A stretch of 64,000 bases of DNA from Candidatus Doudnabacteria bacterium (GTDB lineage Bacteria > Patescibacteriota > Doudnabacteria > UBA920): positions 702,305 to 766,304 of the forward strand of contig CAVYGQ010000001.1 in NCBI GenBank assembly GCA_963768175.1, written 5' to 3'. A program made the position numbers and the translations under genes. The notes under the pieces are model-generated. The model searched no databases, was not told where the DNA came from, and worked only from the letters and a program-made list of their open reading frames with translations. Positions 1-64,000 of this stretch are shown here, in pieces. Numbering within the stretch: position 1 is the stretch's first letter; every line of letters begins with the position of its first letter.

Positions 1-366
1 GCTCCTCGGCCAAGTAATTCAAATTTTCCTGCAAGGTGCCGGACAATTCGCCGATGCGGATTAAATTTAACGCGAAAGCGCCAAAAATCTTGCGGAAACG
101 CTCCAGGCTGACGTGTAGATACTGTCCGTTTTCCACGTCTTTAGCCAACACCTCCAAAATTTGCGCGGTGGATTTGCTGCCGGCCTGGGACTTTAGCAAA
201 TTCACGCACTTTAAAATCGGCATGCCGGATTTCAGCAAAATGGACAGCCGTTTGACAATCATAATTTTTTCTTTGGCCGACAATCGCAAGAAATATTGCT
301 TGGGAACTGCGGCTTCCGTTGCCGCGTAAAGCGGCGCAGCGGCTGATTTTTTGGTTCGTGGATTCA
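1..366 (-). CDS. pilC: Type II secretion / type IV pilus platform protein (GspF/PilC family), N-terminal fragment. The gene runs off the window start.
   Basis: The reverse-complement reading frame starts ATG at 366. Translation MNPRTKKSAAAPLYAATEAAVPKQYFLRLSAKEKIMIVKRLSILLKSGMPILKCVNLLKSQ... resembles the T2SSF N-terminal helical domain. It lies immediately downstream (minus strand) of pilB. It is absent from the ORF table because it is truncated by the window edge. Confidence 0.55.
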
Positions 367-541
367 TAATTTATAGCTTTCTTCGGCATCGAATTTACTT
401 CGGGCCGAAGAAAAACTTCTCCGAAAAATTTGGGTTCCCTAAATTTCTGAAAGAAATTAAGGGCTTCCAAAAAGATAGGATTTCTGCCTTCGGCAGAAAT
501 GGTTGGAAAGAAAAAACTGGTAAGTTTTGTCTTTCCAAATT

Positions 542-1975
542 CTATTCGTACAGCATCCTAAACACTTCTTCAATGGTGGTTATGCCGGCCGCGGCTTTCC
601 CCGCGCCGTCCTGAAACATGGTTACCATCCCCTGCCCCACCGCCAGTTTTTGGATCTCGCCGGCCGTGGCTTTACGCAAAATGGCATCACGGATAGTCTG
701 GTCAAGCAATAATACTTCATGCACGCCTATCCGGCCGCGATAACCGCTTTGGCTGCACTTCTCGCAACCCCGACCATAGTAGAAAACTGGCAACTCGGAC
801 TTATTTTTTAAACCAAAGGCTTCAATAAGCCTCTTTGACTCTTCCAGTGACAACTTTTTTTCCGTACGGCAAAATCCGCAAATTTTCCGCAACAGGCGCT
901 GACCAATAGCCACGTTGACGGTGGAAGCAATTAAATAAGGTTCTATGTGCAAATCCAAAAGCCGGGGCAAAGTGGTGGCGGCATCGTTGGTATGCAGGGT
1001 GGAAAATAGCAAGTGGCCGGTCAGCGCGGTGTTTACGGCCAACCCCGCGGTTTCCTGGTCGCGGATTTCGCCCACCATAATAATGTTGGGGTCCTGCCGC
1101 AAAATACTGCGCAGGCCGTTGGCAAAAGTTAGGCCGGTGCGGGAATTGACCTGTATTTGATGGATGCCTTCCAAAGAATATTCTATGGGGTCTTCCACGG
1201 TGACAATGGAAACTTCTTTGTTGCTGATCATTTTAATCAGCGTATATAAAGTGGTGGTCTTACCACTTCCGGTGGGACCGGTGGCCAAAATCATGCCATA
1301 AGGTTTTTTTATGGCACGCAGGATTTTTTCCTGGTTTAATTTGGAAAAACCCAAGGCGTCCAGATTAAATTCCGCGGCCTGGTCGGAAAGCAGGCGCAAA
1401 ACCGCGTTCTCGCCGTAATAGGTCGGCACCACGGACACGCGGACGTCAACGGGAGCCGGCAAATTCTCGTCCCAGCGGAAACGGCCGTCCTGGGCCGCCT
1501 GGTGCTCGTCAATGCGCAGGCCGGCCAAAATTTTTATGCGGGAAATAATTTCCGCGTGGAGGCCTTTGGGGAAACTTTCCGCGTCCTGCAAGACGCCGTC
1601 CACGCGCAGGCGCACGTTGACTCCCTGCTTACCGGGATCTATGTGGATATCCGAAGCCCGGTGGTTGTAAGCGTTCTCTATAATCTGGTTTACTATACTT
1701 ACAATGGAAAGTTTGGGCGTGACCAAAGCCGCGCCCTCGGCAATGGCGCGGGCCGCGTGCCCGGCCGCTTTGATAATCGGCTGGGCGGCTTCGGAAACCG
1801 CTTCTATTGCGGCCGCAGCCGGATTGTGGCCGGCGGTATGGTCTTGGCTGTCAACCTTAATCTGCGGCGCGGCGGAAAAAGCCTTACCTTTAATTTTAAC
1901 CTTAATTGAGCCTTGTTCTTGCTTCCGCTGGTCTTTGCCAAAACCTAAATTTATACCTTTTAATCCAAAAAACAT
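542..1975 (-). CDS. pilB: Type IV pilus assembly / T2SS ATPase (GspE/PilB family)
   Basis: 477 aa. Walker A motif GPTGSGKTTTLY. C-terminal CxxC...CxxC tetracysteine (CGFC...CEKC). Overall secretion-ATPase architecture. Confidence 0.9.
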   Translation of the reverse strand: MFFGLKGINLGFGKDQRKQEQGSIKVKIKGKAFSAAPQIKVDSQDHTAGHNPAAAAIEAVSEAAQPIIKAAGHAARAIAEGAALVTPKLSIVSIVNQIIENAYNHRASDIHIDPGKQGVNVRLRVDGVLQDAESFPKGLHAEIISRIKILAGLRIDEHQAAQDGRFRWDENLPAPVDVRVSVVPTYYGENAVLRLLSDQAAEFNLDALGFSKLNQEKILRAIKKPYGMILATGPTGSGKTTTLYTLIKMISNKEVSIVTVEDPIEYSLEGIHQIQVNSRTGLTFANGLRSILRQDPNIIMVGEIRDQETAGLAVNTALTGHLLFSTLHTNDAATTLPRLLDLHIEPYLIASTVNVAIGQRLLRKICGFCRTEKKLSLEESKRLIEAFGLKNKSELPVFYYGRGCEKCSQSGYRGRIGVHEVLLLDQTIRDAILRKATAGEIQKLAVGQGMVTMFQDGAGKAAAGITTIEEVFRMLYE

Positions 1976-2203
1976 AATTTTTTGGCTTAGTCAAATAAAT
2001 CCTGATAAACGGGCGTTAAATTTAAGCCTCGCATAAGCGTTTGTCAGTAAAACTGACTATACCACAAAGCTTAAATTCCGTAAAGCCCCCTATGGCTGCT
2101 TTAAATACCAAAAAATCCCCCTAACTTTAGGCTGGGAGGATTTTTTATTTTATTTCTTCGGCGAGATTTTTTCCCCGTTTCCGAAAATAACTTGGTCCTA
2201 CCG

Positions 2204-2422
2204 TTACTTCCGGTCGGTATCGGGTATTAAACCCTGCCTGATTAACGCCGAGCGCTGCATGATAATTTCCGCGTCTTTTCCGCGGAAAAGACAAATTCTG
2301 CCGCAACCGCGGCACTTGACTTCCAACGCGCTTTGCGCGCCCTGCAAAAAGCCCTTGCATAAGAGCTTGTTGCAGTCCGGGCAGCGATACTCTGGTAAAG
2401 ATTTTAAATCTATGTCGTCCAT
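2204..2422 (-). CDS. Small zinc-ribbon protein (CxxC x2)
   Basis: 72 aa with CPDCNKLL...CRGCGRIC, Com-like zinc ribbon. A hairpin terminator lies downstream at ~2110-2150. Confidence 0.4.
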   Translation of the reverse strand: MDDIDLKSLPEYRCPDCNKLLCKGFLQGAQSALEVKCRGCGRICLFRGKDAEIIMQRSALIRQGLIPDTDRK

Positions 2423-2519
2423 CTTTAAAAATCCGGTTTAAATTTTTTGCGGGTCAAGCGTATAATAGTCTAAACCTTTTTGCGTGTCAATATTTGCATT
2501 ATCTTGTTCGCGCATAAAA

Positions 2520-2556
2520 AAGACCGCCCTCTCTCCCAGTCAGACCAGGAGAGCGG
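2520..2556 (-). terminator. Rho-independent terminator downstream of the PEP-CTERM gene
   Basis: Hairpin ccgccctctctcc...ggagagcgggcgg, followed on the minus strand by TTTTTT. Confidence 0.55.
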
Positions 2557-2595
2557 GCGGTGTGCAGTCCAAGGGCGGCTAAAGGCTGGCTTCCT

Positions 2596-3210
2596 TTACC
2601 ACCGCTGAAGGCGGCGGTAAAGAGGCCCAACAATCAACAGGCCGAGGCCGAGCAGGACCAAGGTGCCAGGTTCGGGAATTTTGGGGGGTGCCGAACCCTC
2701 ATTAAAGAGCTGGCCTACCCAGCTGCACTGATTGCCTGTCTCAAGCAAGACGTAGGCGTGGCTCCAGTCGTAATTGCCGACCGAAGCCAAAACCGCCGCC
2801 ACTTGCGCCTTTTGGGCCGGAGTCAGTGGAAAATCAGCCGGATCTGTGAAATTCCAGATCTCATGCTGCAAGGACACGTCCAGCGCTTGATCGGTAGGGC
2901 TGAACCCCTGACCAAGCAGGAACATGGCCTTGAACTGATCCACAGTTAAGCCGAGCACACCGGCCAAGCCGGTCGGGTCGGCCAACGACACCACGATGAC
3001 GTTCCATTGGTTTTGCGTAATGTGGTCTTTCGCGTCAATGCACCACATCGTAATGAGTAACTCGTTAAGTTTCCCGGCAGCGTCTGCGACATAGTACGTC
3101 CCGTCGGTAAACCCTGCGGGGTAATTAACGAAGGTTAGGGTATCCGCGGCTGCAGTAGCCGGGACCAAAGCGATGATCAACAACATGAGGTACAGCAGGC
3201 ATCGTCTCAT
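2596..3210 (-). CDS. Secreted protein with C-terminal PEP-CTERM sorting signal
   Basis: 204 aa. N-terminal signal peptide MRRCLLYLMLLIIALVPATAAA. C-terminus ...PKIPEPGTLVLLGLGLLIVGPLYRRLQRW, a PEP motif plus TM helix plus basic tail. Strong SD (aaggagga) upstream. Local GC ~58% versus ~46% in the flanks. Confidence 0.6.
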   Translation of the reverse strand: MRRCLLYLMLLIIALVPATAAADTLTFVNYPAGFTDGTYYVADAAGKLNELLITMWCIDAKDHITQNQWNVIVVSLADPTGLAGVLGLTVDQFKAMFLLGQGFSPTDQALDVSLQHEIWNFTDPADFPLTPAQKAQVAAVLASVGNYDWSHAYVLLETGNQCSWVGQLFNEGSAPPKIPEPGTLVLLGLGLLIVGPLYRRLQRW

Positions 3211-3566
3211 TGATAGAGAGATCCTCCTTGTCGTCTCCCAACAGGCTCTTACAGCAGCCCGCAGGGTAAATAATTATACCATATACCGTTTTGACAAGTA
3301 AACCCCGGCACCACGCCTTTACAGGCGTGGCCTTAGGGAATTACGCTGCGCGTTTTTATAGCATTCATCCCCATCTTTACAGATGGGGCTTTCTGCGTGG
3401 TGCGGGGTAAATGGACAAAAAACAGCCTTCATAGGCTGTCTTTGACAAGATCCCCAATCCACGGATCCCTTATTAAAATTTTGTCTTAAAACCCAAAACA
3501 AAAGTTATAATACTTTTTTCAAATACCCCGCACCATTCGTCTGACTCAGGTACGGGGCAAGCTGCC

Positions 3567-6539
3567 CTACAATACTTTTTTCAGATATTGGCCGGTGTAA
3601 GAAGCCTTAACTTTTGCTAAATCTTCGGGCGTGCCAATGGCCACAACCTGGCCGCCTTTGTCTCCGCCTTCCGGGCCTAAGTCCACAACCCAGTCCGCGG
3701 TTTTTATCATATCCAAATTGTGTTCAATAACCACCACGGTGTTGCCTTTGTCCACCAGTTTATTTAGCACGCTGATTAAGCGCTTGACGTCGGCAAAATG
3801 CAAACCCGTGGTCGGCTCATCCAGCAAATACAGAGTCCGCCCAGTGGAGGCGCGCGAAAGTTCCGTGGCCAGCTTAATCCGCTGCGCCTCGCCGCCGGAA
3901 AGCGTAGTGGCGTTTTGCCCCAGGCACATATAGCCCAAACCGACCTGGCTTAAGGTTTCCAGTTTTTTGTGGATTTGCGGCAGATTGGCGAAAAAGATTT
4001 TGGCCTCGTCCACGGTCATTTCCAAAACATCGGCAATGGTTTTGTCTTTGTAATGGATTTCCAAAGCCTGCTGGTTGTAGCGCTTACCGCCGCATTCTTC
4101 GCAGGTAATGTAAACGTCGGGCAAAAAATTCATTTCCACCATAATGACCCCGTCGCCGGCGCACTTTTCACAGCGGCCGCCTTTAACGTTAAAGCTGAAC
4201 CGGCCGGCCTTGTAGCCGCGCATGCGGGCTTCCCTGGTGTCGGCAAAAATATCGCGGATCGGGGTAAACAGGCCGGTATAGGTGGCCGGGTTGCTGCGGG
4301 GGGTGCGGCCAATGGGGCTTTGGTCTATGTTGATGATTTTGTCTATATGCTCCACGCCAAGGATTTTTTTGTGTTTGCCCGGCTCTTCCTTGCTGTTGTA
4401 AAAATACTTGTAAAGCGCGCGGGCCAAAATATCGTGGAACAGCGTGGATTTGCCGCTGCCGGAAACGCCGGTCACGCAGATAAATTTTCCCAACGGGAGG
4501 TCCACGTTAATTTCCTTTAAATTAAACTCCGCGGCGCCAAAAATGGAAAGTTTGCGCCCGTTGCCCGGCCGCCTTCTTTTGGGCACTTCTATAAATTCCC
4601 TGCCGGCCAAATACTGGCCGGTCAGGCTTTTAGCGCTTTTTTGTATATCCCTGGGCGTACCCTCGGCCACCAATTCCCCGCCGTGCTTGCCGGCGCCCGG
4701 GCCGATGTCCACCACCCAGTCGGCTTCGCGGATGGTTTCTTCGTCGTGCTCCACCACAATTACCGTGTTCCCCAAGTCGCGCAAATCTTTTAGGGTCTGC
4801 AAAAGTTTGCGGTTGTCGCGCTGGTGCAAACCGATGGAAGGCTCGTCTAATATATAAAGAACGCCGGTTAGGCCCGAGCCGATTTGCGTGGCCAAACGGA
4901 TGCGCTGGGCTTCCCCGCCGGAGAGGCTGTCGGCGGCGCGGTCCAAAGACAAATACGCCAACCCGACGTTAAGCAAAAAAGCCAAACGGCCGCTGACCTC
5001 CTTTAGCACCTGTTTGGCAATGGCCAAATCTTTTTGGTTTAAGGTCTTGTTTAAATCCCGAAAAAAATTAAAGGCGGCCTGGATGTTCATGGCCGAGGCG
5101 TCCACAATTCCCACTCCGCCCACCAGCACGGCCAAAACTTCGGGCTTAAGGCGTTTGCCCTGGCAGGACGGGCATCGGCGCACGCGCATATAATTTTCTA
5201 TTTCGCTGCGCATGTATTCGGAATCGGTTTCGCCGTAGCGGCGCTCCAAATTCGGGATAACGCCTTCAAAAGCGGTGTTCATCTCAAACTCGCCGTCGCG
5301 GGTGGAAAATTCGCCCATGACTTTAACTTTTTGCCCGCCGGTACCGTAAAGGATTATGTCTATAAATTTTTTGGGCAAATCTTTAACGGGCGTATTCACG
5401 GAAAAACCGTACTCTCTGGCTACGGCCTGCAGGATGCGGCTATACCAGGACAGGCGCGACGTGGTTTTGCTCCAGGGGCGGATGGCGCCTTCGGCCAAAG
5501 TCAAACGCTGGTTGGGCATAACCAAATCCGGCTCCACGGTCAGCTTATTGCCCAGGCCTTTGCATTCCGGGCAGGCGCCATGCGGGTTGTTAAAACTAAA
5601 ATCCCGCGGATCAAGTTCGGAGAACTGCACGTGGCCTTCCGGACAGGCGAATTTTTGCGACAGTACAATCTCCTGCGGAGATTGTACCTTATTACTCTCT
5701 CCCTTCTTGTCCGCCGAAGCTTTCTTGTCCAACGTAGCCTTGGCGGAGTCGGAAGCGAAGGCGGATGGGAGAGAGTGCCCCGAACGAAGTGAGGGGGAGA
5801 GAGGGTTATTAAAATCTTCGACTTTTACCACCATCGCAATCCCATCCCCAAGGTCCAAAGCTTTCTCCAGTGATTCCGAAAGTCTGCCCTTGTCTTGAGG
5901 ATTGATGCTCAAACGGTCCACCACCACGTCTATGTTGTGCTTTTTTTGCTTATCCAAATTCAGCCGCTCGGCCTCGTTTAAATCCATAACCGTCTTGTCC
6001 ACGCGGACGCGGGCAAAACCGGCTTTCTTGATTTGTTCAAAAATCACGCGGTGTTCGCCTTTTTGGTCTTTAATAAACGGCGCCAGCAAAATAATTTTCG
6101 TGCCGGGCTTAAAACTCAACAGTTGCTCCACCATGGCGGCAATGGTTTGCCCCTGGATTTTTTTGCCGCAAACCGGACAGTGCGGCTGGCCGATGCGCGC
6201 CCAAAGCAGGCGCATGTAGTCGTAAATTTCCGTAACCGTGCCCACGGTTGACCTGGGGTTATGCGAAGCGGATTTTTGGTCTATGGATATTGCCGGGCTA
6301 AGGCCTTCTATTTTGTCCACGTCCGGTTTGTCCATCAGGCCAATAAACTGCCGCGCGTAGGCGGAAAGCGATTCCACATAGCGGCGCTGGCCTTCGGCGT
6401 AAATGGTGTCAAAAGCCAAAGACGACTTGCCGGATCCTGACAGGCCGGTTAACACCACCAGCTTGTTCCGTGGCAAATCTACGTCCAAATTTTTTAAATT
6501 GTGCTGCCGCGCCCCGCGGATGGAAATTTTGTCGTACAT
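3567..6539 (-). CDS. uvrA: Excinuclease ABC subunit A
   Basis: 990 aa. [14 protein letters not shown], duplicated ABC ATPase domains, zinc fingers (CPxC). An extra ~40-aa low-complexity segment is encoded by the palindromic element at 5694-5806. Confidence 0.95.
5694..5806. repeat. Palindromic element inserted in frame into uvrA
   Basis: Arms ctctctccc / gggagagag (repeated). Encodes [40 protein letters not shown] in the UvrA frame. Confidence 0.55.
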
Positions 6540-6576
6540 GTAGCGACCCTAATTACCCGAATGTCATCCGAATTAT

Positions 6577-6595
6577 CCGAATGGGCCCAATTCGG
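6577..6595. promoter_or_regulatory. Inverted repeat CCGAATGGGCCCAATTCGG upstream of uvrA, within an array of CCGAAT/ATTCGG repeats. Candidate operator.
   Basis: Palindrome ~60 nt upstream of the uvrA start (6539, minus). Surrounding 6555-6620 contains >=6 copies of the CCGAAT/ATTCGG hexamer. Confidence 0.3.
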
Positions 6596-6669
6596 GTCAT
6601 TCGGGTATAATTCGTAAATTCGGGTCGATAAATAAATGAGATAGACTGGTAGCAATTTTACCACATATG

Positions 6670-7600
6670 TCAAGAGAGGGCAAGAGCCTAAGGGCGGGTA
6701 TACTAGGGCAGTTGGAACAAGAGTAATATACAGTTTATGATAATTAACACTCTTGTTTTATGATAGCTCTCTTAAACCAAATACCGTCGGAAGCCAAAAT
6801 TAAGCAACAATTAAGGAAAATCGTTTTCGGAAAGAATTTGGCCTGTCCCAGGTGCCGCAGCAGAAAAGTGTATTCATCAGAAAACCGTTATCGCTGCCAG
6901 AGATGCCGCAAACCCTTTGGCCTGCTGACTGGCACTTGGCTTTCAGGGATGAAATTAAACCTCAGAACTTTCTACGCTCTACTCTGGTGCTGGACTCAAA
7001 GGATTCCCGTACTTCAGTCCCAGAAACTCTGCCATGTGGGGGAAGAAGCGGTTTACCACTGGTTTAGGCAATTTCGATTGCATTTGCCCGATTTACAGCC
7101 CATTTTAACAGGCTGTGTCCAAATGGATGAAGCTTACTTTAAACAACTTTCATTACTATTGGCTAAGCAAGTCGGGAGTAAAAAACTGGCGCATCAAGTT
7201 ATTTTTAAAAATTCTGTTAACAAGACTGAAGCCTCGCAATTCATTTTTCAAAGCATAGAGCCTAACACTAAGCTGCAAACCGACGGCTCAGGCATCTACA
7301 AAAAGATTGAGCAGTGGTGGCAGGTGAAGCATAAAGTTGATATACACAAAAAATTTGAGTTTGGATTAACCTCTGAAATTGAAGGCATGTTTGGCAACCT
7401 CAGGACTTTTATCCGACGGATGTACCACCATACTACCCCAGAATACCTGCCGGAATATGTGAGTGAATTTTGCCTCAGGTTTTCCTCACCGGAAATCTTT
7501 AGTTCGCCTAATGTTTACTTATCTAAAACGCTGAAATCTGTTCCATTTGACTAGGAATACCCCTAAGGGCTAATATTCCCCCTCTTAAGATAAAGATGTT
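6670..7600 (+). mobile_element. IS1595-family insertion sequence (approximate ends)
   Basis: Single transposase ORF. Imperfect terminal inverted repeats (caagagaggg...cctaagggc at ~6672-6700 versus gcccttagg...cccctcttaag at ~7561-7600). Sits between uvrA and a GC-rich block. Confidence 0.45.
6760..7554 (+). CDS. IS1595-family (ISXO2-like) DDE transposase
   Basis: 264 aa. N-terminal zinc ribbon CPRCRS...CQRCRK. LTGTWLSGMKLNLRTFYALLWCW helix motif. ...VQMDEAYF... and ...QTDGSGIYKKI... segments match the IS1595 DDE domain layout. Confidence 0.75.
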   Translation: MIALLNQIPSEAKIKQQLRKIVFGKNLACPRCRSRKVYSSENRYRCQRCRKPFGLLTGTWLSGMKLNLRTFYALLWCWTQRIPVLQSQKLCHVGEEAVYHWFRQFRLHLPDLQPILTGCVQMDEAYFKQLSLLLAKQVGSKKLAHQVIFKNSVNKTEASQFIFQSIEPNTKLQTDGSGIYKKIEQWWQVKHKVDIHKKFEFGLTSEIEGMFGNLRTFIRRMYHHTTPEYLPEYVSEFCLRFSSPEIFSSPNVYLSKTLKSVPFD

Positions 7601-7685
7601 ATTTAAGCCAAAACGAAACCGGATCCATACCTAATTTATCTCAAAGAGATAATTTAGATGCGGATCCGGGTATTGCGATTCCGGG

Positions 7686-8030
7686 TCATGGCGATGTGAT
7701 ATTCCTGAGGATCTCATTTAGCAGTTGCTTCCACTCCGGTGCAGGAAGTGTAACGGCCGCGAAGACGAGAGCCCCGAGAGCCAAAGCCAGAACGATGATG
7801 CAGAAGGCTTTCATCGGCGCACGAACGGTTGCGCGATACGCCCACTTTGCGCCATCTCTGACGATTCCGACGGTAACGAGAATCGTAACTACGAGAAGTG
7901 CTACTACGAGGAGGAAGTCGTCGAAGAAGATGTCGGTTTCGCTATCATCCCGCTTCCACTTCTTCTCCATCGGCCGGCTCCGCTCGCAACCGAGGTCTTT
8001 TGCTCTCTCCGGCGTCATCATTGCCTGCAT
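7686..8030 (-). CDS. Hypothetical membrane protein (GC-rich orphan)
   Basis: 114 aa, two predicted TM helices. ~55-58% GC, unlike the flanks. Confidence 0.3.
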   Translation of the reverse strand: MQAMMTPERAKDLGCERSRPMEKKWKRDDSETDIFFDDFLLVVALLVVTILVTVGIVRDGAKWAYRATVRAPMKAFCIIVLALALGALVFAAVTLPAPEWKQLLNEILRNITSP

Positions 8031-8038
8031 GGCTCCTC

Positions 8039-8299
8039 CTAGCAGGCCACCTTGACGCAGTTGGCGACCTCCAAGAATTGCTTGAGGTCGTTCTCGGTGA
8101 GCTGACGGTAAAACTTAACCTCATACGTTCCGTTGGCCCGCCGCCTGTAAGTCCTCACCCGGGTATCGCGAATCAAAAATGTTGCCAAGGCATCCTCGGA
8201 GACGCCCTCAGCGGGCTTTACAACCACCCACTGAATCCCGGGACGAATAGCTGGCTGATGCACCAGCTCGCCTTCTACCAACGAAATCCTTGTAGACAA
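8039..8299 (-). CDS. Hypothetical protein (GC-rich orphan)
   Basis: 86-aa ORF in the same GC-rich block, immediately upstream of the 7686-8030 ORF. Confidence 0.3.
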   Translation of the reverse strand: MSTRISLVEGELVHQPAIRPGIQWVVVKPAEGVSEDALATFLIRDTRVRTYRRRANGTYEVKFYRQLTENDLKQFLEVANCVKVAC

Positions 8300-8520
8300 A
8301 ACATCCTCCTTCTGGCCGGGATTGCCGGCCCAACTGATACAAATCCAATAACCAGAAACTACCAGATAATAGACATCCGGTCAAGGTGCGATTATAATTA
8401 TTTGAGATACCGATATACAGATTCATTCGGATGATACTGATAATACAGATACCTTTTTCAATACGCATCAGTATTGTCCGTATCATCGGTATTCATATCC
8501 GTATATCAGTATCATATTTT

Positions 8521-10542
8521 ATGCCCGACCTCAAACAAAAGCTTAAAAATATTCCCCAAAAACCAGGCGTCTACCTTTTTAAAGATAAGCACGGGGTTGT
8601 TTTATACGTGGGCAAAGCCAAAAATTTAAAAGCGCGCGTCAGCCAATACTTAAGCGGGCATGACGAACGCGAGCAAATCCCCTATTTGATGGAAGAGGCC
8701 GTTGATGTTGATTACACGGTCGTAAATAACGAACTGGAAAGCCTATTTTTGGAAAACACGCTTATTAAGCAGTATTTGCCCAAGTATAATATTTTACTGC
8801 GCGACGACAAAAATTACGCTTTTATAAAAATTGACTACTCAACGGAGATTCCCCAAATTGGATATGCGAGAAAAATTGATAGTTATCGGCGTCATCCTGA
8901 CCCTGAGCGAAGCGAAGGGGAAGGATCTCTTAAACAATCGGTGAAAAGAGATTCCTCGGCTGCACTCGGAATGACACCGGAAGATAAGTTCTTCGGTCCG
9001 TATAGCGCCGCATACAAAATCCGCAACACTTTGCATTTAATGCGCAAAATTTTTCCTTACTGCTCGGCGCAAAAAGTTTCCGGCAAGCCGTGCTTCTACT
9101 ATCACCTGCACCGCTGCCCGGGCGTGTGCATAGGCAAAATTTCGCTTAATGAATACAAACTCCAGCTCAAAAAAATTGAAGACTTTTTGGCCGGCAACAC
9201 GGGCAAAATCGGCAAACAACTGCAAAGCGAGATGCGCCAAGCGGCCATAAAAAAACAGTTTGAAAAAGCCGCAAGGCTTCGCGACCAGTTAAACTCCTTA
9301 AAACTTTTGGAAGAACACCAAACGGTAATTTTAGCCAAAAAAGTGGATTGGGATATTGTGTCTTTGGCATCTTCCGATGGCTATACCTGCATAAATTTAT
9401 TTAAAGTCCGCAGCGGCAAGCTGCAGGATAAGGAAAATTTTGTATACGAAACTAATGTTGATTATTTGCGCGGCCGCGCAAATAATCAACAAGACGAAAT
9501 TTTGCAAAAATTTTTGGAGCAATACTATTTGGAAACTTCCAGCATTCCCAAAATTATTTACGCCCAGTACCCAGCCCAAGGATATCGGCTGATAGAAAAA
9601 CTAATACGCTCGCGGTGCGGCCGCGCAACCAAAATTATTACGCCCCAAAGAGGCAAAGCCAAAAAACTGGTAAAGCTTGGGGTTGTCAACGCGCAGGAAT
9701 ATTTGACCAAATGGCTTTCGGACCAGGCCGGAAATTTGCCCGCCCGCAACGACTTCGTCGTAGCGAAGTCGGGCGGGGACAAAATCAACCGCGCATTACA
9801 GGGCTTAAAAGATATTTTGAAGTTGGAAAAAATTCCCCAACGGATTGAGTGCTACGACATTTCCAATATCCAAGGGACCAACGCGGTGGGTAGCATGGTG
9901 GTGTTTAATAAAGGCCTGCCGGCTAAAAGCGAATACCGCAAATTTAAAATCCGTTCCAAGTCCACGCCGGACGATTTTGCGATGATGAAGGAAATGCTAG
10001 GGAGGAGATTCGCCCGATCTGTTATTGCGAGGAGTGCATCCGACGAAGCAATCTTATCGGAGAAAGGATTGCCGCGCCCCTCGGATGCACTCGGGGCTCG
10101 CAATGACAAAGGAAGCTGGCCTCTTCCAGAGCTCATCGTAATCGACGGCGGCAAAGGCCAGTTGTCTGCAGCGATTGAAGTACTTACAACATACAACACA
10201 CAACACACAACTCCAATAATCGGCCTTGCCAAACGCATTGAAGAAATCTTTGTGCCGGGCAAATCGGATCCGATAATTTTATCGCACGACGACCCCGCTC
10301 TCCAGCTCCTGCAAAGATTGCGCGACGAAGCTCATCGTTTTGGCATAATCTTTCACCGCAAACTCCGTTCCAAAGAAGCGATAAAATCCGCGCTGGACGA
10401 CATCCCGGGGCTAGGCCCCAAAACCAAAAAACTTTTAAAAACCAAATTCGGAACCGTGGCGGATGTCAGAAAAGCCAGCTCTGATGAATTGACAAAAGTT
10501 GTCGGGGTAAAGTTGGCACAAACGATTAAACAAAATTTATAA
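8521..10542 (+). CDS. uvrC: Excinuclease ABC subunit C
   Basis: GIY-YIG N-terminus (KPGVYLFKDKHGVVLYVGKAKNLKARVSQY), UvrBC domain, RNase H-like and C-terminal HhH. The likely true start is the ATG at 8521 (MPDLKQK...); the ORF-track start at 8431 is an in-frame extension through AT-rich repeats. Contains two in-frame palindromic inserts. Confidence 0.9.
   Translation: MPDLKQKLKNIPQKPGVYLFKDKHGVVLYVGKAKNLKARVSQYLSGHDEREQIPYLMEEAVDVDYTVVNNELESLFLENTLIKQYLPKYNILLRDDKNYAFIKIDYSTEIPQIGYARKIDSYRRHPDPERSEGEGSLKQSVKRDSSAALGMTPEDKFFGPYSAAYKIRNTLHLMRKIFPYCSAQKVSGKPCFYYHLHRCPGVCIGKISLNEYKLQLKKIEDFLAGNTGKIGKQLQSEMRQAAIKKQFEKAARLRDQLNSLKLLEEHQTVILAKKVDWDIVSLASSDGYTCINLFKVRSGKLQDKENFVYETNVDYLRGRANNQQDEILQKFLEQYYLETSSIPKIIYAQYPAQGYRLIEKLIRSRCGRATKIITPQRGKAKKLVKLGVVNAQEYLTKWLSDQAGNLPARNDFVVAKSGGDKINRALQGLKDILKLEKIPQRIECYDISNIQGTNAVGSMVVFNKGLPAKSEYRKFKIRSKSTPDDFAMMKEMLGRRFARSVIARSASDEAILSEKGLPRPSDALGARNDKGSWPLPELIVIDGGKGQLSAAIEVLTTYNTQHTTPIIGLAKRIEEIFVPGKSDPIILSHDDPALQLLQRLRDEAHRFGIIFHRKLRSKEAIKSALDDIPGLGPKTKKLLKTKFGTVADVRKASSDELTKVVGVKLAQTIKQNL
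8895..8980. repeat. Palindromic element in frame within uvrC (copy 1)
   Basis: Inverted segments gagcgaagcgaagg...ctcggaatgac and aggatctctt / aagagattcct. Encodes HPDPERSEGEGSLKQSVKRDSSAALGMTPED. Confidence 0.55.
10008..10110. repeat. Palindromic element in frame within uvrC (copy 2)
   Basis: ttattgcgaggagtgcatccga ... tcggatgcactcggggctcgcaatga inverted repeat. Encodes ARSVIARSASDEAILSEKGLPRPSDALGARNDKGSW. Confidence 0.55.
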
Positions 10543-10675
10543 AATCGGAAGTCGGCACTATCATCCGACATGCCGCCCTGTCGAATGACAAGGACGGACT
10601 AATCGGAATGTCAGAACCTATGGTTTTCCATCCGATTTATCCGATTTTCTGACTCTCCGATTTTTCCGCCATACA

Positions 10676-10704
10676 TTGACACCGCCCGCCCTTTCCTTGT
10701 ATAA
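10676..10704 (+). promoter_or_regulatory. Sigma70-type promoter (TTGACA-17-TGtTATAAT) upstream of secG
   Basis: ttgacaccgcccgccctttccttgtataat. Confidence 0.45.
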
Positions 10705-10799
10705 TGGTTGGGCAAAATATTTTTTGGCCTAACTTCATCCTGTTAAATAATTTGCCCAGCAAATTGGCACTTTGTGCCATTTAACAGGACAAGAATCCT

Positions 10800-11021
10800 A
10801 TGAATTCCATTGTTTTCCGCTTCCTGAATATCCTGGTCATGCTTCTGTTAATAATCGTAGTTTCCCTACAAAACAAATCTTCCGGGCTTTCCAACGTCTT
10901 CGGTGGCGGCGGCAACATTGTCCAAACCCGCCGCGGCTTTGAAAAATGGCTGTTTTACGCCACCATTGTTTTAGGCATTATTTTTATGGCTATTAATATA
11001 AGCTTCCTGTTTAGTAAATAG
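10800..11021 (+). CDS. secG: Preprotein translocase subunit SecG
   Basis: 73 aa, two TM helices separated by a Gly-rich loop (VFGGGGN), typical SecG architecture. Confidence 0.6.
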   Translation: MNSIVFRFLNILVMLLLIIVVSLQNKSSGLSNVFGGGGNIVQTRRGFEKWLFYATIVLGIIFMAINISFLFSK

Positions 11022-11132
11022 CATTCCGATCCGGATATCCAGATAAAATCCGGATCAACGGATAACTGCGGATGCAAAAATCCGTAGACATCAGCAGATC
11101 CGGATGCATCCGTATATCGGGATCGCTTTACG

Positions 11133-12878
11133 ATGAACGGTTTCCCCGAAAACTTAACCTCTAGCGCCAAACAAATTTCTCTTGGCATAAAGGGGCTCAA
11201 ACATTTAAGCCTTTCCCGCTTGCGGAAAGTTTTTTCTTTAATGGGCAAAAACGAAAAAATCGCCGTAGGGGTGCTGGCTGTCTTAGCGCTGATTAGCCTG
11301 TTTGTATCTTTGCGCAATATTTATAACGCCCATACCACTCCTTCTCCGGACTTTGGCGGCAGTTACAGCGAAGGACTGCTTGGCCAGCCGACTTACATAA
11401 ATCCGCTTTTAACCAATGAAGAGCCGGATTTGTCTTTAACCAATTTGGTTTTTTCCGGACTCTATAAATATGACTCTGCAGGCCGGCTGGCTCCCGACCT
11501 GGCGGACGGCATGCCCACAGTTTCCCAGGACCAAAAACAATACACTATAAATTTAAAACGCAACGCGAAATGGCAGAACGGCAAACCCCTAACCGCCGAT
11601 GATGTTATTTTTACCATCGGGCTGCTTAAGGATCCGGACTACAAAAGCCCGCTGTGGCCGCTGTGGCAGGCTACCTCCGTCAGCAAGCTTTCGGATTACA
11701 GTGTCCAGTTTACCACCAAAGACATTTCCGGACCATTTATAAACAACCTTACCCTGCCCATTTTGCCCAAAGCCATTTGGGGCGGTGTGGACGCACAAAA
11801 CTTTTTGCAGTCCAAGTATAATTTGGAAGCTATAGGCAGCGGGCCTTACGCCATTAAACAGATTAAAAAATTGCCCAGCGGAAAAGTGGAAGAAATATCC
11901 CTGCAGTCAAACCCGGACTATTACGGCGGCAGGCCGAAAATTGACCAGCTGATTTTTAAATTTTACGATGACGAAGATGACATTTTAAACGCCTTCCATA
12001 GCCGGGAGATTGACGGGTTTGGCTTCGTGCCGCTGGGCAGCGATTTGTACGTGGATAAAAACCAGCCGCAGGCGCAAATTCTAACCGTGCCGCTGCCGCA
12101 GTATCAAATTGTATTTTTTAACCTGAACAATAAAATTTTAAGCGACCAAAACGTCAGGCTGGCGCTTTCTTTGGCAACGGACAAACAACAAATTATTAAC
12201 CAAGTTTTTGCCGGCAACGCGTTTTTGCCTGTGTCCCCTTGGCTGGGGCAAGGACAGATCGCCGCCACATCAACCGTAGATTTAAACCAAGCCAAAAACC
12301 TTTTGGACAACGGCGGCTGGGAAATCAACCCGGCAACCGGAATAAGGGCCAACAAGCAAGGCCAAGCTTTGGCGTTCACTGTCTCTACCAACGACTCCTT
12401 GGTTAATTCCAAGGCTGCGGAAATTTTGGCCGACCAGTGGAAAGCCCTAAACATAACCGTTAATTTAAACATTTTGCCGAGCAAACAACTTACGGACACG
12501 TTAATTAAACCCAGAACTTTTGACGTGTTACTTTTCCCACAAAAATTCAGCGCGGATCCCGACCCGTTTCCCTTTTGGCATTCCAGCCAGGTTAAAGATC
12601 CGGGCTTTAATTTAACCGGTTTTGCCGATGCCGCCGCCGACAGCCTGATTATTAACGCGCGCACGACTACCGATAAAAACGCCCAAGCCCAGGATTACCA
12701 ACAGTTTAACAGTATAATAATGTCAAAAGTCCCGATAATCTTTTTGGACCAAACCGAATATATTTACGCCGTAGACAGCAACGTAAAAAATATCCGGCTT
12801 AATGTACTTTATGACCCCAGCCAAAGGTTTAATGAAATTAGCCAATGGTATATGGCGACCAAGAGGGTATGGAAGTAG
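11133..12878 (+). CDS. ABC transporter substrate-binding protein, family 5 (peptide/oligopeptide/nickel, OppA/DppA-like), N-terminally membrane anchored
   Basis: 581 aa. N-terminal TM. Family-5 solute-binding protein length and motifs. Confidence 0.75.
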   Translation: MNGFPENLTSSAKQISLGIKGLKHLSLSRLRKVFSLMGKNEKIAVGVLAVLALISLFVSLRNIYNAHTTPSPDFGGSYSEGLLGQPTYINPLLTNEEPDLSLTNLVFSGLYKYDSAGRLAPDLADGMPTVSQDQKQYTINLKRNAKWQNGKPLTADDVIFTIGLLKDPDYKSPLWPLWQATSVSKLSDYSVQFTTKDISGPFINNLTLPILPKAIWGGVDAQNFLQSKYNLEAIGSGPYAIKQIKKLPSGKVEEISLQSNPDYYGGRPKIDQLIFKFYDDEDDILNAFHSREIDGFGFVPLGSDLYVDKNQPQAQILTVPLPQYQIVFFNLNNKILSDQNVRLALSLATDKQQIINQVFAGNAFLPVSPWLGQGQIAATSTVDLNQAKNLLDNGGWEINPATGIRANKQGQALAFTVSTNDSLVNSKAAEILADQWKALNITVNLNILPSKQLTDTLIKPRTFDVLLFPQKFSADPDPFPFWHSSQVKDPGFNLTGFADAAADSLIINARTTTDKNAQAQDYQQFNSIIMSKVPIIFLDQTEYIYAVDSNVKNIRLNVLYDPSQRFNEISQWYMATKRVWK

Positions 12879-12968
12879 TAGCCATTCAAGCATATAAGCA
12901 TACAAGCATTTAAACATCTTAGGTTTGCTTGTTTAAATGTTTAGATGTTAAAATGTTTAAATGAGCGC

Positions 12969-13055
12969 GCCGCGGTGGCGAAATTGGCAGACGCATACGC
13001 TTCAGGTGCGTACGACCTCACGGTCATGAGGGTTCAACTCCCTCCCGCGGCACCA
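12969..13055 (+). tRNA. tRNA-Leu (anticodon CAG), class II with long variable arm, CCA encoded
   Basis: GCCGCGG acceptor. D arm GCG-AAATTGGCAGA-CGC. Anticodon stem TACGC/GCGTA with loop TTCAGGT. Long variable arm. T arm GAGGG-TTCAACT-CCCTC. 3' CCGCGGC-A-CCA. Confidence 0.85.
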
Positions 13056-13089
13056 CGAATTAATACAAATAATCAAATAATCCAAATTT

Positions 13090-13710
13090 ATGAAAAAACT
13101 GTTACTTGTACTGCCTATTGCTGCCTTGTTAGCCGCCGGATGCAATTCAATCCAGCAGGCTTCAAATCAAGCCCCTGTTCAGGCTCCGGTTGTTCAAAAT
13201 ACAACTCCAACCCCTAGCCTAACACCAACTCAAACTACGCAGCCTGCCCCAACTCCAACAAGCGGGCAAAGCTATTCATTGCCACAGTGTGGAGTCAATG
13301 TGGTTGTAAGAGATGGCTTGCCCGGAAATATTAGTTCGGGGAGCCAAGGCGGTGTCATTTGGACCAGCTTAGCAGTCGGAGGTGCAATGCCAAAATCCGA
13401 ATTAGAGGTAACCTGTACACAAAAAATCGCCAACCCCCAAACTGCTGCGGATGTAAGCAAAAACGATATAGCCTTTATGTTGTCCGTGCAATCCGATGGT
13501 TCTTCAAAAGTTGATAAAGATTTATACTTGGCTTTAGACGCCCAAACAAGGTCAAATATAACCCAGCTTTACTCGGCAATGAACCAAGGCTATCGCCAAG
13601 GTTCCGAGACAATAGGTTTTTCAAACCAAGATTGGCTTTATACTTTTTCTTTCTTAAACCCGGCACAAGCCAGAAACCAAAATGATTTTGTTATTTCCGT
13701 AAATCCATGA
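13090..13710 (+). CDS. Hypothetical lipoprotein
   Basis: 206 aa. Lipobox LLAAGC. Thr/Pro-rich linker. Confidence 0.5.
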   Translation: MKKLLLVLPIAALLAAGCNSIQQASNQAPVQAPVVQNTTPTPSLTPTQTTQPAPTPTSGQSYSLPQCGVNVVVRDGLPGNISSGSQGGVIWTSLAVGGAMPKSELEVTCTQKIANPQTAADVSKNDIAFMLSVQSDGSSKVDKDLYLALDAQTRSNITQLYSAMNQGYRQGSETIGFSNQDWLYTFSFLNPAQARNQNDFVISVNP

Positions 13711-13997
13711 GACCTCTAAATTTTTGTTGACAAAAAAACCAGGGCGTGATATAATTAGAATACAAATTAAAAATCTGTCTGAAATAAAAGGAATTATCAG
13801 ATTATAATATAAAATTTAAGTAGCGGGATAACGCCAGTGTTATCAATAAATTTTGTTTTGTAATTTGCTAATTGCGAGCAAACCTAAAGGCGGTCGGCTG
13901 AGCAGGCCACTACCAAAAGGTTGTAGGTGGATTTTAATCCGCCTATAAACATTAATAATTTTTGCCTAGACGCAAATAGGCAGGACAATTTTAAAAA

Positions 13998-15878
13998 ATG
14001 ATGATGAAAAGACATCAGCCCCAGCCGCACAGGCACGGGCAGCAAAGCCGGCCGCAAGGGCAAAATCAAAATCAGCCTAAAACTGACCGTTTAGATGCGC
14101 TCATAAACAAAATGGGCGGTTTGAATTTGGGTGCCCAGCACGGTTTTAGCACCCGTTCAGGGTCTGACCCTTCAGGGTCTAAAGCGACCAGCCGCTACAC
14201 TGCCTCGCGCCAAAATTTAAGAATTATTCCCATGGGCGGCGTAGAAGAAGTCGGAGAAAACATGACCGCGCTGGAATATGGCGACGATATTATTATTATA
14301 GACATGGGTTTGGCCTTCCCCGACGAAACCATGCCGGGCATAGACTATATTATTCCCGACACCAAATGGCTGGAAGAAAATAAAAAAAGGATCCGCGGCG
14401 TTATTATTACCCACGGGCACTTGGACCACATTGGCGCCGTGCCTTACATTTTGCCCAAGCTCGGCGACCCGCCGGTTTATACTTTGGCGCTCACGGCCGC
14501 TTTTATAAAAAAGCGCCTGGAAGAATTCGGCCTTTTGGGCCGCTCCAAAATTAACAGCTTAACCAAAGACGACGTTTTGGCTCTGGGCAATTTTAAAATC
14601 AGGTTTTTTAGGATCAACCACAGCATCCCCAACTCCATCGGTTTGTGCATTACCACGCCGGTCGGCCAGATTGTCTATGTTACGGACTGGAAATTTGACC
14701 ACACGCCGGTAGACAGCAGGCCCACGGAATTTGACAAAATCGCCAAATTCGGCGCCGAAGGCGTAATGCTACTGATGTCCGATTCCACCAACGCGGAAAA
14801 ACCCGGCTACTGTATTTCGGAAAAAGAAATCGGCAACACCATAGACCGCACCTTTAGCGACATTAAAGGCCGGATTATTTTTGCCAATTTCAGCAGCAGC
14901 ATTTCGCGCATCCAGCAGGTCTTTGACGCCGCGGCCAAATATAACCGCAAAGTCATTGTCACCGGCCGGAGCATGGTTAATAACATAGAAATCGCGCTGT
15001 CTTTGGGCTACTTAAAAATCCAACCCAAAATTATTATAAAGTCCGAAGCCGCCAAAAAATTCCCGGATAACCAGATTGTCATTTTAACTACCGGGGCGCA
15101 GGGCGAAGAAGCCGCCGGCTTGGCGCGCATTGCCCGCGGCGACCACAAAACCGTAAGGATTAAAAAGGGAGACACCACCATTGTTTCCGCCTCCCCCATT
15201 CCGGGCAACGAACGGGCCATTGCCGCCATGCTGTCCAACCTAACCAGGCTTGGCTCCCACGTGATTTACAACAAGACTTTGGACATCCACACCTCCGGCC
15301 ACGCGCACCAGGAAGAATTAAAACTAATGATTGCCCTAGTCAAACCCAAATACTTTATGCCCATCCACGGCGAACACCACATGATTGTGGCGCACGCGGA
15401 ACTGGCCAAAGGCATGGGCATTCCGGAAGCCAATATTTTTGTCCTGGACAACGGACAAATTTTGGAAATCACTTCCGCCAAGGAAGCCAAAATTGTGGAA
15501 GACCCGAAAATCGCTTCGGGCTATGTGTTTATAGACGGGCTTGGCATCGGCGACGTGGGTGAAGTGGTTATCCGCGACCGGCAGGTTATGGCGCAGGACG
15601 GCATGTTCGTGATTATCATGACATTAGATAGAAGGAGCGGCAAACTGGTAAACCAGCCGGATATTATTTCCCGCGGCTTTATTTATATGAAAGGCAACGA
15701 CGATTTAATCCGCGAGGTCAAGCACGAGGTGCGCAAGCTGGTGGAAAGCAAAGGCAAGGAAAAGCTGGAGCCCAACTACGCCTACCTCCGCAACATTGTC
15801 CGCGACGAAATTGGCGAATACCTTTATCAAAAAACAGAGAGAAGACCAATGGTCCTTCCGGTCGTGATTGAAGTATAA
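13998..15878 (+). CDS. rnj: Ribonuclease J (beta-CASP metallo-beta-lactamase RNase)
   Basis: HGHLDHIG motif, MBL and beta-CASP domains, C-terminal domain. Low-complexity Gln/Pro/His-rich N-terminal extension. The start could instead be a downstream Met. Confidence 0.88.
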   Translation: MMMKRHQPQPHRHGQQSRPQGQNQNQPKTDRLDALINKMGGLNLGAQHGFSTRSGSDPSGSKATSRYTASRQNLRIIPMGGVEEVGENMTALEYGDDIIIIDMGLAFPDETMPGIDYIIPDTKWLEENKKRIRGVIITHGHLDHIGAVPYILPKLGDPPVYTLALTAAFIKKRLEEFGLLGRSKINSLTKDDVLALGNFKIRFFRINHSIPNSIGLCITTPVGQIVYVTDWKFDHTPVDSRPTEFDKIAKFGAEGVMLLMSDSTNAEKPGYCISEKEIGNTIDRTFSDIKGRIIFANFSSSISRIQQVFDAAAKYNRKVIVTGRSMVNNIEIALSLGYLKIQPKIIIKSEAAKKFPDNQIVILTTGAQGEEAAGLARIARGDHKTVRIKKGDTTIVSASPIPGNERAIAAMLSNLTRLGSHVIYNKTLDIHTSGHAHQEELKLMIALVKPKYFMPIHGEHHMIVAHAELAKGMGIPEANIFVLDNGQILEITSAKEAKIVEDPKIASGYVFIDGLGIGDVGEVVIRDRQVMAQDGMFVIIMTLDRRSGKLVNQPDIISRGFIYMKGNDDLIREVKHEVRKLVESKGKEKLEPNYAYLRNIVRDEIGEYLYQKTERRPMVLPVVIEV

Positions 15879-15893
15879 TAAATCCGAAATATC

Positions 15894-15923
15894 CCGCCCT
15901 TTGTCCGCAAAGGGCGGGGTTTA
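15894..15923 (+). terminator. Rho-independent terminator after rnj
   Basis: cccgccctttgtccgcaaagggcgggg followed by TTT. Confidence 0.65.
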
Positions 15924-15964
15924 ATTTGACTAAAATTTTTATAATGCTAAAATCATCAGACAGG

Positions 15965-16250
15965 AGGAACGATAGAAGATGTGTATTCACAATCGGAAGG
16001 GCCCCCAGCGCCAAGATTCTTCGCCGACTAGCCAACTCAACGAACCGATAATCCAGGATGCTGATAGGTCAGTGGGCGACATTCTGGACTGGAGCACGCG
16101 GATTGGACAAGGAGGGCCACGACACGCTCCCCCACCCCGCAAGCCGCCAAAGACTGAAACCGCACTTCCCGGCGACCGAGATTTGGACTAACGTCCTCAT
16201 CTGTCTGCCGCGGACGAACGACCTTCGCCCGCGGTTCCCTTTTTTTATTT
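15965..16250 (+). ncRNA. Candidate structured ncRNA or cis-regulatory leader (unclassified)
   Basis: Near-consensus promoter TTGACT-16-TAAAAT at 15925-15958. ~285 nt of ~58% GC sequence in a ~45% GC genome. Ends in hairpin ccgcgg-acgaacgaccttcgc-ccgcgg followed by a T-run (16208-16250). No credible ORF. Confidence 0.3.
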
Positions 16251-16441
16251 CATTTATTTGCTATACTAATATCAGAATTTACGCATTGACCAAGTTCGAG
16301 GCATTTTGCGAGGATTTTATGAGGCGTACTTTAGGTACGACGAATAAAACCGCAGCAAAATAACGAAGAAATTGGCCAAAGCCGCTTTGAAGGTAGGGCT
16401 CCGCCCGCCCAAAAAGCGGCGATGCGGAAATCCTGATTAAT

Positions 16442-17614
16442 ATGGATAAAAAACAAACCATTGTCTCCGGAATCAGGGCCAGCGGCAAATTACACGTTGG
16501 CAATTACCTGGGCGCGCTTAAGCAGTTTGTAGAGCTGCAAAACGACGAAACCAAAAACTGTTATTTTTTTATCGCTGATTTGCACGGCCTAACCACCCCT
16601 TTTGAGCCAAAAGAGCTGGCCAATACGATTTTGGACGTTACGGCCAGTTACTTAGCCGCCGGGATTAATCCAGAAAAAACAACTTTCTTTTTGCAAAGCC
16701 AGGTTTTGGAACATGCCCAGCTGGCCTGGATTTTTAATTGCATCACGCCGCTTGGAGAACTTTATCGGATGACACAGTTTAAAGTTAAAGGGAACCTAAA
16801 AACAAAAATCTCTGATCGTACTCCTTCGCTTTCCAAACCAGAAACTATAGGTAATCAAATTGTTGATAATTCTGGCTATTTCGAAAAATTATCAGAAAAA
16901 TATTTTGTAGAGTTTATCGACAAAGAAGGAAATCGTTCAGAAAATAAAATTGCTTCAGGATTTATAAAAACTCTTTATGACGAACTCTCAGATACTTACA
17001 AAGTTAACGCCGGACTTTTGACTTACCCCGCCTTAATGGCCGCGGATATTTTAATGTATAAAGCAGATGCGGTACCCGTGGGCGATGACCAGGTCCAGCA
17101 CGTGGAGCTGGCAAGGGTAGTAGCCAGGAAGTTTAACCACAAATTCGGCAAAACTTTTCCGGAACCCAAAACTTTTTTAACCAAACCGTTGCGGATTATG
17201 TCCTTAACCGACCCGACCAAAAAAATGAGCAAAACCGGGGACGAGGCTCTGCTGTTGGACGATTCACCCGCGGAAATAACGCGCAAGCTTAAAAAAGCTT
17301 TAACCGCAAGCGAGGCCGGCAAAAAATCCCCGGGGGAAGAAAATCTGATGCTGCTTTTGTCCCATTTTGGGAAAACTGATGAAATTGCTCATTTTATGGA
17401 GACGCAGGCAGCCGGAACTTTAAAATACAGCGAACTTAAAGAAGCCTTAGCCAAAGATATCAGTAATTATTTTGCCGATTTTCGTGAAAAGAAAAAAGAG
17501 CTTCTGGCAAGGCCGGAATATCTGGCGCAAGTCCTGGCCGAAGGCTCGCGCAAGGCCGCGGCAGTAGCCAAAGAAACATTGTTGGAAGTCAAACAAAAAA
17601 TCGGACTGCTCTAG
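16442..17614 (+). CDS. trpS: Tryptophanyl-tRNA synthetase
   Basis: HIGH-type motif GKLHVGNYLG and KMSKT(G). 390 aa, carrying a ~60-aa insertion (KVKGNLKTKISDRTPSL...SDTYKVNAG) relative to typical bacterial TrpRS. Confidence 0.9.
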   Translation: MDKKQTIVSGIRASGKLHVGNYLGALKQFVELQNDETKNCYFFIADLHGLTTPFEPKELANTILDVTASYLAAGINPEKTTFFLQSQVLEHAQLAWIFNCITPLGELYRMTQFKVKGNLKTKISDRTPSLSKPETIGNQIVDNSGYFEKLSEKYFVEFIDKEGNRSENKIASGFIKTLYDELSDTYKVNAGLLTYPALMAADILMYKADAVPVGDDQVQHVELARVVARKFNHKFGKTFPEPKTFLTKPLRIMSLTDPTKKMSKTGDEALLLDDSPAEITRKLKKALTASEAGKKSPGEENLMLLLSHFGKTDEIAHFMETQAAGTLKYSELKEALAKDISNYFADFREKKKELLARPEYLAQVLAEGSRKAAAVAKETLLEVKQKIGLL

Positions 17615-17676
17615 TCCGGTTTTTTAGTGTGATTTTCAAGTGTTAAGAAACAAAAATTCCACGGGAGGAAAAGATT

Positions 17677-18009
17677 ATGTCGGATCTTGCGGTCTACGTT
17701 CTACACATTGTAGTTAAACCCTACAAGGCCCCTTTCATCCGTCGCTCCCTGGAGGAAGCCAGAGACGATGGTGTGGCGTGGCATGGGTTCAAACTCATGG
17801 AACGTGTAGATGTAAAAGAAATCGCCAACGGCGTATTCGCCCAATCTTTCAACTCCTCAGGGAGTATTGAGGAGCTGGCTAACAACCCCAATGTCGTCCG
17901 AGTAGGCGTTTTCAATGGCTTGTGTATGAACCAAGTCATACAGGCGCCTGCCCAGGAAAGGGAACGACGCGAAACCATCATCTTTGACCGTCAGGCCGTT
18001 GCTGCCTGA
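17677..18009 (+). CDS. Hypothetical protein (GC-rich islet)
   Basis: 110-aa ORF in a 55-58% GC block. Confidence 0.3.
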   Translation: MSDLAVYVLHIVVKPYKAPFIRRSLEEARDDGVAWHGFKLMERVDVKEIANGVFAQSFNSSGSIEELANNPNVVRVGVFNGLCMNQVIQAPAQERERRETIIFDRQAVAA

Positions 18010-18041
18010 CCAGGCAAACACGAAGATAACGGAAGGGAAAC

Positions 18042-18218
18042 ATGTGCACTCCTTACGCATTGGAGCTGTACCTTACTGGCAAGACCGCCGAAGAGCTTGC
18101 CAAAATAACGGGCATCCCCGTTGAACACATCCAAGCCAGGCTAGATGCCGCCGAGCAGTATCTGGCACGGCAGGGCGCCGCAGACGCCCGAAAGGAGGCC
18201 GTATCGACAAGCTCCTGA
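18042..18218 (+). CDS. Small HTH DNA-binding protein (sigma70 region-4 / transposase-HTH-like)
   Basis: 58 aa MCTPYALELYLTGKTAEELAKITGIPVEHIQARLDAAEQYLARQ... Below the ORF-track size cutoff; found by reading the sequence. Same GC-rich islet. Confidence 0.35.
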   Translation: MCTPYALELYLTGKTAEELAKITGIPVEHIQARLDAAEQYLARQGAADARKEAVSTSS

Positions 18219-18223
18219 AACAA

Positions 18224-18260
18224 AAACCGGCGGCCGGAACCTGCATTCCCGGCCGCCACA
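18224..18260. terminator. Bidirectional hairpin terminator between the HTH ORF and the mutase gene
   Basis: ggcggccggaa...ttcccggccgcc, with U-runs on both strands. Confidence 0.55.
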
Positions 18261-18271
18261 CTCTTTTTAGA

Positions 18272-19678
18272 TTACTTTAATTTGTTGATGAGGTTTGTAA
18301 CCTCGTCAATTTTTTGTCTCAACAGCTCCTTGCTGTCTGCTTCCACATTCAAACGGAGCAAATTTTGCGTGTTAGAAACCCTTAAGTTAAACCGCCAGGA
18401 CGGATAATTAAAATCAAAACCGTCTACGTTGTCTATTTGCGCATTTTTGTAATGCTCTCTTACTTTGTCCAAAATATTCTCGTTTTCAAGTTCAAAATTT
18501 ATTTCCTCGCTAATGAAAAACTTCTCCCGCAAGGGTTTTAGGATTTCAGAGAAGGTTCTTGGCTTCAAATCACCCCCTCCTTTATCCTCCCCCGTCAAGG
18601 GGGAGGAAATGGAATTGCAGAATAATATTTCCAAAACCGCCAAAAACGGCATCAGGCCGTTATCCAAATAAAAATTATCCTTAAAATAATAGTGGCCCGA
18701 GGTTTCGCTGCCGAAGACCGCGCCTTCTTTCATCATCCGTTCCTTAATAAAGGAATGCCCGGCCTTGGCCATAACGGACTTCCCGTTGTTTTGTTCAACG
18801 ACATAGTCTATAACCCTGACCACGCGGGTGTCGTGCAAAATTTTCGCGCCCGGATATTTTTTTAAATAATACTCACTAAGCAGAGCATTGATATAAGCCG
18901 GAGTAACAAATTCGCCTTTTTCGTCAAAAAAGAAACAGCGATCCGCGTCCCCATCCCAGGCCACGCCCAAATCCGGCTTTAGCTCTTTTATGGCCGCGAT
19001 GGTTTCCGGCCGGTTGGAAGGCAGCAACGGGTCGGAAGGGCCTTTGGGAAAACTGCCGTCTAGATGGTCGTTTAAAACTTTTACAAACTTAATCGGCAAC
19101 AAAGTTTTTAATTTTTCTATGGCCGGATTGGCCATACCAAAATTGGCGTTAGCCACAATTTTTAACGGTTTGATTTTGCTGATATCAAAAGGTTCTAATA
19201 CGTGCTTATAATAATTATCATAAATCTCCTTTTTCTCCACGCTTCCTTTATCCCCACTGGCCACTGTCCACTGTCCACTAACCACTAAGTCCCGAATTTG
19301 ATATATACCACTGTCCCCGGAAATCGGTTTGCCTTTCTCCCGCACCATTTTTAAGCCTCCCCATTCCTTGGGATTATGACTGGCCGTAACTTGGATGCCG
19401 CCGTCTACATTTAGCGTGGCCGCGGCAAAATATAGCTGGTCAGTGGAAACCAAACCAATATCAATTACGTTTACTCCGGCATCGGTTAAGCCTTTAATAA
19501 CGGCTTCCGAAAACTCTTCACCGGTCAGGCGCATATCATGCCCCACAACCACAATTTTTGGACTTAAAAATTTTGCGTATGCTTGCGCTATCTTATAAAC
19601 CAAATCCGCGTTAATCTGCTCCGGATAAATCCCGCGGATGTCGTAAGCTTTAAATATTGAAGTATCTATTTTGTCCAT
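18272..19678 (-). CDS. Phosphoglucomutase/phosphomannomutase family protein
   Basis: 468 aa. Active-site TASHNP. Four-domain PGM/PMM layout. Contains an in-frame G/C palindromic insert at 18585-18607 and an in-frame short tandem repeat (ccactg)n at ~19225-19262. Confidence 0.85.
   Translation of the reverse strand: MDKIDTSIFKAYDIRGIYPEQINADLVYKIAQAYAKFLSPKIVVVGHDMRLTGEEFSEAVIKGLTDAGVNVIDIGLVSTDQLYFAAATLNVDGGIQVTASHNPKEWGGLKMVREKGKPISGDSGIYQIRDLVVSGQWTVASGDKGSVEKKEIYDNYYKHVLEPFDISKIKPLKIVANANFGMANPAIEKLKTLLPIKFVKVLNDHLDGSFPKGPSDPLLPSNRPETIAAIKELKPDLGVAWDGDADRCFFFDEKGEFVTPAYINALLSEYYLKKYPGAKILHDTRVVRVIDYVVEQNNGKSVMAKAGHSFIKERMMKEGAVFGSETSGHYYFKDNFYLDNGLMPFLAVLEILFCNSISSPLTGEDKGGGDLKPRTFSEILKPLREKFFISEEINFELENENILDKVREHYKNAQIDNVDGFDFNYPSWRFNLRVSNTQNLLRLNVEADSKELLRQKIDEVTNLINKLK
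18585..18607. repeat. G-run/C-run palindrome tcctcccccgtcaagggggagga, in frame within the mutase gene
   Basis: Perfect 9-bp arms. Encodes part of LTGEDKGGGDLKP. Confidence 0.6.
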
Positions 19679-19818
19679 AAGCTTATTTTAGCATAAAAAC
19701 AAGTTCTTGCTAAAAATTTTAACAAAAATAAAAACCCTTCTTAAGGGGTGAGGGGGCGGCAAATAGCATACCACCCCCCCCCAAGATGACTACTTTGAAC
19801 TGCCGGTCGCGGCAGCCC

Positions 19819-20073
19819 CTAGCATTCCTCAGCAGCGTCGATCGAAGCGGCTAGCGCCGCCTGCTCCCGAACCGAGCGAAACCTTCTGTTCTTTCTGCGG
19901 CTCAGTTTGGAGTCGCTATTGCCTTCTTTCTTCTTAGGAGCCATCTCCGAAAGCGCCAAGCCCAACGACCTGGCGACGCCTTCCCGCTGACTCCGCGGAA
20001 GCGGCTTGTAACGACGACCGTCTACTTTGCGACGCGAGATATCGCGCCGCGCAACCACAAAGAACGCTGCCAT
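19819..20073 (-). CDS. Hypothetical highly basic small protein (GC-rich)
   Basis: 84-aa ORF, Arg/Lys-rich. Region ~60% GC. Coding status uncertain. Confidence 0.2.
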   Translation of the reverse strand: MAAFFVVARRDISRRKVDGRRYKPLPRSQREGVARSLGLALSEMAPKKKEGNSDSKLSRRKNRRFRSVREQAALAASIDAAEEC

Positions 20074-20235
20074 TTACTTTTCCCTCCTGGGATAACATCA
20101 GATAGCGGCACCTTAGTCATGCTGACACCGCTTCTTGGTTGCAATTATAGAGATTTACTAAAACTTCGTCAAACCCTTGGCTAAAACTGGTATTTCTTAT
20201 AAAATGAAGTAGTTATTAGTTATTAATTATATGTT

Positions 20236-21333
20236 ATGAGTTTTCAGATAGGTATCGTTGGTTTACCAAATGTAGGCAAATCAACATTATTTAACGCCAT
20301 TACCAAAAGCAAAGTTGAGGCGGCAAATTACCCGTTTGCCACCATTAACCCTAACGTGGGCGTGGTGGCTGTGCCCGATGAGCGGCTGGCCAAGCTGGCA
20401 GTTTTGGAAAAGAGTGAAAAAATTGTACCCACGGCCATTGAATTTGTGGATATTGCCGGGCTGGTTAAAGGCGCCAGTAAAGGCGAAGGTTTGGGCAACC
20501 AATTTTTAAGCCACATCCGCGAAGTAAACGCCATTCTGGAAGTGGTACGGTTTTTTGTGGACGATGACATTATCCACGTCCAGGGCAACGTTGACCCAAA
20601 GCGCGATATGGAAACCGTTGCCATTGAACTGCAATTGGCCGATCTTCAAAACGTGGAAAACCGATTATCTAGTGTTTCCCGCCAGGCCAAAAGTGGCGAG
20701 CGCGAGGCAATTATCAAAAAGGCTGTTTTGGAAAAATACAAAACGGCGCTGGAAGCCGGAGCCATGGCCAACACCGTGCATTTAACGGACGAAGAAAAAG
20801 AGCACAGCAAGGATATCCAGCTGCTTACTACGAAACCAATACTTTTTGTGGCTAACGATAAATTTGATTTAAATAAAAAGGAGTTTACTCAATCCCCAGA
20901 TGACCGTCATCTGGATGACGGTCATCTGGGGCAAAAAATGATCCAAATTGACGCCCAATTGGAATCCGAGCTCGCCGAACTTTCCGACGCCGAGCGCGTG
21001 GAGTATTTAAAAGAATTGGGCTTGCCCGAGTCGGGCCTGGATAAAATCATTAAGCAGGCTTACAAAACTTTAGGGCTGATTACTTTTATAACCGCCGGGC
21101 CAAAAGAAAGCAAGGCCTGGACTTGCCCCAAAGGCACCAAAGCGCCGCAGGCAGCGGGTATTATCCATACCGATTTTGAAAAAGGGTTTATCCGCGCGGA
21201 GGTAATCCAATGGGACAAATTATTGGAAGCCGGTGGCTATGTCCAGGCGCGGGACAAAGGCTGGCTAAGGGTGGAAGGCAAAGAATACGTAATTGCAGAT
21301 GGGGATGTGGTTCATTTTAGGTTTGCCAATTAG
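20236..21333 (+). CDS. ychF: Ribosome-binding ATPase YchF (Obg-family GTPase)
   Basis: GLPNVGKSTLFNA, C-terminal TGS domain. Contains an in-frame tandem palindrome at 20893-20930. Confidence 0.9.
   Translation: MSFQIGIVGLPNVGKSTLFNAITKSKVEAANYPFATINPNVGVVAVPDERLAKLAVLEKSEKIVPTAIEFVDIAGLVKGASKGEGLGNQFLSHIREVNAILEVVRFFVDDDIIHVQGNVDPKRDMETVAIELQLADLQNVENRLSSVSRQAKSGEREAIIKKAVLEKYKTALEAGAMANTVHLTDEEKEHSKDIQLLTTKPILFVANDKFDLNKKEFTQSPDDRHLDDGHLGQKMIQIDAQLESELAELSDAERVEYLKELGLPESGLDKIIKQAYKTLGLITFITAGPKESKAWTCPKGTKAPQAAGIIHTDFEKGFIRAEVIQWDKLLEAGGYVQARDKGWLRVEGKEYVIADGDVVHFRFAN
20893..20930. repeat. Tandem perfect palindromes ccccagatgaccgtcatctgg / atgacggtcatctgggg, in frame within ychF
   Basis: Encodes SPDDRHLDDGHLG. 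Confidence 0.65.
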
Positions 21334-21493
21334 ATATTCCGGAAAAAAGACAAAATAAAAGCGCTGACCAACATCAGTCGCTTGGGTACTGCAAAGCGTC
21401 ACACGTTTCGCTGTCACATTCAGCCAGCCCGTGCTAAGGCTGTGACAATTACAAAAATCCTCTATCAAACCCACACTTCAGAATGTCAATCAA

Positions 21494-21850
21494 TCACCCC
21501 AACAATTTAATCAAACTCCTGACCACCTCGGCTCCTGCCCGGGTATTGGCATTGTGGGAAAGCCAATACATAATCGTCACCACCACCGCATCCTGTGACA
21601 GATACGTATAGTGTTCCAATTCACGTTTGCCGCCATCATCGTCGTTGGCATGCACAAACATGGTATAATGGATTAGCCCGTCTTGTTCCCAATGGGAAAT
21701 CACCAGGAGTAACTGGTCTCCAAAACTCACCGGGTGGAAGATACGGACTACGAGCCGATTAAAATCATCAAGCCCGGCCCTTGGAGTTTCTTGTCCTGAA
21801 ACGCTTTCCACCGCCTTCACGATGGATTCAAAAAATTCTCTGCTCTGCAT
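21494..21850 (-). CDS. Hypothetical protein
   Basis: 118-aa ORF with good coding look. No family recognised. Confidence 0.4.
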   Translation of the reverse strand: MQSREFFESIVKAVESVSGQETPRAGLDDFNRLVVRIFHPVSFGDQLLLVISHWEQDGLIHYTMFVHANDDDGGKRELEHYTYLSQDAVVVTIMYWLSHNANTRAGAEVVRSLIKLLG

Positions 21851-22034
21851 TTGATTAGCCCTCCTTGGCCAATATCAGTGCTTGATGGTTGATGGCACTG
21901 ATTTGTTATTATATCATTTTTTTATATTCCTGTCAATCTCGACAAAAACCCCAGCTAATGCTATACTTTTGAAACAATTTAATAACTAATTTACCCCGTA
22001 GAAATACGTAACATACTCTACCGGGGTCATATTC

Positions 22035-22074
22035 CCCCGGCTAAAGATCGGGGGATAGAAACACTGTTTCTATG
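22035..22074 (+). promoter_or_regulatory. rpsF leader structure: hairpin tcccccgg..ccggggga followed by perfect palindrome ATAGAAACA-c-TGTTTCTAT overlapping the rpsF start codon
   Basis: The palindrome spans 22055-22073; ATG at 22072 lies in its 3' arm. Confidence 0.4.
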
Positions 22075-22554
22075 CCTCAATATGAGCTTATGTACCTGCT
22101 CGGCAGCCAGACGGCCGACGACGAGGTGCCCAAAATTTCCCAGGCAATTTTAAAATTTGCCGAAGACTTTGGGGCCACCGACGTTAAGGAAGCCCAGCTG
22201 GGTAAAAAAAAACTCGCCTACCCCATAGGCAAAACCCGCAACGGACATTATGTGGTGGTAAATTTTACTATGGACGGCAAAAACATTAACACCTTTGACG
22301 CCAAAATCCGCACCCAGGACCAGAGCATTATCCGCTACCTGATTGTAAATTTGGACGAGCATTTGGCCCGGATGGCCAAAGACAAAATTGTGCAATCCAA
22401 GATAGTCCGCAAAGGCCCGCCCGCGGAAGTCAGTGTGCTTACGCCCAAAGTCCAGGCCGCGGCCAAAAAAGAAACTCCGGTTTTGGTGGAAATTAACCAG
22501 GAAGAACTGGATAAAAAGATTGAAGAAGCGCTAAGCGAAGACCTTACTAAATAG
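22072..22554 (+). CDS. rpsF: 30S ribosomal protein S6
   Basis: MPQYELMYLL... S6-like N-terminal domain with a C-terminal extension. Confidence 0.8.
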   Translation: MPQYELMYLLGSQTADDEVPKISQAILKFAEDFGATDVKEAQLGKKKLAYPIGKTRNGHYVVVNFTMDGKNINTFDAKIRTQDQSIIRYLIVNLDEHLARMAKDKIVQSKIVRKGPPAEVSVLTPKVQAAAKKETPVLVEINQEELDKKIEEALSEDLTK

Positions 22555-22637
22555 GTTCTAGTTGCTAGTTGCGAGGTTCTAGAACCTTGAACCTAGCACC
22601 TCGTACCTTTTAAAATTTATAAGTAAATTTTAAACCT

Positions 22638-23132
22638 ATGGATTTAAACAAAGTTATGATAATCGGCCGCCTTACGCGCGACCCGGAACTGCGCACCATC
22701 CCTTCCGGCGCCAGCGTCTGCCAAATTGGGCTGGCCACCAATTATGTTTACAACAACCAAGCCACGGGACAAAAAGTGGAGCAGGTGGAATACCACAATG
22801 TGGTGCTGTGGCGAAAATTGGGGGAGATAGCGGCCCAATACTTAAAAAAAGGCCGCCGCGTCTACATTGAAGGCCGCCTGCAAACCCGCAGCTGGGACGG
22901 CAAAGACGGGCAAAAAAGAAGCCGCACGGAAATAATTGCCGAAAATATGATTATGCTGGACAGCGGCTCTGGCGCTGGATCATCCGCAAGCAGCAGTTCT
23001 TACCAAGCTTCCGCTCCGACCGCAAGGTCAACACAATCCCCCGCTGAAGATTTGAGCCAGCCCGCTCCTAAAGAAGAACTCCCCACTATCCAGCAAGACG
23101 AAGACGTTAATGTGGAGGATATACCATTTTAA
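22638..23132 (+). CDS. ssb: Single-stranded DNA-binding protein
   Basis: OB-fold N-terminus MDLNKVMIIGRLTRDPELR. Disordered tail ending DIPF. Confidence 0.9.
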   Translation: MDLNKVMIIGRLTRDPELRTIPSGASVCQIGLATNYVYNNQATGQKVEQVEYHNVVLWRKLGEIAAQYLKKGRRVYIEGRLQTRSWDGKDGQKRSRTEIIAENMIMLDSGSGAGSSASSSSYQASAPTARSTQSPAEDLSQPAPKEELPTIQQDEDVNVEDIPF

Positions 23133-23197
23133 ATGAACAAAAATAATAAAAATTAAATAAATGACAAAAACGGACTGCAGTAAATTTTTGCTCATTT

Positions 23198-23473
23198 TTG
23201 TCACTTTTGATCATTTTTTTAATTACTCCTATGCGCCCATCCAATAACAACAGAGACAGCCAACCACAGGTTAAAAAGCAGTGCTATTTTTGCTCTAACA
23301 AAATCAGCACTGTGGACTACAAAGACTCGCAAACCCTGCGCCGCTTTATGTCCCCGCACGCCAAAATTTTGAGCCACAACCGCACCGGCACCTGCCCCAA
23401 GCACCAGCGGATGGTGACAAAAGCGCTGAAACAGGCCAGGCATATGGCATTACTACCCTTTGTAGCGGCTTAA
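23198..23473 (+). CDS. rpsR: 30S ribosomal protein S18
   Basis: CYFC...RRFMSPHAKILSHNRTGTCPKHQRMVTKALKQARHMALLPF. Confidence 0.85.
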   Translation: MSLLIIFLITPMRPSNNNRDSQPQVKKQCYFCSNKISTVDYKDSQTLRRFMSPHAKILSHNRTGTCPKHQRMVTKALKQARHMALLPFVAA

Positions 23474-23577
23474 GGATAATGACAAAAATTAAAAAAATGA
23501 CAAAATTGACAAAAATACACTGCAACCCTTATTTTTGTCATTTATGTCATTTTTGCTCATTTATTTAATTACTTCTT

Positions 23578-24138
23578 ATGGATTTAAACGATATGAAAAT
23601 CGGGACAATCATTCTCTGGGAAAAACAACCGGTGATGATTATTTGGAGCAACCGCATGCGCACGGCCCAAAGAAAACCCGTAATGCAAACCAAAATGCGC
23701 AACGTGATTACCGGCAAAGTTTACGAGTACTCCTTTAAATTTGGCGAAAGCATAGAGGAAGCCGATGTTACCCGCGAAAAGGCCAACTTTTTGTATGCCG
23801 ACACACAAGGCACCCACTTTATGAATAACGAGACTTTTGAGACCGTGGATATTGCCAAAGAAGTGACTGAGAGCCAGGAAAAATTTTTGAAAGAAGGAAT
23901 GGAAGTCAGCATTTTGCGCTTTAACAACAAACCCGTATCTATTGAACTGCCGATAAAAATCAAACTCAAAGTAACCGAAGCTCCGCCTTCTACCGTCGGT
24001 AACAGCGGCGGCAATGTTACCAAACCTGTCACCCTTGAAACCGGTCTGGTGGTTAACGCCCCGATGTTTATAAAAGAGGGTGACGTTGTCCGGGTAGACA
24101 CCCGCAGCGGCGAATACGTGGAACGCGCGACACAATAA
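23578..24138 (+). CDS. efp: Elongation factor P
   Basis: 186 aa, KOW-like N-terminus plus two OB domains. Typical EF-P length and motifs. Confidence 0.88.
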   Translation: MDLNDMKIGTIILWEKQPVMIIWSNRMRTAQRKPVMQTKMRNVITGKVYEYSFKFGESIEEADVTREKANFLYADTQGTHFMNNETFETVDIAKEVTESQEKFLKEGMEVSILRFNNKPVSIELPIKIKLKVTEAPPSTVGNSGGNVTKPVTLETGLVVNAPMFIKEGDVVRVDTRSGEYVERATQ

Positions 24139-24158
24139 AATATTGATTGGCGCAAATA

Positions 24159-24190
24159 ACCCCGCCTCTCTAAAGAGGCGGGGTTTTGCT
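24159..24190 (+). terminator. Rho-independent terminator after efp
   Basis: accccgcctctctaaagaggcggggttttgctttt. Confidence 0.7.
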
Positions 24191-24270
24191 TTTGGTTAAT
24201 CTTAGTTATTGCAATCTTGAATCGTTACAATCCATCACCAAAAAAATCGGCCTGCGCAGCAGTGCGTTTC

Positions 24271-27200
24271 TTATTGCGAAAAAAACTGGCACATCTGGCG
24301 GAGAGTTACCACACTCCCTTTTTGTAAATTCCCGTCAGCCGCGTTTGCCGGCACCACGCGGGAAAAATCATTGTCTATGTGCCACGAGTTATACACCGCC
24401 ACGGACGGATAGCCGTGCAGTAAAGTTCCGTCATACCAATAGACCGTACCTTTAAAATTGACATCCAGGCCGGCCATGTGAGCGGCACGCGGATTGGAGA
24501 TGATGCTACCGAGCGGCACCTGGTTAAGCTCCGGCGCCGTGATCACTAACACTGAAGTGAACTTAAAACCCAGGCCCAAAAACACGCTGGCCGAACTAAA
24601 GCCGTGCTTGGCGCCACCGGAAATTAAAAACACCGTGGGATCAGTCGGCGACTTAACCAAGGCGCCGTCATTAGGCAACAGCAGCGGACCGGCGGGCAAA
24701 GCTTGGAAAGCTGCGGTATCTAACACCGCATCTTTGAACTCGTAACCAAACGAGTACAGCATTCCGGGATTGGTAATGCCGCGGCGCACGTTATTCTGAA
24801 TTAGATAATAAGTACCGGCATCGTTAATCAGGCACATTTTAACATAAGAGTTAGCACCGGCTGTCAGCGAGCCAGCTCCGGCAATCGGCGTCGTTACACC
24901 AGCCGCGGACGACAAATAGCCGCCGGAACTGTTTTGCGAGAAAATGGCATATGAATAAACGGTACCGTTAACCAAGCCGGTATCCAGAAATGACTGGCCG
25001 ATACCGCTATATATTTGAGTTCCGTCGGTTACGCTGGTTGGAGCGGCAGAACCAACTTTGCGCACAATCACAGTCTGAACCCAACCGTAAGTAATGGAAG
25101 GATTAATCCAAGTCAGCAAGACCTGGCCGTCGCCGGGTTGAATAACAAGGTTGGTGATTGATGAACTCGCGGGGACACCACCCCCTCCGCCGCCGCCCCC
25201 TCCGCCGCCCCCTCCGCCGCCCCCTCCGCCGCCACTGAAGGCTTGAGTAGTGGCCGATGTAGACAAAGATTGAGCCGATTCATTACCGACATTGTCATAA
25301 GCGGAAACGGTGTAAGTGTAAGTGGTGGAAGGAGAAAGACTGGTATCGGAATATGAAATCTGGGCGGTTGAGGCAATCAACGAACCTCCCCGGTAAATTT
25401 TGTAGCCGGCCAGCCCGGAAGTTATGGCGCCGGAAACTGTCGGGTCTGTACTTGCGACCCATGAAAGGTTAATCTGGCTGGAAGACACCGCGGAGGAGGA
25501 TAAACTTGTTGGGATGGATGGCGCGGTAATGTCGGGATTGGCCTGGGTGGTGGCAAAAATGGCTGAACTTTTGGCGGAAATGTTTAAAGCCGCGTCAAAA
25601 GCGGCAACAGCATAGCCATAAGCGGTTTGCGTAGTTAAGCCCGTATCCCCATAACTGTTGGTAGTCGAAGTGGCAATTTGGACAGTGGGCACACAGGACG
25701 AACCTTGGCAGCGGAATACCTGGTAACCGGCCACGCCTACGTTATCCGTGGACGCGTTCCAAGTCAAATCGATTTCGGAACCGGAAACAACCGTAGCAAA
25801 AAGGCCGGTCGGCACGGTTGGAGATTGGCTGTCGGAGGTGGAGGTGGTCAACAAGGTATAATCCGAAGAAGTGGCGAGGTTACCGGCCAGGTCGTGCGAC
25901 CTGGCCCTAAAATGGTAAGTTGTATTGGCGGACAATCCGGTAAGCGAAACCGAGTGAGAAGTAACTAAAGTATTGTCTAAAGTAGTCTGGCTACCATAAG
26001 AAGCGGTCAAGCCATAGTCAGCCTGGGAATCCGCCAACTCGTTGGTGGTCCAGGTAATAGTTGCTGTTGATGCCGAGGTTGAGGATGCGACGCCGGTTAT
26101 GACGGGAGGGGTGTTATCCACGGTCAAAGTAGCGGTGGAGGGACTGGAGACATTGCCCGCAGCGTCAATTACATAAAGCTTGTAGGCGCCGGTTGTAACG
26201 GGAGCCAAAATACTGGTGGCCGTGCCGTTGGCCGCCATAGTCATGGTGGAACCGGCCGTAAAAGTAGTGGTGCCGGAAGGCGCAAACCAAACTTGGTTGC
26301 TAGCTGTACCGGAACTGACAATGGTCACGGCGGCGCCGCTTTGCTTACTGATGCTTTGGGCAAAGACCGTATTTTGATTATTCGGAGCGGTATTATCCAC
26401 GGTAAAGGTTGTGGAAGGGCCGGCGCTTGCCGCAGTGTTTCCCGCATTGTCCGAAGCCGTGCCGGCGGCAATGGTAATACCCAAAGTGCCATCGCCGGTT
26501 ATGGAAGAAATGGTGACTGTCCGCGTAGAATTACCGTTGCCTGACACGGCAACGGTTCCGTTGGCTGTACCAGTCTTGTTTAATGTAATATTACCGTTGG
26601 CTAAAGTTACCGTGTCAGCGCTAGTATACGTTACAGTAAAAGTCACTGGTCCAGATCTTGTTAAGGAAACTGATGGGGAACCAATAGATATGGTAGGGCC
26701 GGTATTATCCACGGTAAAGGTTGTGGAAGGGCCAGCGCTTGCCGCAGTGTTTCCCGCATTGTCCGAAGCCGTGCCGGCGGCAATGGTAATACCCAAAGTG
26801 CCATCGCCGGTTATGGAAGAAATGGTGACGGTTCTAGTGGAAGTGCCCGAGCCGGAAACCGCCACTGTACCGCTGGCCGTGCCAGTCTTATTTAGGGTAA
26901 TGTTTCCCGCCACAAGCGTCACGGTATCCGCTCCGGTGTATGTGACGGTATAACTAACCGGCCCGCTGGTGGCAGTGGCGACTGACGGGGAACCGATGGA
27001 CAAAGTGGGAGCGGTGTTATCCACGGTAAAAGTCGCGCCGGAAGTCGGGGCGGAAGTTACGGGATTACCGGCCAGATCCGTACCCACAGATAAGGCCACT
27101 GTGGCCGTACCATTACCAGAGCCGATGGTATATACATACGTATAAACGGTTGAAGAAGTCTTAGCCATATTGGTCGCGCCAACGGTGTTCGCGCCGGAAA

Positions 27201-27828
27201 TGGAAATTTTCGTTACCGGCGAATCCGCCATCGGCTCCGAAAAAGTGGCGGTAATCGTCAAAGAGTTCCCGGCCTTGACCGGATTTTTTGAATAGGTAAT
27301 AGCCGCGGTTGGCGGGATAATATCCTGCACAGTAATACTGCCTGCAACCCCAATCGTGGTTACCGCGTTGGCATTTGAGTCAGCGGAAATCGTGTTGGTG
27401 AGTTGAATGGGGACGGAGGTGGCGGTAATGGAACTGGCAAGGGTAAAGGTGGCAACGGATAAAATGCCGCTGCTGATAGCGTTATTGTTAAAACCCGCGA
27501 CGATGCAACGATAATCCCCCGCGGACACCATATTACACTGGGCGCTTTTACTGGCGGCTATGGAAACAGGACCGTCGGCAACACTAACTCCACTTATTTG
27601 GGAAGTGCTATAAATAAAATCCCATTGGGTAGACGAAACATTTGTTAAAACTTGGGAAACATCTATGTTCATGTTCAAACTTACCGGACCGCCCGGCGTG
27701 GCGGTTCCGGTACCCAAAGTTAGTACCGCTTGGTTGGCCGCTAATGCGATATTTTTTAGGCCAAACCCAAAAATAACTGCTACGGCAACGGCAGCGCAAA
27801 TAATGGTTGTTTTCCTCAAATTTGGCAT
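24271..27828 (-). CDS. Giant secreted/surface protein: signal peptide, tandem ~100-aa repeats, multiple fibronectin type III domains, 21-residue poly-Gly linker, conserved C-terminal domain
   Basis: 1185 aa. FN3 signatures (LTW...Y.V.A..N.S). Two near-identical 101-aa repeats. GGGGGGGGGGGGGGGGGGGGG tract. C-terminal domain shares ...SASxFLGLGFKFxxVL... with the 29152-31887 protein. Confidence 0.8.
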   Translation of the reverse strand: MPNLRKTTIICAAVAVAVIFGFGLKNIALAANQAVLTLGTGTATPGGPVSLNMNIDVSQVLTNVSSTQWDFIYSTSQISGVSVADGPVSIAASKSAQCNMVSAGDYRCIVAGFNNNAISSGILSVATFTLASSITATSVPIQLTNTISADSNANAVTTIGVAGSITVQDIIPPTAAITYSKNPVKAGNSLTITATFSEPMADSPVTKISISGANTVGATNMAKTSSTVYTYVYTIGSGNGTATVALSVGTDLAGNPVTSAPTSGATFTVDNTAPTLSIGSPSVATATSGPVSYTVTYTGADTVTLVAGNITLNKTGTASGTVAVSGSGTSTRTVTISSITGDGTLGITIAAGTASDNAGNTAASAGPSTTFTVDNTGPTISIGSPSVSLTRSGPVTFTVTYTSADTVTLANGNITLNKTGTANGTVAVSGNGNSTRTVTISSITGDGTLGITIAAGTASDNAGNTAASAGPSTTFTVDNTAPNNQNTVFAQSISKQSGAAVTIVSSGTASNQVWFAPSGTTTFTAGSTMTMAANGTATSILAPVTTGAYKLYVIDAAGNVSSPSTATLTVDNTPPVITGVASSTSASTATITWTTNELADSQADYGLTASYGSQTTLDNTLVTSHSVSLTGLSANTTYHFRARSHDLAGNLATSSDYTLLTTSTSDSQSPTVPTGLFATVVSGSEIDLTWNASTDNVGVAGYQVFRCQGSSCVPTVQIATSTTNSYGDTGLTTQTAYGYAVAAFDAALNISAKSSAIFATTQANPDITAPSIPTSLSSSAVSSSQINLSWVASTDPTVSGAITSGLAGYKIYRGGSLIASTAQISYSDTSLSPSTTYTYTVSAYDNVGNESAQSLSTSATTQAFSGGGGGGGGGGGGGGGGGGGVPASSSITNLVIQPGDGQVLLTWINPSITYGWVQTVIVRKVGSAAPTSVTDGTQIYSGIGQSFLDTGLVNGTVYSYAIFSQNSSGGYLSSAAGVTTPIAGAGSLTAGANSYVKMCLINDAGTYYLIQNNVRRGITNPGMLYSFGYEFKDAVLDTAAFQALPAGPLLLPNDGALVKSPTDPTVFLISGGAKHGFSSASVFLGLGFKFTSVLVITAPELNQVPLGSIISNPRAAHMAGLDVNFKGTVYWYDGTLLHGYPSVAVYNSWHIDNDFSRVVPANAADGNLQKGSVVTLRQMCQFFSQ
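25186..25248. repeat. (GGN)21 triplet repeat encoding a poly-glycine tract
   Basis: ccgccgccccctccgccgcc... on the plus strand. Confidence 0.8.
26395..27005. repeat. Tandem direct repeat, 2 x ~303 bp, >95% identical, inside the surface-protein gene
   Basis: Segment ggtattatccacggtaaaggttgtggaagggcc[g/a]gcgcttgccgcagtgtttcccgc... occurs at ~26395 and ~26697. Protein repeats TFTVDNT[A/G]PT[L/I]SIGSPSV... Confidence 0.7.
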
Positions 27829-27993
27829 ATTTTTGCCTTAATCAAGCCACTAAATAGATAATCGGGCCTATCTAAACTGTTGTAATTTGTATTATATCAA
27901 GTTAAAAAAATAAGCTACTTTAATAATAATATGGCATTCTTTCTGAAAGGAGAGGCGCAAGCACACGGCCCGCGCCCCACTGCAATCCACGAC

Positions 27994-28494
27994 CTACCGT
28001 TGGGGCTGGAGTGGACGCCGATGCATCCACGCCGGCGTCCTCCGGTAGGCCGGGTTGGTAACCTGCCCACCCACCCCGAGGAGGCTTAATGCGCTTCCTT
28101 GCGGAGATGAAGCCGAGACCCCGGTGATGGAGAGCGGCACTACAGAGTAACTCTGCGGCAAAACGACTGTCAAGTCGGCCACAACCCCGTTTGCCATCGC
28201 CCCAGCGTTTAAACCACCGAGTAGGCATGTTGTCCTGCCAACCGTCGAGTCGGCAGAACAAATGACCTGCTTACCAGCTGCCAAGGCCATTGGACCCGGC
28301 GACACGGTAATCCTCACGCTCGGCGAGGTCCAGATGGTCCAGAGCAACGCTGATGGACCGCTGCTTGCGCTCAATGTCAACGGAATGACTGCCGTTGAAC
28401 CGGGTGCCGCCGTAGCAGAACCGGCAGACAAGGTTGGCACAAACAAATTAAGGTGCGCAGAGTCGGGACAGTCCACGTGCCGCAGAAAAGTCAT
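27994..28494 (-). CDS. Hypothetical Ala/Ser-rich beta-sandwich-like protein. Possibly the C-terminal part of a frameshifted gene with 28448-29017.
   Basis: 166-aa ORF overlapping the upstream ORF by 47 nt in another frame. ~58% GC. Confidence 0.3.
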   Translation of the reverse strand: MTFLRHVDCPDSAHLNLFVPTLSAGSATAAPGSTAVIPLTLSASSGPSALLWTIWTSPSVRITVSPGPMALAAGKQVICSADSTVGRTTCLLGGLNAGAMANGVVADLTVVLPQSYSVVPLSITGVSASSPQGSALSLLGVGGQVTNPAYRRTPAWMHRRPLQPQR

Positions 28495-29017
28495 ACGTTA
28501 GCGGGATCGTCACTCCGATTTCGCTCGAGTTGCGGCTCTGGGCGGAATTGTCCATCAGCTCCGCCCTAACAACATAGAACCAAGTGTCGCCTGCCGACAC
28601 ATCCTGGTCTAAATAGTTCACCCGCGCCACGGGAGAGGAGTTTAACGGGTCAACATACGGCCCGCCTGAAGTTGTGGACCTATATATGCTGTACTGACAG
28701 CAAGTCACTCCCCCATCATCACTCGAACTGTCTGTCCAAGTGAGGGCAACCTCGTGGCTCCCGTCACTCAAGATACAGTCTGACAGCCCCAAGGCAGAGT
28801 TAACAACCCTCTGCACCGTTACGGCGTTGCATACGCCAACGCCGTTGATGCTGGCCGTACATGGCAATATGACAATTGCCATGTTGATTGTCCGTTGGAC
28901 GTCAACGACGTCCACGGACCCGTACGGCAGGGCCACATCGCACGCGTTGATCTGCGCGCAAGCTGTACCACAACAGGCCGCCGCCATGAACAACAAGGCA
29001 ATCCATCTCGTTGCCAT
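28448..29017 (-). CDS. Secreted protein with dockerin-like duplicated segment and FN3 domain
   Basis: Signal peptide MATRWIALLFMAAACCGTACA. Duplicated SVDVVDVQRTINMAI / CNAVTVQRVVNSALG, dockerin-like helix pairs. FN3 LTWTD...YSIYRS...YVVRA. GC-rich. Confidence 0.45.
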   Translation of the reverse strand: MATRWIALLFMAAACCGTACAQINACDVALPYGSVDVVDVQRTINMAIVILPCTASINGVGVCNAVTVQRVVNSALGLSDCILSDGSHEVALTWTDSSSDDGGVTCCQYSIYRSTTSGGPYVDPLNSSPVARVNYLDQDVSAGDTWFYVVRAELMDNSAQSRNSSEIGVTIPLTYDFSAARGLSRLCAP

Positions 29018-29151
29018 CTCAAACCCTCCTTCAACCGATAACCTATTATACCAAGAGCCTTAAAAAACTTCAACAAACTACTTAAATACAGGCAATTTAA
29101 AATCCCGCCCCGAGCGAAGTCGAGGAGCGGGATTTGCGAATTAAATTCAAC

Positions 29152-31887
29152 TTATTGCATCCTTGAATCTCCGGAAGTCATAGCAGAAAGCATGGGCAGG
29201 CGGAAATCATAAGAGTTGGCCGAGACGATGAAGCTGGCCTGTCCGCCGTTGTTTAGGAAAGTGTTCCAGTCGGGAACCGGGATAAGTCCGCTTTGATGGA
29301 CAAAATACACGGTACTGCCGCTCTTTATCCAACTGCCCCAAGGGTGTTGGGTATATGAAGTAGTAACGGTATAGCCGGAATCAACAAGGCCAGAACTGCC
29401 AACCTGTAAAACGTTGCCGAATTTAAAACCTAAACCCAAAAAGGCGGATGCGCTGGCAAACGCGGTCTTGGTATTTTTATAAACTATGTAAACCGTAGGG
29501 CCTTCGGCAATAAGCTGGCCGTTTGAATAAGTACTCGCGCCAAGCACGTTACTGGTGCCTCCCGGATACTGCAGGCCGTTTCCACTGCCGTTGTTGTAGT
29601 TGTAGGGGTAACCGCCATTATAAGAATAGCCGCTGCCGACCGTAACATATAAGTCCGGACAAGAATTGGCATTGTTCTGGCAAATCTGTAAAGTGGAACT
29701 GCCATTGGTAATGGCGTAGATATTTATTACGCTACCGTTAAAGCTCGCGCTAACCACTCCGGGGTTGCTGTTTTGGGCAATGTAATATCCATAACCGCCG
29801 TTGCCAGAAACATTTACCGTGGCACTTTGACCAATGTTCAAACCTAAAGAATATTGACTTAAAGTAATGTTGCCGTTATTGATAAAATTAACCGTAACAT
29901 AAACTGTGGCGCACTGGCCAGAATTAATGCCGCACAAAACTATTGAGCTGCTGCCGGAAGTTTGTCCGTAAAAAGTAGCCTGGTTACCCGAAACGCTAAC
30001 GGAAACTACGTAGGAATTGCTGTTGGAAGAAACATAAATAGACGGCGCATTGTAAGCCGTAACTGCCATGCTTTGTCCCTGGTTTAAACTAATGCTGGTC
30101 TGGCTTAAAGACAGGCTGCCGGTACCGTAATAATAAGACCCGCCGCCCACGGTTACATAAAGCGTGCCACAAAAACCCAAAGCGGAACTACAAACGGTAA
30201 TATTGCTGGAACCTGTTTGGTTAGCGTACAAATTCAGCACCGTGCCAGAAATACTGGCGGAAACTGCACTGGAGTTGCTGTTGGAAGAAATATAATACGC
30301 GGTATTGTTATAAAGATAATTCGTGGAATATGCGCTGCTGTTTATGGAAACCGCCAGGCTTTGGCCAACGTACAAATTGGGATTGCCAGGGCTGAACCAT
30401 AAGTTGGTATTGGCTCCCAAAACCCCGCTTACCGTTACATATAAAGTCGCGCAGGAACTGCTATAAGAGCTCTGACAAACTATGATACTGGTGTTGCCGG
30501 AACTTAAGGCACTGACATACAAACTGTTTCCGGAAATGCTGGCCGAAGCCACGGAAGAGTTGGAATTGCTGGTAACATAATAACTGCCGTATGAATTGTT
30601 GTTGTTGTAAATGGAAACCGTGGAATTTTGACCGACACTTAAACTTAGGCTGGTCGGGCTTAAAGAAATACTGCCACCGTAATAAGACCCGCCGCTCACG
30701 GTCACATAAAGATAGCCGCAATAAGAAGAATTTTGGCAAACTGTTATAGTGCTGCTCCCTGTGCTACCCGCCAGCAAATACAGCGTACTGCCGCTAAGGC
30801 TGGCGGAAACCACGCTGGAATTGGAATTGTTAGAAATGTAAAGAGAACTGCCAAGATACGCGGCATTAACAAAAACCGTGGAACTTTGGCCCACCGCCAA
30901 ATTTACCGAACTAGGACTAAAAGTAATTGTGCCATAATTTCCGCCGCCGCCCACTGTAACGTATAAAGTGGCGCAAACGCTGCTGCTTGAGCATATGCTA
31001 ATATTTGTAGACCCGGACGCCAACCCGTAAACATTTATTTGGTTGCCGGAAACAGAAGCCGAAGCAACATAAGAATTGGAATTGTTGGAAATATAGAAGC
31101 TGTTGCTATAGCCGTAAACCGGATAATTTGCGGTTACCGAGGCACTTTGGCCGACACTTAGCCCCAAACTGGTTTGGCTCAAAGTTAATCCGCCCACGCT
31201 GCAGCCGTAATAGCCGCAGCTGCCGCCGGAAACCGTTACATATAAACTGCCGCAGGTACTGCCGCCGCTCAAACAAACAGTAATCGTATCAGATCCGGTG
31301 CCGCTACCGGTAACAGTCATTTGATAACCGCTAATGTACGCGGATGCTACTGCCGAGTTGCTATTGCTGGAAATATAAGGAGCATAGGCCGACATATTCA
31401 CGCCGCTGGAAATCGAAACCGTACCGGATTGTCCCGTACTCAAATTCAGGCTAGAAGGATTCAGGGTCAGTCCGCCCACGCTGCAGCCGTAATAGCCGCA
31501 ACCACTGCCGTAGTATCCGCTGCCGTAGTATCCGCTGCCGTTGGAATAAACCGAAACCGTGGAAGACTGCAGACCGCCGACTATCACATACATTTGGATA
31601 GGATTACTGCTGCCGTCGCTAGGCATGCTAACAACCTGGGTAAAATAACCGTTGCCGTCTGTTTGGCCAATGTTATTCACCACAGTCCATAAAGAGGTGG
31701 TTTGCCGGCTGTAAAGGTTAATTTGCGAAAAAGAATTTGCATTGCTAATGCTAATTTGCACATTGCCAGAACTTCCTCCCTGATAGCTGGCCGAAAGTAT
31801 TGGCGTAGATGCCAAAGCAGGTGTGGCAAAGCCTATAAAAAGGCTTATAAACAAGACAAAAACTAAACTTTTTGACAATTTTGTCAT
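29152..31887 (-). CDS. Large surface protein with ~9 tandem bacterial Ig-like (Big_2) domains and a conserved C-terminal domain
   Basis: 911 aa. Signal peptide. Repeated module ...L[ST]LS..SL.L..GQS..V......YISSNSNS.VASASISG..L.....GS..ITVC......C.TLYVTV (Big_2 pattern). Ser/Gly/Tyr-rich. The C-terminal ~130 aa is homologous to the C-terminus of the 24271-27828 protein. Confidence 0.8.
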   Translation of the reverse strand: MTKLSKSLVFVLFISLFIGFATPALASTPILSASYQGGSSGNVQISISNANSFSQINLYSRQTTSLWTVVNNIGQTDGNGYFTQVVSMPSDGSSNPIQMYVIVGGLQSSTVSVYSNGSGYYGSGYYGSGCGYYGCSVGGLTLNPSSLNLSTGQSGTVSISSGVNMSAYAPYISSNSNSAVASAYISGYQMTVTGSGTGSDTITVCLSGGSTCGSLYVTVSGGSCGYYGCSVGGLTLSQTSLGLSVGQSASVTANYPVYGYSNSFYISNNSNSYVASASVSGNQINVYGLASGSTNISICSSSSVCATLYVTVGGGGNYGTITFSPSSVNLAVGQSSTVFVNAAYLGSSLYISNNSNSSVVSASLSGSTLYLLAGSTGSSTITVCQNSSYCGYLYVTVSGGSYYGGSISLSPTSLSLSVGQNSTVSIYNNNNSYGSYYVTSNSNSSVASASISGNSLYVSALSSGNTSIIVCQSSYSSSCATLYVTVSGVLGANTNLWFSPGNPNLYVGQSLAVSINSSAYSTNYLYNNTAYYISSNSNSSAVSASISGTVLNLYANQTGSSNITVCSSALGFCGTLYVTVGGGSYYYGTGSLSLSQTSISLNQGQSMAVTAYNAPSIYVSSNSNSYVVSVSVSGNQATFYGQTSGSSSIVLCGINSGQCATVYVTVNFINNGNITLSQYSLGLNIGQSATVNVSGNGGYGYYIAQNSNPGVVSASFNGSVINIYAITNGSSTLQICQNNANSCPDLYVTVGSGYSYNGGYPYNYNNGSGNGLQYPGGTSNVLGASTYSNGQLIAEGPTVYIVYKNTKTAFASASAFLGLGFKFGNVLQVGSSGLVDSGYTVTTSYTQHPWGSWIKSGSTVYFVHQSGLIPVPDWNTFLNNGGQASFIVSANSYDFRLPMLSAMTSGDSRMQ

Positions 31888-32089
31888 ATATCAAAAATTT
31901 AAATTATTAATGTTGGACTTTATATTATTATCCTTTTATATTGAGTTGTCAATGTTATTTTAAAAAATATTTTTATAAAATAATTCCTCTAATAAGTCAA
32001 ATAAGTCAAATTTAAACAGCTGGATACTCTCTCACAATTAGAGAGTGCCCATCTTAATGTCTGCGTTATACGCCCCATCTGCTACCATT

Positions 32090-33448
32090 CTACATTTTTT
32101 CTATAATTCTCTGCGCAGCTAAAATGTAGGCGGCAACCCGGAAAGTGGTATGGTATTTATTTTTCACCGCTAAAACATCGACGTAAGCCTGCTTGATTTG
32201 TGCGGATAGTTTTTGCAACACCTGCTCTTTGCCCCATTTTTCATTATGCATATTTTGATACCATTCATAATAACTGACGCACACGCCGCCGCTGTTGGCT
32301 AAAATGTCGGGAATAACCGTGATGTTTTTTGTGGCAAAAACCATGTCGGCAGCCGGCGTGGTCGGACCATTGGCCATTTCCACAATTAACTTGGCTTTAA
32401 TTTTTGCGGCATTGTCCCCGGTTAAGACATTTTCCAAAGCCGCGGGAACCAAGACGTCCACGGGCAACTGCAAAAGTTCTTCATTGGAAATATTTTTTGC
32501 CCCCGCGAAATTTTTTAGCGCACCGGTGGATTTTTTGTGCGCCAGAACCTTTTCAAAATTCAAACCGTCCGGATTATAAATGCCCCCTTTGGAGTCCGAC
32601 AGGGCCACAACTTTAAACCCCCGTTTTTCCGCCGCCTGCGCAAAGAAGGTGGAGACATTGCCAAAACCCTGTACGGCAATGCCGGCATTTTTTGCCAAGT
32701 CCACGACTTTGCTTTTAACCACTTCCTCAAAAACATACATCCCGCCAAAACCCGTAGCCTCTTCCCTACCCTGGCTGCCGCCGTTATCCAAAGATTTACC
32801 GGTAAACCCAGCACCAAAATTCCTTAACCAATAAGCCGTTTTACATTGAGCTGGGGTGTCTTTTTTATCTAAATATTCTTGATATTCCTGATTTTGGTGC
32901 TGGGTAAACGTGGCCATGGATTTTTTTCCCGAACACTTTTGGTATTCATCCAACATCCAGCCCATAATTTGTCCGGTGGTATTTACGTCCGGCGCCGGCA
33001 CATCCATTTCCGGACCGATAATCGGGTAAATTTTTCTAACATAACCACAGCTTAAGCGCTCCAGCTCGCCCACCGACAGTTCTTTGGGGTTAACAATAAT
33101 CCCGCCTTTGCCCCCGCCAAACGGCACGTTGACCACGGCGTTTTTAAAAGACATCCAAAAACTCAACGCCCGGACTTCGTCCAAATTCACCTGTTGGTGA
33201 TAGCGGATGCCGCCTTTGTAAGGGCCGCGCGCGTTATTATGCTGGCTGCGGAAACCAGTAAATACTTTTTGCTCGCCCGAATCCATTTTTACTGGAATGG
33301 AAACTTCCACGTAGCGGTCCGGACTTTTTAACTGCTCAATTTTGTCTTTATCCAATTTTGCTGTTTCTGCGGCTTTCTGTAATTGCTCCTTAGCCGTCTC
33401 AAACGGGTTGATGGCCATGGTAGATTTAAGACCCGCCTTGGCTCGCAA
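32090..33448 (-). CDS. gdhA: Glutamate dehydrogenase
   Basis: Catalytic motif PFGGGKGG; ELFV-type dehydrogenase architecture; 452 aa. Confidence 0.9.
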   Translation of the reverse strand: MRAKAGLKSTMAINPFETAKEQLQKAAETAKLDKDKIEQLKSPDRYVEVSIPVKMDSGEQKVFTGFRSQHNNARGPYKGGIRYHQQVNLDEVRALSFWMSFKNAVVNVPFGGGKGGIIVNPKELSVGELERLSCGYVRKIYPIIGPEMDVPAPDVNTTGQIMGWMLDEYQKCSGKKSMATFTQHQNQEYQEYLDKKDTPAQCKTAYWLRNFGAGFTGKSLDNGGSQGREEATGFGGMYVFEEVVKSKVVDLAKNAGIAVQGFGNVSTFFAQAAEKRGFKVVALSDSKGGIYNPDGLNFEKVLAHKKSTGALKNFAGAKNISNEELLQLPVDVLVPAALENVLTGDNAAKIKAKLIVEMANGPTTPAADMVFATKNITVIPDILANSGGVCVSYYEWYQNMHNEKWGKEQVLQKLSAQIKQAYVDVLAVKNKYHTTFRVAAYILAAQRIIEKM

Positions 33449-33487
33449 GGCGAGGCAGGTTAATGATTTATGATTTATGATTTAAGA

Positions 33488-34465
33488 TTAAACTCCTTTT
33501 TCGCTTTCTAAAATCGGCTGATTAAAGCTGCCGCTGGTTAACACCAAAGCGGTGACTGATGCTAATAATACCAAAGCGCCAACAATTTGCCAAACATTCA
33601 GGGTGATCCCTAAAAATTTCCAGTTCACTACGGTTAAAGCCAAAGGATAGCCTAATTCCATCAACGTTGCTACCGAAGCTTTGGTAAAACGCAGCCCATA
33701 ATAATATAGCCACAAAGAAAAAAACCCTGTTACCAAAGCGATGATGGTGACATTGCGCCAGAACAGCGGAGTCATGGCGCCAAACTGAAAATGGTAAAAA
33801 ACACCAACATAAAAGGTCAAAAAAATCAGGCCAAAAACAAAGCGCATGCCGTTGACCAGTTGCACGTCGATGTTTGACATCAAAGAACGCCCGACCACGG
33901 TGCCGGCGGCCCATAAAATTGCCGCGCCCACGGCCAGGGCCGGCCCTAAAAGGCTTAAGTGCCCGCCCGCGCGCCACAACCCCGCCGGGCTGGCCCAGCC
34001 AAACGTTACCAGGTAAGCGCCGCCTAAAGCCGGCACGGCAAACAGCCAAAACTTTGGCGAAAGTTTTTCCTTTAAAAAAATTACGGCTAAACTTATGGCA
34101 AACAACGGCTGGAGTTTTTGCAGCAAAGCGGCCACGGTAAAATTATAGTTCATAGTTACCGCAGCCTGGACATAAAGCAACGCGCCCAAAGCCGAAGCTC
34201 CAGCGCCAATATAAAACAGCCCGACCCATTGTTTAAAAGTCAACTTTTTAAAACCCCAACGCTTGCTGATTAAACCCGGCAAACTGACAATGCTGTTCAG
34301 CAGGTGTTCCAAAAACCCGACAAAAGGAACCGACAGCCCGCCGAGTAGCAGCGGCTCCCTAAACGGCGCATCCCCCGCCCAAAACAGGGAAGACAAAAAA
34401 ACTATCAGCGGTCCCTTTTTCTTAGTTTCCATATTTTCCTTTGTTGCAATAAAATGCGGTCGCAT
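33488..34465 (-). CDS. EamA/DMT-family transporter
   Basis: ~10 TM helices, duplicated EamA-like halves. Confidence 0.7.
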   Translation of the reverse strand: MRPHFIATKENMETKKKGPLIVFLSSLFWAGDAPFREPLLLGGLSVPFVGFLEHLLNSIVSLPGLISKRWGFKKLTFKQWVGLFYIGAGASALGALLYVQAAVTMNYNFTVAALLQKLQPLFAISLAVIFLKEKLSPKFWLFAVPALGGAYLVTFGWASPAGLWRAGGHLSLLGPALAVGAAILWAAGTVVGRSLMSNIDVQLVNGMRFVFGLIFLTFYVGVFYHFQFGAMTPLFWRNVTIIALVTGFFSLWLYYYGLRFTKASVATLMELGYPLALTVVNWKFLGITLNVWQIVGALVLLASVTALVLTSGSFNQPILESEKGV

Positions 34466-34466
34466 T

Positions 34467-34850
34467 TTATTGCAACAACTTATTTATTACTTTAAGGTCT
34501 TGACGAATTTGCTTTTTTAAAACATCGGCCGAATAAAATTTCCTAAACGGCCGGATATATTTTTGCAAACTGATGATGATCTTTTTACCGTAAAGGTTGC
34601 CTTTAAAATTTAATAAATGCGCTTCAATTTTTGGTAAACCGGTTTTATCAAGAGGACCAATAATTATCGCCGCGCAATATTTTTTCCGAGATGGAAGTTC
34701 CGCCCAGCCAGCAAAAATCCCCAGTTTAATTTTTAATCCCCTCCTAGAATAATCACGCCTGTCTAGATTTGCCGTGGGAAAACCCAAAGTTTTACCATAA
34801 TGTTGACCATGCAATACCTTGCCTGATATTTTGATTACTCCATGTTTCAT
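34467..34850 (-). CDS. Riboflavin kinase (monofunctional flavokinase domain)
   Basis: GKTLGFPTANL motif; 127 aa. Confidence 0.7.
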   Translation of the reverse strand: MKHGVIKISGKVLHGQHYGKTLGFPTANLDRRDYSRRGLKIKLGIFAGWAELPSRKKYCAAIIIGPLDKTGLPKIEAHLLNFKGNLYGKKIIISLQKYIRPFRKFYSADVLKKQIRQDLKVINKLLQ

Positions 34851-34967
34851 GTCTCATGCTCCATGTTTTATGATTCATGTTCCGCCAAATATTTTTCTAT
34901 GCCCCCTCCTTCGCCAAGGCTACGGAGGGCGAGCCCACATCAAACAAGTTCAGTTGTTAATAAAAGT

Positions 34968-35900
34968 TTATTTTTCTTGCTCCGACAACCACTTCTCAAC
35001 ATCCAGCGCAGCCATGCAACCTATGCCGGCGGCGGATACGGCCTGGCGGTAGCGGTAGTCCTGCACATCGCCGGCCACAAATACGCCTTCAATGTTTGTT
35101 CGGGTATTATTTTTTACCACAATATAGCCTTTTTGGTCAACTTCCACGCCGGCTGAGGCAAAAATTTTGGTGCTGGGCGTGTGGCCAATTGCCACGAACA
35201 AACCCTGTACGGGCAATATCGTTTCTTGCCTGGACGAATTATCTTTAATCTTTAATCCTTCAACCGATTTTTCTCCCAATACTTCAATAATTGTAGCATC
35301 AGTAACAAATTTTATTTTAGGGTTGTCCTGCGCCCGCTTTAGCATAATTTTGGAAGCGCGGAACTCAGGGCGGCGGTGCACAATAGTAACGGTAGTGGCG
35401 AATTTGGTCAAAAAATTGGCCTCTTCCATGGCAGCGTCTCCCCCGCCGGCAACGACCAAGTCTTTACCTTTAAAAAAGAACCCGTCGCAGGTGGCGCAGG
35501 CACTGACACCTTTGCCGCGGAGCCTTTGCTCGTTCGGCAAGCCCAGCCAGTTGGCATCTGCGCCCGTGGCAATAATTACGGTTTTAGCCTGATATTCGGC
35601 TTTAGCGGTTTTAATAAAAAAAGGCTGGCGGCCAAAATCCGCACTTTCCACGTTTTCCTGTTTGATATCGGCGCCAAAACGCTTGGCCTGCTGCATCATA
35701 TTTTCCATCAGATGCGGACCTAAAATGCCTTCGGGAAAACCGGGAAAATTTTCCACTTCCGTGGTGTCCATCAGCTGGCCTCCAGGCTTTGACCCCGCTA
35801 TCACCAACGGCTTTAATTCCGCCCGCGCGGCATATAAGGCTGCAGTCAGCCCGGCCGGTCCACTGCCGATAATTATAGTATTGTAGATATTATTTTCCAT
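34968..35900 (-). CDS. trxB: Thioredoxin reductase
   Basis: GSGPAG FAD motif, redox-active CATCDG, NAD(P) site GGGDAAMEEA. Confidence 0.9.
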   Translation of the reverse strand: MENNIYNTIIIGSGPAGLTAALYAARAELKPLVIAGSKPGGQLMDTTEVENFPGFPEGILGPHLMENMMQQAKRFGADIKQENVESADFGRQPFFIKTAKAEYQAKTVIIATGADANWLGLPNEQRLRGKGVSACATCDGFFFKGKDLVVAGGGDAAMEEANFLTKFATTVTIVHRRPEFRASKIMLKRAQDNPKIKFVTDATIIEVLGEKSVEGLKIKDNSSRQETILPVQGLFVAIGHTPSTKIFASAGVEVDQKGYIVVKNNTRTNIEGVFVAGDVQDYRYRQAVSAAGIGCMAALDVEKWLSEQEK

Positions 35901-35901
35901 A

Positions 35902-36189
35902 CTAATTGGTTTTAGAATAAAGATTTATCAATTCGACAATGGCCTTTTTCCGTTTGTTGGAATTTTTGCTGTGTACCGCGTCCCAGGCGCAAATACCCAG
36001 ATGGCCGCTTAGTATTTTTTGGTTAATTTTCCGCAAAGCCTCTATGACGGCGTGGTTTTGGTTAATAATATCCAGGCAATAAGCCCCATCCTCCACCATT
36101 TTGCTGACCGCTTTTAAGTGGCCACCGGCATAATGCAACCGGTTTAAGATATCTTTCTTATTTTGGTTGGATTTTTGGCTGGCTGGCAT
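35902..36189 (-). CDS. CsoR/RcnR-family metal-sensing transcriptional repressor
   Basis: LKAVSKMVEDGAYCLDIINQNHAVIEAL...H..C pattern. Confidence 0.65.
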   Translation of the reverse strand: MPASQKSNQNKKDILNRLHYAGGHLKAVSKMVEDGAYCLDIINQNHAVIEALRKINQKILSGHLGICAWDAVHSKNSNKRKKAIVELINLYSKTN

Positions 36190-36269
36190 AGTTGTCTTAA
36201 TTAAACCCCCCTATGGGGGGTCTAACTCAAGTATAGCCGCCGGCCTTAAGCTTGTCAAATACAAAAAAA

Positions 36270-37352
36270 TTATTGCTGCTGTCCCAAAATTACCGGAATA
36301 TCCAGCTTCTGATTGTTGCGCAATACTTTTAAAGTAACCTGGCTTCCGGCCATAAATTTTCCAATCACGTCGTCCAGCGACTCGTTCTGGTTTAAAGTAA
36401 TATCGTTAACGCCCGTAATAATGTCGCCGGCCAGAAGTCCGGCTAAAGTAGCGGGCGTACCCTGTTTAACGGCTGTAATAAGCGCGCCGTTTTGTACGGA
36501 CAAATTCCGGGTAATTTGCACGGCTGGATCGATACTTATAAACATAACTCCTAGAAACGGGCGGGAGACTGTGCCAAAAGTTTTTAGCTGCTGCACCGCG
36601 TCCTTAATAGTGTTAACCGGTACCGCAAAACCCAAACCCGAACCTTCGGTGTCAATCAGCGTATTCATGCCCACAACCTGGCCAGCCAAATTAATTAGCG
36701 GGCCACCGGAATTGCCGGGATTGATTGCCGCGTCGGTCTGAATTAAATTATGGAGCCTGGGGGTGTCTTGGCTAACGTCAACGGCGCGGCCCAAACCCGA
36801 AACCACCCCGCGGGTAACGCTGTATTGATACTTGCCCAAAGAATTGCCGATGGCAAACACGGTTTGGCCGGTTTCCAAGGAATCGGAGTCGCCTAAATTA
36901 GCCGGGGTTAAATTATTGGCGTTAATTTGAAGCAGCGCGATGTCGTCAAATTTATCCAAATTTAAAACTTTGGCCGGGTATTCGCTGCCGTCACTCAAAA
37001 CCACCGTGTAACGCATGTTCGGGTCTTCCACGACATGGTTATTACTGACTATCATCCCGGTGGAGTCCAAAACAAATCCGGTACCCAAAACTTCATTTGG
37101 GGCGGCGGTAATAGTCGGGCTGCTTGAGCTGGCGGTACTTGACGCCTGGTTTTCAACGCCAATAATGTTGACCACCCAAGCCTTGGCCGTACGTACGGCC
37201 AAAATCCCCTGCTGCTCATCGGTTAAAACCGTAGCCGAAGCCGGCGGTTTGATTGCATTAAATTTAATGGTTTGGCTTAAGGCACTGCCGGTAGCCAGCA
37301 CCGCCGCGGTAACGACGGTGGTGATAATATATGAACGATATTTTTTTATCAT
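36270..37352 (-). CDS. htrA: HtrA/DegP-family serine protease (trypsin-like + PDZ)
   Basis: GNSGGPL active-site motif, C-terminal PDZ domain, N-terminal signal/anchor. Confidence 0.85.
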   Translation of the reverse strand: MIKKYRSYIITTVVTAAVLATGSALSQTIKFNAIKPPASATVLTDEQQGILAVRTAKAWVVNIIGVENQASSTASSSSPTITAAPNEVLGTGFVLDSTGMIVSNNHVVEDPNMRYTVVLSDGSEYPAKVLNLDKFDDIALLQINANNLTPANLGDSDSLETGQTVFAIGNSLGKYQYSVTRGVVSGLGRAVDVSQDTPRLHNLIQTDAAINPGNSGGPLINLAGQVVGMNTLIDTEGSGLGFAVPVNTIKDAVQQLKTFGTVSRPFLGVMFISIDPAVQITRNLSVQNGALITAVKQGTPATLAGLLAGDIITGVNDITLNQNESLDDVIGKFMAGSQVTLKVLRNNQKLDIPVILGQQQ

Positions 37353-37366
37353 TGGTTATTTATTAT

Positions 37367-37843
37367 TTACTCTATGCCTTGTTCTTTTAGGTCGCTTAAA
37401 ATCTGCTTGGTTGCCAGCAGCCAATTGGGATTGCAGGGCTTAACATATACTCCACACATTTGCTCCAGTGTCCAATCGCTGTATTTTTTGTCCAGCAGAC
37501 GGTTAAAATCCACCACCCAAGCGCTGTAGCTGGCATAACTGCGCCAAGAAGGGGCGCCAGGTTTTATCCCAATATTACTGCAGTTATTGTCCGCACAATT
37601 TTTGCCCATGGTGCTTTCGGCAAAAGCAATGGCTAATATCAGCTTCCAATGTTCCTGTTCGGCAATGGTCTCCGAGGCCTGGACCAAAGGTGAATGCATG
37701 TCGGTCAAAAATTTTTGCAGCTGGTTTTTCCGGCTGTTGATTATGTCGGGCTGAGATGCGCTTTGAAAATAACTCTGTAAATATTCAATCGGCGTATTAA
37801 ATAAAACATCGTTACTGACGTTTCCGCTGTTTTGTTCCTGCAA
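37367..37843 (-). CDS. Glucosaminidase/muramidase-domain protein (FlgJ-like). Possibly the C-terminal part of a frameshifted gene.
   Basis: AIAFAESTMG resembles the glucosaminidase-domain ESGWG motif. Overlaps the 37812-38255 ORF (different frame), which supplies a TM anchor. Confidence 0.4.
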   Translation of the reverse strand: MQEQNSGNVSNDVLFNTPIEYLQSYFQSASQPDIINSRKNQLQKFLTDMHSPLVQASETIAEQEHWKLILAIAFAESTMGKNCADNNCSNIGIKPGAPSWRSYASYSAWVVDFNRLLDKKYSDWTLEQMCGVYVKPCNPNWLLATKQILSDLKEQGIE

Positions 37844-38255
37844 ATCGGCGCCGGCTATCGGGGAACCCGAAGGGGCCGGACTGATCGCCGCTTGACTGGT
37901 CGGTAAAAGCTCCTAAAACCTGGGGCTGATTGTCAGCCACACTACTTCTGGTATAGAGCACCGACCACATGCCGAAAACAAAAGCAAGAATCAAGCCAAA
38001 CACCGCGGCCGCTATCGGAATTTTTTTTCCGCCATGGATTCTCCGGAGAAACAAAAATGGCGCGGCCTGTTTAGCCTTAGCCTTACCGGGAACCACAAAA
38101 AAAGGGCTTAAACCGATTTTAGCCGAAGTTTTTTTGAAGGGACGCCTAACTATGCTATCCACTCTTAGCGACCTTGACCTATAGGCCTTAGATTGCACGC
38201 GGATGCCGGCCTTTTTTGATTTTTTTATTCCGTCTACATTCCTGATATTTTTCAC
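37812..38255 (-). CDS. Hypothetical membrane-anchored N-terminal segment (may belong to the same gene as 37367-37843)
   Basis: 147 aa with one TM helix; 32-nt overlap with the downstream ORF. Confidence 0.3.
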   Translation of the reverse strand: MKNIRNVDGIKKSKKAGIRVQSKAYRSRSLRVDSIVRRPFKKTSAKIGLSPFFVVPGKAKAKQAAPFLFLRRIHGGKKIPIAAAVFGLILAFVFGMWSVLYTRSSVADNQPQVLGAFTDQSSGDQSGPFGFPDSRRRFAGTKQRKRQ

Positions 38256-38504
38256 TTAATTATTATAGCATTTCCTTAACAATAAAAAAACGCCGGACTG
38301 TCCGACGATTTTTTGGCTGCGCCATGAATCCAAAGCATTGTTGAGTGATTTATTGGCAGACCATCTCGGAATAGATGCCTGCCTGCCACAGGCAGGGAAA
38401 ACTTATCTGGCTTTGGTAAAGGAGATTTATCTTAGTCTCACCCTTATTCCATTCAACTAATAGCTTTTCCACTATCTGTAACTTCAAAAAATGCTATAAA
38501 ATTT

Positions 38505-39428
38505 TTACGATTTTTGCAAGGCTTCTAAATCCTTTACCGAGCTTGCCATTCGCTGAGCGAGGGGTTCAATCTTAACAATTAAGTACTTTATTAGATTGAA
38601 CATTTTTTGCAACTCATCTTTGGTCTCAATAAAAGCACTGTAATAAATATACATTTGTTGTCCGCTGAATTCAATAGAAAATTCTTTGTAATCATCTTTG
38701 GTTTTCCCCATAAAATCCGGGGTGAATATTTCCAAAGCCTCAATTTCAAATTCCTTTCTGGTGTAGAGTGTAAAATACTTATTATAATCGCCTTCTAGCT
38801 TAAGTATTTCTGAATCTGGGAAGTTTGGCCGCAAGTTGCTAAAAAATCTAATTCCCGCTACCAATAAAATCGGAGGCAGTGGGTTCGGACAAGGGACTTG
38901 GAAAATGGTATTATTATGCGTTTCGCTGGTTTTACCTCCGCCAGTTACATAGCTATAATTGAATAGAGCAAATTTATTGCCCTGGTATTCGCCTGTAATA
39001 AAATCCTGAACGGAGCGGCTGTGGCCAATATTAAAAACTGCACCGCTTAGCCCGTCCAGGCTAGAAATTTTTTGATAACCGTATCCGTTGGCGGCCGCAA
39101 ACTGTTGCATAAATTCATGATGGACCTTGCTGTGAACATAAACATATAAGCCAAGAAATATAAAAACAGGGGCAATAAAACCAAATGCTCTAGGGTCGTT
39201 GTTGTCAACAGGCGGAACCAAGACAAGCCAAAAGTAAATTAGGGTTTCCCAGGCTATTGTGGCCACAATTCCAGCCCATAATATTTTTTTTCGCTTTAAA
39301 AAAATTTCCTTAACGCTTTTGTTTACATCATCAATGCTTTCATCAAGCACCAAGCCCTGCTGGGCGTCTGTAGCCATACCGTTGTCTGGTGTCCCTAATG
39401 AAGGTTCTATGTTATTTGAATTTTCCAT
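38505..39428 (-). CDS. Hypothetical membrane protein
   Basis: 307 aa, N-terminal TM pair plus soluble domain. Confidence 0.5.
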   Translation of the reverse strand: MENSNNIEPSLGTPDNGMATDAQQGLVLDESIDDVNKSVKEIFLKRKKILWAGIVATIAWETLIYFWLVLVPPVDNNDPRAFGFIAPVFIFLGLYVYVHSKVHHEFMQQFAAANGYGYQKISSLDGLSGAVFNIGHSRSVQDFITGEYQGNKFALFNYSYVTGGGKTSETHNNTIFQVPCPNPLPPILLVAGIRFFSNLRPNFPDSEILKLEGDYNKYFTLYTRKEFEIEALEIFTPDFMGKTKDDYKEFSIEFSGQQMYIYYSAFIETKDELQKMFNLIKYLIVKIEPLAQRMASSVKDLEALQKS

Positions 39429-39485
39429 ATTTAAAAATATAATTTTTTGATAGCTTGGGAAGCTAATATTTTAAACTTTACAATA

Positions 39486-39866
39486 TTAAACAGACTGGGC
39501 TGGCGGCGTTGGTATTGGCACTGCTGTAAGCTCCTTTTTTGCTTTATGAAGATAATAAATTATAACCCCGCTTACCCCCATATAGAGCACCATCCAGACA
39601 TAGACTAGTTGCGTGAATAACGAAGTAATTATCGTATACAGCAAACCGAACCAGATGGTGTAATATACGAATTTATACGAAGTTTTTACAAGCGTATCTA
39701 ATTTAAAAGCGAAGTAAACGCACACTACGGCTAAAATTAAATTAACTACGAAAAGATACCTTAACGAACCCTTGTAATAAGATTGGCCAAGCACATCAAA
39801 GATTGTATCTGCATTTAGCAAAAACAATCCCCCCAGCCAGCCTTTTATAGTTGTTATTGATTTCAT
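39486..39866 (-). CDS. Hypothetical small membrane protein (4 TM)
   Basis: 126-aa hydrophobic ORF. Confidence 0.45.
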   Translation of the reverse strand: MKSITTIKGWLGGLFLLNADTIFDVLGQSYYKGSLRYLFVVNLILAVVCVYFAFKLDTLVKTSYKFVYYTIWFGLLYTIITSLFTQLVYVWMVLYMGVSGVIIYYLHKAKKELTAVPIPTPPAQSV

Positions 39867-39997
39867 TTGGTTTCTTGAGTGGTTTAATTATTTGCCCTAA
39901 TTATACACCTTTTTTGCTCATAAATAAAGGGGTAAAGTTTTCTTTCGCCGATAGGTCGTATTTTTGAAAGCTCAAAACCGCCCGTGAATAGGGCGGT

Positions 39998-40246
39998 TTA
40001 TAATTTTAAACTTTTAATCAAATTTTCTTTTCTTATGCGCGACCATTTTTTAACCTGGATTTCCCTGTGCCTGGCTTCGGTTAAAGTTAAGTAGGCTTCC
40101 ATATAAACCATCCTGCCGCCACCATGAATCTTTGTGTATCTGGCACCTCGGCTAGTATTATGCCGTTCCTCGCGTTGAGGCGGATGATTTGTGCTGCCTA
40201 CGTATAAAGCCCCGTCATTGCAAAGGAAAAGATAAAAATAGAACAT
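39998..40246 (-). CDS. GIY-YIG nuclease family protein (YhbQ/UPF0213-like), copy 1
   Basis: 82 aa. MFYFYLFLCNDGALYVGSTNHPPQREERHN...R.YTKIHGGG: GIY-YIG core (Y-x-G, R, E). Confidence 0.7.
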   Translation of the reverse strand: MFYFYLFLCNDGALYVGSTNHPPQREERHNTSRGARYTKIHGGGRMVYMEAYLTLTEARHREIQVKKWSRIRKENLIKSLKL

Positions 40247-40391
40247 GAGTATTTGCCTCTCAACTCGCTACGCTCGCTCGAGGCACTCTCCTCATTTTGA
40301 TGGTTAACTTGGTCAGAGGTTCAAACGTAGTGAGAACCGGAGACCACGAGCGAATTTTAAATTTATTTAAAATGAGTCGAGTGGTAGACCA
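40150..40391. repeat. Duplicated module copy 1 (5' part of GIY-YIG gene plus ~145-bp leader), near-identical to 44131-44371
   Basis: ~240 bp at ~97% identity to copy 2. Lower identity continues through the gene 3' half (39998-40150). Confidence 0.8.
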
Positions 40392-40486
40392 TCTCGAGAC
40401 AGGTGGAAAACTTATCTGGCTTTGGTAAGAGAAATTTATAATTTATTGGCAAATGGATGCTAGGCATTTTTTTGTTTTTTGAATCT

Positions 40487-41392
40487 TTATTTAGATTTTT
40501 GATAAGCCTGGACTATGTAGCTAGTGGTAGAGGTAAGTTTTTCTTGAGTGTAATCTTGAGAATTTTTGTGCCCGAGGATTTGTAATTTTGAGAAAAAAAA
40601 TTCATTTTGTAGCCGCATTTGCACATATTGTGAGGCAATGGAATCTATATTATCAGGCTGGTTTAAGCTAAATAATTGTTCCGGATCCCCGTTTTTCAAA
40701 ACTTTTATAGTTTGCTCGTCATGCGCTTCGGCATTGGCGGGTGTTAGGTAATGGGAAAAGTCCGTACTTTGAACCACTAACGAATTTTTATTTAAAACCC
40801 TTTCTAAAACCCCTACAATTTGCTCCAGCTCGGCTTTGGGCGTGGATTCCTTAAACGTAACGGCGATAATTTTGGCATTGGGAAAATAGTATTTTATAAA
40901 CGGAAGTTCGGCGCCCAACCCGTGTTCTCGGTAAAAAAAATCCTGGATGCTGACAAATGGCAGATTAAGTAGTTTTTGGACCGCCTGGTTGTCGCTGTTC
41001 AGCGTGCCAAAAACTGTAGAGAAACTACTTTGGGAAACAGAAATATCGGTCTGTCCCAAATTAAAATGGTCTGGGCTCATTAAAAGTATTTGACTTAGGC
41101 TGCTTGAAGCCGCAAACTTAAAAGCGCCAGCAATAAGGTCAATTGCCAATAAATGGTGCGGTACGGTAATGCCGGTCACTTTTTCTGTTGTGGGAGTAAC
41201 GGTGCTAAAGTTGATTGGGGTTAAAAACGTAGATTTGTCATCAAACTGCGGCGGCACGGTCATGGTCTGAAGAGGGCTTAACTCATTTATCTCTTGGCCT
41301 AGTGGCTTATTTTTCTCCCGCAGCCAAAACAAACCCGCCAGACCTGCAAGTAAAACCAAAAATATAATCAGTCCTAATTTAAATCTCATCAT
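40487..41392 (-). CDS. Memo1/AmmeMemoRadiSam system protein B family protein, membrane anchored
   Basis: ...GITVPHHLLAIDLIAG... and ...LLMSPDH..., His-rich Memo-like motifs. N-terminal TM. Confidence 0.5.
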   Translation of the reverse strand: MMRFKLGLIIFLVLLAGLAGLFWLREKNKPLGQEINELSPLQTMTVPPQFDDKSTFLTPINFSTVTPTTEKVTGITVPHHLLAIDLIAGAFKFAASSSLSQILLMSPDHFNLGQTDISVSQSSFSTVFGTLNSDNQAVQKLLNLPFVSIQDFFYREHGLGAELPFIKYYFPNAKIIAVTFKESTPKAELEQIVGVLERVLNKNSLVVQSTDFSHYLTPANAEAHDEQTIKVLKNGDPEQLFSLNQPDNIDSIASQYVQMRLQNEFFFSKLQILGHKNSQDYTQEKLTSTTSYIVQAYQKSK

Positions 41393-43845
41393 TTAGCTTG
41401 GAGGGGATTGTACCAAAAATTCTTTGCCGGCAGCTTATCCGTTTGGTCGTAAACCCACCCCTTCCAGTCATTATCGGTCAGCCGTTGCCCACCCAGCGAA
41501 TTGGTAAATTCGTACTGGTTATATACCAAGCCTGTTACCACTCTCGGCGTATTTTCATTATTAACAATCGCCAGCATCAAATAGGGTTGACCGTCGGCTT
41601 CGTAAAGAATTTGGTTCCTAACCGCGTCAGTGGCAATGTCGGCAATCAAAGCCACTTTACCTGTGTCCTGATCGGCCTGGGTGGCGCTGTCAAACGGCTG
41701 GACCATAAACGACAGCTGAGTGGTCCTTAACTTTTCGTAATCATCCTCGCTAATGGCTTTGCCCTGCATTTCCTGTTGGGCCATGGATGCGTAAAAATTG
41801 GTAATATCCTGAAAATTCTGCAGGCGGGCGGACACGTCGCTGTTGCTGAATAAATTATTTTGGCTAAAGACCTGTTTGGTCTGGCTAATAAGCTGACCAA
41901 AGCGGTTCCAAAAATCCAGATTCGGCTCCACAAAACCCTTAACCACCGGCGGCAAAGGCGGAGGTTCTTCACCGCCGCCGCCCAGTTCGGCGTAGCTCTG
42001 TTTGGCGTACAGCAGGGTGTCGTGTTTAAGTTCAGTGTAAGAGCCTAAAAAGGTCTGAATTTGTTTGTCCAAGAACGGAACCGCCTGCATATAGGCAGGA
42101 TAACTGGAATCGTAAGGGTGCGTTAAAGAGCCGAGCACATAAAGCCAAGCGCTGCCCATGGAAGCGAACCATTCGGATTGGGTAACCTTGCCGATGTCGG
42201 ACTGCTTTTGTCCAAGTTTGGTGAAAAAGCCTTGGACATCGCTGTCGCTAAAGCCCGCGTCTTTTTGCAGGAACTGCCCGGCGTATTTTTGCGCCTGCGC
42301 GTCGCCCAGCGCGGCCGGCACAAACAAAGCCGATGGGGTGGAAGGCAACTTAACATCAGTTTTTTCCTGGCCAGCGGTTAAATCGTTCAAAATCCAGGCG
42401 TCAAAGCTAAACCGTTGGCCAAAAATCCTAAAGGCCAAGGAGCTGCGCAATAAGTCGCTTTTGGTTTGAGAAGAAATATTATTATCCACGACCACGTCAG
42501 ACAAAATTTTTGGCAGCCGCACTTGGTTTAAGTTGTCCGCCAGTTTTTGGATGCCGGCTTGGGAAACCAAATCAGCGTCGCTGGGCTGGGCCGTGCCTAA
42601 AATATTAGTTTCAAAATCCCGCCATTCCTGGTAAGTTAAGTCGTCGCTTTGGCCAGCGTAAAAGGCCGTCACGGTCATAATTTTCTGCCAGGGATCAACC
42701 GGGGTCACGCCGGACTTGCTTTTAATCTGGAATTGTTTGGCCAATAAACTGGCGTCGGTTATGCCTACGTCTTGTTGCAAAAAATAGCTACTCCGGCCTA
42801 GGTACACCATAGTGCGGAAGTAGGCGCGCAAGGCGGAATTCTTTGTGTAGTGGCTGCGCGGGGTGAACTGGGTGTAATCGGTTTTCAGGGTGTCGGAATA
42901 TTGGCCGAACAAGGGCGACACGCCGACATCGCTGGCCTTGTAAATAGCCTGCAGTTCGATTTGAATGGCGCTAATAAGCTCCGGGGTTAAACCGGCCGTA
43001 TATTTTGCCAAAATTGTTTTGGCATTATCATAGCTATCAATAGTCTGGTCTTGCTGGTCATAGGCATTTTCCTGGTCCGGGGTGTCAAACGAGTCGGGCT
43101 TAGGGGAGTTTTTATTTTCAAACAAAACCCGGGCCACAGTAATCTGGGCGAGCAAATTTTGATAGCGCTGCTGGATGTAGCCGGCATTATTCTGCTCTGC
43201 CGCGAGCAGATTGCCAGAAAGGCTAGTTAAAAAATCACCCAGGGACTGCGCTAATTCCTTTTGCTCCAATTGCTCCAAAGTCATGTCAAAAAATTTGTGG
43301 TAAGTATGAAGGACAATATCCGGGGTGACCAGCTTGGTGTTTTCCGGCGCGCGATAGTACTTGTCGGAAGCCCCACCAATAGAGTCAAAATCGCTGAGCA
43401 TCTCGTCAAAATTATAGCCGTAGCCGGAAGCAAAGCCGGTATCGGCAGCGTCAACCAGCAAAAAATGATTGTCTTTCAAAAATTTTTGCTGGGCCGGCGA
43501 AAGGTTGAGGCCGTATTTTTTAGCAACAGCAACAAAGTTAGGGATGACTTTTAAAGCGTCGTCCACCGGGTACTGGGCAACTGTGGCAGAAGCTGACTCA
43601 GTGGTGTTGGTAGCCTGCTGGCTCGCTGGTGGTTGCTTTTGCTGTAGGGCAACGGGCCGGACCGGAACAAACTTAAAAACCAAAGCCACCCCGACTATCA
43701 AAACCAAAGCAGCCGCTGACGCAATACTATATATAGCGACCTTGCTTAATCGGCGCGGCGGCGGGTTCTGCGGCGGCATACTCGGGTAATCATTTTGCTG
43801 CGGCTGCTGCGAAGCGGGATTGAAATTTTGATTATTTGCTTCCAT
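41389..43845 (-). CDS. Large membrane-anchored extracytoplasmic protein, DUF3160-like
   Basis: 818 aa, Gln/Pro-rich N-terminus, one TM, large soluble domain. 4-nt overlap with the downstream Memo-like gene (operon). Confidence 0.45.
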   Translation of the reverse strand: MEANNQNFNPASQQPQQNDYPSMPPQNPPPRRLSKVAIYSIASAAALVLIVGVALVFKFVPVRPVALQQKQPPASQQATNTTESASATVAQYPVDDALKVIPNFVAVAKKYGLNLSPAQQKFLKDNHFLLVDAADTGFASGYGYNFDEMLSDFDSIGGASDKYYRAPENTKLVTPDIVLHTYHKFFDMTLEQLEQKELAQSLGDFLTSLSGNLLAAEQNNAGYIQQRYQNLLAQITVARVLFENKNSPKPDSFDTPDQENAYDQQDQTIDSYDNAKTILAKYTAGLTPELISAIQIELQAIYKASDVGVSPLFGQYSDTLKTDYTQFTPRSHYTKNSALRAYFRTMVYLGRSSYFLQQDVGITDASLLAKQFQIKSKSGVTPVDPWQKIMTVTAFYAGQSDDLTYQEWRDFETNILGTAQPSDADLVSQAGIQKLADNLNQVRLPKILSDVVVDNNISSQTKSDLLRSSLAFRIFGQRFSFDAWILNDLTAGQEKTDVKLPSTPSALFVPAALGDAQAQKYAGQFLQKDAGFSDSDVQGFFTKLGQKQSDIGKVTQSEWFASMGSAWLYVLGSLTHPYDSSYPAYMQAVPFLDKQIQTFLGSYTELKHDTLLYAKQSYAELGGGGEEPPPLPPVVKGFVEPNLDFWNRFGQLISQTKQVFSQNNLFSNSDVSARLQNFQDITNFYASMAQQEMQGKAISEDDYEKLRTTQLSFMVQPFDSATQADQDTGKVALIADIATDAVRNQILYEADGQPYLMLAIVNNENTPRVVTGLVYNQYEFTNSLGGQRLTDNDWKGWVYDQTDKLPAKNFWYNPLQAK

Positions 43846-43981
43846 AAAATTATATATTTCTTAATCTCCAATATTGTGAAAGGAGGTTAATTAGTCAGTT
43901 ACATTATACATCTATTTTAGCTATAAATAAAACAAAAAAGTTCTCCATTTGTCGCAATGGAAAATTCTTTAGAATCAATGT

Positions 43982-44230
43982 TTATGGTTTCAGTCCTTTT
44001 GTTAGACGCTCCTTTTTCATCCGTGACCACTTTTTGACTTGGGTTTCTCTTTGCATTGCTTCTGATCTGGTGGCGTAAGTTTCAGTATATACAATTTTTC
44101 CACCGCTGTGTATTTTAGTATATCTTGCACCACGGGCCGTATTATGCCGTTCCTCGCGTTGAGGCGGATGATTTGTGCTGCCTGCGTATAAAGCCCCGTC
44201 ATTGCAAAGGAAAAGATAAAAATAGAACAT
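43982..44230 (-). CDS. GIY-YIG nuclease family protein (YhbQ-like), copy 2
   Basis: 82 aa. N-terminal half identical to copy 1, C-terminal half diverged. Confidence 0.7.
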   Translation of the reverse strand: MFYFYLFLCNDGALYAGSTNHPPQREERHNTARGARYTKIHSGGKIVYTETYATRSEAMQRETQVKKWSRMKKERLTKGLKP

Positions 44231-44371
44231 GAGTATTTGCCTCTCGGCTCGCTACGCTCGCTCGAGGCACTCTCCTCATTTTGATGGTTAACTTGGTCAG
44301 AGGTTCAAACGTAGTGAGAACCGGAGACCACGAGCGAATTTTAAATTTATTTAAAATAAGTCGAGTGGTAG
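44131..44371. repeat. Duplicated module copy 2, ending exactly at the 3' CCA of tRNA-Glu
   Basis: The repeat ends ...gagtggta. The next base begins the tRNA (gcgcca...), so the repeat abuts the tRNA 3' end. Confidence 0.8.
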
Positions 44372-44440
44372 CGCCACGGAGAATCGGACTCCGATTCACA
44401 GCTTGAAAAGCTGTTGTCCTAACCATTAGACGATGGCGCC
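44366..44440 (-). tRNA. tRNA-Glu (anticodon TTC), CCA encoded
   Basis: GGCGCCA acceptor. D arm TCGTCTAATGGTTAGGACA. Anticodon stem ACAGC/GCTGT with loop TTTTCAA. T arm CGGAG-TCCGATT-CTCCG. TGGCGCT-A-CCA 3' end. Confidence 0.8.
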
Positions 44441-44576
44441 AAAATTTATTTTTTATCTTTTATCTTTAATTTTTTACTTACTTTTGGCAGTTTAGCATAA
44501 ATCCCCTATTTTTTCAAGAGCTTTTTCGGTCAAGTTTGTTGCCAACCAGCGCCAATTCTGGTAAATTTAACTCATT

Positions 44577-45665
44577 ATGAATAAAACAATTATTTTCTTC
44601 CTCGCCATTGCCCAATCCATACTTATTTTGTTAAACTTAATTGTCTATGGATTGCTCATTACTTTTTTCCCCTCCCTGGGAGCGCACAAAATGGCCCTGC
44701 TAATAATCCTGCTTTTGCTGGCAGTATCGTTTTTAGCCTTTTCGGTTCTAACATTTACCCGCGAAAACCCCGTTTTAAGAATAGGTTATATACTTTCTTC
44801 CATTTGGACGGTATCGGCTTTTTATTTTGTCTTAGCCTCGCTAATTACTCTTATAATATACCTGTTTTACCCGGTGAATTTATCCTGTTACGGGCTTGTT
44901 GCAATAACTGTAAGCGCGGGCTTAAGTGTTTATGGATTTATAAACGCACGCGCTACCAGACTTACGGAGATTAAAATAGCTTTGCCTAATCTGCCGGCCT
45001 TTTGGAAAGGCAAAAGCGCTATAATGGTTTCCGATTTACATTTAGGCCAAATTTTAAGAAAGGATTTTGCCGATAAAATTGTTGGTTTGATAAACCGCGA
45101 AAATCCGGAAATAGTTTTTATCCCCGGGGATTTTTACGACGGCGTGCATACCGACTTTCAAAATCTGGCCGACGGATTTAAAAAAATTAATGCCCCCCAA
45201 GGCATATATTTTTGCTCCGGCAACCACGAAATGTTCGCGGGTTACGGGCAATGCGAACGGGCTTTAAAAAATGCGGGAATAAAAATTTTGGAAAACCAAA
45301 AAGTTGAAATTAACGGCTTGCAGATTGCCGGCGTGGCTTATAAACACGACACTATGCCGGATCTGGCGCAAACCTTCAAGAATATAAATTTAGACAAAAC
45401 TAAACCAAGTATTTTACTAAAGCATGTGCCGCTCCAATTACAAGAAATCCAAGAGGCGGGTTTTAACCTGGTACTTTGCGGCCATTCCCACCACGGCCAA
45501 GTGTGGCCGGGCCGGCATATTACCAAACGCTATTTCAAAAATTTTGATTATGGTTTAAAAGCTTTCAAAAATTTGCAAGTTTACACCAGCAGTGGCGCGG
45601 GTACCTGGGGCCCGCCAATAAGAATATCCACCAAACCCGAAATTGTAAAAATAAATTTTGGGTAA
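44577..45665 (+). CDS. Membrane-anchored calcineurin-like metallophosphoesterase
   Basis: Several N-terminal TM helices. MPP motifs DLHLG, GDFYDG, GNHE, GHSH. Confidence 0.75.
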   Translation: MNKTIIFFLAIAQSILILLNLIVYGLLITFFPSLGAHKMALLIILLLLAVSFLAFSVLTFTRENPVLRIGYILSSIWTVSAFYFVLASLITLIIYLFYPVNLSCYGLVAITVSAGLSVYGFINARATRLTEIKIALPNLPAFWKGKSAIMVSDLHLGQILRKDFADKIVGLINRENPEIVFIPGDFYDGVHTDFQNLADGFKKINAPQGIYFCSGNHEMFAGYGQCERALKNAGIKILENQKVEINGLQIAGVAYKHDTMPDLAQTFKNINLDKTKPSILLKHVPLQLQEIQEAGFNLVLCGHSHHGQVWPGRHITKRYFKNFDYGLKAFKNLQVYTSSGAGTWGPPIRISTKPEIVKINFG

Positions 45666-45712
45666 TTTAAACCCCGCCCTTCGCGAAGGGCGAGGTAAAT
45701 AGCAATATATTT

Positions 45713-46189
45713 TTATTGAAAGCCCGCTTGGGTTAAAGTATGGGAACCCGGCGCCAAAGCCCCAATCTGGCTACCGATACAAAAAGTAATTACATAAGTA
45801 TTGGTTACAGGGGTGGCGCCGTTATAATACATATAATAATCATTAGCGCCGTTGGTATTTGTAGCAGAACTGCAAGTCCCATCCGCAGGATTAACGGTGG
45901 CGGGCATTTTGCTTAAATAATTAGGAACTAAAAGGTTGGTTACCGCATTGGTGCTTAAAGAACTTGCCGCTGTATTTGTGGGATAGCTGAACTTGTCGTT
46001 ATAATAAAGCTCAAAAGCCTTAGCCAGCTGGTTCATATCCGCCACTCTTTTAGCATCACGGCCTTTGGCTCTGGCGTTGGCCAGCGCCACCATAACTATA
46101 GAAGCTAAAAGCGCGATAATAGCAACCACCGTCAAAAGTTCAATGAGGGTAAAACCCAGTTTTCCGCAATTTTTCCTTTTTGTTTCCAT
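45713..46189 (-). CDS. Type IV pilin / pseudopilin (prepilin-type N-terminal cleavage/methylation domain)
   Basis: ...GKLGFTLIELLTVVAIIALLASIV: class III signal. Confidence 0.75.
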   Translation of the reverse strand: METKRKNCGKLGFTLIELLTVVAIIALLASIVMVALANARAKGRDAKRVADMNQLAKAFELYYNDKFSYPTNTAASSLSTNAVTNLLVPNYLSKMPATVNPADGTCSSATNTNGANDYYMYYNGATPVTNTYVITFCIGSQIGALAPGSHTLTQAGFQ

Positions 46190-46239
46190 TGCTTTTTAAA
46201 TACACCTTTTATTATAGCATATTTAATCAAGGCTTTCAA

Positions 46240-46815
46240 CTATTGGATGATTTTGTCAATAATCCCGTACTTTTTGGCCTCTTCCGCGGTCATAAAATAG
46301 TCCCGGTCGGTGTCTTTTTCTATCTTATTCACAGGCTGACCGGTGTGCTTGGCCAAAATGGCGTTTATTTGGTTTTTAATGCGCGTCATTTCCCTGGCCT
46401 GGATTTCCACGTCTTTTTGCTGGCCTTCCGCCCCGCCCATAACCTGGTGGATAAGTACGCGGGCATTGGGCAGGGAAAATCTCTTGCCTTTGGCGCCGCA
46501 GGCAAGCAGAACCGCGGAGGCTGATGCCGCTTGGCCAAGGCAGATGGTGGAAACGTCGGCCTTAACATGCTGCATGGTGTCATAAAGCGCCATAGCTGAT
46601 GTCACGCTGCCGCCCGGAGAATTAATATAAAGTTTGATATCTTCTTTGCTGTTTTCGGCATCCAAAAAAAGCAATTGCGCAATAAGCGTATTGGCTACCG
46701 CGTCATCTATGAGTTCTCCCAAAAAAATCACGCGGTCTTTAAGCAAGCGGCTGTAAATATCGTAGCCGCGCTCCCCTTGTGGGGATTTTTCTATAACCAT
46801 TGGTACGAGTGGCAT
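46240..46815 (-). CDS. clpP: ATP-dependent Clp protease proteolytic subunit
   Basis: [14 protein letters not shown] and catalytic-triad context; 191 aa. Confidence 0.9.
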
Positions 46816-46824
46816 AAAAGTAAT

Positions 46825-46865
46825 CTCCTTCTTGGCGTCATTCCGAGCGAAGCGAGGAATCTCTT
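46825..46865. repeat. Intergenic palindromic element cgtcattccgagcgaagcgaggaatctc, related to the uvrC insert family
   Basis: Shares gagcgaagcga and tcggaatgac segments with 8895-8980. Confidence 0.5.
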
Positions 46866-46997
46866 AACTTTTGATGAGATGCTTCACTGCATTCAGTAAG
46901 ATGCCATTAATGCCGTCCCGGAATTTTTCAACTGATGATAATTTTTTACCTGGAAAATACCCGGAATCAAATTTTTAAAATCCAAATATCAAATTAG

Positions 46998-48200
46998 TCA
47001 TGTCGCCGCGCGCTCCGGTTTTACTTCTTCAGCCGCTGTTTCCTCTTTTGCAACTTCCGACGTTACTTCCGCCGGCGTTTCTTCCCCCTTGTCCGACGTA
47101 GCTTCCACCTTCGCTGAAGCTTCGGCGGACACGTCAGCGGAGTCGGAGCCAATCTTCTCCCCGTTAATATCTATTTTCCATCCCGTTAACCGGGCGGCCA
47201 ATCTGACATTTTGTCCGGCTTTGCCGATGGCTAAAGAAAGTTGGTCTTCCAAAACGCCGACTTTAGCTTCTCTGGCTTGTTCGTCCAGCTGGACATTTAA
47301 AATTTTAGCCGGCGACAGCGCGTTGGCGATAAATTTTACCTGATCGTCGGAAAATTCAATAATATCTATTTTTTCCCCGCCGAGTTCAGCCATAACCGTC
47401 TGCACGCGGCTGCCCTTTTGCCCCACGCAGCTGCCAATGGGGTCTATGCCGTCCTGGTTGGAAATTACGGCAATTTTGGAGCGCGAGCCAGCTTCCCTTG
47501 CCACGGCCTTGATTTCCACGCTGCCGTTAAAAATTTCCGGCACTTCCAGTTCAAACAGCTTACGCACCATATCAGGATGGGAGCGCGACAAAGTAATTTT
47601 CGGGCCCCTAGTGGCCGGCTCAACGTGGAGGATTAAAACTTTTATCCGCTGGCCGACGGTATATTTTTCGCCGCGGATTTGCTCGCTGGGAAACAATACG
47701 CCAGCGGCTTTGCCCAAGTCTACAAGCACGGTATCACCTTCAACTCTCTGGACAATGCCATTTTGCAATGTGCGCTCTTTGGCCTTGAAGTCCGAGAACT
47801 GCACGTTCCTTTCCGCTTCCCTCAATTTTTGGATAATCACCTGCTTGGCGGTTTGCGCAGCAATACGGCCGTAAGACGTGCCGGTTTTAGGGGTAATTTC
47901 CGTACGGATTTCATCCCCGACTTTAGCCGATTTCTTTTTTTTCTTGGCTTCATCCAAATCTATAAATTTTTGGGGGTCTTCTTCCGCTTCAGTCAGAGTT
48001 TCCACCACGGTTTTCACGTCAAAAACTTTGGTGGCCATATTCTCCGGATTAAATTCCACCACAATATTTTGGTTCTTTTCACCGTAGTCTTTCCTGAAAG
48101 CCGCTGCCAAAGACGCTTCTATCATGGAAATTAAATCCTGGCGGCTGATGCCTTTTTCTTCAGCTATTTGATCGAGAGCCTGTTCTAGTTGTTCATTCAT
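46998..48200 (-). CDS. nusA: Transcription termination/antitermination factor NusA
   Basis: N-terminal domain, S1, two KH domains. Acidic C-terminal tail. Confidence 0.9.
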   Translation of the reverse strand: MNEQLEQALDQIAEEKGISRQDLISMIEASLAAAFRKDYGEKNQNIVVEFNPENMATKVFDVKTVVETLTEAEEDPQKFIDLDEAKKKKKSAKVGDEIRTEITPKTGTSYGRIAAQTAKQVIIQKLREAERNVQFSDFKAKERTLQNGIVQRVEGDTVLVDLGKAAGVLFPSEQIRGEKYTVGQRIKVLILHVEPATRGPKITLSRSHPDMVRKLFELEVPEIFNGSVEIKAVAREAGSRSKIAVISNQDGIDPIGSCVGQKGSRVQTVMAELGGEKIDIIEFSDDQVKFIANALSPAKILNVQLDEQAREAKVGVLEDQLSLAIGKAGQNVRLAARLTGWKIDINGEKIGSDSADVSAEASAKVEATSDKGEETPAEVTSEVAKEETAAEEVKPERAAT

Positions 48201-48283
48201 ATATGTCCTATTAGTCTTATCTGACCTGTTTAATTTTTATTTGATGATCGGGGAATAAAAATGACGAGCATCGCTCGTCAAAA

Positions 48284-48703
48284 TCAACTCCAATCCTCAA
48301 CTGCATTCGGTATTATTGTAGCAGAATAGGCTGTTTTGTCAAGCCCTCCCATATTTATTACGCAAACATCAATTTGGGGCTGGAGGCGGTTGAATTTTGG
48401 GTTTTTTTGCAAATAAACCTTTACCGCCTTTAAAATTTTTATCTGCTTATAGCTATTGACCGCCTCCGCTCCGCCGCCGAATTTATCTGATGGTAAATTC
48501 CTGGCTTTTACTTCAACAAAAATTATTTTTTGCTTGTTTTTTGCGATAAAATCGATTTCTCCCAAACGTAATCCTTTTTTATTAAAAAAATTCGCGGCAA
48601 TAATTTTATAACCGCGTTTTTTATATTCTTCCTGAGCCAATTCTTCGCCAATTTGCCCTAAAGTCTTTGGCTGTTGTAGTTTGGCTTTAAATAAATTAAA
48701 CAT
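48284..48703 (-). CDS. YraN-family (UPF0102) endonuclease
   Basis: GEIDFIAKNK...IIFVEVK motif. Confidence 0.7.
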   Translation of the reverse strand: MFNLFKAKLQQPKTLGQIGEELAQEEYKKRGYKIIAANFFNKKGLRLGEIDFIAKNKQKIIFVEVKARNLPSDKFGGGAEAVNSYKQIKILKAVKVYLQKNPKFNRLQPQIDVCVINMGGLDKTAYSATIIPNAVEDWS

Positions 48704-48829
48704 ATGATGGTATTCGCGAATATACCAAATAAAACATTAATATACAAATATTTCGTAGACGCTTTGACAAAGTGACAACTTACTGTGATTTAATTTATAT
48801 ATTACCTAAAATTTGTATATTTGCGATTA

Positions 48830-49231
48830 CTACTTAGGAAGATACCTTAGCTTGACCTGCTCTTTTCCCCAAACCGCTTTTTCTTTTTTGTAATTTTTAA
48901 ACACTCCAACCAAAATTGCGATAAACCAAATAAGTCCAATTAAGACAATTAAAATGGCGACAAACCGCGTGCCAAAAAACATGGCGTTCTCGTAGCGGCA
49001 CAAGTACCATAAAATTTCCGCCAACCCGGTGCTCAAAAATAAATAATAAAACTTTTTCCTATATTTGCCGTCCACGGGATTGGGCGCCAAGACCGAAGAA
49101 ATTTTTAATACTACGCTTAGCAAAATTAAAATAACCCCCGCTAAAAAAAACAGCTTTTCCCGCGGACTGACATAAGCTGAGTTAATTTGAAAAAGATATT
49201 GGGGGGTAAGGTATTGTTTAAGCAGATTCAT
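48830..49231 (-). CDS. Hypothetical membrane protein
   Basis: 133 aa, 3-4 TM helices. Confidence 0.4.
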   Translation of the reverse strand: MNLLKQYLTPQYLFQINSAYVSPREKLFFLAGVILILLSVVLKISSVLAPNPVDGKYRKKFYYLFLSTGLAEILWYLCRYENAMFFGTRFVAILIVLIGLIWFIAILVGVFKNYKKEKAVWGKEQVKLRYLPK

Positions 49232-49321
49232 ATTTTTGAAAATTTCTACTAAATACTAAAATAACGAAATACGAAAACTGACAAATTTAGTATTTAATTC
49301 CTTTCGTATTTCGTAGAAGTG

Positions 49322-49873
49322 CTATTTCTCAAATAACACCGCATAGTGATACCCGTCGGCTTGGAGGTCTTTGTCTTTGCGGAAGCCGGCCATTTGCAGC
49401 ATAATTTCCAGTTTTTCCTGGTCCAGCCTTCTTTCCAGCGGCGGCCCAAACGGGGTGGCCGTGCGCTTCCATTCCACCGCTACTACGCGCCCGCCGGGTT
49501 TTAACACGCGATAAATATTTTGGATTAGTTCTTGCTTCTGGTCTATTTCGTGCAAAATGTTGCCGATGATTACAAGATCGCAGGAACCCGGCAAAATATC
49601 CAAAAGCGGCTTGCCCAGGTTGGCCTGAATAAGCCGGACATTTTTGTAGCCAAATTGGTTGGCAATGGAAATCGTGGCTGCCAGTTTCTGCGTTTGGATG
49701 TCCACCGCATAAACCATACCGGTAGGACCAATCATTTGCGCGGCGGGTAAAACGTAAAAACCGTTGCCGCAGCCCAAGTCTGCCACTACCTGGCCCATCA
49801 TCAGTCCCGTTTGCGCCATTACCGCGCTTGGATTTAAAAATTGAGACATAAGCATAATGAACAAAAATGGCAA
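49322..49873 (-). CDS. Class I SAM-dependent methyltransferase
   Basis: VADLGCGNGFY motif I. Confidence 0.75.
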   Translation of the reverse strand: MPFLFIMLMSQFLNPSAVMAQTGLMMGQVVADLGCGNGFYVLPAAQMIGPTGMVYAVDIQTQKLAATISIANQFGYKNVRLIQANLGKPLLDILPGSCDLVIIGNILHEIDQKQELIQNIYRVLKPGGRVVAVEWKRTATPFGPPLERRLDQEKLEIMLQMAGFRKDKDLQADGYHYAVLFEK

Positions 49874-49944
49874 AAACGACGAAAATTAAAAAATTACTGC
49901 GTCAATATTTTTGTCAATTTTGTCATTTATTTAATTTTTGTCAT

Positions 49945-50850
49945 TTATTTTATTTCCTGATATAACTTTGTTATTGCCCGCGCTTTGCCATCCGCCGATG
50001 CTTCTATCAATGCCCCGTTGATCTGCAAAACTCCTTCCTCTTCCACTTCGTTCTTGAACTTCCCTTCGGGGTGCAAAAATTTTTCCAAAACATTTTCCTT
50101 TTTTACGCCGATTACCCCGTTAAGCGCGCCAGTCATGCCGACGTCGGTAAGGTACGCTGTGCCGTTTGGTAATACGCGATTATCAACCGTGGGCACGTGG
50201 GTATGGGTACCTAAAACCGCAGTAACCCGGCCGTCCACATAGTAGCCAAAAGCGATTTTTTCGCTCGTAGCCTCGGCATGCAGGTCCACTATTATTATAT
50301 CACCTTTTTGGGATTGGTCTAAAATTAGCTTGTCTATAGTTAAAAACGGATTATCTATACTGCCTTCAAACTGATTTTCCATAAATATCTGGCCGTTTAA
50401 GTTGATAATGAGGAATTGCTGATATTCGTCACCCCTCCCTAGCCCTCCCCCTGAAGGGGAGGGAACGACACCGGTGATTCCTGCGGTTTCCCCTCCCTGG
50501 AGGGGAGGGGTTAGGGGAGGGTGAATTTGTTTAAAAAACCGATAATATCCATGCCCGGGCAAGCCGCTGGGAAAATTCGCCGGGCGGATTAATTTATCAT
50601 ATTTTTCAAAGCATTCTTCAGAAAGGTCGCCTTTGTTAAAAATATGGTTGCCCGAGGTATAGCAGTCTATGCCCAACTGGTCAATTTCCGCCAAAGTCGA
50701 CGGGGTCACACCCTTTCCGTGCGCCAAATTTTCCACATTGGCGATTACCACATCGGGCTGATACTTTTCCCGCCACTGCGGCAAGACCTCGCGGAGAATT
50801 TTCCGCCCGCCTTTGCCGACTATGTCGCCGATGAATAATATCTTTGCCAT
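49945..50850 (-). CDS. ymdB: YmdB-family metallophosphoesterase (2',3'-cyclic-nucleotide phosphodiesterase, TIGR00282-like)
   Basis: MAKILFIGDIVGKGGR..., GNHIF motif. Contains a ~30-aa Pro/Gly-rich in-frame insert encoded by a G/C palindromic element. Confidence 0.85.
   Translation of the reverse strand: MAKILFIGDIVGKGGRKILREVLPQWREKYQPDVVIANVENLAHGKGVTPSTLAEIDQLGIDCYTSGNHIFNKGDLSEECFEKYDKLIRPANFPSGLPGHGYYRFFKQIHPPLTPPLQGGETAGITGVVPSPSGGGLGRGDEYQQFLIINLNGQIFMENQFEGSIDNPFLTIDKLILDQSQKGDIIIVDLHAEATSEKIAFGYYVDGRVTAVLGTHTHVPTVDNRVLPNGTAYLTDVGMTGALNGVIGVKKENVLEKFLHPEGKFKNEVEEEGVLQINGALIEASADGKARAITKLYQEIK
50431..50523. repeat. G-run/C-run palindromic element in frame within ymdB
   Basis: cccctccctagccctccccctgaaggggagggaac...cccctccctggaggggaggggttaggggagggtg. 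Encodes HPPLTPPLQGGETAGITGVVPSPSGGGLGRG. Confidence 0.6.
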
Positions 50851-50931
50851 CGTTATTCGTTAATCGGCGGCGCAACGCGTATCGGTTTACGTTGGACGAT
50901 ACGCGCGGCGCTACCGTACACCGCTTACCGA

Positions 50932-52473
50932 TTATCTAGCATATTCAATTACCCTGGTCTCCCTGATAACATGCACTTTTATCTCGCCCGGAAACTTCAG
51001 TTCCTGCTCCAAACGGTTAGCAATGTCGCGGGCCAATTTTTGGCAGGCCAAATCGTCTAATTTTGCCGGCTGGACAAACACGCGGATTTCACGGCCGCCC
51101 TGGATGGCGTAAGTTTTTTCCACGCCTTCATAAGAGTTGGCGATATTTTCCAAATCCGTCAGGCGCTTAAGGTAATTTTCCAGGCTATCCTTGCGCGCCC
51201 CCGGGCGGGCGCCGGAAATATTGTCGCAGGCATCCACAATAATGGCCTCCACGGTCTCGGCAGTCTCAGCTTTACCGGTGACATCGGTATCGGCGTGATG
51301 GCTGGCAATGGCCTCTACAACGCGCGGGTCCAAATTAAACTTCTCGGCTACTTTTTTGCCCAGCTCCACGTGGCTGCCTTCCAAATCCTGGTCCAAGGCT
51401 TTACCAATATCATGGAGCAGCGCGCCCTGTTTGGTAATTTGCACGTCCGCGCCCAGCTCCTCGGCCATTAGCGCGCCCAATTTGGCCATTTCCACGGAGT
51501 GGCGCAGAATATTTTGCCCGTAAGAAGTCCTAAACAAAAGCCGGCCAATTAGGTGCACCAGCTTGGGCGGAAAACTGGTAATGCCCAGTTCGTAAACCGC
51601 CTGTTGTCCGGCTTCCTTAATTTGGTCGTTAATCTCCGCTTTGCTTTTTTCGTAAGCTTCCTCAATTCTGGCCGGGTGGATCCGCCCGTCCGCGATCAAT
51701 TTTTCCAAAGTCAGTTTGGCAATATGGCGGCGGATGGAATTAAAACCGGAAATCACGACCGTATCCGGGCTATCGTCAATTAAAATTTCCACGCCCATCA
51801 TCTGTTCAAAAGCGCGGATGTTTCGGCCTTCCTTCCCGATAATCCGGCCTTTCATCTCTTCGTTAGGAATGGCTACCGTAGTGGTAGTAACCTCGGCCGT
51901 AACTTCGCTGGCCACGCGTTCTATAGCCTGGGTTACAATATTGCGACCCTCTCTTTCGGCGTCTTCGTGGGTTTGTGCCAGAAGTTTCTGGTAAAGTTCC
52001 AGCATTTCCACTTTGACGGTTTTTTCCGCGTTATCAAGCAGTACTTTGGCTGCCTGCTCGCGTGTCATACCGGCAATTTTTTCCAAATTTTCCACCTGCT
52101 TGGCCCGCAGTTCCTTAATCTCTTCCTGAATTTGCTTAATTTGCTCGGCTTTGGTCTCCAAGTCAGTTTTTTGTTTATCTAGGCTGGCGGATTTTTGGTC
52201 CAACTCTTTTTCTTTACGGTCAATTCTCTCTTCAAATCTGACAATTTGGGAACGAAATTCGCTTTCCTGCTTTTTGGCCTGGTCAATTATTTCCAAAGAG
52301 CGGGTTTTAGCTTCCAATAAAAGTTCTTTTTCCCTGACCTTGGCTTCTTCTAAAATTTTCTCGGCATGCGCTTCCGCACTGCCGACTTTTTTGGTAACCA
52401 AGCTTTGACGAATAAAATAACCTATGCCGACGCCAACGGCAACGGCGATTAAACCTACTATAAATTCAATCAT
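50932..52473 (-). CDS. rny: Ribonuclease Y
   Basis: N-terminal TM, coiled coil, KH, HD domain (LLHDIGK). Confidence 0.9.
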   Translation of the reverse strand: MIEFIVGLIAVAVGVGIGYFIRQSLVTKKVGSAEAHAEKILEEAKVREKELLLEAKTRSLEIIDQAKKQESEFRSQIVRFEERIDRKEKELDQKSASLDKQKTDLETKAEQIKQIQEEIKELRAKQVENLEKIAGMTREQAAKVLLDNAEKTVKVEMLELYQKLLAQTHEDAEREGRNIVTQAIERVASEVTAEVTTTTVAIPNEEMKGRIIGKEGRNIRAFEQMMGVEILIDDSPDTVVISGFNSIRRHIAKLTLEKLIADGRIHPARIEEAYEKSKAEINDQIKEAGQQAVYELGITSFPPKLVHLIGRLLFRTSYGQNILRHSVEMAKLGALMAEELGADVQITKQGALLHDIGKALDQDLEGSHVELGKKVAEKFNLDPRVVEAIASHHADTDVTGKAETAETVEAIIVDACDNISGARPGARKDSLENYLKRLTDLENIANSYEGVEKTYAIQGGREIRVFVQPAKLDDLACQKLARDIANRLEQELKFPGEIKVHVIRETRVIEYAR

Positions 52474-52849
52474 AAAATAGCCTTACACTTGCAAAGTAAG
52501 ACGATTTAGGCTACGCAAAAATTGCTAATTTAAAAAATTAAATTAGCGGATTATCTTTTCTGTAAGTTCACTTTTTACGGACAGGTGATTAAAAGTGAGA
52601 GTAATTGGCTTAAAAAAAGACAGGATTTGCATAAAGGACCTAAACTGCGGCTACTTTGCGGAAAAATTATCAATGCTTGTAACAGTCAAATATTAACACA
52701 ATCCGCCAAAGTTGTCAAAACGAAACACAAAGTTATCAAAAACTAAATGAAACGTGTACAAAACAGTTTTGCCAATTTAACTAATTATTGTGGAAGTTAT
52801 TACTTTTTTACTCGCGTCTGGTGCGAGCGAGCTAAGCCTATTTATTATA

Positions 52850-53254
52850 TTAATGATTTAACTTCCTAAATTTTTTTACAAAAATTGTTTGTTCATTTTT
52901 TAATTCTGTCAGAGGTACCTTTTTAACTTTTAAGGGATTAAGCTCATTCCCCTTATTAACAGGAACAAGGTGCACATGAACATGGGCTACTCCAAAACCT
53001 TCAATAGCTAAGCCTATACGCTTAGCCCCAGAAATGGATTTTAATATTCGTGCAATCTTTTTTACCAGCACTAATAATTTAATGTACTGGACATCAGGCA
53101 GGCTAAAAACATCAGGCGCGTGCTTTTTCGGGATAAGCAACAAATGTCCGGGGTTTATAGGATTGGCATCAAGAAGGAGTATAAAATTTTTGTCCTCCCA
53201 AACTTTTAAACTCTCTACCCTATTTTCTATAATATCGCAAAAAATACATTTCAT
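52850..53254 (-). CDS. HIT-family (histidine triad) protein
   Basis: MKCIFCDI..., HVHVHLVP triad. Confidence 0.8.
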   Translation of the reverse strand: MKCIFCDIIENRVESLKVWEDKNFILLLDANPINPGHLLLIPKKHAPDVFSLPDVQYIKLLVLVKKIARILKSISGAKRIGLAIEGFGVAHVHVHLVPVNKGNELNPLKVKKVPLTELKNEQTIFVKKFRKLNH

Positions 53255-53265
53255 ACTTAAATTTT

Positions 53266-53300
53266 AACATATTTCGTTGTAAAAAAAAAGGAATAACCGC
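53266..53300 (-). terminator. Rho-independent terminator closing the GC-rich six-gene operon
   Basis: aggaataacc...ggttattcct hairpin followed on the minus strand by TTTTTTTTT. Confidence 0.55.
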
Positions 53301-53311
53301 GACCGAATGGG

Positions 53312-54223
53312 TTATTCCTTAAGCAAAACCAGTTGTTGTAACTGAAGCTGGATTCTTTTGTTAAAAGCCGTACTGATGTTTGGCCGTGAATGATATTCAC
53401 GCAAATGCAGCAAGGCTTGAAGAAGCCTGCCAAACACGTATATGGCTTGTGCGTTCCTCCTTGAAAGCGAGAGCGTGGCGGCAACGGGCCCCAACGCGAA
53501 TTCGCGGAAACACAAAGGACTGTCTGTGGCCGCCGGAAACTCAAATACATCCTGGAGCACGCCGCCGAAACAGGCCAGGTCTACAATTGGCATTCCTGTA
53601 ACCATTTCTGGCGGGTCTGCAAATTTCAAGATGTCTTGTGAGGCGAAAATGTTCCAGGGTATAAAATCCCAGCTGGCGAAACAATACTCGGGCATATGCA
53701 GGGATTTCAGCAGTCTCTCAAGAGTGCGTTCAACCTGGTCCAAGGGCATGGAACCGCCGACTCCGGCAAAATCCCGGTAGATGCTTTTTACTGTCGCCAT
53801 TTCGAATTCCATGTATTGGTAGGCGTCGCTGCCCGTCCTCAGACTTTCTTTGTAGACCCGGAGAAGATTAACAGCGATGTGCGCACAGATACCTTCAGCG
53901 ACACTTCCGTTTCTAATTTGTGTGCCCAGATCCGTACCACAATCCTCCATCAATATGTAGCCACAAGTGTCACTCAATTCAAACGCGGTGATGTGGGGAA
54001 TGAAGAAGCCAAGCCCTAAAGATGCCAGCTTCTCGTACCCCCGGATGTTTGCCGAGATTTCCCGGAAGGACCCCGGGTTGTCTGATGCTTTCAGAACCAA
54101 GCTTTGGTTCAGCCGGTCCCTAACCCTGAAAACAGATTTGCATCTGCGCCCGTGTTCGATTTTTTCAATCAGGGTCAAATTGAGACGCTCAATAAGATCG
54201 TCTATCACGGTTTTCCCCTCCAA
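53312..54223 (-). CDS. Protein-kinase-like fold phosphotransferase (APH/choline-kinase-like)
   Basis: Beta3 Lys context LVLKAS, hinge ILMEDCG, catalytic loop SWDFIPWN (D...N), metal-binding IVDLACFG. GC ~58%. Confidence 0.45.
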   Translation of the reverse strand: MEGKTVIDDLIERLNLTLIEKIEHGRRCKSVFRVRDRLNQSLVLKASDNPGSFREISANIRGYEKLASLGLGFFIPHITAFELSDTCGYILMEDCGTDLGTQIRNGSVAEGICAHIAVNLLRVYKESLRTGSDAYQYMEFEMATVKSIYRDFAGVGGSMPLDQVERTLERLLKSLHMPEYCFASWDFIPWNIFASQDILKFADPPEMVTGMPIVDLACFGGVLQDVFEFPAATDSPLCFREFALGPVAATLSLSRRNAQAIYVFGRLLQALLHLREYHSRPNISTAFNKRIQLQLQQLVLLKE

Positions 54224-54296
54224 AGGAATGCGGAGGCGGCACTGATGACTTGCGTCGATTTGAGCCGCCTCCTGGGTTGTTTAGATTGGCTTCACT

Positions 54297-55502
54297 CTAC
54301 TGGACATGAAGCCGAAACCACGCCCGCTTACCAACCTGCAAGATATCTCCTTCGGTTGGCGTCAGGCTTTGTGCCGGGTTGGTGATTTTCGCGCCGTTCA
54401 GCGTAACCCCTCCATGTTGGAAGAGTTGCCGAAGTTCGGCACTGCTCTTTTGGCTGCCAAAGAACAGCCGCACAATACTGAGCACGGTTTGGTCTTTGGC
54501 TTCCGCGGTGACGCTGGGGATGTCTGCGGGGATTTGGCGTTGCGAGAACGTCTGGTCAAACCACTCGCGTTCTTCCCGGGCCACCTGTTTTCCGTGGTAC
54601 CGCTGGACAATGGCCACTGCTAGCCGTTTTTTGGCTTCAAGAGGGTCGGATGCGGCCAAACTCTCCAGCGCTGCCAGCTCCGTGTCCGGCACCTCCGTGT
54701 AGACTTGGAAGTAAGTCGAAATCAAGCTGTCGGGCAAGCGCATGGTTCTGCCGAATTTGTCGCGAGGCGAGTGGCCGAGGCCGATGTAGTTGTCCAAGCT
54801 CTTGCTTTGCTTGTCCCTGCCATCGATCCCGGACGTGATTCTAGTGGTCATGATAACCTGTGGCTGCTGGCCAAACTTTTCTTGGTAGAATCGCCCCAGC
54901 ATCTCGTTGAACAGCTGGTCGGAACCAATGATAGTCAAGTCAGAGCTAAGCGCGAAAGAGTTGTAGCCTTGAAGTACCGAGTAGACTAGTTCGTGCATGT
55001 AGATGTCAGAGTTCTCGGAGATGCGCCGCTGAAACATGTCGCGCGAAATCAAGCGGCTGTGAGTGACCAAGGACAATAGCTTCAGAAACTGCGCTGTCTT
55101 CATGTCCCCAAACCACTCGGAATTCCTCCTTACCTCCAACAGTTGCGAGTTGTCAAACCGCAGGACCATCTTCGCTTGCGTGATGAATTCCTTGGTATTC
55201 CGTTCGATTTCCTCGGCTGGAATGATGGGTCGTGTTTTGCTCTTCCCGGTAGGGTCGCCGATCTGCGTCGTAAAATCCCCGACCAGAAAGACAACCTTGT
55301 GCCCGAGATCTTGCAGCCTGCGCATCATCCACAAATTGACAGCGTGTCCGATGTGCAGGTACGGAGCAGTCACGTCCACACCATACTTAATGCGGAGCTT
55401 TTTGCCGCTGCGCAAGAGCGCCTTCCATTCCTCCAGAGAGAAAACCTCTTGTGTCGTTCTGGCGAATGCCAAATCTAGTTGCCTTATCTGTTGTTCGTTC
55501 AC
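54297..55502 (-). CDS. tyrS: Tyrosyl-tRNA synthetase (class I, with C-terminal S4 domain)
   Basis: PYLHIGHAVNL (HIGH), LVGDFTTQIGDPTGKS, LQGYNSFAL, IGSDQ, KQSKS/KFGRT (KMSKS region), C-terminal S4-like domain. Confidence 0.85.
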   Translation of the reverse strand: MNEQQIRQLDLAFARTTQEVFSLEEWKALLRSGKKLRIKYGVDVTAPYLHIGHAVNLWMMRRLQDLGHKVVFLVGDFTTQIGDPTGKSKTRPIIPAEEIERNTKEFITQAKMVLRFDNSQLLEVRRNSEWFGDMKTAQFLKLLSLVTHSRLISRDMFQRRISENSDIYMHELVYSVLQGYNSFALSSDLTIIGSDQLFNEMLGRFYQEKFGQQPQVIMTTRITSGIDGRDKQSKSLDNYIGLGHSPRDKFGRTMRLPDSLISTYFQVYTEVPDTELAALESLAASDPLEAKKRLAVAIVQRYHGKQVAREEREWFDQTFSQRQIPADIPSVTAEAKDQTVLSIVRLFFGSQKSSAELRQLFQHGGVTLNGAKITNPAQSLTPTEGDILQVGKRAWFRLHVQ

Positions 55503-56134
55503 AGGGATCCCTCCCGGGTTGCCAAAACTGTATTGATTTGCGAAATTTCACTGACGGTAACAATTTCCGATGATTTATGTTCTGCAACCAGTATGCATCT
55601 GTAACCTGCTACAAACGCTTCCTGTAAATCAATCCGAATGTCATCACCAATGACGCAAACCTCGGTAGGTATCAATCTGCGTGTCTGGGAGATGCCATGG
55701 TAGGCATCAATTTTTTTATCCTTACCCCAACTTGGCCCAGGAGCGCAAATTTCGGCGAACAAATCCCGAAGTCCCAAGGCGTCCAAAGCTCTTATTGCGT
55801 AGCTTCGGGGCGCTAAGGTTACCAGGAATCTATTCCCCTTTAAATTCTCCAAAGCGTGCCGCACGCACTCGTCTCTTACAAGAAACCGTTCGGGAGCAAG
55901 GCGGTCGAACACGCCTTGGTGGTAAGAGAGAGTACTGAGTTGGTATGCCCGTATTGCTTGTAGCGGGCTCGGATAGAGTTCCTGCAACTGCTCGTAGAAC
56001 CATTCCAAGCGATCATCGCTGATTTCCAACTGGCTTTGAAACCAGGCTTTGGACAACGATGACATGGCGCGATAAAGCGGATTGGCACGCGGGTACAGCG
56101 TGCCGTCCAGGTCGAAAATAAATGCTTTGAGCAT
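55499..56134 (-). CDS. HAD-superfamily hydrolase
   Basis: MLKAFIFDLDGTLY motif I; 211 aa. Confidence 0.8.
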   Translation of the reverse strand: MLKAFIFDLDGTLYPRANPLYRAMSSLSKAWFQSQLEISDDRLEWFYEQLQELYPSPLQAIRAYQLSTLSYHQGVFDRLAPERFLVRDECVRHALENLKGNRFLVTLAPRSYAIRALDALGLRDLFAEICAPGPSWGKDKKIDAYHGISQTRRLIPTEVCVIGDDIRIDLQEAFVAGYRCILVAEHKSSEIVTVSEISQINTVLATREGSL

Positions 56135-56136
56135 GG

Positions 56137-57135
56137 TTATTCCCCAGGCCTCAGCAGTATTTTCATGATGAATTCGGACTTTCGCTGAGCTGCTGCTAAA
56201 GCGTCCGAAAACTTGGATAGAGGGTAGCGATGGCTAATAAACGCATTCATGGTAGCTTGATGACCACCAATCATGGTTACGGCCATGCCGAACTCGTGGA
56301 ACGTATAAGCGTTTGAGCCTACTAGGCGAACTTCTTTGATGAAGAGGTCTCGAGCGACCAAGGGGTAGGTATAGCCGGCGCTAAAAACACCGAGCACGAC
56401 CACTGACCCCCCGGGCTTGGACATCTGTATAGCCTGGCTGAGAGTATTAGGCTGGGCTCTCCCCACCGTTTCGTACACAATATCGAAACTGCCCGGCGGG
56501 GATTCGGAAGTAAAGACCCGAGATCCCAATCCTTCAGCAAACCTTAAGTTTTCCGGATGGACTCCTTTAAGCCAAACGTTATGGCCTTGCTGCAAAAGAG
56601 CCCAGGAAAGCAGGCAGCCGACTGTCCCGTCGCCTATGACCAAACAATCTTTGGCGGACGGAAAGGTGCGGCCAAAACTGCACGCGTGCAGACACACCGC
56701 TAGGGGGTCTGCCAACACATAGGGTTCAATATCCAGAGAGGCCGGCAACAAGACGAGGTTTGTGAGCGGTGCATCCACATATTCCGCAAACGCCCCTCTG
56801 ATCGTGCGCCCGAGCGCCTGGCCTTGAATGCACAGATTGGTCATGCCGTTCTTGCACGCCTCGCACTCCCCGCAGGAAATAAGAGGCATGGCTGCCACTT
56901 GGTCACCTGTCTTGGCTTGGCTGCCCGTACCGTTGGTCGCGATGACAGTTCCCACAAATTCATGGCCAAGAATGATTGTATGTGACGTCGGAAGTTTGCC
57001 AGCTGACAACTTGGCAACATCAGTGCCGCACAAGCCGACAACAGCGACTTTGACTCTGGCCCACCGGGCCTTCAAAGCAGCTGCTTGCACTTCCACGTAC
57101 CCGATCCGACCGTTCAGAAAGGTCGCCGCTTTCAT
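56137..57135 (-). CDS. Zinc-dependent medium-chain dehydrogenase (threonine/sorbitol dehydrogenase-like)
   Basis: GHEFVGTV, structural-zinc CGECEACK, Rossmann GDGTVG. Confidence 0.85.
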   Translation of the reverse strand: MKAATFLNGRIGYVEVQAAALKARWARVKVAVVGLCGTDVAKLSAGKLPTSHTIILGHEFVGTVIATNGTGSQAKTGDQVAAMPLISCGECEACKNGMTNLCIQGQALGRTIRGAFAEYVDAPLTNLVLLPASLDIEPYVLADPLAVCLHACSFGRTFPSAKDCLVIGDGTVGCLLSWALLQQGHNVWLKGVHPENLRFAEGLGSRVFTSESPPGSFDIVYETVGRAQPNTLSQAIQMSKPGGSVVVLGVFSAGYTYPLVARDLFIKEVRLVGSNAYTFHEFGMAVTMIGGHQATMNAFISHRYPLSKFSDALAAAQRKSEFIMKILLRPGE

Positions 57136-58244
57136 TTGCTTTCTCCCATGATGGTTGCAAGGGCCTTTTGGCTCCCGCCGGTCGCGTCGATGAATTGCCT
57201 AAGTTTTTGGAGTCCGGTTTCGCTGCGGATTGTGTCTATGGCTAAGGCATAGCCTTGGCACAAATCCGCCGCCTTACTGGCCAAAACCAGAATGGCGGCC
57301 GCGTTGAGGGCAACCGTTTGCCCCCGCGGGCCGATTGCTTTTCCTGAGAGTACCTGAACCGACAGCTGGGCGTTCTCGATTAAGGAAAGCCCCGGCTGCA
57401 AATCGTCCGGTCCCGAACAGGAAGTCTGGGTCAGTGTGGTAGGAGAGAACTCCTCGATGGGTCCGGTTACGCCTTTCTCGATCCTGCCGAACCGGTTGCT
57501 GGAAAGCGTACTGAGCTCGTCGACATAGTGTATGTCGTCGCTGGTTGAGGTAACTACCATCACGTTCTTGTAACTGAGCATGCTGAATACTTCCAGTGCG
57601 AGTTTCAGATCGGGATGGGACAGCCCATAGAGAAGCGTTTCGCAGGCAACGGGGCTGATTATCGCCGGGAAGGCGAAACTCAGAGGCGTGGGTCCGAAGG
57701 CCTTGCCTCCGTAAACCCCGTCGAATTTCGGGATGGTGTCTTCGATCGAAAATATCCCGAATCCCGTCTGCTGTAAGACAGCGATCATCGCGTTGGTTTC
57801 CAGCAGGTTCACCCCGACCGTCTTGATGAGGTCGGTAGAACCGCCGATTGAAGAGGTCGCGGCCGAGCCCGTTTTGGCAACGAAAGCTCCGGCGGCGCTG
57901 GCAACAAAGCAAGCGGGAGTGGAAATGTTGAAAGTCTTCCATCCTTTTTTGCCGCTGCCGGCCACGCCGACGAGTTTCTCGTTGTGAGGCAGGTTCGGTT
58001 TGTACCGGGTCAGTCCGTCGATGTTCAGCGCGGTTCGTATCAAAGCTACAATCTCCTGAGAGGTGGGTCCCTTGACCATCAATCCCATCAGGAACGACCC
58101 GAGCTGCGCATCACGCGCTTTGACTTGGGGGCTTGTCAGAATCAGCTCAAACGCCCTTGTCACGAGGTCAAGGTCCACCGGCGCGCCGATGTTGAGCCGG
58201 TAAAAGACCTCGGCTATTTCGAGGTTGGGATTTTTCTGTTCCAC
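57132..58244 (-). CDS. Glycosyltransferase family 3 protein (anthranilate phosphoribosyltransferase TrpD-like / nucleoside phosphorylase fold)
   Basis: N-terminal helical domain ...AQLGSFLMGLMVKGPTSQEIVAL.... GT3 core GVAGSGKKGWKTFNISTPACFVASAAGAFVAKTGSAATSSIGGSTDL. Probable true start is GTG at 58244, preceded by AAAGGAG; the ORF-track start at 58394 overlaps the upstream gene. Confidence 0.65.
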   Translation of the reverse strand: MEQKNPNLEIAEVFYRLNIGAPVDLDLVTRAFELILTSPQVKARDAQLGSFLMGLMVKGPTSQEIVALIRTALNIDGLTRYKPNLPHNEKLVGVAGSGKKGWKTFNISTPACFVASAAGAFVAKTGSAATSSIGGSTDLIKTVGVNLLETNAMIAVLQQTGFGIFSIEDTIPKFDGVYGGKAFGPTPLSFAFPAIISPVACETLLYGLSHPDLKLALEVFSMLSYKNVMVVTSTSDDIHYVDELSTLSSNRFGRIEKGVTGPIEEFSPTTLTQTSCSGPDDLQPGLSLIENAQLSVQVLSGKAIGPRGQTVALNAAAILVLASKAADLCQGYALAIDTIRSETGLQKLRQFIDATGGSQKALATIMGESK

Positions 58245-58255
58245 TGGGCGCTCCT

Positions 58256-59314
58256 TTAGCTTTCCTTCCACAACTCGCAGAGCTGGAAAAGATGCTGGGC
58301 GTAGTCGAGCTTGATCGCGTGCCAGAGCTTGGACTGCTTGCGGCACTCCTCGTAGGCCTCTTTGATCCGGTCGTTGCCGTAAAGGCTTGCCCACGCAATC
58401 ATCTGGTAGATGACGTTGGTTTCCGGAAATTGCGTTACCACTTCTCCGTGCTCGATCAGGGTCTTGATCTGCTCGGCCGGCATGCCAACGCTGATACCGG
58501 AGTCGCCGAAGCTTTTGGCCATTTTCGGATGGCCGTTAAAGCCCCGCATCACTCCGGAGTACATGGCGGCGTAATGCTTGCCCTGAAACCATTCGGGGTG
58601 TTGCTCGGCTGCCCCTTTGACGGCGAGCCGGCCGAAATTGACGTACTTGTGCTCGTCTATCCCCAAAACCACCAGCACGGCTTTGAATCCGCCGTGGCTG
58701 AGAAGTTCGAGGAAGTCGGCGATCATGAGGTTGAGCGACAGCTTCCGCCGGTAGCTCATCAGAGGGTCGACCTTGCCGCTGCGGGAGTAAAAATCGTGCA
58801 TGTCTTCCTCGGCCGCATCGAACATCTCGTCCTGCATGTAGTGGCCGATGAGGTAGGCCAGCCGCAGGGTCGTCAGGGAATCGTACTGGTTCCGCAGTGA
58901 GTTGGGAGGCGCCTGATTGAACCCGAGGTTGAGAATAAACCTCCGGTAGCAATCAGCCAATTTGCGCGTGTAATCCAGCCCTTTGGATCTGCCGTTGTAG
59001 GCATCGAGGTCGCCCAGAACGATCTGAACGGGAATTCCGTTCCGTTGCAGGCGCAACACGCGCAGGATCTGCCCGAGAGTCCCGGCGTGGGGAACCCCGG
59101 ACATGCCGAAGCCCGTTGAGACGGTGACGTTTTGTCCGGCCTGGCTTGCTTCCGCAAATGCCCGGCCGTTCATATGACACAGCCAGAGCCGCTGCAAATC
59201 CTCCCTGGCCATTTGGCCCAGGGAGAAAGTGATCTGCTCGAACTCCAGCGGGCTGTAGCCGAACTCTGCCATCACTTTTCCGTAATACTCGGGACCGAAG
59301 TCCACATCACTCAT
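58256..59314 (-). CDS. Class I aminoacyl-tRNA-synthetase paralog, TrpRS-like, with degenerate HIGH motif (HAGT)
   Basis: TVSTGFGMSGVPHAGTLGQIL...IVLGDLDAYNG aligns to the TrpRS HIGH-region layout. KMAKS in place of KMSKS. 352 aa. Confidence 0.55.
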   Translation of the reverse strand: MSDVDFGPEYYGKVMAEFGYSPLEFEQITFSLGQMAREDLQRLWLCHMNGRAFAEASQAGQNVTVSTGFGMSGVPHAGTLGQILRVLRLQRNGIPVQIVLGDLDAYNGRSKGLDYTRKLADCYRRFILNLGFNQAPPNSLRNQYDSLTTLRLAYLIGHYMQDEMFDAAEEDMHDFYSRSGKVDPLMSYRRKLSLNLMIADFLELLSHGGFKAVLVVLGIDEHKYVNFGRLAVKGAAEQHPEWFQGKHYAAMYSGVMRGFNGHPKMAKSFGDSGISVGMPAEQIKTLIEHGEVVTQFPETNVIYQMIAWASLYGNDRIKEAYEECRKQSKLWHAIKLDYAQHLFQLCELWKES

Positions 59315-59506
59315 AGAACTTTCCTCCTCAGGAATGGAACGTACTTCATAGCAGGCTTTCTGCCTACTAAAAAGCCCCTTCTATACACTCAATAAATTGG
59401 GCTTTTTAATGTGCAGACGGGCTTGTTTTTGACCCTAAATTATAATGAATTTTAGAAATTATTACAAGTGCCTAAATACTTCAAGTAATTCCCATGGTAT
59501 GATTAG

Positions 59507-60778
59507 TTGATGGATACAAAAATCAACTTATTAAACTGGGTTAAAAAATACGACATTTGGCTAATTATACTTTTAGCCTTTTTGGTGCGGATAATCGGCT
59601 TTAGGTGGATGGGTTATACCAACTTTCCGGAATTTTACCGTGACTACTATATGGTCAGCCATATTGCGCACGGCACGGTTGTTTTGCTCGGGCCCCCTTC
59701 CATGCTCCACGGCTTCCACTTTGGCCCGTTTTACTATTATTCCTTGCTACCATTTTATTTGCTGTTTGGGGGGCATCCGTTTGGCCTGATCTTTACCGGA
59801 ATTGTCTTTTCCGTATTAAGCGTTTATGCTCTTTTTAAAGTTTTACTATTATGGTCGGGTAGCCGCGCCGCGGCATTGGTAGGCGCCCTGTTTATGGCGC
59901 TTTCCGTCTACAGCCTGCATTTGGCTTCCTATGTTTCCAATCCTAATTTCCTGCCGTTGTTTGTGCTGTGGTACTTTTACTATTTGACCAAAATATTAAC
60001 CGGCGACAAGCCGACGGACTATGTTTATTTGGGGCTCGCTTTCGGGCTTAGCACCCAACTTCATGCTACGGCCATGATAGTATTACCGCTAGTGACCCTG
60101 ACCGCGCTGATTTTGCATAAATACCGGCCCCGACTAAAAACTTCCGGCATTTTTTTTGCGGCCGCGGTTTTTACCTATTTACCCTATTTATTTTACGAGT
60201 TTACCCACCACTTTGAAAATTTTAGGCGCCTGTTTATTTTAGGCACCAAAGAGTTGGCTGGCGGCCGTTATGCCTCGGGACTTAACGCGATCTGGAACTT
60301 TTTCCAGGGGACCCTAACGCCGTTTAACTATTGGTATGGCTATAGCAACATCCAGCCGAATATTTTATATTTGGTTGTTGCCATATTCGCTGTGGTCGCG
60401 CTGATTATGCTGCTATATAGAATTTTTATAAAGCGCCGGCCCGCACAGGCTTGCTTTAAAATTTCCAAAACGGGGTATTCCATAATTTTATCCTGGATAA
60501 TTTTTACCTGCGCCGTTTTGCTGCTGTTTGCCCGAGGTGTCCATGACCACTATATTATTATTCTCTGGCCGGTACCGATGATAATTCTAACTTACGCGGT
60601 TTTTTGGATGAAAGCCAGATTTAATGTTTTTGCCTCACTGCTCGCCCTGATTATAGTTACTTCCCTGCTGCAAATTTATTCCTTTTACCAATCCGGCCAT
60701 ACCCCCTGGTCGGAATTTATGCCGACCTACCAAAAGCAATACCAAAATGCCCCGGGGGTTTCGGAAATCGGTTCATAG
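59507..60778 (+). CDS. Polytopic membrane protein, putative glycosyltransferase (ArnT/PMT/GT39-like)
   Basis: 423 aa, ~10 TM helices. Architecture only. Confidence 0.4.
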   Translation: MMDTKINLLNWVKKYDIWLIILLAFLVRIIGFRWMGYTNFPEFYRDYYMVSHIAHGTVVLLGPPSMLHGFHFGPFYYYSLLPFYLLFGGHPFGLIFTGIVFSVLSVYALFKVLLLWSGSRAAALVGALFMALSVYSLHLASYVSNPNFLPLFVLWYFYYLTKILTGDKPTDYVYLGLAFGLSTQLHATAMIVLPLVTLTALILHKYRPRLKTSGIFFAAAVFTYLPYLFYEFTHHFENFRRLFILGTKELAGGRYASGLNAIWNFFQGTLTPFNYWYGYSNIQPNILYLVVAIFAVVALIMLLYRIFIKRRPAQACFKISKTGYSIILSWIIFTCAVLLLFARGVHDHYIIILWPVPMIILTYAVFWMKARFNVFASLLALIIVTSLLQIYSFYQSGHTPWSEFMPTYQKQYQNAPGVSEIGS

Positions 60779-60785
60779 ACGCCAA

Positions 60786-60832
60786 CAAGGGGCATCCTTT
60801 CGCGGCGAAAGGATGCCCCTTGTTTGATTTTG
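60786..60832 (+). terminator. Rho-independent terminator
   Basis: caaggggcatcctttcgcggcgaaaggatgccccttg followed by tttgattttg. Confidence 0.65.
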
Positions 60833-60863
60833 ATTAGACCTAATTATTGTATATAATACTCAT

Positions 60864-61349
60864 ATGCCACCGACAAAATTTAAAAATTTAGGCGTAAAAA
60901 AGAAGGGTTTCCCACATAAACCCGACAAGCATATCTTGGAAAGCTTCCAAAACCTACACCAAAACCAGCTATATTTAGTCTCTTTAGTATGCACAGAATT
61001 TACCTCCATTTGCCCCATTACGGGCCAGCCGGATTTTGGCAAATTTGAAATTGTTTACGTTCCCGACAAAAAAATAGTGGAGTCCAAATCTTTAAAGCTT
61101 TATTTGTTTTCTTTCCGCGACCACGGCGAGTTTCACGAAGACGCTACAAACCGGATTTTTCAGGACTTGTGGGAGCTAATACAACCAAAATTTATGCGCA
61201 TTATCGGCGACTTTAACGTCCGCGGCGGCATAGCTATTAAACCTCTAGTGCAAAAGTTCTCTGCCGAGGCCAAAAGACACCGGCAGGAAATTTTAGATAT
61301 GCTGGCTGGCTGGGACAATACTAACGGTAAACCGTTTACCATCGTTTAA
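60864..61349 (+). CDS. queF: NADPH-dependent 7-cyano-7-deazaguanine (preQ0) reductase
   Basis: QueF motif ...VESKSLKLYLFSFRD... (E-x-K-S-x-K-L-Y). Catalytic Cys context ICPITGQPDF. Confidence 0.8.
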   Translation: MPPTKFKNLGVKKKGFPHKPDKHILESFQNLHQNQLYLVSLVCTEFTSICPITGQPDFGKFEIVYVPDKKIVESKSLKLYLFSFRDHGEFHEDATNRIFQDLWELIQPKFMRIIGDFNVRGGIAIKPLVQKFSAEAKRHRQEILDMLAGWDNTNGKPFTIV

Positions 61350-61377
61350 AATACAGGCTAGCCCATACTATAAAATT

Positions 61378-61890
61378 ATGGATAGAAAAATTTTAAAAGT
61401 GACCGTTGCTGCGCTAGCTTCGGCTTATTTTTTTTCTTGCATAGCCAACCCCGGGCAATGGCATTTTATTGACGGGGTTAATTTGTTGGTCCACGAAGGC
61501 GGCCATGTAATTTTTTCCCCATTTGGGATGTTCCTGTATATTCTGGGAGGCAGTCTAACGCAGGTCTTGGTGCCTTTGCTGTTTGTTTTTTACTTTTTTC
61601 ATTTCGGCCAAAAATATTCCGCCAGTCTGACGCTTTTTTGGGTGGGGGAAAGTTTGCTGAATGTTTATCTTTACGCGGCGGACGCACAAAAAATGCAGCT
61701 GCAGCTGCTGTTCGGCGATAACTCTATCCATGACTGGAACTGGCTGCTTATTTATACCGGACAGCTTCACCATACCAAAGGCATTGCAACATCTATTGAA
61801 ATTTTGGGAATTATTGCCATTATTATGGCGGCATGCGGGGCATTTTATTTTGCATGGACGCAAAAAAACCAGTTACAACGAGACCTATGA
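61378..61890 (+). CDS. Small polytopic membrane protein with HEGGH (HExxH) motif; putative membrane metalloprotease
   Basis: 170 aa, 4-5 TM helices, LLVHEGGHVIF. Confidence 0.35.
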   Translation: MDRKILKVTVAALASAYFFSCIANPGQWHFIDGVNLLVHEGGHVIFSPFGMFLYILGGSLTQVLVPLLFVFYFFHFGQKYSASLTLFWVGESLLNVYLYAADAQKMQLQLLFGDNSIHDWNWLLIYTGQLHHTKGIATSIEILGIIAIIMAACGAFYFAWTQKNQLQRDL

Positions 61891-62968
61891 TTAGTAAATC
61901 TAAACTGATTTTAGCCATAGAAACCAGCTGCGACGAAACAGCCGCTGCGGTTTTGTCATATACCCCCCCTTTAATCCCCCCCTTTTTAAGGGGGGAAACA
62001 GGGGGGGTTGGCCAAAAATAAAAACCTTATCCTCGGTGGTCAAATCCCAAATTCCCATCCACAAATTGTTTGGCGGGGTGGTGCCGGAAGCGGCGGCACG
62101 GGCGCATGTCAAAAATATTTTACCAGTTGTGGAAAAAGCCCTATCTACCAGCCACTGTTCATTATCCACTATTGATTATATTGCCGTTACCCAAGGACCG
62201 GGGCTTATCCCATCACTAATTGTCGGCGTGGAATTTGCCAAGGCGCTGTCGCTGGCAACAAAAAAACCCATAATCCCGGTAAACCACATGCTGGGGCACC
62301 TATACTCGCCTTTTGGCCGCCTACAAGCTACTAGCTACAAGCTACAAGCTAACTTGTTCCCGATTATATCCCTGATAGTTTCCGGCGGGCATACCATTTT
62401 AACGCTAATGGAAAATGAAAAAAAATACAAAGTCCTCGGACAAACCGTGGACGACGCCGCAGGCGAATCTTTTGATAAGATAGCCAAACTTTTAGCCCTC
62501 TCCTACCCTGGCGGGCCCCAAGTCAGCCGGCTGGCGGAAAAATCAAAATCCCATATCCAGTTTCCCAGACCGATGATAAATAGCAAAGATTACAATTTTT
62601 CTTTTTCCGGACTGAAAACCGCCGTGCTGTATTATCTGCGCGATAACTCAAAGACAAAAAAAGAAGATGTCTGCAAAGCTTTCCAAGACGCAGCTGTTGA
62701 CGTACTGGTATCCAAAACCCTGCGCGCGGTAAAAGAATACGGCGCCAAATCCGTTAGCCTATCGGGCGGCGTGGCCGCTAATAAAGCTTTACGAAAGGCC
62801 TTAAAGCTTAAATCTGAAATCTTTAATTTAAGTTTTTTTGTTCCCCAAAAAAACTTATGCACGGACAACGCCGAAATGGTAGGCCTGGCCGCGGCTTTTA
62901 TGCTCCATAACGGATTTAAACCAAAAAATTATCGGCAAATAAAAGCCGACTCCAACCTTGAACTTTAA
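61887..62968 (+). CDS. tsaD: tRNA N6-adenosine threonylcarbamoyltransferase TsaD (Kae1/YgjD family), interrupted by a palindromic G/C element with an apparent frameshift
   Basis: N-terminus MISKSKLILAIETSCDETAAAVL (61887...) and body ...LFGGVVPEAAARAHV... (from 62036) both match TsaD. They are separated by element 61961-62012, with a TAA stop at 62019 and a frame change. The homopolymer runs (C8, C7, G6, G7) make a sequencing/assembly frameshift plausible. Confidence 0.7.
61961..62012. repeat. G-run/C-run palindromic element ccccccctttaatccccccctttttaaggggggaaacagggggggttgg inside tsaD
   Basis: Inverted C-runs and G-runs. Encodes TPPLIPPFLRGETGGVGQ in the upstream frame. Confidence 0.6.
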
Positions 62969-63029
62969 TTCTCGATGGTTTATACTATATATAAGCTTAT
63001 GTTTTGGCCGTCACCAAAATAAAAAGCGC

Positions 63030-63220
63030 CGGAAGAAAACAGCCCATAAATGGGCACGCTACAACCCGCACAATGTAGCGCGCCGATTTATCGGCCTGCA
63101 TTAGACCCGGCCGGCAGTCAGCCGTTATCTGATAAAATTAAGTCCGCCAATTGACGGAAATTTGAGATGGTACCGCCCGCGAGGGTTCTCAAGCACCACT
63201 TTGTGGTGTTTTTGTTTACA
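63030..63220 (+). ncRNA. Candidate structured RNA element between tsaD and nnr (unclassified)
   Basis: GC-rich block in an AT-rich spacer ending with hairpin caccactttgtggtg plus TTTTT. Contains a GGTACCGC segment. No ORF. Confidence 0.2.
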
Positions 63221-63305
63221 TATATCTATAATATAGAAAACAATCCGCTGACCTGTCCGCCGAAGCTTTAGCGAAGGCGGAAGCCTCAACCTAAGCGGAT
63301 AAATT

Positions 63306-64000
63306 TATGAACTATCCGATTATCAACAAAAAAATCATCAAACAACTCCGTTTGCCCAAACCCCGCTCCCATAAACGCGACAACGGCCGGCTGCTGATTA
63401 TTGCCGGCAGCGATAAATATTTTGGCGCCATGATATATGCAATTAAAATCGCTTCACGATTAGTTGATTTGGTTTATTTGCTGACTACGCGGGAAAACCA
63501 AAAGCTCGTTGCAAAATTAAAAATCCAAACCGCGGAATTTATGCCTATAAAAAGTTTTTCCAATTTCCCTCTCCCTCGAGGGAGAGGGCAGGGTGAGGGG
63601 GTAACAAGCGAAGTTGATTGCATTCTAGCCGGCCCGGGTATGGGAATATCGGCCAACACCAAACGATTAGTCTTACAAGTTCTAAAGTCCGACAAAAAAG
63701 CCGTGCTGGATGCCGATGCCTTAAATGTCTTAGACGACAAGCTTAAAAAATACCTTTCTCCATCGCACATTCTCACCCCTCACCATAAAGAATTTTATCG
63801 ATTATTCAGAATTCAAGCCACGACACAAAACGCGTCAAAAATGGCGAAAAAATATCACTGCCACATTGCGCTGAAAGGTCCGGTTGATATTATTGCCGAG
63901 CCAGATGGAAAAGTTGCTTTAAATAAGACCGGAAATGCCGGCATGACCAAAGGCGGCACCGGCGACGTTTTAGCCGGGCTCATTGCCGGATTATACTGCA
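63306..64000 (+). CDS. nnr: ADP/ATP-dependent NAD(P)H-hydrate dehydratase (YjeF C-terminal / Nnr family), runs off window end; contains an in-frame palindromic insert
   Basis: ...LLIIAGSDKYFGA..., GGTGDVLAG motif. Insert ccctctccctcgagggagagggcagggtgaggggg at 63565-63606 encodes FPLPRGRGQGEGV. Confidence 0.7.

Follow-up and report, generated by a model that had tools for sequence, protein, structure and literature searches.

At least 12 short palindromic segments lie within eight conserved genes of a 64,000-nucleotide stretch of DNA (the window) from a Doudnabacteria-like CPR genome (949-kb contig, GC ~47%). They are probably RPE-like selfish palindromes that selection has filtered to stop-free, in-frame insertions in loops, one family of which (family A) a DUF559 nuclease would mobilise. 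All segments are insertions relative to some homologues without them, among both solved structures and CPR relatives, and all except the tsaD copy, which is one base short within a homopolymer run, preserve the reading frame. Their sites are indel hot spots, at which relatives hold other palindromic inserts. The original prediction, that palindromes behaving like the RPEs of Rickettsia are inserted in frame into essential genes as lineage-specific segments, is supported by these alignments and by the further copies described below. A CPR bacterium with a tiny genome would thus be translating selfish hairpin repeats into additional disordered loops of its essential proteins. The literature searched held no account of such elements for CPR or for DUF559, in agreement with the novelty claimed for them, although the accompanying description of the genome as low in GC was wrong.

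Palindromic elements in the window

The identities of all host genes were confirmed with NCBIfam and Pfam (Table 1). The coding DNA of the window holds 10 perfect hairpins with a stem of at least 9, against 1.8 ± 1.1 expected from a codon-shuffle control, and three with a stem of at least 12, against none expected. Palindromes are present in the genes named originally as carrying in-frame copies; that list was put at eight or more genes but comprises seven, and nusA brings the total to eight, with uvrC inserts II and III and the short perfect palindrome of uvrA as additional segments. Most of the palindromes located earlier were confirmed by DNA-parameter folding against dinucleotide shuffles (z -2.3 to -7.9), including uvrC 10008-10110 (insert IV, z -5.3). 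The exceptions are uvrA 5694-5806, a weak hairpin (z -1.7; RNA-parameter fold of 5690-5790, -45.3 kcal/mol), and uvrC 8895-8980 (insert I), whose folding does not differ significantly from that of the shuffles (z -0.7) and which was assigned to family B by sequence.

Table 1 Palindromic elements and insertions in the window (z, hairpin z-score)
Feature	Position	Strand	Description
uvrA insertion	5663..5828	-	aa 238-288, ~46 extra aa
uvrA perfect palindrome	5663-5687	-	11-bp stem, z -11.2
uvrA long imperfect palindrome	5694-5776	-	CTCTCTCCC…GGGAGAGAG, inner stem TCCGCC…GGCGGA, family C-like
uvrC insert I	8891..8975	+	diverged family B, GTCATCCTGA…GAGCGAAGCGAAGG…AAGAGATTCCTCGG…CTCGGAATGAC
uvrC insert II	9456..9491	+	perfect 36-bp palindrome TGTTGATTATTTGCGCGGCCGCGCAAATAATCAACA, z -7.2
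uvrC insert III	9739..9777	+	39-bp hairpin CCCGCCCGCAACGACTTCGTCGTAGCGAAGTCGGGCGGG, encodes PARNDFVVAKSGG, z -4.0
uvrC insert IV	10021..10107	+	87-bp (29-codon) family B element GTTATTGCGAGG…CTCGCAATGAC
PGM/PMM insertion	18560..18615	-	~17 aa, NSISSPLTGEDKGGGDLKP; 17-residue gap vs PDB 5kl0
PGM family A hairpin	18585-18607	-	TCCTCCCCC-gtcaa-GGGGGAGGA, z -4.0
ychF palindrome	20894..20931	+	perfect 17-bp arms CCCCAGATGACCGTCAT-ctgg-ATGACGGTCATCTGGGG, encodes PDDRHLDDGHLG, z -7.9
Family B solo end, intergenic, clpP–nusA	46837..46863	+	canonical GTCATTCCGAGCGAAGCGAGGAATCTC
nusA family C repeat	47101..47141	-	GCTTCCACCTTCGCTGAAGCTTCGGCGGACACGTCAGCGGA, in frame, C-terminal tail SDSADVSAEASAKVEA
ymdB insertion	50430..50523	-	34 codons, family A double module, z -2.8
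tsaD insert I	61962..62008	+	nested palindrome AC7-TTTAAT-C7-TTTTTAA-G6-AAACA-G7T, z -2.3
tsaD insert II, second variable site	62327..62353	+	short repeat GCTACTAGCTACAAGCTACAAGCTAAC (ATSYKLQA); membership weak
Family C intergenic copy, tsaD–nnr spacer	63244..63284	.	93% identical over 41 bp to 47101-47141, opposite strand
nnr insertion, family A single module	63567..63601	+	CCCTCTCCC·tcga·GGGAGAGGG-CA-GGGTGAGGGGG, hairpin plus extra purine arm

The elements fall into at least three sequence families, the two proposed at the outset and one added here: pyrimidine-run/purine-run hairpins of the type CCCTCCCC…GGGGAGGG (family A), GTCAT(T/C)(C/G)CGAG…CTCG(C/G)AATGAC elements (family B) and TCCGCC/GGCGGA elements (family C). 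The intergenic relatives suggested previously fared unevenly. No significant hairpin forms at either 19745-19790 or 34900-34935 (z -0.7 and +0.4), and the CCGAAT arrays (6557-6618) and 10560-10640, once placed with family B, are a different, AT-rich intergenic repeat. The stretch 46825-46865 does contain a true family B solo end with the canonical 25-mer, which forms no hairpin by itself.

Insertion sites and reading frame

In UvrA, residues 238-288 stand opposite about five residues of PDB 9gxk, a difference of 46 aa. UvrC inserts I, II and IV occupy hot spots at which 51, 31 and 44 of 120 homologues, respectively, have inserts (CPR homologues for site I); insert II falls within hot spot 2 (UvrC residues ~344-352). 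Many of the relatives' inserts at site I belong to the same RRHSE…RMTP family as insert I, which reads RRHPDPERSEGEGS…SSAALGMT, and several at site IV to the family of insert IV, which reads VIARSASDEAI…LGARND and is missing in the solved UvrC structures 2nrt and 3c65; relative to these two, UvrC has 32 additional aa. Insert III is a clean 13-aa insertion between QAGNL and DKINR that 118 of the 120 homologues lack. The ychF palindrome is located in a hypervariable linker, from KKEF to IDAQLESELAEL, which is 7-12 aa long in the CPR relatives where it is shortest and reaches 43 aa elsewhere; the element adds 6-10 aa relative to those shortest relatives, with net length unchanged against Haemophilus influenzae YchF (1jal). 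Nnr, with the inserted peptide FPLPRGRGQGEG (z -2.4), is about 13 aa longer at this site than most of 39 representative homologues and shows no gap at the element against Thermotoga maritima 2ax3.

On its coding strand the ymdB element reads (CACCCTCCCC-TAA-CCCCTCCCC·tcca·GGGAGGGG)-26 nt-(CCCTCCCC·ttca·GGGGGAGGG-CTA-GGGAGGGGTG), a double hairpin enclosed by an outer stem, and adds 34 aa relative to empty CPR alleles. Among loci of CPR relatives the site is empty in five (L003, L005, L006, L007, L009) and filled by other elements in four (L001, L002, L004, L008); it is filled in about 55 of 110 CPR homologues. Residues 115-138 form the sole low-confidence loop of the AlphaFold model of YmdB (pLDDT <50, between two strands), so the insert is predicted to be a disordered surface loop, consistent with the surface-loop placement foreseen for the elements.

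The tsaD copy, listed previously among the in-frame ones, is not in frame: in the assembly the N-terminal frame (ATG 61887) reaches a TAA and the remainder continues in the frame of 62036, and lengthening any one of four homopolymer runs by a base would give a 360-aa ORF. This insert adds 11 aa relative to L003, where the site is empty, and L001 carries a different family A element there. At the second variable site of tsaD, L001 has the family A element TPNPSPKGRGEQ and L003 has neither; peptides of the TSYKLQATS type also occur at the hot spots of YchF and UvrC. Pure Y/R hairpins (Y, pyrimidine-only arm; R, purine-only arm) with stems of at least 7 bp, in the window and in CPR relatives where their setting was examined, are intragenic except for two, which flank a DUF559 gene. 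Among them the tsaD copy alone breaks the frame, the L006 copy left aside, and the other in-gene copies whose frame was examined in the window and CPR relatives are in frame and stop-free.

Copies in other genomes

The original prediction would have treated the palindromes as coincidental had no additional copies been found; such copies exist in L003, YchF P0125, UvrC P0274 and 12 IMG/VR contigs. In L003, a 75-bp composite occurs in tsaD and nusA (~93% identical, same frame); seven of nine genomes lack it at the nusA site, and L006 has a shorter nested form. The ymdB-type peptide HPPLTPPLKGGET…SPLGGGLGRG recurs in P0125 and P0274, which belong to other CPR genomes. Exact matches to the family B 25-mer were detected in the 12 IMG/VR contigs, unrelated environmental contigs in which it mostly forms the inverted ends of 88-100-bp hairpins, and an Acidobacteria locus (L014) and locus L030 likewise carry inverted family B ends as 100-bp hairpins. 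Family B is present twice within one UvrC in P0258, P0274 and P0277. It is read as RHSE…LGMT or as VIP/VIA…RND; the third frame, which would give TGA in GGAATGAC, occurs only with an internal shift that restores the LGMT frame at the right end (P0353, SFRP…SLGMT).

Association of family A with DUF559 genes

Family A modules are inverted end-modules that flank genes for DUF559, a Vsr-like PD-(D/E)XK endonuclease, in many phyla. Such modules border every DUF559 gene found before metagenomes were scanned (L007, L030, L093). Across 80 metagenomic DUF559 loci (GC 33-72%), the density of Y/R hairpins is 3.78 per kb up to 200 bp from the gene ends and 0.18 per kb elsewhere, a 21-fold enrichment; 67 of the 80 loci have at least one flanking hairpin and 35 have them on both sides. 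The flanking architecture is consistent, [h-A']-gene-[A-h], where h is the Y/R hairpin and A or A' an additional arm of pyrimidines or purines next to it. The left module of the ymdB element agrees almost base for base with the module that lies downstream of the DUF559 gene in L117. However, the order of the ymdB modules, [A-h]…[h-A'], is the reverse of that around DUF559 genes, so the element is not a simple internal-deletion derivative. In L007 the DUF559 unit occupies the nusA-clpP spacer, which is short and without the unit in the window and in seven other relatives with a readable spacer.

No DUF559 gene, nor any other candidate transposase for the elements, was found in the window. The single insertion sequence there, an IS1595-family member, has ends unrelated to them. 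Since family A modules are shared with DUF559 flanks, the nuclease acting in trans is the most likely mobilising activity for this family, and the association provides a lead to a possible mobilising enzyme.

Origin of the elements

We propose that at least three families colonised a gene-dense CPR genome, with copies landing in DNA, or being copied into it, largely irrespective of site. Selection would then spare only those copies that lie in a linker or surface loop of the protein concerned, have a length divisible by three and are free of stop codons in the translated frame. Runs made only of pyrimidines or only of purines cannot contain a stop codon, whatever the frame or strand, and family B is open in two of three frames; survivors would therefore be translated as disordered loops rich in Pro/Ser/Leu…Gly/Glu/Arg. 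Permissive loops would become hot spots in which elements are gained, nested, replaced and lost across lineages, and DUF559 would mobilise family A in trans much as RAYTs (REP-associated tyrosine transposases) do REP sequences. Repeated use of the same codon position could alternatively reflect one old, fast-diverging insertion.

It is unlikely that the palindromes were instead born in place in hypervariable CPR linkers, by intra-strand template switching, quasi-palindrome correction or slippage when DNA is replicated or repaired and with no mobile element, their common motifs reflecting convergent stop-free composition. Such an origin accords with the perfect palindromes of ychF, uvrC insert II and uvrA (5663-5687), for which neither the window nor the loci nor the viral contigs yielded another copy; with the ychF segment leaving a length equal to that of 1jal; and with the filled and empty sites compared, where neither a target-site duplication nor a target motif was found. 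Since no second copy was found in the data examined, the singletons (ychF, uvrC inserts II and III) could indeed have originated in place. Left unexplained, however, are the near-identical composite in two unlinked L003 genes, the 41-bp family C pair of the window, the 25-nt ends of family B that recur exactly in unrelated contigs and the near-identity of the ymdB module to DUF559-flanking modules of other phyla.

Retention for usefulness, as RNA hairpins (ribosome pausing, mRNA stability, frameshifting) or as protein interaction loops, appears improbable. Inserts do persist at one site across many relatives, such as VIARSASDEAI…GARND at UvrC site 4, and arm complementarity is kept despite divergence, but presence is patchy among close relatives, unrelated families swap at the same site, disorder is predicted for the YmdB insert, the same elements are also intergenic and around DUF559 genes, and Rfam gave no family match at gathering score. 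The disrupted frame of tsaD, an essential gene, inside its element would suit elements that are removed or skipped before protein is made (intron-like excision, bypassing as with yeast mitochondrial 'byp', or transcriptional slippage) and for which frame is irrelevant. This is very improbable: the in-frame, stop-free state of all other in-gene copies with frame examined is expected only if they are translated, family B shuns its stop-containing frame, and in tsaD the defect amounts to one base within C7/G6/G7 homopolymers, a typical site of assembly error or slippage. Homopolymer-rich hairpins are error-prone and the source is evidently metagenome-derived, yet an assembly or amplification artefact of metagenome-assembled genomes is scarcely credible for insert families that recur site for site across dozens of assemblies made independently (NCBI, ENA, JGI, Logan) and in GTDB genomes.

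Comparison with known repeats

RPEs (Ogata et al. 2000, 2002), as far as the summary in PMC10969869 describes them, are likewise short, palindromic, dispersed repeats in several families, with no identified transposase, lying in frame in unrelated housekeeping genes of a small-genome bacterium and translated as extra peptide segments compatible with the host protein fold. The present elements differ in phylum (CPR/Patescibacteria) and, so far as judged here, in sequence, and are ~25-100 bp long and modular or nested, against ~100-150 bp for RPEs. In addition, different families markedly re-use the same loop, two families occur across phyla rather than being lineage-restricted, and for one family DUF559 is a candidate partner.

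REP/REPIN sequences and their RAYT transposases (Bertels & Rainey 2011, PMC3116915; Di Nocera et al. 2013, PMC3733652) offer a parallel in their 20-40-nt imperfect palindromes, often inverted doublets that form a ~100-bp hairpin, and in repeats that flank a single-copy nuclease or transposase gene, as family A does DUF559. However, the flanked gene here encodes a PD-(D/E)XK endonuclease rather than an HUH/Y1 transposase, the GTAG/CGTC tag is absent, and REPs are extragenic by definition whereas the CPR elements are largely intragenic and translated. Correia, ERIC and Nezha elements (reviewed in PMC10969869) are also small, non-coding and foldable into long hairpins, with terminal inverted repeats (in family B, TGTCATTCCGAGCGAAGCGAGGAATCTC…) and occasional in-frame fusions with host ORFs. 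In the CPR elements, by contrast, in-frame intragenic placement is the rule, and neither a target-site duplication nor a parent insertion sequence with matching ends was detected.

Yeast GC clusters and the double-hairpin elements of Allomyces are mitochondrial elements akin to coding palindromes. Mitochondrial palindromes differ from the CPR elements in being organellar rather than bacterial and in their unrelated sequences, and in Nematomorpha mitochondria both palindrome arms encode conserved protein sequence, not added loops (PMC6649704). They share with the CPR elements G+C-rich hairpins or double hairpins within protein-coding genes whose frame is preserved, and the ymdB element is itself such a double hairpin with an outer stem.

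Host genome and the palindromes in its coding DNA

The palindromic segments of the window show the behaviour of Rickettsia palindromic elements (RPEs) in a bacterium of the candidate phyla radiation (CPR). Their hot spots are pronounced, and one of their families has a nuclease as its candidate partner. The interpretation given in the original prediction, namely short palindromes carried in frame by housekeeping genes, is essentially right, with corrections to the GC content, the tsaD reading frame, the gene count and the membership of intergenic copies. The genome had been taken for a low-GC one; 2-kb blocks of the window have 39-55% GC (~47% overall), and the nearest named relatives of its YmdB, YchF and UvrC are metagenome-assembled genomes (MAGs) labelled 'Candidatus Doudnabacteria' or 'Patescibacteria group', which together identify the host as a small-genome CPR bacterium that is not low in GC. 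Relatives of its YmdB in a scan of GTDB species representatives are at most 74% identical. Coding sequences make up ~80% of the window, and the identities of all host genes were confirmed with NCBIfam and Pfam (table). The count of at least eight host genes was corrected. The longest uvrC ORF begins 30 codons 5' of the conserved start (M31), and this extension crosses an AT-rich repeat (MILIIQIPFSIRISIVRIIGIHIRISVSYF); the database UvrC P0241 (703 aa) probably has an over-extended N-terminus as well.

The in-gene palindromes were found where they had been placed, and their z-scores (DNA folding versus dinucleotide shuffles) are listed in the table; these scores understate the significance of G/C-run hairpins because the shuffles retain G-runs and C-runs. 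When codon order was shuffled inside each gene as a control, the coding DNA of the window had an excess of perfect hairpins: 10 had stems of 9 bp or more, where 1.8 +/- 1.1 were expected, and 3 had stems of 12 bp or more, where 0 were expected. Further palindromes were detected in uvrC and uvrA, as was a repeat in the nusA tail. The intergenic copies fared differently from one another. The segments at 19745-19790 and 34900-34935 form no significant hairpins, the CCGAAT arrays belong to a distinct AT-rich repeat of intergenic DNA, and family membership was rejected for all of these; the copy at 46837-46863 is a true solo end of family B. Rfam reported only two tRNAs in the whole window at the gathering score, and at permissive E-values the hairpins matched only generic miRNA-precursor models below threshold.

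Coordinates of host genes, palindromic elements and other repeats (positions in the window unless a locus is named; z, DNA folding versus dinucleotide shuffles)
Feature	Position	Strand	Family	z	Detail
uvrA	3567-6539	-			NCBIfam/Pfam
uvrA element			C (insert core)	-1.7
uvrA further palindrome	5663-5687			-11.2
CCGAAT/ATTCGG cluster	6557-6618				x6, directly upstream of uvrA
IS1595-family element	6696-7562				transposase gene 6760-7554
uvrC 5' extension	8431-8520
uvrC	8521-10542	+			NCBIfam/Pfam; M31 at 8521
uvrC element	8895-8980 (uvrC-I, diverged family B)			-0.7
uvrC-II	9456-9491			-7.2	perfect 36-mer
uvrC-III	9739-9777			-4.0
uvrC element	10008-10110 (uvrC-IV as first placed)			-5.3
uvrC-IV	10021-10107		B		87-bp long hairpin
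CGGAT/ATCCG cluster	11029-11108				x10
PGM/PMM (phosphoglucomutase/phosphomannomutase)	18272-19678	-			NCBIfam/Pfam
PGM palindrome			A	-4.0
ychF	20236-21333	+			NCBIfam/Pfam
ychF palindrome				-7.9
AT-rich module	23148-23169; 23478-23517; 49906-49945				40 bp, 97.5% identity
Internal repeat	26388-26517; 26700-26829				130 bp, 99% identical
Direct repeat	40155-40387; 44139-44371				233 bp, 98% identical
tRNA-Glu	44366-44440
Intergenic solo end	46837-46863		B
nusA	46998-48200	-			NCBIfam/Pfam
nusA tail repeat and its recurrence	47101-47141; 63244-63284		C		41 bp, 93% identity
ymdB	49945-50850	-			NCBIfam/Pfam
ymdB element			A	-2.8	double module, outer stem closing
tsaD	61887-62968	+			NCBIfam/Pfam
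tsaD-I	61962-62008		A	-2.3
nnr dehydratase domain	63307 to window end	+			NCBIfam/Pfam
nnr element			A	-2.4
Composite copies	L003:2930-3034; L003:14008-14112		C
Outer part of composite, nusA	L006:6458-6523
DUF559 gene	L007:10075-10478 (protein at 10113-10436)
DUF559 gene	L030:11100-11800
DUF559 gene	L093:2800-3500
Phage-like ORFs with family B	L081:6009-8723; L083:5186-6772		B

Insertion sites and hot spots

Judged by alignment, all in-gene segments are insertions relative to homologues without them, as had been proposed, and this was confirmed for UvrA, UvrC, PGM, YmdB, YchF, Nnr and TsaD. Residues 238-288 of UvrA stand opposite ~5 residues in solved UvrA, the C-terminal element of UvrC corresponds to a 32-aa gap against 2nrt and 3c65, and the PGM segment to a 17-aa gap against 5kl0. 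All four uvrC palindromes lie at indel sites among 120 CPR UvrC homologues, where sites 1 and 4 are filled in 51 and 44 sequences, site 2 in ~31 and site 3 in two, the last with a clean 13-aa insertion (PARNDFVVAKSGG) between QAGNL and DKINR. The YmdB site is empty in about half of ~110 CPR homologues (4 residues, GYYRFSK to QQFL), and filled homologues carry 13-52 extra residues belonging to at least six recognisable peptide families; in the YmdB of the window, IHPPLTPPLQGGETAGITGVVPSPSGGGLGR is a peptide that spans the insert. The ychF palindrome falls in a linker whose length varies between 7 and 43 residues in CPR relatives, and in the window this linker is as long as in Haemophilus influenzae YchF. 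The Nnr insert shows no gap against Thermotoga maritima; at this site Nnr exceeds most of 39 representative homologues by ~13 residues. The N-terminal site of TsaD is empty in the Doudnabacteria MAG L003 and occupied by differing elements in the window and in the related CPR locus L001. A surface-loop location had also been predicted: the AlphaFold model of YmdB (mean pLDDT 86.4) falls below 50 only at residues 115-138, which are the insert and join strands 102-109 and 142-152, and on this model the insert is predicted to be a disordered surface loop.

Copies beyond the sites originally listed were also found. L003 carries a 75-bp composite (TTTCCGCCAAAGGCGGATCC.CCTCCCTTCG.GGGTCTGAGGACCCCTCAGGGTCTCGAACGACCGGCGGAAAA) in frame in both tsaD and nusA (~93% identical), the 25-mer of family B recurs in IMG/VR contigs, and the 64-kb window itself holds one family C pair. 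The nusA site of the composite is empty in seven other genomes, and the related CPR locus L006 has just its outer part (TCCGCCAAAGGCGGATCCGCCTCCGGCGGA), which indicates a nested build. At the ymdB site, the elements of the window and of L004 have common outer arms and differing interiors, and the peptide of the window element recurs in a database YchF (P0125) and UvrC (P0274). The same loops are thus re-used: from lineage to lineage they hold elements of different families, and so they are hot spots.

Three families of elements

Family A is a hairpin in which a pyrimidine arm precedes a purine arm (CCCTCCCC-loop-GGGGAGGG); a third arm is often present. Pyrimidine-only and purine-only runs are stop-free in every frame of both strands, and are therefore read as Pro/Ser/Leu…Gly/Glu/Arg peptides. 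With Y/R hairpins defined by a pure pyrimidine arm, a pure purine arm and a stem of at least 7 bp, the window gives six calls, all pyrimidine-first and all within PGM, ymdB, tsaD and nnr; five family A hairpins are counted in its 64 kb.

Family B has the form GTCAT(T/C)(C/G)CGAG…CGAAGC…/…CTCG(C/G)AATGAC and includes uvrC-I (diverged), uvrC-IV and the intergenic solo end. In uvrC-IV, terminal inverted repeats (GTTATTGCGAGG…CTCGCAATGAC) surround a short core, and such inverted ends also occur in the loci L014 and L030 and in IMG/VR contigs. The canonical 25-mer GTCATTCCGAGCGAAGCGAGGAATC has exact matches in 12 IMG/VR contigs, in most of which it forms both ends of near-perfect 88-100-bp hairpins, and ~100-bp elements with the variant GTCATTGCGAG are present in one Acidobacteria MAG and one other MAG. 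CPR proteins read family B in two frames, one giving …LGMT and the other VIPSE/VIARS…RND; a TGA in GGAATGAC interrupts the third, which was seen only with an internal shift that restores the LGMT frame at the right end (database homologue P0353, SFRP…SLGMT). Several genomes carry the family at two sites of one UvrC. In IMG/VR contigs the GTCATTCCGAGCGAAGCGAGGAATC element is in frame in large phage-like ORFs, giving peptides that include VIPSEARNL, so in-frame carriage is wider than CPR; the ORFs adjoining solo ends are likewise large phage-like genes with the element in frame. A search of 1.7 Mb of loci for a gene enclosed by family B ends was negative, and blastn of a perfect hairpin against PLSDB plasmids gave no match.

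Family C comprises TCCGCC/GGCGGA elements, read as 'ADKSA' or 'SAEASAK'. The perfect palindromes of ychF, uvrC-II and uvrC-III are assigned to none of these families and had no second copy in the sequences compared, and scans of viral contigs with the ychF palindrome and the right module of ymdB gave no match.

Family A flanks DUF559 genes

The pattern of the ymdB element matched the nusA-clpP spacer of the related CPR locus L007, which spans 838 bp versus ~80-550 bp in the window and seven other readable relatives. The spacer encodes a 108-aa DUF559 protein (PF04480, E 3e-38; weaker match REase_MTES_1575) of restriction-endonuclease-like fold, and its gene is bracketed by inverted family A modules; this unit is absent from the spacer in the window and in the seven relatives. 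The same family A flanks border the DUF559 genes of L030 and L093/L094, which belong to unrelated organisms, partly of high GC. Across 80 metagenomic DUF559 loci (L095-L174; 33-72% GC), the stretches up to 200 bp from the gene ends contain 133 Y/R hairpins, or 3.78 per kb, and the other 266 kb contain 48, or 0.18 per kb, a 21-fold enrichment; 67 of the loci have at least one such end-proximal hairpin and 35 have them on both sides. For comparison, ymdB loci from outside CPR (1.04 Mb) show a background density of 0.012 per kb. Family A is associated with DUF559.

Each module consists of the CCCTCCCC-loop-GGGGAGGG hairpin (h) and a third arm, either CACCCTCCCC on the 5' side or GGGAGGGGTG on the 3' side, with TAA/CTA between them; an adjacent extra pyrimidine or purine arm is denoted A or A'. 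Upstream of DUF559 genes the layout is CCCTCCCC-loop-GGGGAGGG, TTA/CTA and GGGAGGGGTG, and stops 10-40 nt short of the start codon; downstream it is CACCCTCCCC, TAA/TGA and CCCCTCCC-loop-GGGAGGGG. Orientation counts are 31 h-A' versus 10 A-h upstream, and 44 A-h versus 26 h-A' downstream. The ymdB element of the window contains both module types, nnr has a hairpin with a 3' arm, and the tsaD sites of L001 have a 5' arm with a hairpin. An alignment of family A modules with DUF559 flanks (A3) has a mean column identity of 74%, and apart from a few positions the left ymdB module matches the module downstream of a metagenomic DUF559 gene (L117). The order within the ymdB element, A-h, 26 nt, h-A', is the reverse of that around DUF559 genes, so this element does not derive from a DUF559 unit by simple internal deletion; complete units in the A-h…h-A' order adjoin DUF559 genes in L098, L105 and L108.

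DUF559 is a domain of unknown function that is very common across bacteria. From its association with family A, we infer that it may provide the mechanism by which this family is mobilised. A tentative extension, which we hold to be somewhat short of probable, is that the CCCTCCCC…GGGGAGGG palindromes are cognate repeats of DUF559 in a widespread, undescribed selfish system of the REP/RAYT kind, built on a different nuclease fold (a Vsr-like PD-(D/E)XK endonuclease). Given the scarce intergenic space of CPR genomes, non-autonomous hairpins, including those of at least two other families, would then persist chiefly where they are inserted into essential proteins and translated as loops, and the loops that bear them would become hypervariable hot spots with a steady supply of new peptide segments.

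Reading frame and relation to known systems

Eleven of the 12 in-gene elements are in frame, and the claim that in-gene copies keep the frame holds for all but tsaD. Here the N-terminal frame (ATG 61887) hits TAA and the remainder of the gene is in the frame of 62036, with the break inside the element AC7-TTTAAT-C7-TTTTTAA-G6-AAACA-G7T. One additional base in any of its four homopolymer runs (C7, C7, G6, G7) yields an intact 360-aa TsaD ORF, and extending G6 to G7 yields a symmetric palindrome. The frameshift probably reflects an error in the assembly or slippage at a homopolymer, which is the most economical reading. Translational bypass ('byp') or intron-like removal from RNA would accommodate a broken frame, since such inserts need neither frame nor stop avoidance, whereas the elements described here are in frame and stop-free. 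This rule is predicted by translation and selection and counts against removal before translation; with a 1-nt homopolymer discrepancy as the lone exception, bypass or RNA removal is unlikely for tsaD. The Y/R hairpins examined in CPR relatives are in frame in tsaD, ymdB, a valS/ileS-like gene and others, the only two exceptions being those that flank a DUF559 gene, and one L006 hairpin lies within an open frame.

As palindromic repeats that are in frame in protein genes and read through, the elements are closest in behaviour to RPEs. They are shorter and modular, two of the families extend across phyla, and the host is a Doudnabacteria-like CPR bacterium, not Rickettsia, which excludes membership of the RPE lineage. 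Family B resembles a MITE in having terminal inverted repeats that enclose a short non-coding core. However, comparison of filled with empty alleles at nusA, ymdB and tsaD revealed no duplicated flank that would mark a target-site duplication, and no parent insertion sequence with matching ends was found in the window or, for family B, in 1.7 Mb of loci. The sole insertion sequence of the window, an IS1595-family element between uvrA and uvrC, was considered as a parent and rejected, its imperfect 24-nt inverted ends being unrelated to the palindromic elements. Family A with DUF559 recalls REP/REPIN-RAYT systems, by analogy only, in that cognate palindromes flank a candidate enzyme gene in inverted orientation. 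In contrast, RAYT is a Y1/HUH transposase whereas the flanked gene here encodes a PD-(D/E)XK-type nuclease, and the GTAG or CGTC tag of REPs is missing from family A modules. In a 2024 review of MITEs (PMC10969869), RPEs are set apart as the extreme example of insertion in frame, and CPR is not mentioned. Our literature searches on CPR palindromes, MITEs, in-frame insertion and DUF559 returned no description of such elements, in agreement with the original view that they are not described for genomes of this kind, and the DUF559 literature searched contained no discussion of mobility or flanking repeats.

Implications for CPR proteins

So far, in-frame selfish palindromes have been regarded as peculiar to Rickettsia. 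The hot spots found in UvrA, UvrC, TsaD, YmdB, YchF, NusA and PGM across many independent CPR genomes suggest that they are a general outcome of palindromic repeats invading very compact genomes. The inserts can explain the length variation of 20-50 aa and the low-complexity Pro/Gly loops of CPR proteins, as well as spurious homopolymer frameshifts and over-extended ORF starts, all of which affect annotation, alignment and structure prediction; they may also distort phylogenomic marker alignments. The link to DUF559 provides a testable function for a common domain of unknown function, and it suggests which enzyme might act on one class of the REP-like hairpins of many phyla.

Other repeats in the window

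Several further repeats were observed. The CCGAAT/ATTCGG cluster upstream of uvrA, and a CGGAT/ATCCG cluster upstream of a solute-binding-protein gene with similar motifs around uvrC, may be regulator binding arrays. A 40-bp AT-rich intergenic module with repeated TTGACAAAAAT-like motifs resembles a promoter or operator cassette common to several sites. The 233-bp direct repeat brackets ~3.8 kb carrying a Memo-like gene and a DUF3160 gene, and its second copy adjoins the 3' end of tRNA-Glu; this segment may have arisen by integration of an island or by segmental duplication. The 130-bp repeat lies within a 1185-aa surface protein with fibronectin type III (fn3) domains.

What the first reader, a model, noticed from the sequence alone, without database searches (positions are those of the whole stretch)
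24271..31887. Two giant surface proteins sharing a conserved, unrecognised C-terminal domain, with a GC-rich dockerin-like/FN3 cassette wedged between them
- The FN3/poly-Gly protein (1185 aa) and the nine-Big_2-domain protein (911 aa) are otherwise unrelated.
- Both end in a homologous ~130-aa domain. Compare ...GTYYLIQNN...FSSASVFLGLGFKFTSVL... with ...PTVYIVYKN...FASASAFLGLGFKFGNVL...
- A shared C-terminal module on different adhesin-like proteins suggests a common anchoring, sorting or secretion determinant. There is no LPXTG and no TM segment, and it is not PEP-CTERM.
- Between the two genes lies a 1.1-kb ~58% GC segment (27994-29017) encoding a signal-peptide protein with duplicated dockerin-like segments and an FN3 domain, plus an overlapping Ala/Ser-rich beta-sandwich-like ORF. 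This hints at a cohesin-dockerin-style assembly of surface proteins.
Basis: partly seen in the sequence, partly recalled or inferred. Interest (0 to 1): 0.65.

Follow-up and report, generated by a model that had tools for sequence, protein, structure and literature searches.

The report
Wall-anchor repeat shared by surface proteins
Two large surface proteins of a small-genome, Patescibacteria-type bacterium end in the same unnamed repeat module; it is most likely a non-covalent cell-wall anchor, and the genes sit in a conserved cluster with cohesin domains and a small dockerin-like protein.

Summary
Protein A (24271-27828, minus strand) and protein B (29152-31887, minus strand) share a real C-terminal homology. 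The pairwise BLASTP E-value is 9e-8 and the profile E-value is 2e-16.

The shared region is not one ~130-aa domain. It is a tandem array of ~60-aa units, three in A and two in B. No Pfam, NCBIfam or PDB sequence matches it. A profile search nevertheless finds 4,986 protein clusters, and 99 of 117 complete three-unit modules lie at the extreme C-terminus of large secreted proteins. The AlphaFold model is confident (pLDDT 92) and matches only the repeat domains of EccB, a type VII secretion protein. Of 24 multi-unit relatives, 12 or 13 are peptidoglycan enzymes (Amidase_2, SpoIID, glucosaminidase). I read the module as a non-covalent cell-wall-binding anchor.

The GC-rich segment between the genes is not a random insert. 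It has two parts:
- A small signal-peptide protein with a dockerin-like module and an FN3 domain.
- A cohesin-domain ORF, whose family profile hits PDB cohesins at E 3e-6.

A also starts with a cohesin domain. The trio of dockerin-like/FN3 gene, cohesin protein and anchored protein recurs in at least two other Patescibacteria genomes. The dockerin likeness is only partial. Binding functions are inferred, not shown.

The parts
24271..27828 (-). Gene A, 1185 aa. Order of parts: signal peptide, cohesin domain, Ig-like domains, three FN3 domains, poly-Gly, an FN3-like domain, then the three-unit C-terminal module.
   Evidence: ORF. Pfam gives fn3, Big_12 and Pur_ac_phosph_N.
27328..27738 (-). Cohesin-type domain of A (aa 31-167), directly after the signal peptide (aa 1-30, ending ...NIALA).
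   Evidence: Pfam Cohesin E 4.9e-4, 20.7 bits, below the 24.1-bit cut-off but covering the full model. An 11-sequence family profile hits PDB cohesins 1g1k and 2vn5 at E 2.9e-6 and 4.6e-6, end to end.
25171..25236 (-). Poly-Gly linker (19 consecutive Gly, aa 866-884) ahead of the FN3-like domain (24898-25167) and the C-terminal module.
   Evidence: The same Gly-rich linker plus FN3-like domain plus module is seen in relatives (P0001, P0013, P0015 and the L004 A-like protein).
24673..24840 (-). C-terminal module of A, unit 1 (aa 997-1052). It contains Cys999.
   Evidence: hhalign unit 1 against unit 2: E 1.1e-11. Unit 1 against unit 3: E 1.6e-11.
24481..24672 (-). C-terminal module of A, unit 2 (aa 1053-1116). 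It holds the FLGLGFKF motif.
24286..24480 (-). C-terminal module of A, unit 3 (aa 1117-1181). It holds the near-invariant NSW...NDFSxVVPANxAD motif and Cys1180.
   Evidence: Invariant columns. Cys pairing.
29152..31887 (-). Gene B, 911 aa. Order of parts: signal peptide, an N-terminal domain, 7 Big_2-like repeats (29638-31476), a Gly/Tyr/Asn-rich linker, then the two-unit C-terminal module.
29173..29526 (-). C-terminal module of B: two units (aa 788-845 and 848-905) that align to units 2 and 3 of A's module.
   Evidence: hmmsearch places it on profile positions 63-180, E 2e-16. It is conserved in the syntenic L004 orthologue, including the ...GDSRLQ tail.
28448..29017 (-). 189-aa gene. Parts: signal peptide (28952-29017), a Cys-rich module with a degenerate dockerin-like loop (28772-28951), and an FN3 domain (28496-28759).
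   Evidence: Homologues P0021-P0025 end right after the FN3 domain. P0022, L004 (167 aa) and L031 (163 aa) have the same complete architecture. The module profile hits dockerins only through the ~15-residue calcium loop, best E 0.0015. The identical protein is recorded on a 949-kb contig held by NCBI among other sources.
27994..28494 (-). 166-aa ORF overlapping the end of the 189-aa gene in another frame. It encodes a cohesin-type domain (28057-28437) with no signal peptide, so it may be a decayed or truncated gene.
   Evidence: 27% identity over 132 aa to A's cohesin domain, E 2e-11. It is a member of alignment A6. It matches in position the 142-aa signal-peptide protein of L031, a weak member of the same alignment. 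No database homologues were found and the gene caller on the Logan contig did not call it.
29045..29073 (-). Promoter-like site (TTGAAG, 17 nt, TG-TATAAT) upstream of the 189-aa gene, followed by a GAAGGAGG ribosome-binding site.
   Evidence: This is a consensus match only.
29100..29135 (-). Hairpin followed by a T-rich tail just after gene B; terminator-like.
   Evidence: (inverted repeat I4).
31924..31952 (-). Promoter-like site (TTGACA, 17 nt, AATAAT; 11 of 12 matches) upstream of gene B.
   Evidence: This is a consensus match only.

Best explanation
Proposed mechanism:
- A and B are Sec-exported surface proteins. They are held on the cell by a C-terminal module made of tandem ~60-aa EccB-type repeat units, three in A and two in B.
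- The module binds the cell wall non-covalently, either to peptidoglycan or to a wall glycopolymer. It does the job that LPXTG/sortase, SLH, LysM or CWB2 domains do in other monoderm bacteria.
- In A the three units pack into one compact domain. A disulfide between the first and last strands (Cys999-Cys1180) closes it.
- A poly-Gly stretch and an FN3-like domain act as a stalk through the wall. The Ig-like and FN3 array projects outward, with a cohesin domain at the far N-terminal end.
- The small secreted protein encoded between A and B (dockerin-like module plus FN3) is the conserved neighbour of such cohesin proteins. It probably docks onto them.

What is shown: the homology, the repeat structure, the fold similarity, the distribution, the domain associations and the synteny.
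What is inferred: wall binding, the orientation of the proteins, and the cohesin-partner interaction.
For: Homology and internal repeats.

A very large family with no curated model:
- The profile search finds 4,986 50%-identity clusters at E<=1e-3 and 2,505 at E<=1e-10.
- There is no Pfam, NCBIfam or PDB sequence hit.

Structure:
- The AlphaFold model is confident, pLDDT 92.3 and pTM 0.86. Each unit has three strands plus short helices.
- The top 11 Foldseek hits in the PDB are all EccB1, EccB3 or EccB5 periplasmic domains, E 5.9e-6 to 9e-3.
- EccB1 repeats are 4-stranded sheets with 2 helices of about 55 aa. They have been proposed, without a test, to bind peptidoglycan (PMC4769845).
- A 17-unit relative scores 39.3 bits on Pfam EccB (PF05108), above the 27-bit cut-off.

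Association with wall enzymes:
- Among 24 multi-unit relatives, 11 carry SpoIID, 9 carry Amidase_2 and 1 carries Glucosaminidase.

Position in proteins:
- 99 of 117 complete three-unit modules end within 6 aa of the C-terminus. Seven sit right after the signal peptide, followed by a linker and an enzyme.
- In species-representative genomes, 30 of 31 modules end within 3 aa of the stop codon.

Cysteine pair:
- The two Cys residues occur together or not at all. In genome loci: both 3, neither 28, one only 0. The same holds in the 20-sequence alignment.

Genomes and signals:
- Several copies occur per genome, mostly in Patescibacteria MAGs.
- Signal peptides are read directly from the sequence. 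There is no LPXTG.

Cohesin and synteny:
- Cohesin-family profile against the PDB: E 2.9e-6.
- Conserved gene order in L004 and L031, and partly in L002.
Against: - Foldseek TM-scores against EccB are low (0.3 or less), because only the units superpose and not their arrangement.
- A single-unit profile did not find EccB in the PDB by sequence. A's and B's own modules do not reach Pfam EccB.
- The repeats also occur on RHS toxins and on CAP-domain proteins. So the ligand could be another cell's wall, or a different polymer.
- The window's dockerin-like loop has lost its calcium ligands.
- The 166-aa cohesin ORF has no signal peptide.
- The AlphaFold model of the cohesin domain failed, pLDDT 38.6.
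Confidence: 0.6

Rival explanations
1. The module is the business end of an adhesin. It binds the cell wall of a host or prey bacterium, not the producer's own wall, and so mediates the attachment of an episymbiotic Patescibacterium.
For: The repeats occur on RHS/YD toxins and on very large surface proteins. Cultivated Patescibacteria are described as obligate episymbionts (abstract of bioRxiv 10.1101/2024.11.25.624915, listed). A 59%-identical module sits on a contig binned as Terriglobia, which would fit gene flow between partners.
Against: Housekeeping-type peptidoglycan enzymes (Amidase_2 plus SpoIID) carry the same units. If the signal peptides are cleaved, nothing else in A or B would hold the protein on the producer. 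The cohesin domain at the opposite end looks like the distal, interacting end.
Confidence: 0.2
2. The module anchors the proteins to an S-layer or to each other. On this reading it is a protein-protein oligomerisation or lattice domain, not a glycan binder.
For: The module is compact and confidently folded, and the most conserved surface lies in unit 3. EccB repeats function inside a protein assembly (one search hits 7nps and 7np7).
Against: The variable copy number (2 to 17 units) and the fusion to wall hydrolases are typical of polymer-binding repeats. The invariant residues are Asn, Asp, Trp and His, as in sugar-binding sites. That last point is inference only.
Confidence: 0.1
3. The module is a C-terminal sorting or secretion signal that a dedicated export or processing machine recognises, by analogy with the T9SS C-terminal domain or with PEP-CTERM/exosortase.
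For: Its position is strikingly strict: 30 of 31 modules in genomes and 99 of 117 in the protein library lie at the extreme C-terminus.
Against: Seven relatives place the same module directly after the signal peptide, and others hold it in long internal arrays. It is 185 aa with a closing disulfide, and it has no hydrophobic or basic tail. No conserved processing or secretion gene recurs next to it; neighbour families shared by only 5-8 of 41 loci include IF-3-like and putative regulator genes (read by eye). The window's neighbours are housekeeping genes.
Confidence: 0.05
4. The GC-rich segment is foreign DNA or an assembly artefact unrelated to A and B.
For: The segment is 56-60% GC and GC3 0.65, against 47% for the window. 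The 189-aa protein shares the unusual ALPYG loop insertion with homologues P0021 and P0023. P0021 comes from a 56% GC contig that carries an NRPS gene, and the window protein is 49% identical to P0021.
Against: An independently built Logan contig reproduces both junctions at 99.98% identity. The same gene order occurs in L004 and L031, where the small gene is also 4-9 GC points above its locus. The gene has an AT-rich, native-looking promoter and ribosome-binding site. There are no flanking repeats. Identities to Patescibacteria and other homologues are all 41-49%. At most this is an in-place replacement by a foreign version of the same gene, and that remains unproven.
Confidence: 0.15

Closest known systems
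EccB repeat domains R1-R4 (type VII / ESX secretion core component; Pfam PF05108, TIGR03919; PDB 4kk7, 5ebc, 7nps)
   Same: Units of about 55-60 aa with a small beta-sheet plus short helices, located outside the membrane next to the wall. EccB is the only significant structural match. A weak summed Pfam match links EccB to a 17-unit relative.
   Different: EccB has an N-terminal transmembrane helix, a central core domain and exactly four repeats in a quasi-twofold arrangement, and it belongs to a type VII secretion locus. Here the units form free tandem arrays (2, 3 or up to 17) on unrelated passenger domains, with no type VII secretion context. A's and B's modules do not reach the EccB models by sequence.
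PlyCB, the cell-wall-binding subunit of streptococcal phage lysin PlyC (PDB 4F87)
   Different: It was not recovered by my Foldseek search. PlyCB works as an octameric ring, not as tandem repeats. The link is second-hand.
Non-covalent wall-anchoring modules of monoderm bacteria (SLH, LysM, CW_binding_1 or choline-binding, CW_binding_2, GW, SH3b)
   Same: Same logic: tandem repeat modules at one end of secreted proteins, shared between adhesin-like proteins and wall hydrolases, with several copies per genome.
   Different: No sequence match to any of them in Pfam or NCBIfam. The unit fold also differs.
Cellulosomal anchoring scaffoldins (cohesin modules plus a wall anchor, for example SLH-anchored scaffoldins) and their dockerin-bearing partners
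   Same: A combines a cohesin-family domain with a wall-anchor module. A small secreted protein with a dockerin-type calcium loop is encoded next to it, and this arrangement is conserved across genomes.
   Different: There are no glycoside hydrolases or carbohydrate-binding modules. The partner module has one loop-helix, not two, plus four conserved Cys, and it does not pass Pfam Dockerin_1. In this copy the loop is degenerate. The interaction is untested.
Non-cellulosomal cohesin- and dockerin-like modules (surveyed by Peer et al. 2009; recalled from my own knowledge, and the phrase occurs in papers listed)
   Same: Cohesin and dockerin-like modules in organisms that have no cellulosome, often on surface proteins of unknown role.
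   Different: I found no paper that describes a conserved cluster of dockerin-like/FN3 gene, cohesin protein and wall-anchored protein in Patescibacteria.

Membership tests
EccB (PF05108 / TIGR03919) | Sequence match to the family model above its curated cut-off | tested here: not met
   A's and B's C-terminal modules give no EccB hit even at E<=10. Only the 17-unit relative P0026 reaches 39.3 bits against a 27-bit cut-off, by summing units with no single significant stretch. On TIGR03919 it scores 40 bits, far below the 154-bit cut-off.
EccB (PF05108 / TIGR03919) | Fold of the repeat unit: a small sheet plus two helices, about 55 aa | tested here: met
   The top 11 Foldseek hits in the PDB are all EccB1, EccB3 or EccB5, E 5.9e-6 to 9e-3 and probability 0.75-1.0. 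The secondary structure of the model agrees. TM-scores are low because the arrangement of the units differs.
EccB (PF05108 / TIGR03919) | Architecture (N-terminal transmembrane helix, central core domain, four repeats) and a type VII secretion gene neighbourhood | tested here: not met
   A and B have cleavable-looking signal peptides and unrelated passenger domains. The neighbours are rpsF-ssb-rpsR, EF-P, glutamate dehydrogenase, EamA and HtrA.
Known wall anchors (SLH, LysM, choline-binding CW_binding_1, CW_binding_2, SH3b, PG_binding) | Pfam or NCBIfam model match | tested here: not met
   No such family is listed for A, B or the isolated modules at E up to 10.
LPXTG/sortase substrates; PEP-CTERM; T9SS C-terminal domain | A C-terminal sorting motif (LPXTG plus a hydrophobic, basic tail; PEP plus a transmembrane segment and basic residues; or a Por secretion-tail model) | tested here: not met
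   A regular-expression search finds no LPXTG-like motif. The tails are ...RQMCQFFSQ and ...GDSRMQ. No model hits.
Cohesin (PF00963) | Full-length sequence similarity to cohesin modules | tested here: met
   A alone scores Pfam E 4.9e-4 and 20.7 bits, below the 24.1-bit cut-off, but covers model positions 3-139 of 139. The 11-sequence family profile, which includes A and the 166-aa ORF, has cohesins as its top 8 PDB hits. The best E-values are 2.9e-6 and 4.6e-6, aligned end to end.
Cohesin (PF00963) | Nine-stranded beta-sandwich fold | tested here: inconclusive
   An AlphaFold run on a 2-sequence alignment gave pLDDT 38.6, which is unusable.
Cohesin (PF00963) | Binds a dockerin partner | not testable with these tools
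   The only support is conserved adjacency to a dockerin-like gene.
Dockerin type I (PF00404) | Two duplicated ~22-residue segments, each a calcium-binding loop plus a helix, and a model match above cut-off | tested here: not met
   The window protein has no Pfam hit. Homologues P0022, P0024 and P0025 match half of the model below cut-off, at E 0.0013-0.12. The module profile hits PDB dockerins only through one ~15-residue loop, best E 0.0015. The window's loop reads DVALPYGSVDVVDV where relatives have DLNxDGxVNxxDV.
Bacterial Ig-like group 2 (Big_2, PF02368) array in B | Model match and repeat count | tested here: met
   Big_2 E 1.2e-8, above its cut-off. There are 7 repeats of 84-94 aa, each ending in YVTV, not nine.

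The most novel reading that the evidence does not exclude
The EccB-type ~60-aa repeat is the main wall-anchoring device for the surface proteins of Patescibacteria, and it has not been named. In this lineage it is combined with a minimal cohesin/dockerin-like docking system: a small dockerin-like/FN3 protein, cohesin-tipped stalks and wall-anchored proteins. The system would assemble an exchangeable surface layer used for contact with host cells. Parts of it would be traded with soil Acidobacteria; the hints are the Terriglobia-binned copy and the GC-rich version of the small gene.
Probability: 0.15. Interest if true: 0.75.

Novelty: new variant of a known kind. Interest (0 to 1): 0.55.

Why it matters
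- Patescibacteria make up a large share of bacterial diversity, and the cultivated ones live attached to other cells. How they hold and organise their large surface proteins is largely unknown.
- This locus points to one testable answer: a widespread repeat family (about 5,000 clusters at 50% identity) that neither Pfam nor NCBIfam models. The repeat probably tethers adhesin-like proteins, wall hydrolases and toxins to the wall.
- It also gives EccB, a type VII secretion protein whose periplasmic repeats have no assigned function, thousands of free-standing relatives whose contexts point to wall binding.
- The conserved cohesin/dockerin-like trio offers a small, tractable pair of proteins for testing non-cellulosomal cohesin function.

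Tried and rejected
Searches that found nothing or failed:
- Pfam, NCBIfam and PDB sequence searches with the modules of A and B found nothing meaningful.
- A 70-sequence single-unit profile against the PDB found nothing. So there is no direct sequence link to EccB.
- phmmer of the 17-unit protein against the PDB found nothing.
- BFVD returned only unannotated actinophage proteins.
- The word-index homologue search with A's cohesin domain found nothing.
- The AlphaFold model of the cohesin domain failed.
- The exact-sequence look-up of protein A found no record.
- Literature searches for 'EccB-like' or 'PlyCB-like', and for cohesin/dockerin in the candidate phyla radiation, found no description of this module or cluster.

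Readings I considered and rejected:
- The 189-aa and 166-aa ORFs as one frameshifted gene. All homologues of the first stop right after the FN3 domain, and L031 has a separate small gene in the same position. The missing signal peptide of the 166-aa ORF stays unexplained, and there is a TTTT run in the overlap.
- The GC-rich segment as a misassembly or random insertion.
- A conserved sortase or secretion partner next to module-bearing genes. None recurs.
Full report
**Setting**

The region holds four ORFs on the minus strand:
- B: 31887 to 29152, 911 aa.
- A 189-aa ORF: 29017 to 28448.
- A 166-aa ORF: 28494 to 27994. It overlaps the end of the 189-aa ORF in another frame.
- A: 27828 to 24271, 1185 aa.

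The neighbours are housekeeping genes: rpsF-ssb-rpsR, EF-P, glutamate dehydrogenase, an EamA transporter, HtrA, UvrA and UvrC, RNase J and YchF. The identical 189-aa protein is recorded on a 949-kb contig held by NCBI among other sources. The closest related loci come from metagenome-assembled genomes (MAGs) labelled Candidatus Doudnabacteria or Patescibacteria. The source is therefore most likely a small-genome Patescibacterium.

A and B align over 82 C-terminal residues at 37% identity, E 9e-8. A's last 193 aa have 19 homologues at 51-61% identity. These are attached to different upstream domains. A profile built from them hits B's C-terminus at E 2e-16 and hits nothing else in the window. 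Neither protein has an LPXTG-like motif or a hydrophobic tail. Pfam confirms the FN3 domains in A and Big_2 in B. I count 7 Big_2-like repeats in B, not nine.

**What the shared region is**

It is a tandem repeat, not a single domain. A's module splits into three ~60-aa units that match each other in profile-profile comparison, with probability 96-97% and E 1e-9 to 1e-11. B has two units, which align to A's units 2 and 3. The unit consensus across the wider family is DGxLxK......VYxIExGxKRxxxSxxxFxxxGYxWxxIxxVxxxxLxxYxxG.

No Pfam, NCBIfam or PDB sequence matches the module. An exhaustive profile search of 1.84 billion cluster representatives nevertheless finds 4,986 proteins at E<=1e-3, 2,505 at E<=1e-10 and 391 at E<=1e-30.

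Among the best 150 hits, 117 contain a near-complete three-unit module:
- 99 end within 6 residues of the protein's C-terminus. These proteins have a median length of 876 aa and reach 2,197 aa.
- 7 place the module directly after the signal peptide, followed by a Ser/Thr/Pro or Gly linker and an enzyme-like passenger domain.
- 11 have roughly 10-55 more residues after the module.
- Separately, 26 of the 150 hits carry arrays of 3 to 17 matched stretches.

In species-representative genomes, 30 of 31 full modules end within 3 residues of the stop codon. Several genomes hold two to four copies, sometimes in adjacent genes.

**Structure**

AlphaFold2 with the 20-sequence alignment gives a confident model, pLDDT 92.3 and pTM 0.86. 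Each unit is three strands followed by short helices. Foldseek against the PDB returns only EccB1, EccB3 and EccB5 periplasmic domains as significant hits. These are the top 11, with E 5.9e-6 to 9e-3. TM-scores are low because only the units correspond, not their arrangement.

The EccB1 structure paper describes four ~55-aa repeat domains, each a 4-stranded sheet with two helices. It notes a weak similarity of repeat 1 to the wall-binding phage protein PlyCB. It suggests peptidoglycan binding and states that this is untested (PMC4769845). At the sequence level, a 17-unit relative passes Pfam EccB by summed score, 39.3 bits against a 27-bit cut-off. A single-unit profile does not find EccB in the PDB. 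The relationship is therefore at the level of the unit fold, not family membership.

One detail supports a closed, extracytoplasmic domain. A has one Cys at the start of unit 1 and one at the end of unit 3 (Cys999 and Cys1180). Across relatives, the two cysteines are either both present or both absent. In genome loci the counts are both 3, neither 28, one only 0. The same holds in the alignment of database homologues.

**Function**

Of the 24 multi-unit proteins I fetched, 11 carry SpoIID, 9 carry Amidase_2 and 1 carries a glucosaminidase. A typical layout is signal peptide, amidase, 6-8 units, then SpoIID. The others carry CAP domains, RHS toxin domains or long Ig-type arrays.

Several features are the signature of a wall-binding repeat:
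- Sharing between wall hydrolases and adhesin-like proteins.
- Variable copy number.
- Placement at either end of the protein.
- Several copies per genome.

They are not the signature of a sorting signal. No sortase or secretion gene recurs beside these genes (families read by eye) or lies next to the locus.

My best explanation, at confidence about 0.6, is a non-covalent cell-wall anchor. The conserved unit of Gly-rich linker, FN3-like domain and module (seen in A, P0001, P0013, P0015 and the L004 orthologue) would act as a stalk through the wall. The main rival is that the module binds a host's wall instead of the producer's own. My data cannot separate the two.

**The segment between A and B**

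Its high GC is real: 56% and 60%, with GC3 0.65, against 47% for the window. But it is not an unrelated insert.

The 189-aa gene:
- It is complete: a signal peptide, a 60-aa four-Cys module, and an FN3 domain.
- Its homologues all stop right after the FN3 domain.
- It has a promoter-like site and a good ribosome-binding site in AT-rich DNA.

The 166-aa ORF:
- It is homologous to A's own N-terminal domain, 27% identity over 132 aa, E 2e-11.
- That domain scores Pfam Cohesin E 4.9e-4 over the full model.
- An 11-sequence alignment of this domain family hits solved cohesins as its top eight matches. The best E-values are 2.9e-6 and 4.6e-6, aligned end to end.

**Conserved synteny**

Locus L004 comes from a Ca. 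Doudnabacteria MAG. It shares the YchF, RpsF, SSB and EF-P neighbours with the window. It carries, in the same order:
1. A B-like gene with the two-unit module.
2. A 167-aa dockerin-like/FN3 gene.
3. A 661-aa protein that starts with the cohesin domain.
4. An A-like protein with two cohesin domains, poly-Gly, the FN3-like domain and the three-unit module.

L031 (41% GC) carries a 163-aa dockerin-like/FN3 gene, a 142-aa signal-peptide protein that aligns weakly with the cohesin family (15% identity to A's domain), a 933-aa cohesin protein, and a 566-aa module protein with two cohesin domains. L002 has the cohesin protein next to the A-like protein.

An independently assembled Logan contig reproduces the window's junctions at 99.98% identity. 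No flanking repeats mark an insertion.

**Limits of the dockerin reading**

- Homologues with the loop DLNxDGxVNxxDV match half of Pfam Dockerin_1 below its cut-off, at E 0.0013-0.12.
- The module profile hits PDB dockerins only through that ~15-residue loop, best E 0.0015.
- There is one loop, not two.
- In the window copy the loop reads DVALPYGSVDVVDV.
- That odd insertion is shared with P0021 and P0023. P0021 comes from a 56% GC contig that carries an NRPS gene.
- Together with the raised GC3, this hints at replacement by a foreign version. But identities to all homologues are similar, at 41-49%. I hold that idea at low confidence.
- The 166-aa ORF has no signal peptide, and the gene caller on the Logan contig did not call it. 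It may be decaying.

**Comparison with known systems**

- It works like the non-covalent anchors of monoderm bacteria (SLH, LysM, CWB2, GW), but it matches none of them.
- Its unit fold is that of the EccB repeats, but it lacks the EccB architecture and the type VII secretion context.
- The layout of cohesin, anchor and small dockerin-like partner resembles an anchoring scaffoldin. It has no cellulosomal enzymes and only a half-dockerin.
- I found no paper that describes the module or the cluster.

I rate it a new variant of a known kind, with interest 0.55. It is a large unmodelled family with a plausible and directly testable role in a poorly understood lineage, but it is not a new principle, and the function is still inferred.

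Noticed in passing
window 2596-3210 (- strand): A 204-aa protein with a signal peptide and a canonical PEP-CTERM tail (PEPGTLVLLGLGLLIVGPLYRRLQRW). It scores 23.5 bits on Pfam PF07589, above the 20.7-bit cut-off. This is unexpected in a Patescibacteria-type genome. I did not look for an exosortase.
   Followed up: partly
L005 5017-6558 (contig CAWGKI010000037.1, labelled Terriglobia MAG, locus GC 58%): A 513-aa protein with a signal peptide, Ig-like repeats and the three-unit module including the Cys pair. The module is 59% identical to A's. It sits beside a 63% GC pyruvate kinase gene. This is either horizontal transfer between Patescibacteria and Acidobacteria or a binning error.
   Followed up: partly
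window 6760-7554 (+ strand): An IS1595-family transposase (DDE_Tnp_IS1595 plus a zinc ribbon), lying between the uvrA and uvrC genes.
   Followed up: no
window 16442-17614 (+), 54297-55502 (-), 58256-59314 (-): Three ORFs match the class I Trp/Tyr tRNA synthetase family. The third match is weak (E 1.9e-10), and that ORF overlaps the neighbouring glycosyl transferase family 3 ORF.
   Followed up: no
window 27828-24271, protein A aa ~263-475: Two nearly identical ~104-aa Ig-like repeats. The FTVDNT motif falls at aa 267, 371 and 475. This suggests a recent internal duplication.
   Followed up: no
window 28448-28497 (- strand): The overlap between the 189-aa and 166-aa ORFs contains a TTTT run. 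The cohesin ORF has no signal peptide, whereas its positional counterparts in L031 and L002 have one. This could be an indel, sequence decay or a truncation.
   Followed up: partly
proteins P0027 and P0173: Two RHS/YD-repeat toxin-like giants, of 3254 and 2471 aa, each carry 11 of the same ~60-aa units by my unit count. The unit is therefore also used on contact-dependent toxin-type proteins.
   Followed up: no
window 542-1975 (- strand): A PilB/T2SSE-type ATPase, probably part of a type IV pilus system. Type IV pili are described as well conserved in Patescibacteria and predicted to aid symbiotic interactions (abstract of bioRxiv 10.1101/2024.11.25.624915, listed).
   Followed up: no

What the first reader, a model, noticed from the sequence alone, without database searches (positions are those of the whole stretch)
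38330..44445. Duplicated GIY-YIG module abutting the 3' end of tRNA-Glu; apparent serial integration of two cargo blocks
- A ~400-bp module, made of an 82-aa YhbQ-like GIY-YIG nuclease gene plus a ~145-bp conserved leader, occurs twice in direct orientation (39998-40391 and 43982-44371).
- The core 240 bp is ~97% identical. The 3' gene halves have diverged.
- Copy 2 ends exactly where tRNA-Glu(TTC) begins its 3' ...CTACCA end. After copy 1, and again at 38338-38415, there are degenerate look-alikes of the tRNA 3' end (GGTCTACCA / GGTCTGCCA plus shared aaacttatctggctttggtaa).
- Between the boundaries lie two cargo blocks of membrane or secreted proteins: 38505-39866, and 40487-43845 (Memo-like plus a DUF3160-like 818-aa protein).
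- This looks like tRNA-targeted integrative elements stacked in tandem, with a GIY-YIG nuclease rather than a tyrosine/serine integrase as the only enzyme at the tRNA-proximal end. A GIY-YIG-driven tRNA-site mobilisation would be unusual.
Basis: partly seen in the sequence, partly recalled or inferred. Interest (0 to 1): 0.7.

Follow-up and report, generated by a model that had tools for sequence, protein, structure and literature searches.

The report
tRNA-trailing structured RNA with mini GIY-YIG nuclease
The duplicated module is real and belongs to a widespread element that I found in no RNA-family library or searchable paper: a folded RNA that starts exactly at the CCA end of tRNA or tmRNA genes, often followed by an 82-residue GIY-YIG nuclease gene, and that looks like a new tRNA-end-specific selfish element.

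Summary
Two 82-aa GIY-YIG genes (39998-40246 and 43982-44230, minus strand) each follow a ~135-nt leader. A 233-bp core is 98.3% identical; the rest of the ORF is 65% identical. Copy 2 starts at the CCA of tRNA-Glu.

- **tRNA linkage.** In 52 of 81 homologous loci from CPR and about 10 other phyla, the gene lies no more than 320 nt downstream of a tRNA or tmRNA. The leader begins at the CCA.
- **Folded RNA.** The leader forms P1-P4. On a model-fitted alignment 95.5% of cells are paired and 27 of 31 pairs show compensatory changes. G·U outnumbers A·C by 105 to 15. It matches no Rfam 15 family.
- **Solo leaders.** A protein-independent DNA-pattern scan of metagenomes found many leaders behind tRNAs with no nuclease gene. 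A viral scan found none behind a tRNA.
- **Polymorphism.** One relative has an empty tRNA-Glu site.
- **Look-alikes.** The "tRNA look-alikes" are copies of a separate conserved 58-77-nt motif, not tRNA remnants. No integrase is present.
- **Cargo.** DUF3160-Memo is a resident CPR gene pair, so the cargo reading is doubtful.

Best reading: a tRNA-3'-end-specific selfish element with autonomous and solo forms. The mechanism is unproven.

The parts
44489..44517 (-). Sigma-70-like promoter match upstream of tRNA-Glu (TTGAAA-17-TAAACT with TG); candidate start of the tRNA-leader-GIY transcript
   Evidence: Consensus scan only
44366..44440 (-). tRNA-Glu(UUC) with encoded CCA; its last nucleotides form the 5' strand of leader helix P1
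   Evidence: ARAGORN; Rfam RF00005 61 bits
44239..44373 (-). Leader/trailer RNA copy 2. P1 5' strand 44359-44367; P2 hairpin 44339-44356; conserved J2/3 TTCGCTCGTGG 44328-44338; P3 44294-44330; P1 3' strand 44268-44282; P4 'GA hairpin' 44239-44268, whose 3' strand holds the GAGAGG Shine-Dalgarno-like sequence
   Evidence: Covariance model R1, 111.5 bits, E = 1e-20; sub-feature coordinates; structure
43982..44230 (-). GIY-YIG nuclease gene 2 (82 aa, UPF0213/YhbQ type)
   Evidence: PF01541 E = 8e-16; identical to P0001 on a 949-kb contig
43903..43964 (-). Terminator-like hairpin (43929-43964) and conserved TATAAT-containing promoter-like stretch (43903-43931) at the 3' edge of module 2
   Evidence: Direct repeat D2, 72% identical to 39900-39942; read from sequence
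41389..43845 (-). DUF3160 protein (818 aa); probably a resident CPR gene rather than cargo
   Evidence: PF11369 E = 7e-123; 78-80% identical orthologues paired with Memo in L333 and L334 without a GIY module
40487..41392 (-). Memo-like protein (301 aa), in an operon with DUF3160
   Evidence: PF01875 E = 4e-21; the pair is conserved in L333, L334 and L335
40382..40439 (-). Site motif B (ATAAAT..TTACCAAAGCCAGATAAGTTTTCC..CTCGAGATGGTCTACCA). It abuts leader copy 1 and takes the place of a tRNA 3' end
   Evidence: the same junction occurs in L331
40255..40389 (-). Leader RNA copy 1 (P1 5' strand 40375-40383; P2 40355-40372; J2/3 40344-40354; P3 40310-40346; P1 3' strand 40284-40298; P4 40255-40284)
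   Evidence: R1 111.1 bits; coordinates
39998..40246 (-). GIY-YIG nuclease gene 1 (82 aa); 77% aa identity to gene 2
   Evidence: PF01541 E = 1e-13; alignment
39900..39999 (-). Intrinsic terminator hairpin (39974-39999) and promoter-like stretch (39900-39928) at the 3' edge of module 1
38505..39866 (-). Two ORFs without Pfam matches: a 126-aa protein read by eye as a membrane protein (39486-39866) and a 307-aa protein (38505-39428). This is the block between site B/module 1 and site A
   Evidence: p307 homologues are at most 49% identical and sit in other contexts
38354..38430 (-). Site motif A (same motif with a 19-nt hairpin insertion; ends in CTGCCA), unoccupied and followed by a terminator at 38284-38307
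40155..40387 (.). 233-bp core shared at 98.3% with 44139-44371: leader plus the first ~92 nt of the ORF. A recent gene-conversion or recombination tract

Best explanation
**What it is.** The two modules are copies of a widespread genetic element that I did not find in Rfam 15 or in the searchable literature. The element occupies the position immediately 3' of tRNA and tmRNA genes.

**Constant part.** The constant part is a 75-170-nt structured RNA.
- Its first helix, P1, pairs the CA of the tRNA's CCA and the next ~10 nt with a distal strand.
- It also has a variable hairpin P2, an almost invariant single-stranded CTCGCTCRUGG, a hairpin P3, and a 3' hairpin P4 with tandem G·A pairs.

**Optional part.** The optional part is a minimal 82-aa UPF0213/YhbQ-type GIY-YIG nuclease gene that starts a few to tens of nt after P4.

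**Proposed mechanism (inferred).**
- The element is a selfish, tRNA-3'-end-specific element with autonomous (nuclease-encoding) and non-autonomous (solo RNA) forms.
- It is transcribed from the tRNA promoter.
- The RNA fold lets the tRNA 3' end be released and, through P4, masks the nuclease's ribosome-binding site.
- The nuclease promotes copying of the element into unoccupied tRNA ends, or gene conversion between copies.

**In this window.** Copy 2 sits at tRNA-Glu. Copy 1 sits behind a conserved 58-nt 'site motif' that ends in CTACCA, like tRNA-Glu. The two copies recently exchanged a 233-bp tract covering the leader and the 5' part of the ORF.
For: **Shown**
- **tRNA linkage.** A same-strand tRNA or tmRNA ends no more than 320 nt upstream of the gene in 52 of 81 homologous loci (15 tmRNA, 11 Glu, 9 Ala, 6 Ser, and others). 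The conserved leader anchor starts 2 nt before the tRNA end.
- **Structure.** MAFFT plus RNAalifold gives 19 of 31 pairs with compensatory changes. On 54 model-aligned leaders, 95.5% of cells are paired and 27 of 31 pairs have double changes, against 29-45% paired when partners are slid.
- **Strand.** G·U/U·G = 105 against A·C/C·A = 15, so the fold is on the sense strand.
- **Junction covariation.** The junction triplet CAC, CAT or CCC covaries with both P1b and the RUGG of J2/3 in all but one of the ~50 aligned leaders that carry the J2/3 segment (read by eye).
- **Leader without a protein query.** A DNA pattern that contains no tRNA sequence hit 123 sites in metagenome contigs. 37 start exactly 2 nt after a called tRNA or tmRNA, and 56 follow CCA[CT]. 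Only about 15 have a GIY gene downstream. The same pattern in viral contigs gave 0 of 120 behind a tRNA.
- **Solo leaders.** They occur in L003, L042, L050 and L087.
- **Within-genome spread.** Two leaders behind tRNA-Arg and tRNA-Lys on one contig are about 90% identical, with homology starting at the CCA. One Doudnabacteria MAG carries three copies.
- **Occupied versus empty.** L333 has tRNA-Glu followed directly by a terminator. L332, L002 and the window are occupied.
- **Recombination tract.** Identity drops abruptly from 98.3% to 65%.
- **Protein.** Family-wide invariant Tyr, Tyr, Arg and Glu are kept.
- **No other enzyme.** No integrase lies nearby.

**Inferred**
- Cotranscription with the tRNA.
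- Masking of the ribosome-binding site by P4.
- The nuclease as the mobilising enzyme.
Against: - An 82-aa single-domain GIY-YIG protein has no DNA-binding domain that could give site specificity.
- No target-site duplication or defined right end was found for the compact element.
- In the one ~100-locus subset scored with the model (L091-L190), about two thirds of complete leaders lack the nuclease. Leaders can also sit between tRNAs of one operon (L203). Both facts also fit a host RNA-processing role.
- The tRNA-Glu copy looks vertically inherited over long times. GIY is 65% identical in L002, against 59% for the neighbouring HtrA, and both window ORFs are intact.
- L331 and L332 have a terminator and a -10 box between leader and ORF, so cotranscription is not universal.
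- No known route copies DNA into a site with homology on one side only.
Confidence: 0.5

Rival explanations
1. **Host RNA-processing module.** The leader is a cis-acting 3'-trailer signal for tRNA and tmRNA precursors. The small GIY-YIG protein is a dedicated factor, possibly an RNase, that recognises the fold and cuts at the CCA, autoregulating through its own leader. Copies spread by ordinary duplication and are kept by selection, not by mobility.
For: - P1 pairs with the CCA end and J2/3 carries a second RUGG that covaries with it.
- Solo leaders follow many tRNAs, including successive tRNAs of one cluster (L172, L203).
- The structure is on the RNA strand.
- Long-term vertical retention at tRNA-Glu, with intact ORFs.
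Against: - Only a minority of tRNAs carry it: 1 of 2 in this window.
- Which tRNA is occupied differs between related genomes.
- Copies within a genome are more alike than expected for old, independently maintained signals.
- GIY-YIG enzymes are known as DNases (general knowledge).
- A close relative does without it at tRNA-Glu.
Confidence: 0.2
2. **The first reader's model.** Two cargo-carrying integrative elements are stacked at tRNA-Glu. Each is bounded on the left by leader-GIY and on the right by the site motif. They integrate through a circular intermediate whose site-motif-to-leader junction (..CTACCA|CTCGACTC) mimics the tRNA-Glu-to-leader junction.
For: - The site motif lies downstream of leader-GIY on the same strand in the window (twice) and in L018, L036 and L023, with different genes in between.
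- The site-to-leader junction recurs in L331.
- The site motif is absent after the Memo or p307 homologues of relatives.
- The 233-bp near-identical tract is what a Campbell-type crossover would duplicate.
Against: - DUF3160-Memo is a conserved CPR pair at 78-80% identity without GIY or site motif in L333 and L334, and in L333 it also lies next to a tRNA-Glu.
- p307 homologues are in housekeeping contexts.
- The site motif's co-occurrence with GIY could come from ascertainment and gene co-orientation (about 3 of 35 CPR loci).
- Only 6 nt are shared with the tRNA.
- There is no recombinase.
- Most family members carry no cargo.
Confidence: 0.15
3. **Plain local duplication.** The segment was duplicated in tandem, followed by divergence and gene conversion. 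There is no relation to tRNA genes and no special RNA.
For: - Two copies lie 4 kb apart in direct orientation with a conversion-like tract.
Against: - The tRNA/tmRNA linkage and leader structure hold across phyla.
- The unrelated genes between the copies differ.
Confidence: 0.03

Closest known systems
Free-standing GIY-YIG homing endonucleases of T-even phages (Seg family; SegB lies in the T4 tRNA gene cluster, PMC2330249)
   Same: A GIY-YIG nuclease gene is inserted between genes next to tRNA genes. It spreads with flanking markers by cleavage and repair, and no integrase is involved.
   Different: Seg proteins are about 200+ aa with a DNA-binding domain (general knowledge). Here the protein is the bare 82-aa catalytic domain. 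The insertion point is the exact CCA end of many different tRNAs and tmRNA. A conserved structured RNA always accompanies it and often occurs alone. It was not found behind tRNAs in viral contigs.
Genomic islands and prophages integrated at tRNA/tmRNA 3' ends by tyrosine or serine integrases
   Same: The same class of target (3' end of tRNA and tmRNA genes). Tandem accretion at one tRNA is known for such islands.
   Different: No integrase is present. There is no att repeat made of the tRNA 3' part; only 6 nt are shared. The element is 0.1-0.5 kb, not kilobases.
IS200/IS605 elements (IS608 type) and their PATE/MITE derivatives
   Same: Insertion immediately 3' of a short specific sequence. Subterminal hairpins are each preceded by a ~4-nt 'guide' complementary to the target. 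Here RUGG lies before P3 and before P4 and CCAY is the target. Autonomous and ORF-less copies both exist.
   Different: There is no HUH (Y1) transposase, and a hydrolytic GIY-YIG nuclease cannot make covalent intermediates (general knowledge). Long P1 pairing, G·U enrichment and compensatory changes argue for selection on RNA. No right-end cleavage site was seen.
RNA processing elements placed 5' of selfish ORFs in non-coding transcripts: the GIR1 lariat-capping ribozyme before homing-endonuclease mRNAs in twin-ribozyme introns (PMC2219692), and HDV-like ribozymes at the 5' end of R2 (general knowledge)
   Same: A structured RNA sits directly upstream of a selfish nuclease ORF that rides on a stable-RNA transcription unit, plausibly to free and control its mRNA.
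   Different: No similarity to these ribozymes or to any Rfam family. Catalysis is untested. The host transcript is a tRNA or tmRNA.
T-box leader (UGGN pairing with the tRNA NCCA end)
   Same: A conserved UGG-containing segment pairs with the CCA end of a tRNA.
   Different: Pairing is in cis with the unprocessed precursor and includes the nucleotide after CCA (RUGG:CCAY). The element lies downstream of the tRNA gene. There is no specifier or antiterminator architecture.
UPF0213 / YhbQ proteins (PDB 1zg2, 1ywl); Slx1 nuclease domain
   Same: The same single-domain GIY-YIG fold family.
   Different: I know of no described link of YhbQ-type genes to tRNA ends or to a leader RNA (memory and the literature searches). 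No NCBIfam model names this subfamily.

Membership tests
GIY-YIG nuclease superfamily (PF01541) | Significant match to the catalytic-domain profile over its whole length | tested here: met
   E = 1e-13 and 8e-16, profile positions 1-78 of 78 and 1-76 of 78
GIY-YIG nuclease superfamily (PF01541) | Conserved GIY and YIG tyrosines, Arg and metal-binding Glu | tested here: met
   Y5, Y15, G17, R25 and E50 are invariant in 30 family members. Assignment to catalytic roles rests on general knowledge of the fold.
GIY-YIG nuclease superfamily (PF01541) | Nuclease activity | not testable with these tools
   Needs biochemistry
UPF0213 / YhbQ-type single-domain proteins | 80-110 aa, catalytic domain only, sequence similarity to BH0048 and EF2693 | tested here: met
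   Profile hits 1zg2 and 1ywl at E = 6e-19 and 1e-18; 82 aa
Free-standing homing endonuclease genes | Separate DNA-binding domain that gives a long recognition site | tested here: not met
   The 82-aa protein is filled by the catalytic domain, residues 1-75
Free-standing homing endonuclease genes | Presence/absence polymorphism of the gene at an otherwise conserved site | tested here: inconclusive
   Solo leader versus leader+ORF within the L003 duplication. Empty tRNA-Glu in L333 against occupied sites in the window, L002 and L332. However, the flanks are not orthologous.
Free-standing homing endonuclease genes | Cleavage of the unoccupied allele | not testable with these tools
   Needs an in vitro assay
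Integrase-driven tRNA-site integrative elements | Tyrosine or serine recombinase encoded in the element | tested here: not met
   No recombinase domain in ORFs between 27994 and 48703
Integrase-driven tRNA-site integrative elements | Direct repeat of the tRNA 3' segment (att core, usually at least 15 nt) at the distal boundary | tested here: not met
   Only CTACCA or CTGCCA is shared. The repeats are a distinct motif also found in other genomes.
IS200/IS605-type ssDNA transposons | HUH (Y1) transposase | tested here: not met
   The only enzyme is GIY-YIG
IS200/IS605-type ssDNA transposons | Hairpins preceded by short guides complementary to the target | tested here: inconclusive
   RUGG before P3 and before P4 covaries with CCAY, but this is equally explained by RNA pairing
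MITE / REP-like DNA repeats | Terminal inverted repeats selected at the DNA level, with target-site duplication | tested here: not met
   P1 arms vary by compensatory changes with a G·U:A·C ratio of 105:15. No duplication was seen at junctions.
Any Rfam 15 family, including small self-cleaving ribozymes | Covariance-model match | tested here: not met
   Only tRNA and tmRNA reach gathering score in the window and 38 loci. Nothing relevant at E up to 10 on the isolated leaders.
Self-cleaving ribozyme (new class) | Site-specific self-scission of the transcript | not testable with these tools
   Needs in vitro transcription of tRNA-leader RNA

The most novel reading that the evidence does not exclude
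The leader is not just a passenger fold. It is the specificity component of an RNA-directed system. Its two RUGG segments (J2/3 and the P1 3' strand), which track whatever sequence ends the upstream tRNA (CCAC, CCAT, CCCC, or GUGCC in L085), would recognise NCCA ends. One version: the RNA is a new ribozyme that cuts or joins at the CCA. Another version: it guides the domain-only GIY-YIG nuclease to tRNA-gene ends. Either would be a new kind of RNA-guided or ribozyme-assisted mobile element that targets the universal CCA end.
Probability: 0.12. Interest if true: 0.95.

Novelty: new variant of a known kind. Interest (0 to 1): 0.8.

Why it matters
If it holds, this adds three things.
- **A new RNA class.** A widespread structured RNA (CPR bacteria, Planctomycetota, Verrucomicrobiota, Omnitrophota, Gammaproteobacteria, soil metagenomes) sits in a place nobody annotates: the first 100 nt after tRNA and tmRNA genes.
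- **A context for an orphan family.** It gives the first biological context for the ubiquitous but function-less UPF0213/YhbQ mini-nucleases.
- **A new targeting problem.** A selfish element appears to target the universal CCA end without an integrase. How a bare 82-aa nuclease domain achieves this is then a directly testable question, with an RNA-assisted mechanism as one possibility.

On the practical side, covariance model R1 could annotate hundreds of unexplained tRNA trailers. The family occurs in MAGs assigned to cultured genera (Zhongshania, Luteolibacter), so experiments may be feasible if isolates carry it.

Tried and rejected
- **Pseudoknot between J2/3 (CTCGCTC) and the P4 5' strand (GAGCGAG).** Rejected. 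The CTCACTC variants L026, L040, L060 and L078 keep GAGCGA, which gives A·C mismatches.
- **R of RUGG paired inside P3.** Rejected. There is no covariation with the base after GACCA.
- **Leader as HDV-like, hammerhead or another known ribozyme or Rfam family.** No hits even at E up to 10. The order of helices does not fit HDV or hammerhead (by eye).
- **Sites A/B as degenerate tRNAs.** ARAGORN finds nothing at 100% or 85% thresholds and only inconsistent calls at 70%. Rfam finds nothing.
- **Sites A/B as a folded RNA.** RNAalifold on 6 copies gives 0 compensatory pairs.
- **Sites A/B as truncated leaders.** Only a CTCG..ATGGTCTA resemblance to J2/3-P3. R1 does not hit them. Left open but weak.
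- **Site motif as the native 3' flank of the Memo or p307 genes.** Rejected. It is absent after their homologues.
- **Phage origin.** The viral scan gave only chance matches.
- **Integrase nearby.** None.
- **Exact-sequence look-up of the two window proteins.** Nothing on record, although P0001 and P0005 exist.
- **Literature.** Ten searches found nothing on a GIY-YIG/tRNA-trailer element. They covered GIY-YIG with tRNA, tmRNA, structured RNA, ribozyme, CPR, YhbQ and UPF0213, plus the consensus sequence strings. One paper lists GIY-YIG genes among those horizontally transferred from Patescibacteria (PMC12455944).


Full report
**1. What is in the window**

On the minus strand the order is as follows.
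- A promoter-like site (44517-44489).
- tRNA-Glu(UUC) (44440-44366).
- A 135-nt leader, then GIY-YIG gene 2 (44230-43982).
- A hairpin and a TATAAT-containing stretch.
- DUF3160 (43845-41389) and a Memo-like gene (41392-40487).
- A 58-nt 'site B' (40439-40382).
- A second leader, then GIY-YIG gene 1 (40246-39998), then a terminator and a second TATAAT stretch.
- Two ORFs of 126 and 307 aa with no Pfam match.
- A 77-nt 'site A' (38430-38354), then a terminator (38307-38284).
- p147, p158, HtrA, a CsoR-like repressor and a thioredoxin-reductase-like gene.

Both small ORFs are full-length GIY-YIG domains of the UPF0213/YhbQ type. The two modules are 98.3% identical over 233 bp (40155-40387 and 44139-44371). 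This tract runs from CTACCAC through the leader and the first ~92 nt of the ORF. Identity then drops abruptly to 64.8%.

**2. The tRNA link is general**

Thirty-two homologues of the protein were found. The first contexts fetched already showed the gene directly behind tRNA-Ile, tRNA-Glu and tRNA-Ala, with a conserved leader that begins at the CCA.

A scan of one genome per species with the protein alignment kept 80 loci. They come from Patescibacteria (Doudna-, Sacchari-, Peri-, Kerfeld-, Woese-, Roizman- and Levybacteria, among others). They also come from Planctomycetota, Verrucomicrobiota, Kiritimatiellae, Omnitrophota, Lentisphaerae, KSB1, Ignavibacteria, Acidobacteriota, Margulisiibacteriota and Gammaproteobacteria.

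In 52 of 81 loci a same-strand tRNA or tmRNA ends no more than 320 nt upstream of the gene. The breakdown is 15 tmRNA, 11 Glu, 9 Ala, 6 Ser, 3 Ile, 2 Lys, 2 Gln, and one each of Trp, Asp, Asn and His. By eye, many of the remaining loci are cut by contig ends or carry tmRNA-like 3' ends that were not called. The leader anchor CCAYTCGAYTC starts 2 nt before the tRNA end in nearly every case. For comparison, this 64-kb window has two tRNAs, so a random position has well under 1% chance of such a neighbour.

**3. The leader is a structured RNA**

An unguided MAFFT alignment of 17 leaders folded into the following elements.
- **P1:** the CA of CCA plus YTCGACTCG, paired with CGAGTCGARUG.
- **P2:** a hairpin stacked on P1.
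- **J2/3:** an almost invariant single strand, CTCGCTCR.
- **P3:** UGGUC...GACCA, often with an inner hairpin.
- **J3/1:** a variable linker.
- **P4:** a 3' hairpin, CCYGAGCG...CGAGUCGARGG, with tandem G·A pairs.

19 of 31 pairs show compensatory changes.

A covariance model (R1) finds the leader upstream of the gene in most of these loci, roughly 70 of 81 by my count of the hit list. On 54 model-aligned, non-identical leaders, 95.5% of cells are paired and 27 of 31 pairs carry double changes. Shuffles give 80% paired, and partners slid by 1-3 columns give 29-45%. That alignment is fitted to the model, but one search is independent of it.

G·U/U·G cells outnumber A·C/C·A by 105 to 15. The fold is therefore selected on the transcribed strand, not as a DNA palindrome.

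No Rfam 15 family matches. This holds at gathering score in the window and 38 loci, and at E up to 10 on isolated leaders.

One unexplained feature stands out. The triplet at the junction covaries with its P1 partner (GUG, AUG, GGG) and also with the RUGG at the end of J2/3. CAC goes with GUGG, CAT with AUGG and CCC with GGGG, in all but one of the ~50 aligned leaders that carry the J2/3 segment (read by eye). In L085 the junction GUGCC is matched by GGCAC in both places.

**4. The leader often stands alone**
- A 3.5-kb duplication in L003 carries the same tRNA-Ala twice. One copy has leader+ORF. The other has a complete leader followed by a terminator. Homology ends 8 nt after P4.
- Extra R1 hits in L042, L050 and L087 are leaders directly behind tRNA-Ser, tRNA-Trp and tmRNA with no GIY ORF following on the same strand.
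- A pattern made only of leader sequence, TCGACTCN{4,34}YTCGCTCRTGG, was scanned over metagenome contigs. 37 start exactly 2 nt after a called tRNA or tmRNA (Arg, Ala, Lys, Ser, Leu, Asn, Gln, Ile, Val, Met, Glu, Asp, Tyr, Gly). 56 follow CCA[CT], where about 1 is expected by chance. Only about 15 have a GIY gene within 450 nt.
- R1 confirms about 30 complete leaders among the first 100 of these loci, about two thirds of them solo.
- The same pattern in viral contigs gave 120 matches, none behind a tRNA and none with GIY. This is a useful negative control and argues against a phage origin.

**5. Signs of spread and of stability**

Signs of spread:
- On one contig (L172), leaders behind tRNA-Arg and tRNA-Lys are about 90% identical. 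Homology starts at the CCA and ends at P4.
- One Doudnabacteria MAG has three leader+GIY copies at different sites.
- Tandem or partial leaders occur in L070 and L079, and tandem GIY genes in L019 and L064.
- A fairly close relative (L333; DUF3160 78% and Memo 80% identical) has tRNA-Glu(UUC) followed directly by a terminator. That is an empty site.

Signs of stability:
- L002 keeps tRNA-Glu, leader, GIY ... p158-like, HtrA in synteny with the window. GIY is 65% identical and HtrA 59%. The tRNA-Glu copy is therefore old and under purifying selection.

**6. Sites A and B**

They are not tRNA remnants. Homologous copies exist in L018, L036, L023 and L331.
- In L018, L036 and L023 the motif lies downstream of leader-GIY on the same strand. 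Zero to two unrelated ORFs lie in between, and in L018 and L036 a terminator follows.
- In L331, whose GIY is 80% identical to gene 2, an unrelated membrane-protein ORF is followed by the site motif. Then, at ...GGTCTACCAC|TCGACTC..., come a leader and a GIY gene. This is the same junction as site B to copy 1.
- The motif has no covariation-supported fold.
- It does not follow the Memo or p307 homologues of relatives.

Two readings remain. Or it may be an independent repeat whose CTACCA end serves as a surrogate tRNA end for insertion.

**7. The 'cargo'**

DUF3160-Memo is a conserved pair in many CPR genomes (233 homologues at E no higher than 1e-30). In the closest relatives it lies in other contexts with no GIY nearby. 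In L333 it is 1.3 kb from an oppositely oriented, unoccupied tRNA-Glu, and a p147 homologue lies 7 kb downstream. It is better seen as resident.

The p307 gene has only 33 detectable homologues, at most 49% identical, and they sit in housekeeping neighbourhoods. What is variable is the interval between Memo and p147 and the interval after tRNA-Glu. GIY modules and site motifs sit at the joints.

**8. How it most likely works**

Shown: a conserved RNA fold that begins at the CCA, an optional nuclease gene, multi-copy dispersal to many tRNA ends, occupied and empty sites, and a recent 233-bp exchange between the two window copies.

Inferred:
- The element rides on the tRNA promoter. The only promoter-like site upstream of module 2 precedes the tRNA.
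- P1 presents the CCA junction for cleavage, so that the tRNA stays functional.
- P4, whose 3' strand holds GAGAGG or GAGGGG 7-10 nt before the ATG in many copies, limits translation.
- The nuclease makes breaks at tRNA ends or between copies that are repaired from an occupied copy. The abrupt 98% to 65% boundary is what such conversion, or a Campbell-type crossover, would leave.

In L331 and L332 a terminator and a -10 box separate leader and ORF. The leader can therefore also be a discrete tRNA trailer.

I put about 0.5 on this selfish-element reading, 0.2 on a host tRNA-processing module, 0.15 on the cargo-carrying stacked-element model, and about 0.12 on an RNA-guided or ribozyme mechanism.

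**9. Novelty**

The protein family is known but has no assigned function. The RNA is in no Rfam family. Ten full-text searches found no description of the association. Papers outside the held library cannot be excluded.

The closest known systems each miss a defining feature.
- Seg-type free-standing homing endonucleases have a DNA-binding domain and no RNA element.
- Integrase islands at tRNA genes have a recombinase and att repeats.
- IS200/IS605 elements have an HUH transposase.
- Ribozyme-led homing-endonuclease mRNAs belong to known ribozyme folds.

I rate it a new variant of a known kind (nuclease-bearing selfish element), with a substantial chance of being something more distinct.

**10. 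Source organism**

The window probably comes from a Patescibacteria genome close to Doudnabacteria. Its proteins match a 949-kb contig, and the nearest named DUF3160 homologue is from Doudnabacteria.

Noticed in passing
L333:5159-6728: In the relative with the empty tRNA-Glu site, a 511-aa large serine recombinase gene (Resolvase plus Recombinase domains) ends inside or next to the 3' end of the oppositely oriented tRNA-Glu. A type I restriction subunit lies upstream. This may be a separate integrative element at the same tRNA.
   Followed up: no
L003:1-5700: A 3.5-kb tandem duplication (SPOUT methyltransferase, Wzy_C, a 118-aa ORF, tRNA-Arg, tRNA-Ala) on a metagenome scaffold. It could be real or an assembly artefact. 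It supplied the solo-leader versus leader+ORF comparison.
   Followed up: partly
L331:990-1030 and L332:785-825: In the closest relatives of GIY gene 2, an intrinsic terminator and a TATAAT box lie between P4 and the ATG. The nuclease gene there seems to have its own promoter and a very short 5' UTR, unlike the window copies.
   Followed up: partly
L061, L082, L084, L059, L023 (about 230 nt upstream of the GIY start): The P4-type 'GA hairpin' (YCCYGAG...CGARGGR) occurs two or more times in tandem upstream of GIY genes in Omnitrophota, Planctomycetota and Doudnabacteria loci. Sometimes P1-P3 are absent and a plain long hairpin follows the CCA instead (also L017-L019 and L036).
   Followed up: partly
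L087:2501-3273: Luteolibacter MAG: tmRNA plus a solo leader on one strand converge on a GIY-YIG gene on the other strand. This arrangement is unlike all the others.
   Followed up: no
window 44228-44281 (-): Weak cmscan match of the P4 region to the archaeal C/D-box sRNA sR16 (16.8 bits against a gathering score of 70). It is probably chance, but it fits the tandem G·A (k-turn-like) look of P4.
   Followed up: no
window 39900-39942 and 43903-43945: A ~43-nt stretch ending in GTGTATAAT or GATGTATAAT is conserved (72%) downstream of both GIY genes, and L331 has a similar one (GGAAAACTTTTTTATTTTATATAAT). The module seems to carry an outward-facing promoter for whatever lies downstream.
   Followed up: partly
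window 37812-38255 and 37367-37843: p147 and p158 (no Pfam match) overlap by 32 nt. p158 has homologues next to HtrA in L002, and p147 has a homologue in L333. They mark the conserved right flank of the variable interval.
   Followed up: partly
window 12969-13055: The other tRNA of the window (tRNA-Leu CAG, CCA encoded) has no leader. It is followed by AT-rich sequence and a gene start.
   Followed up: yes
L203:2133-2650: Soil metagenome contig with a tRNA cluster in which tRNA-Tyr and tRNA-Gly are each followed by a complete leader before the next tRNA. Leaders can therefore act as inter-tRNA spacers inside one operon.
   Followed up: partly
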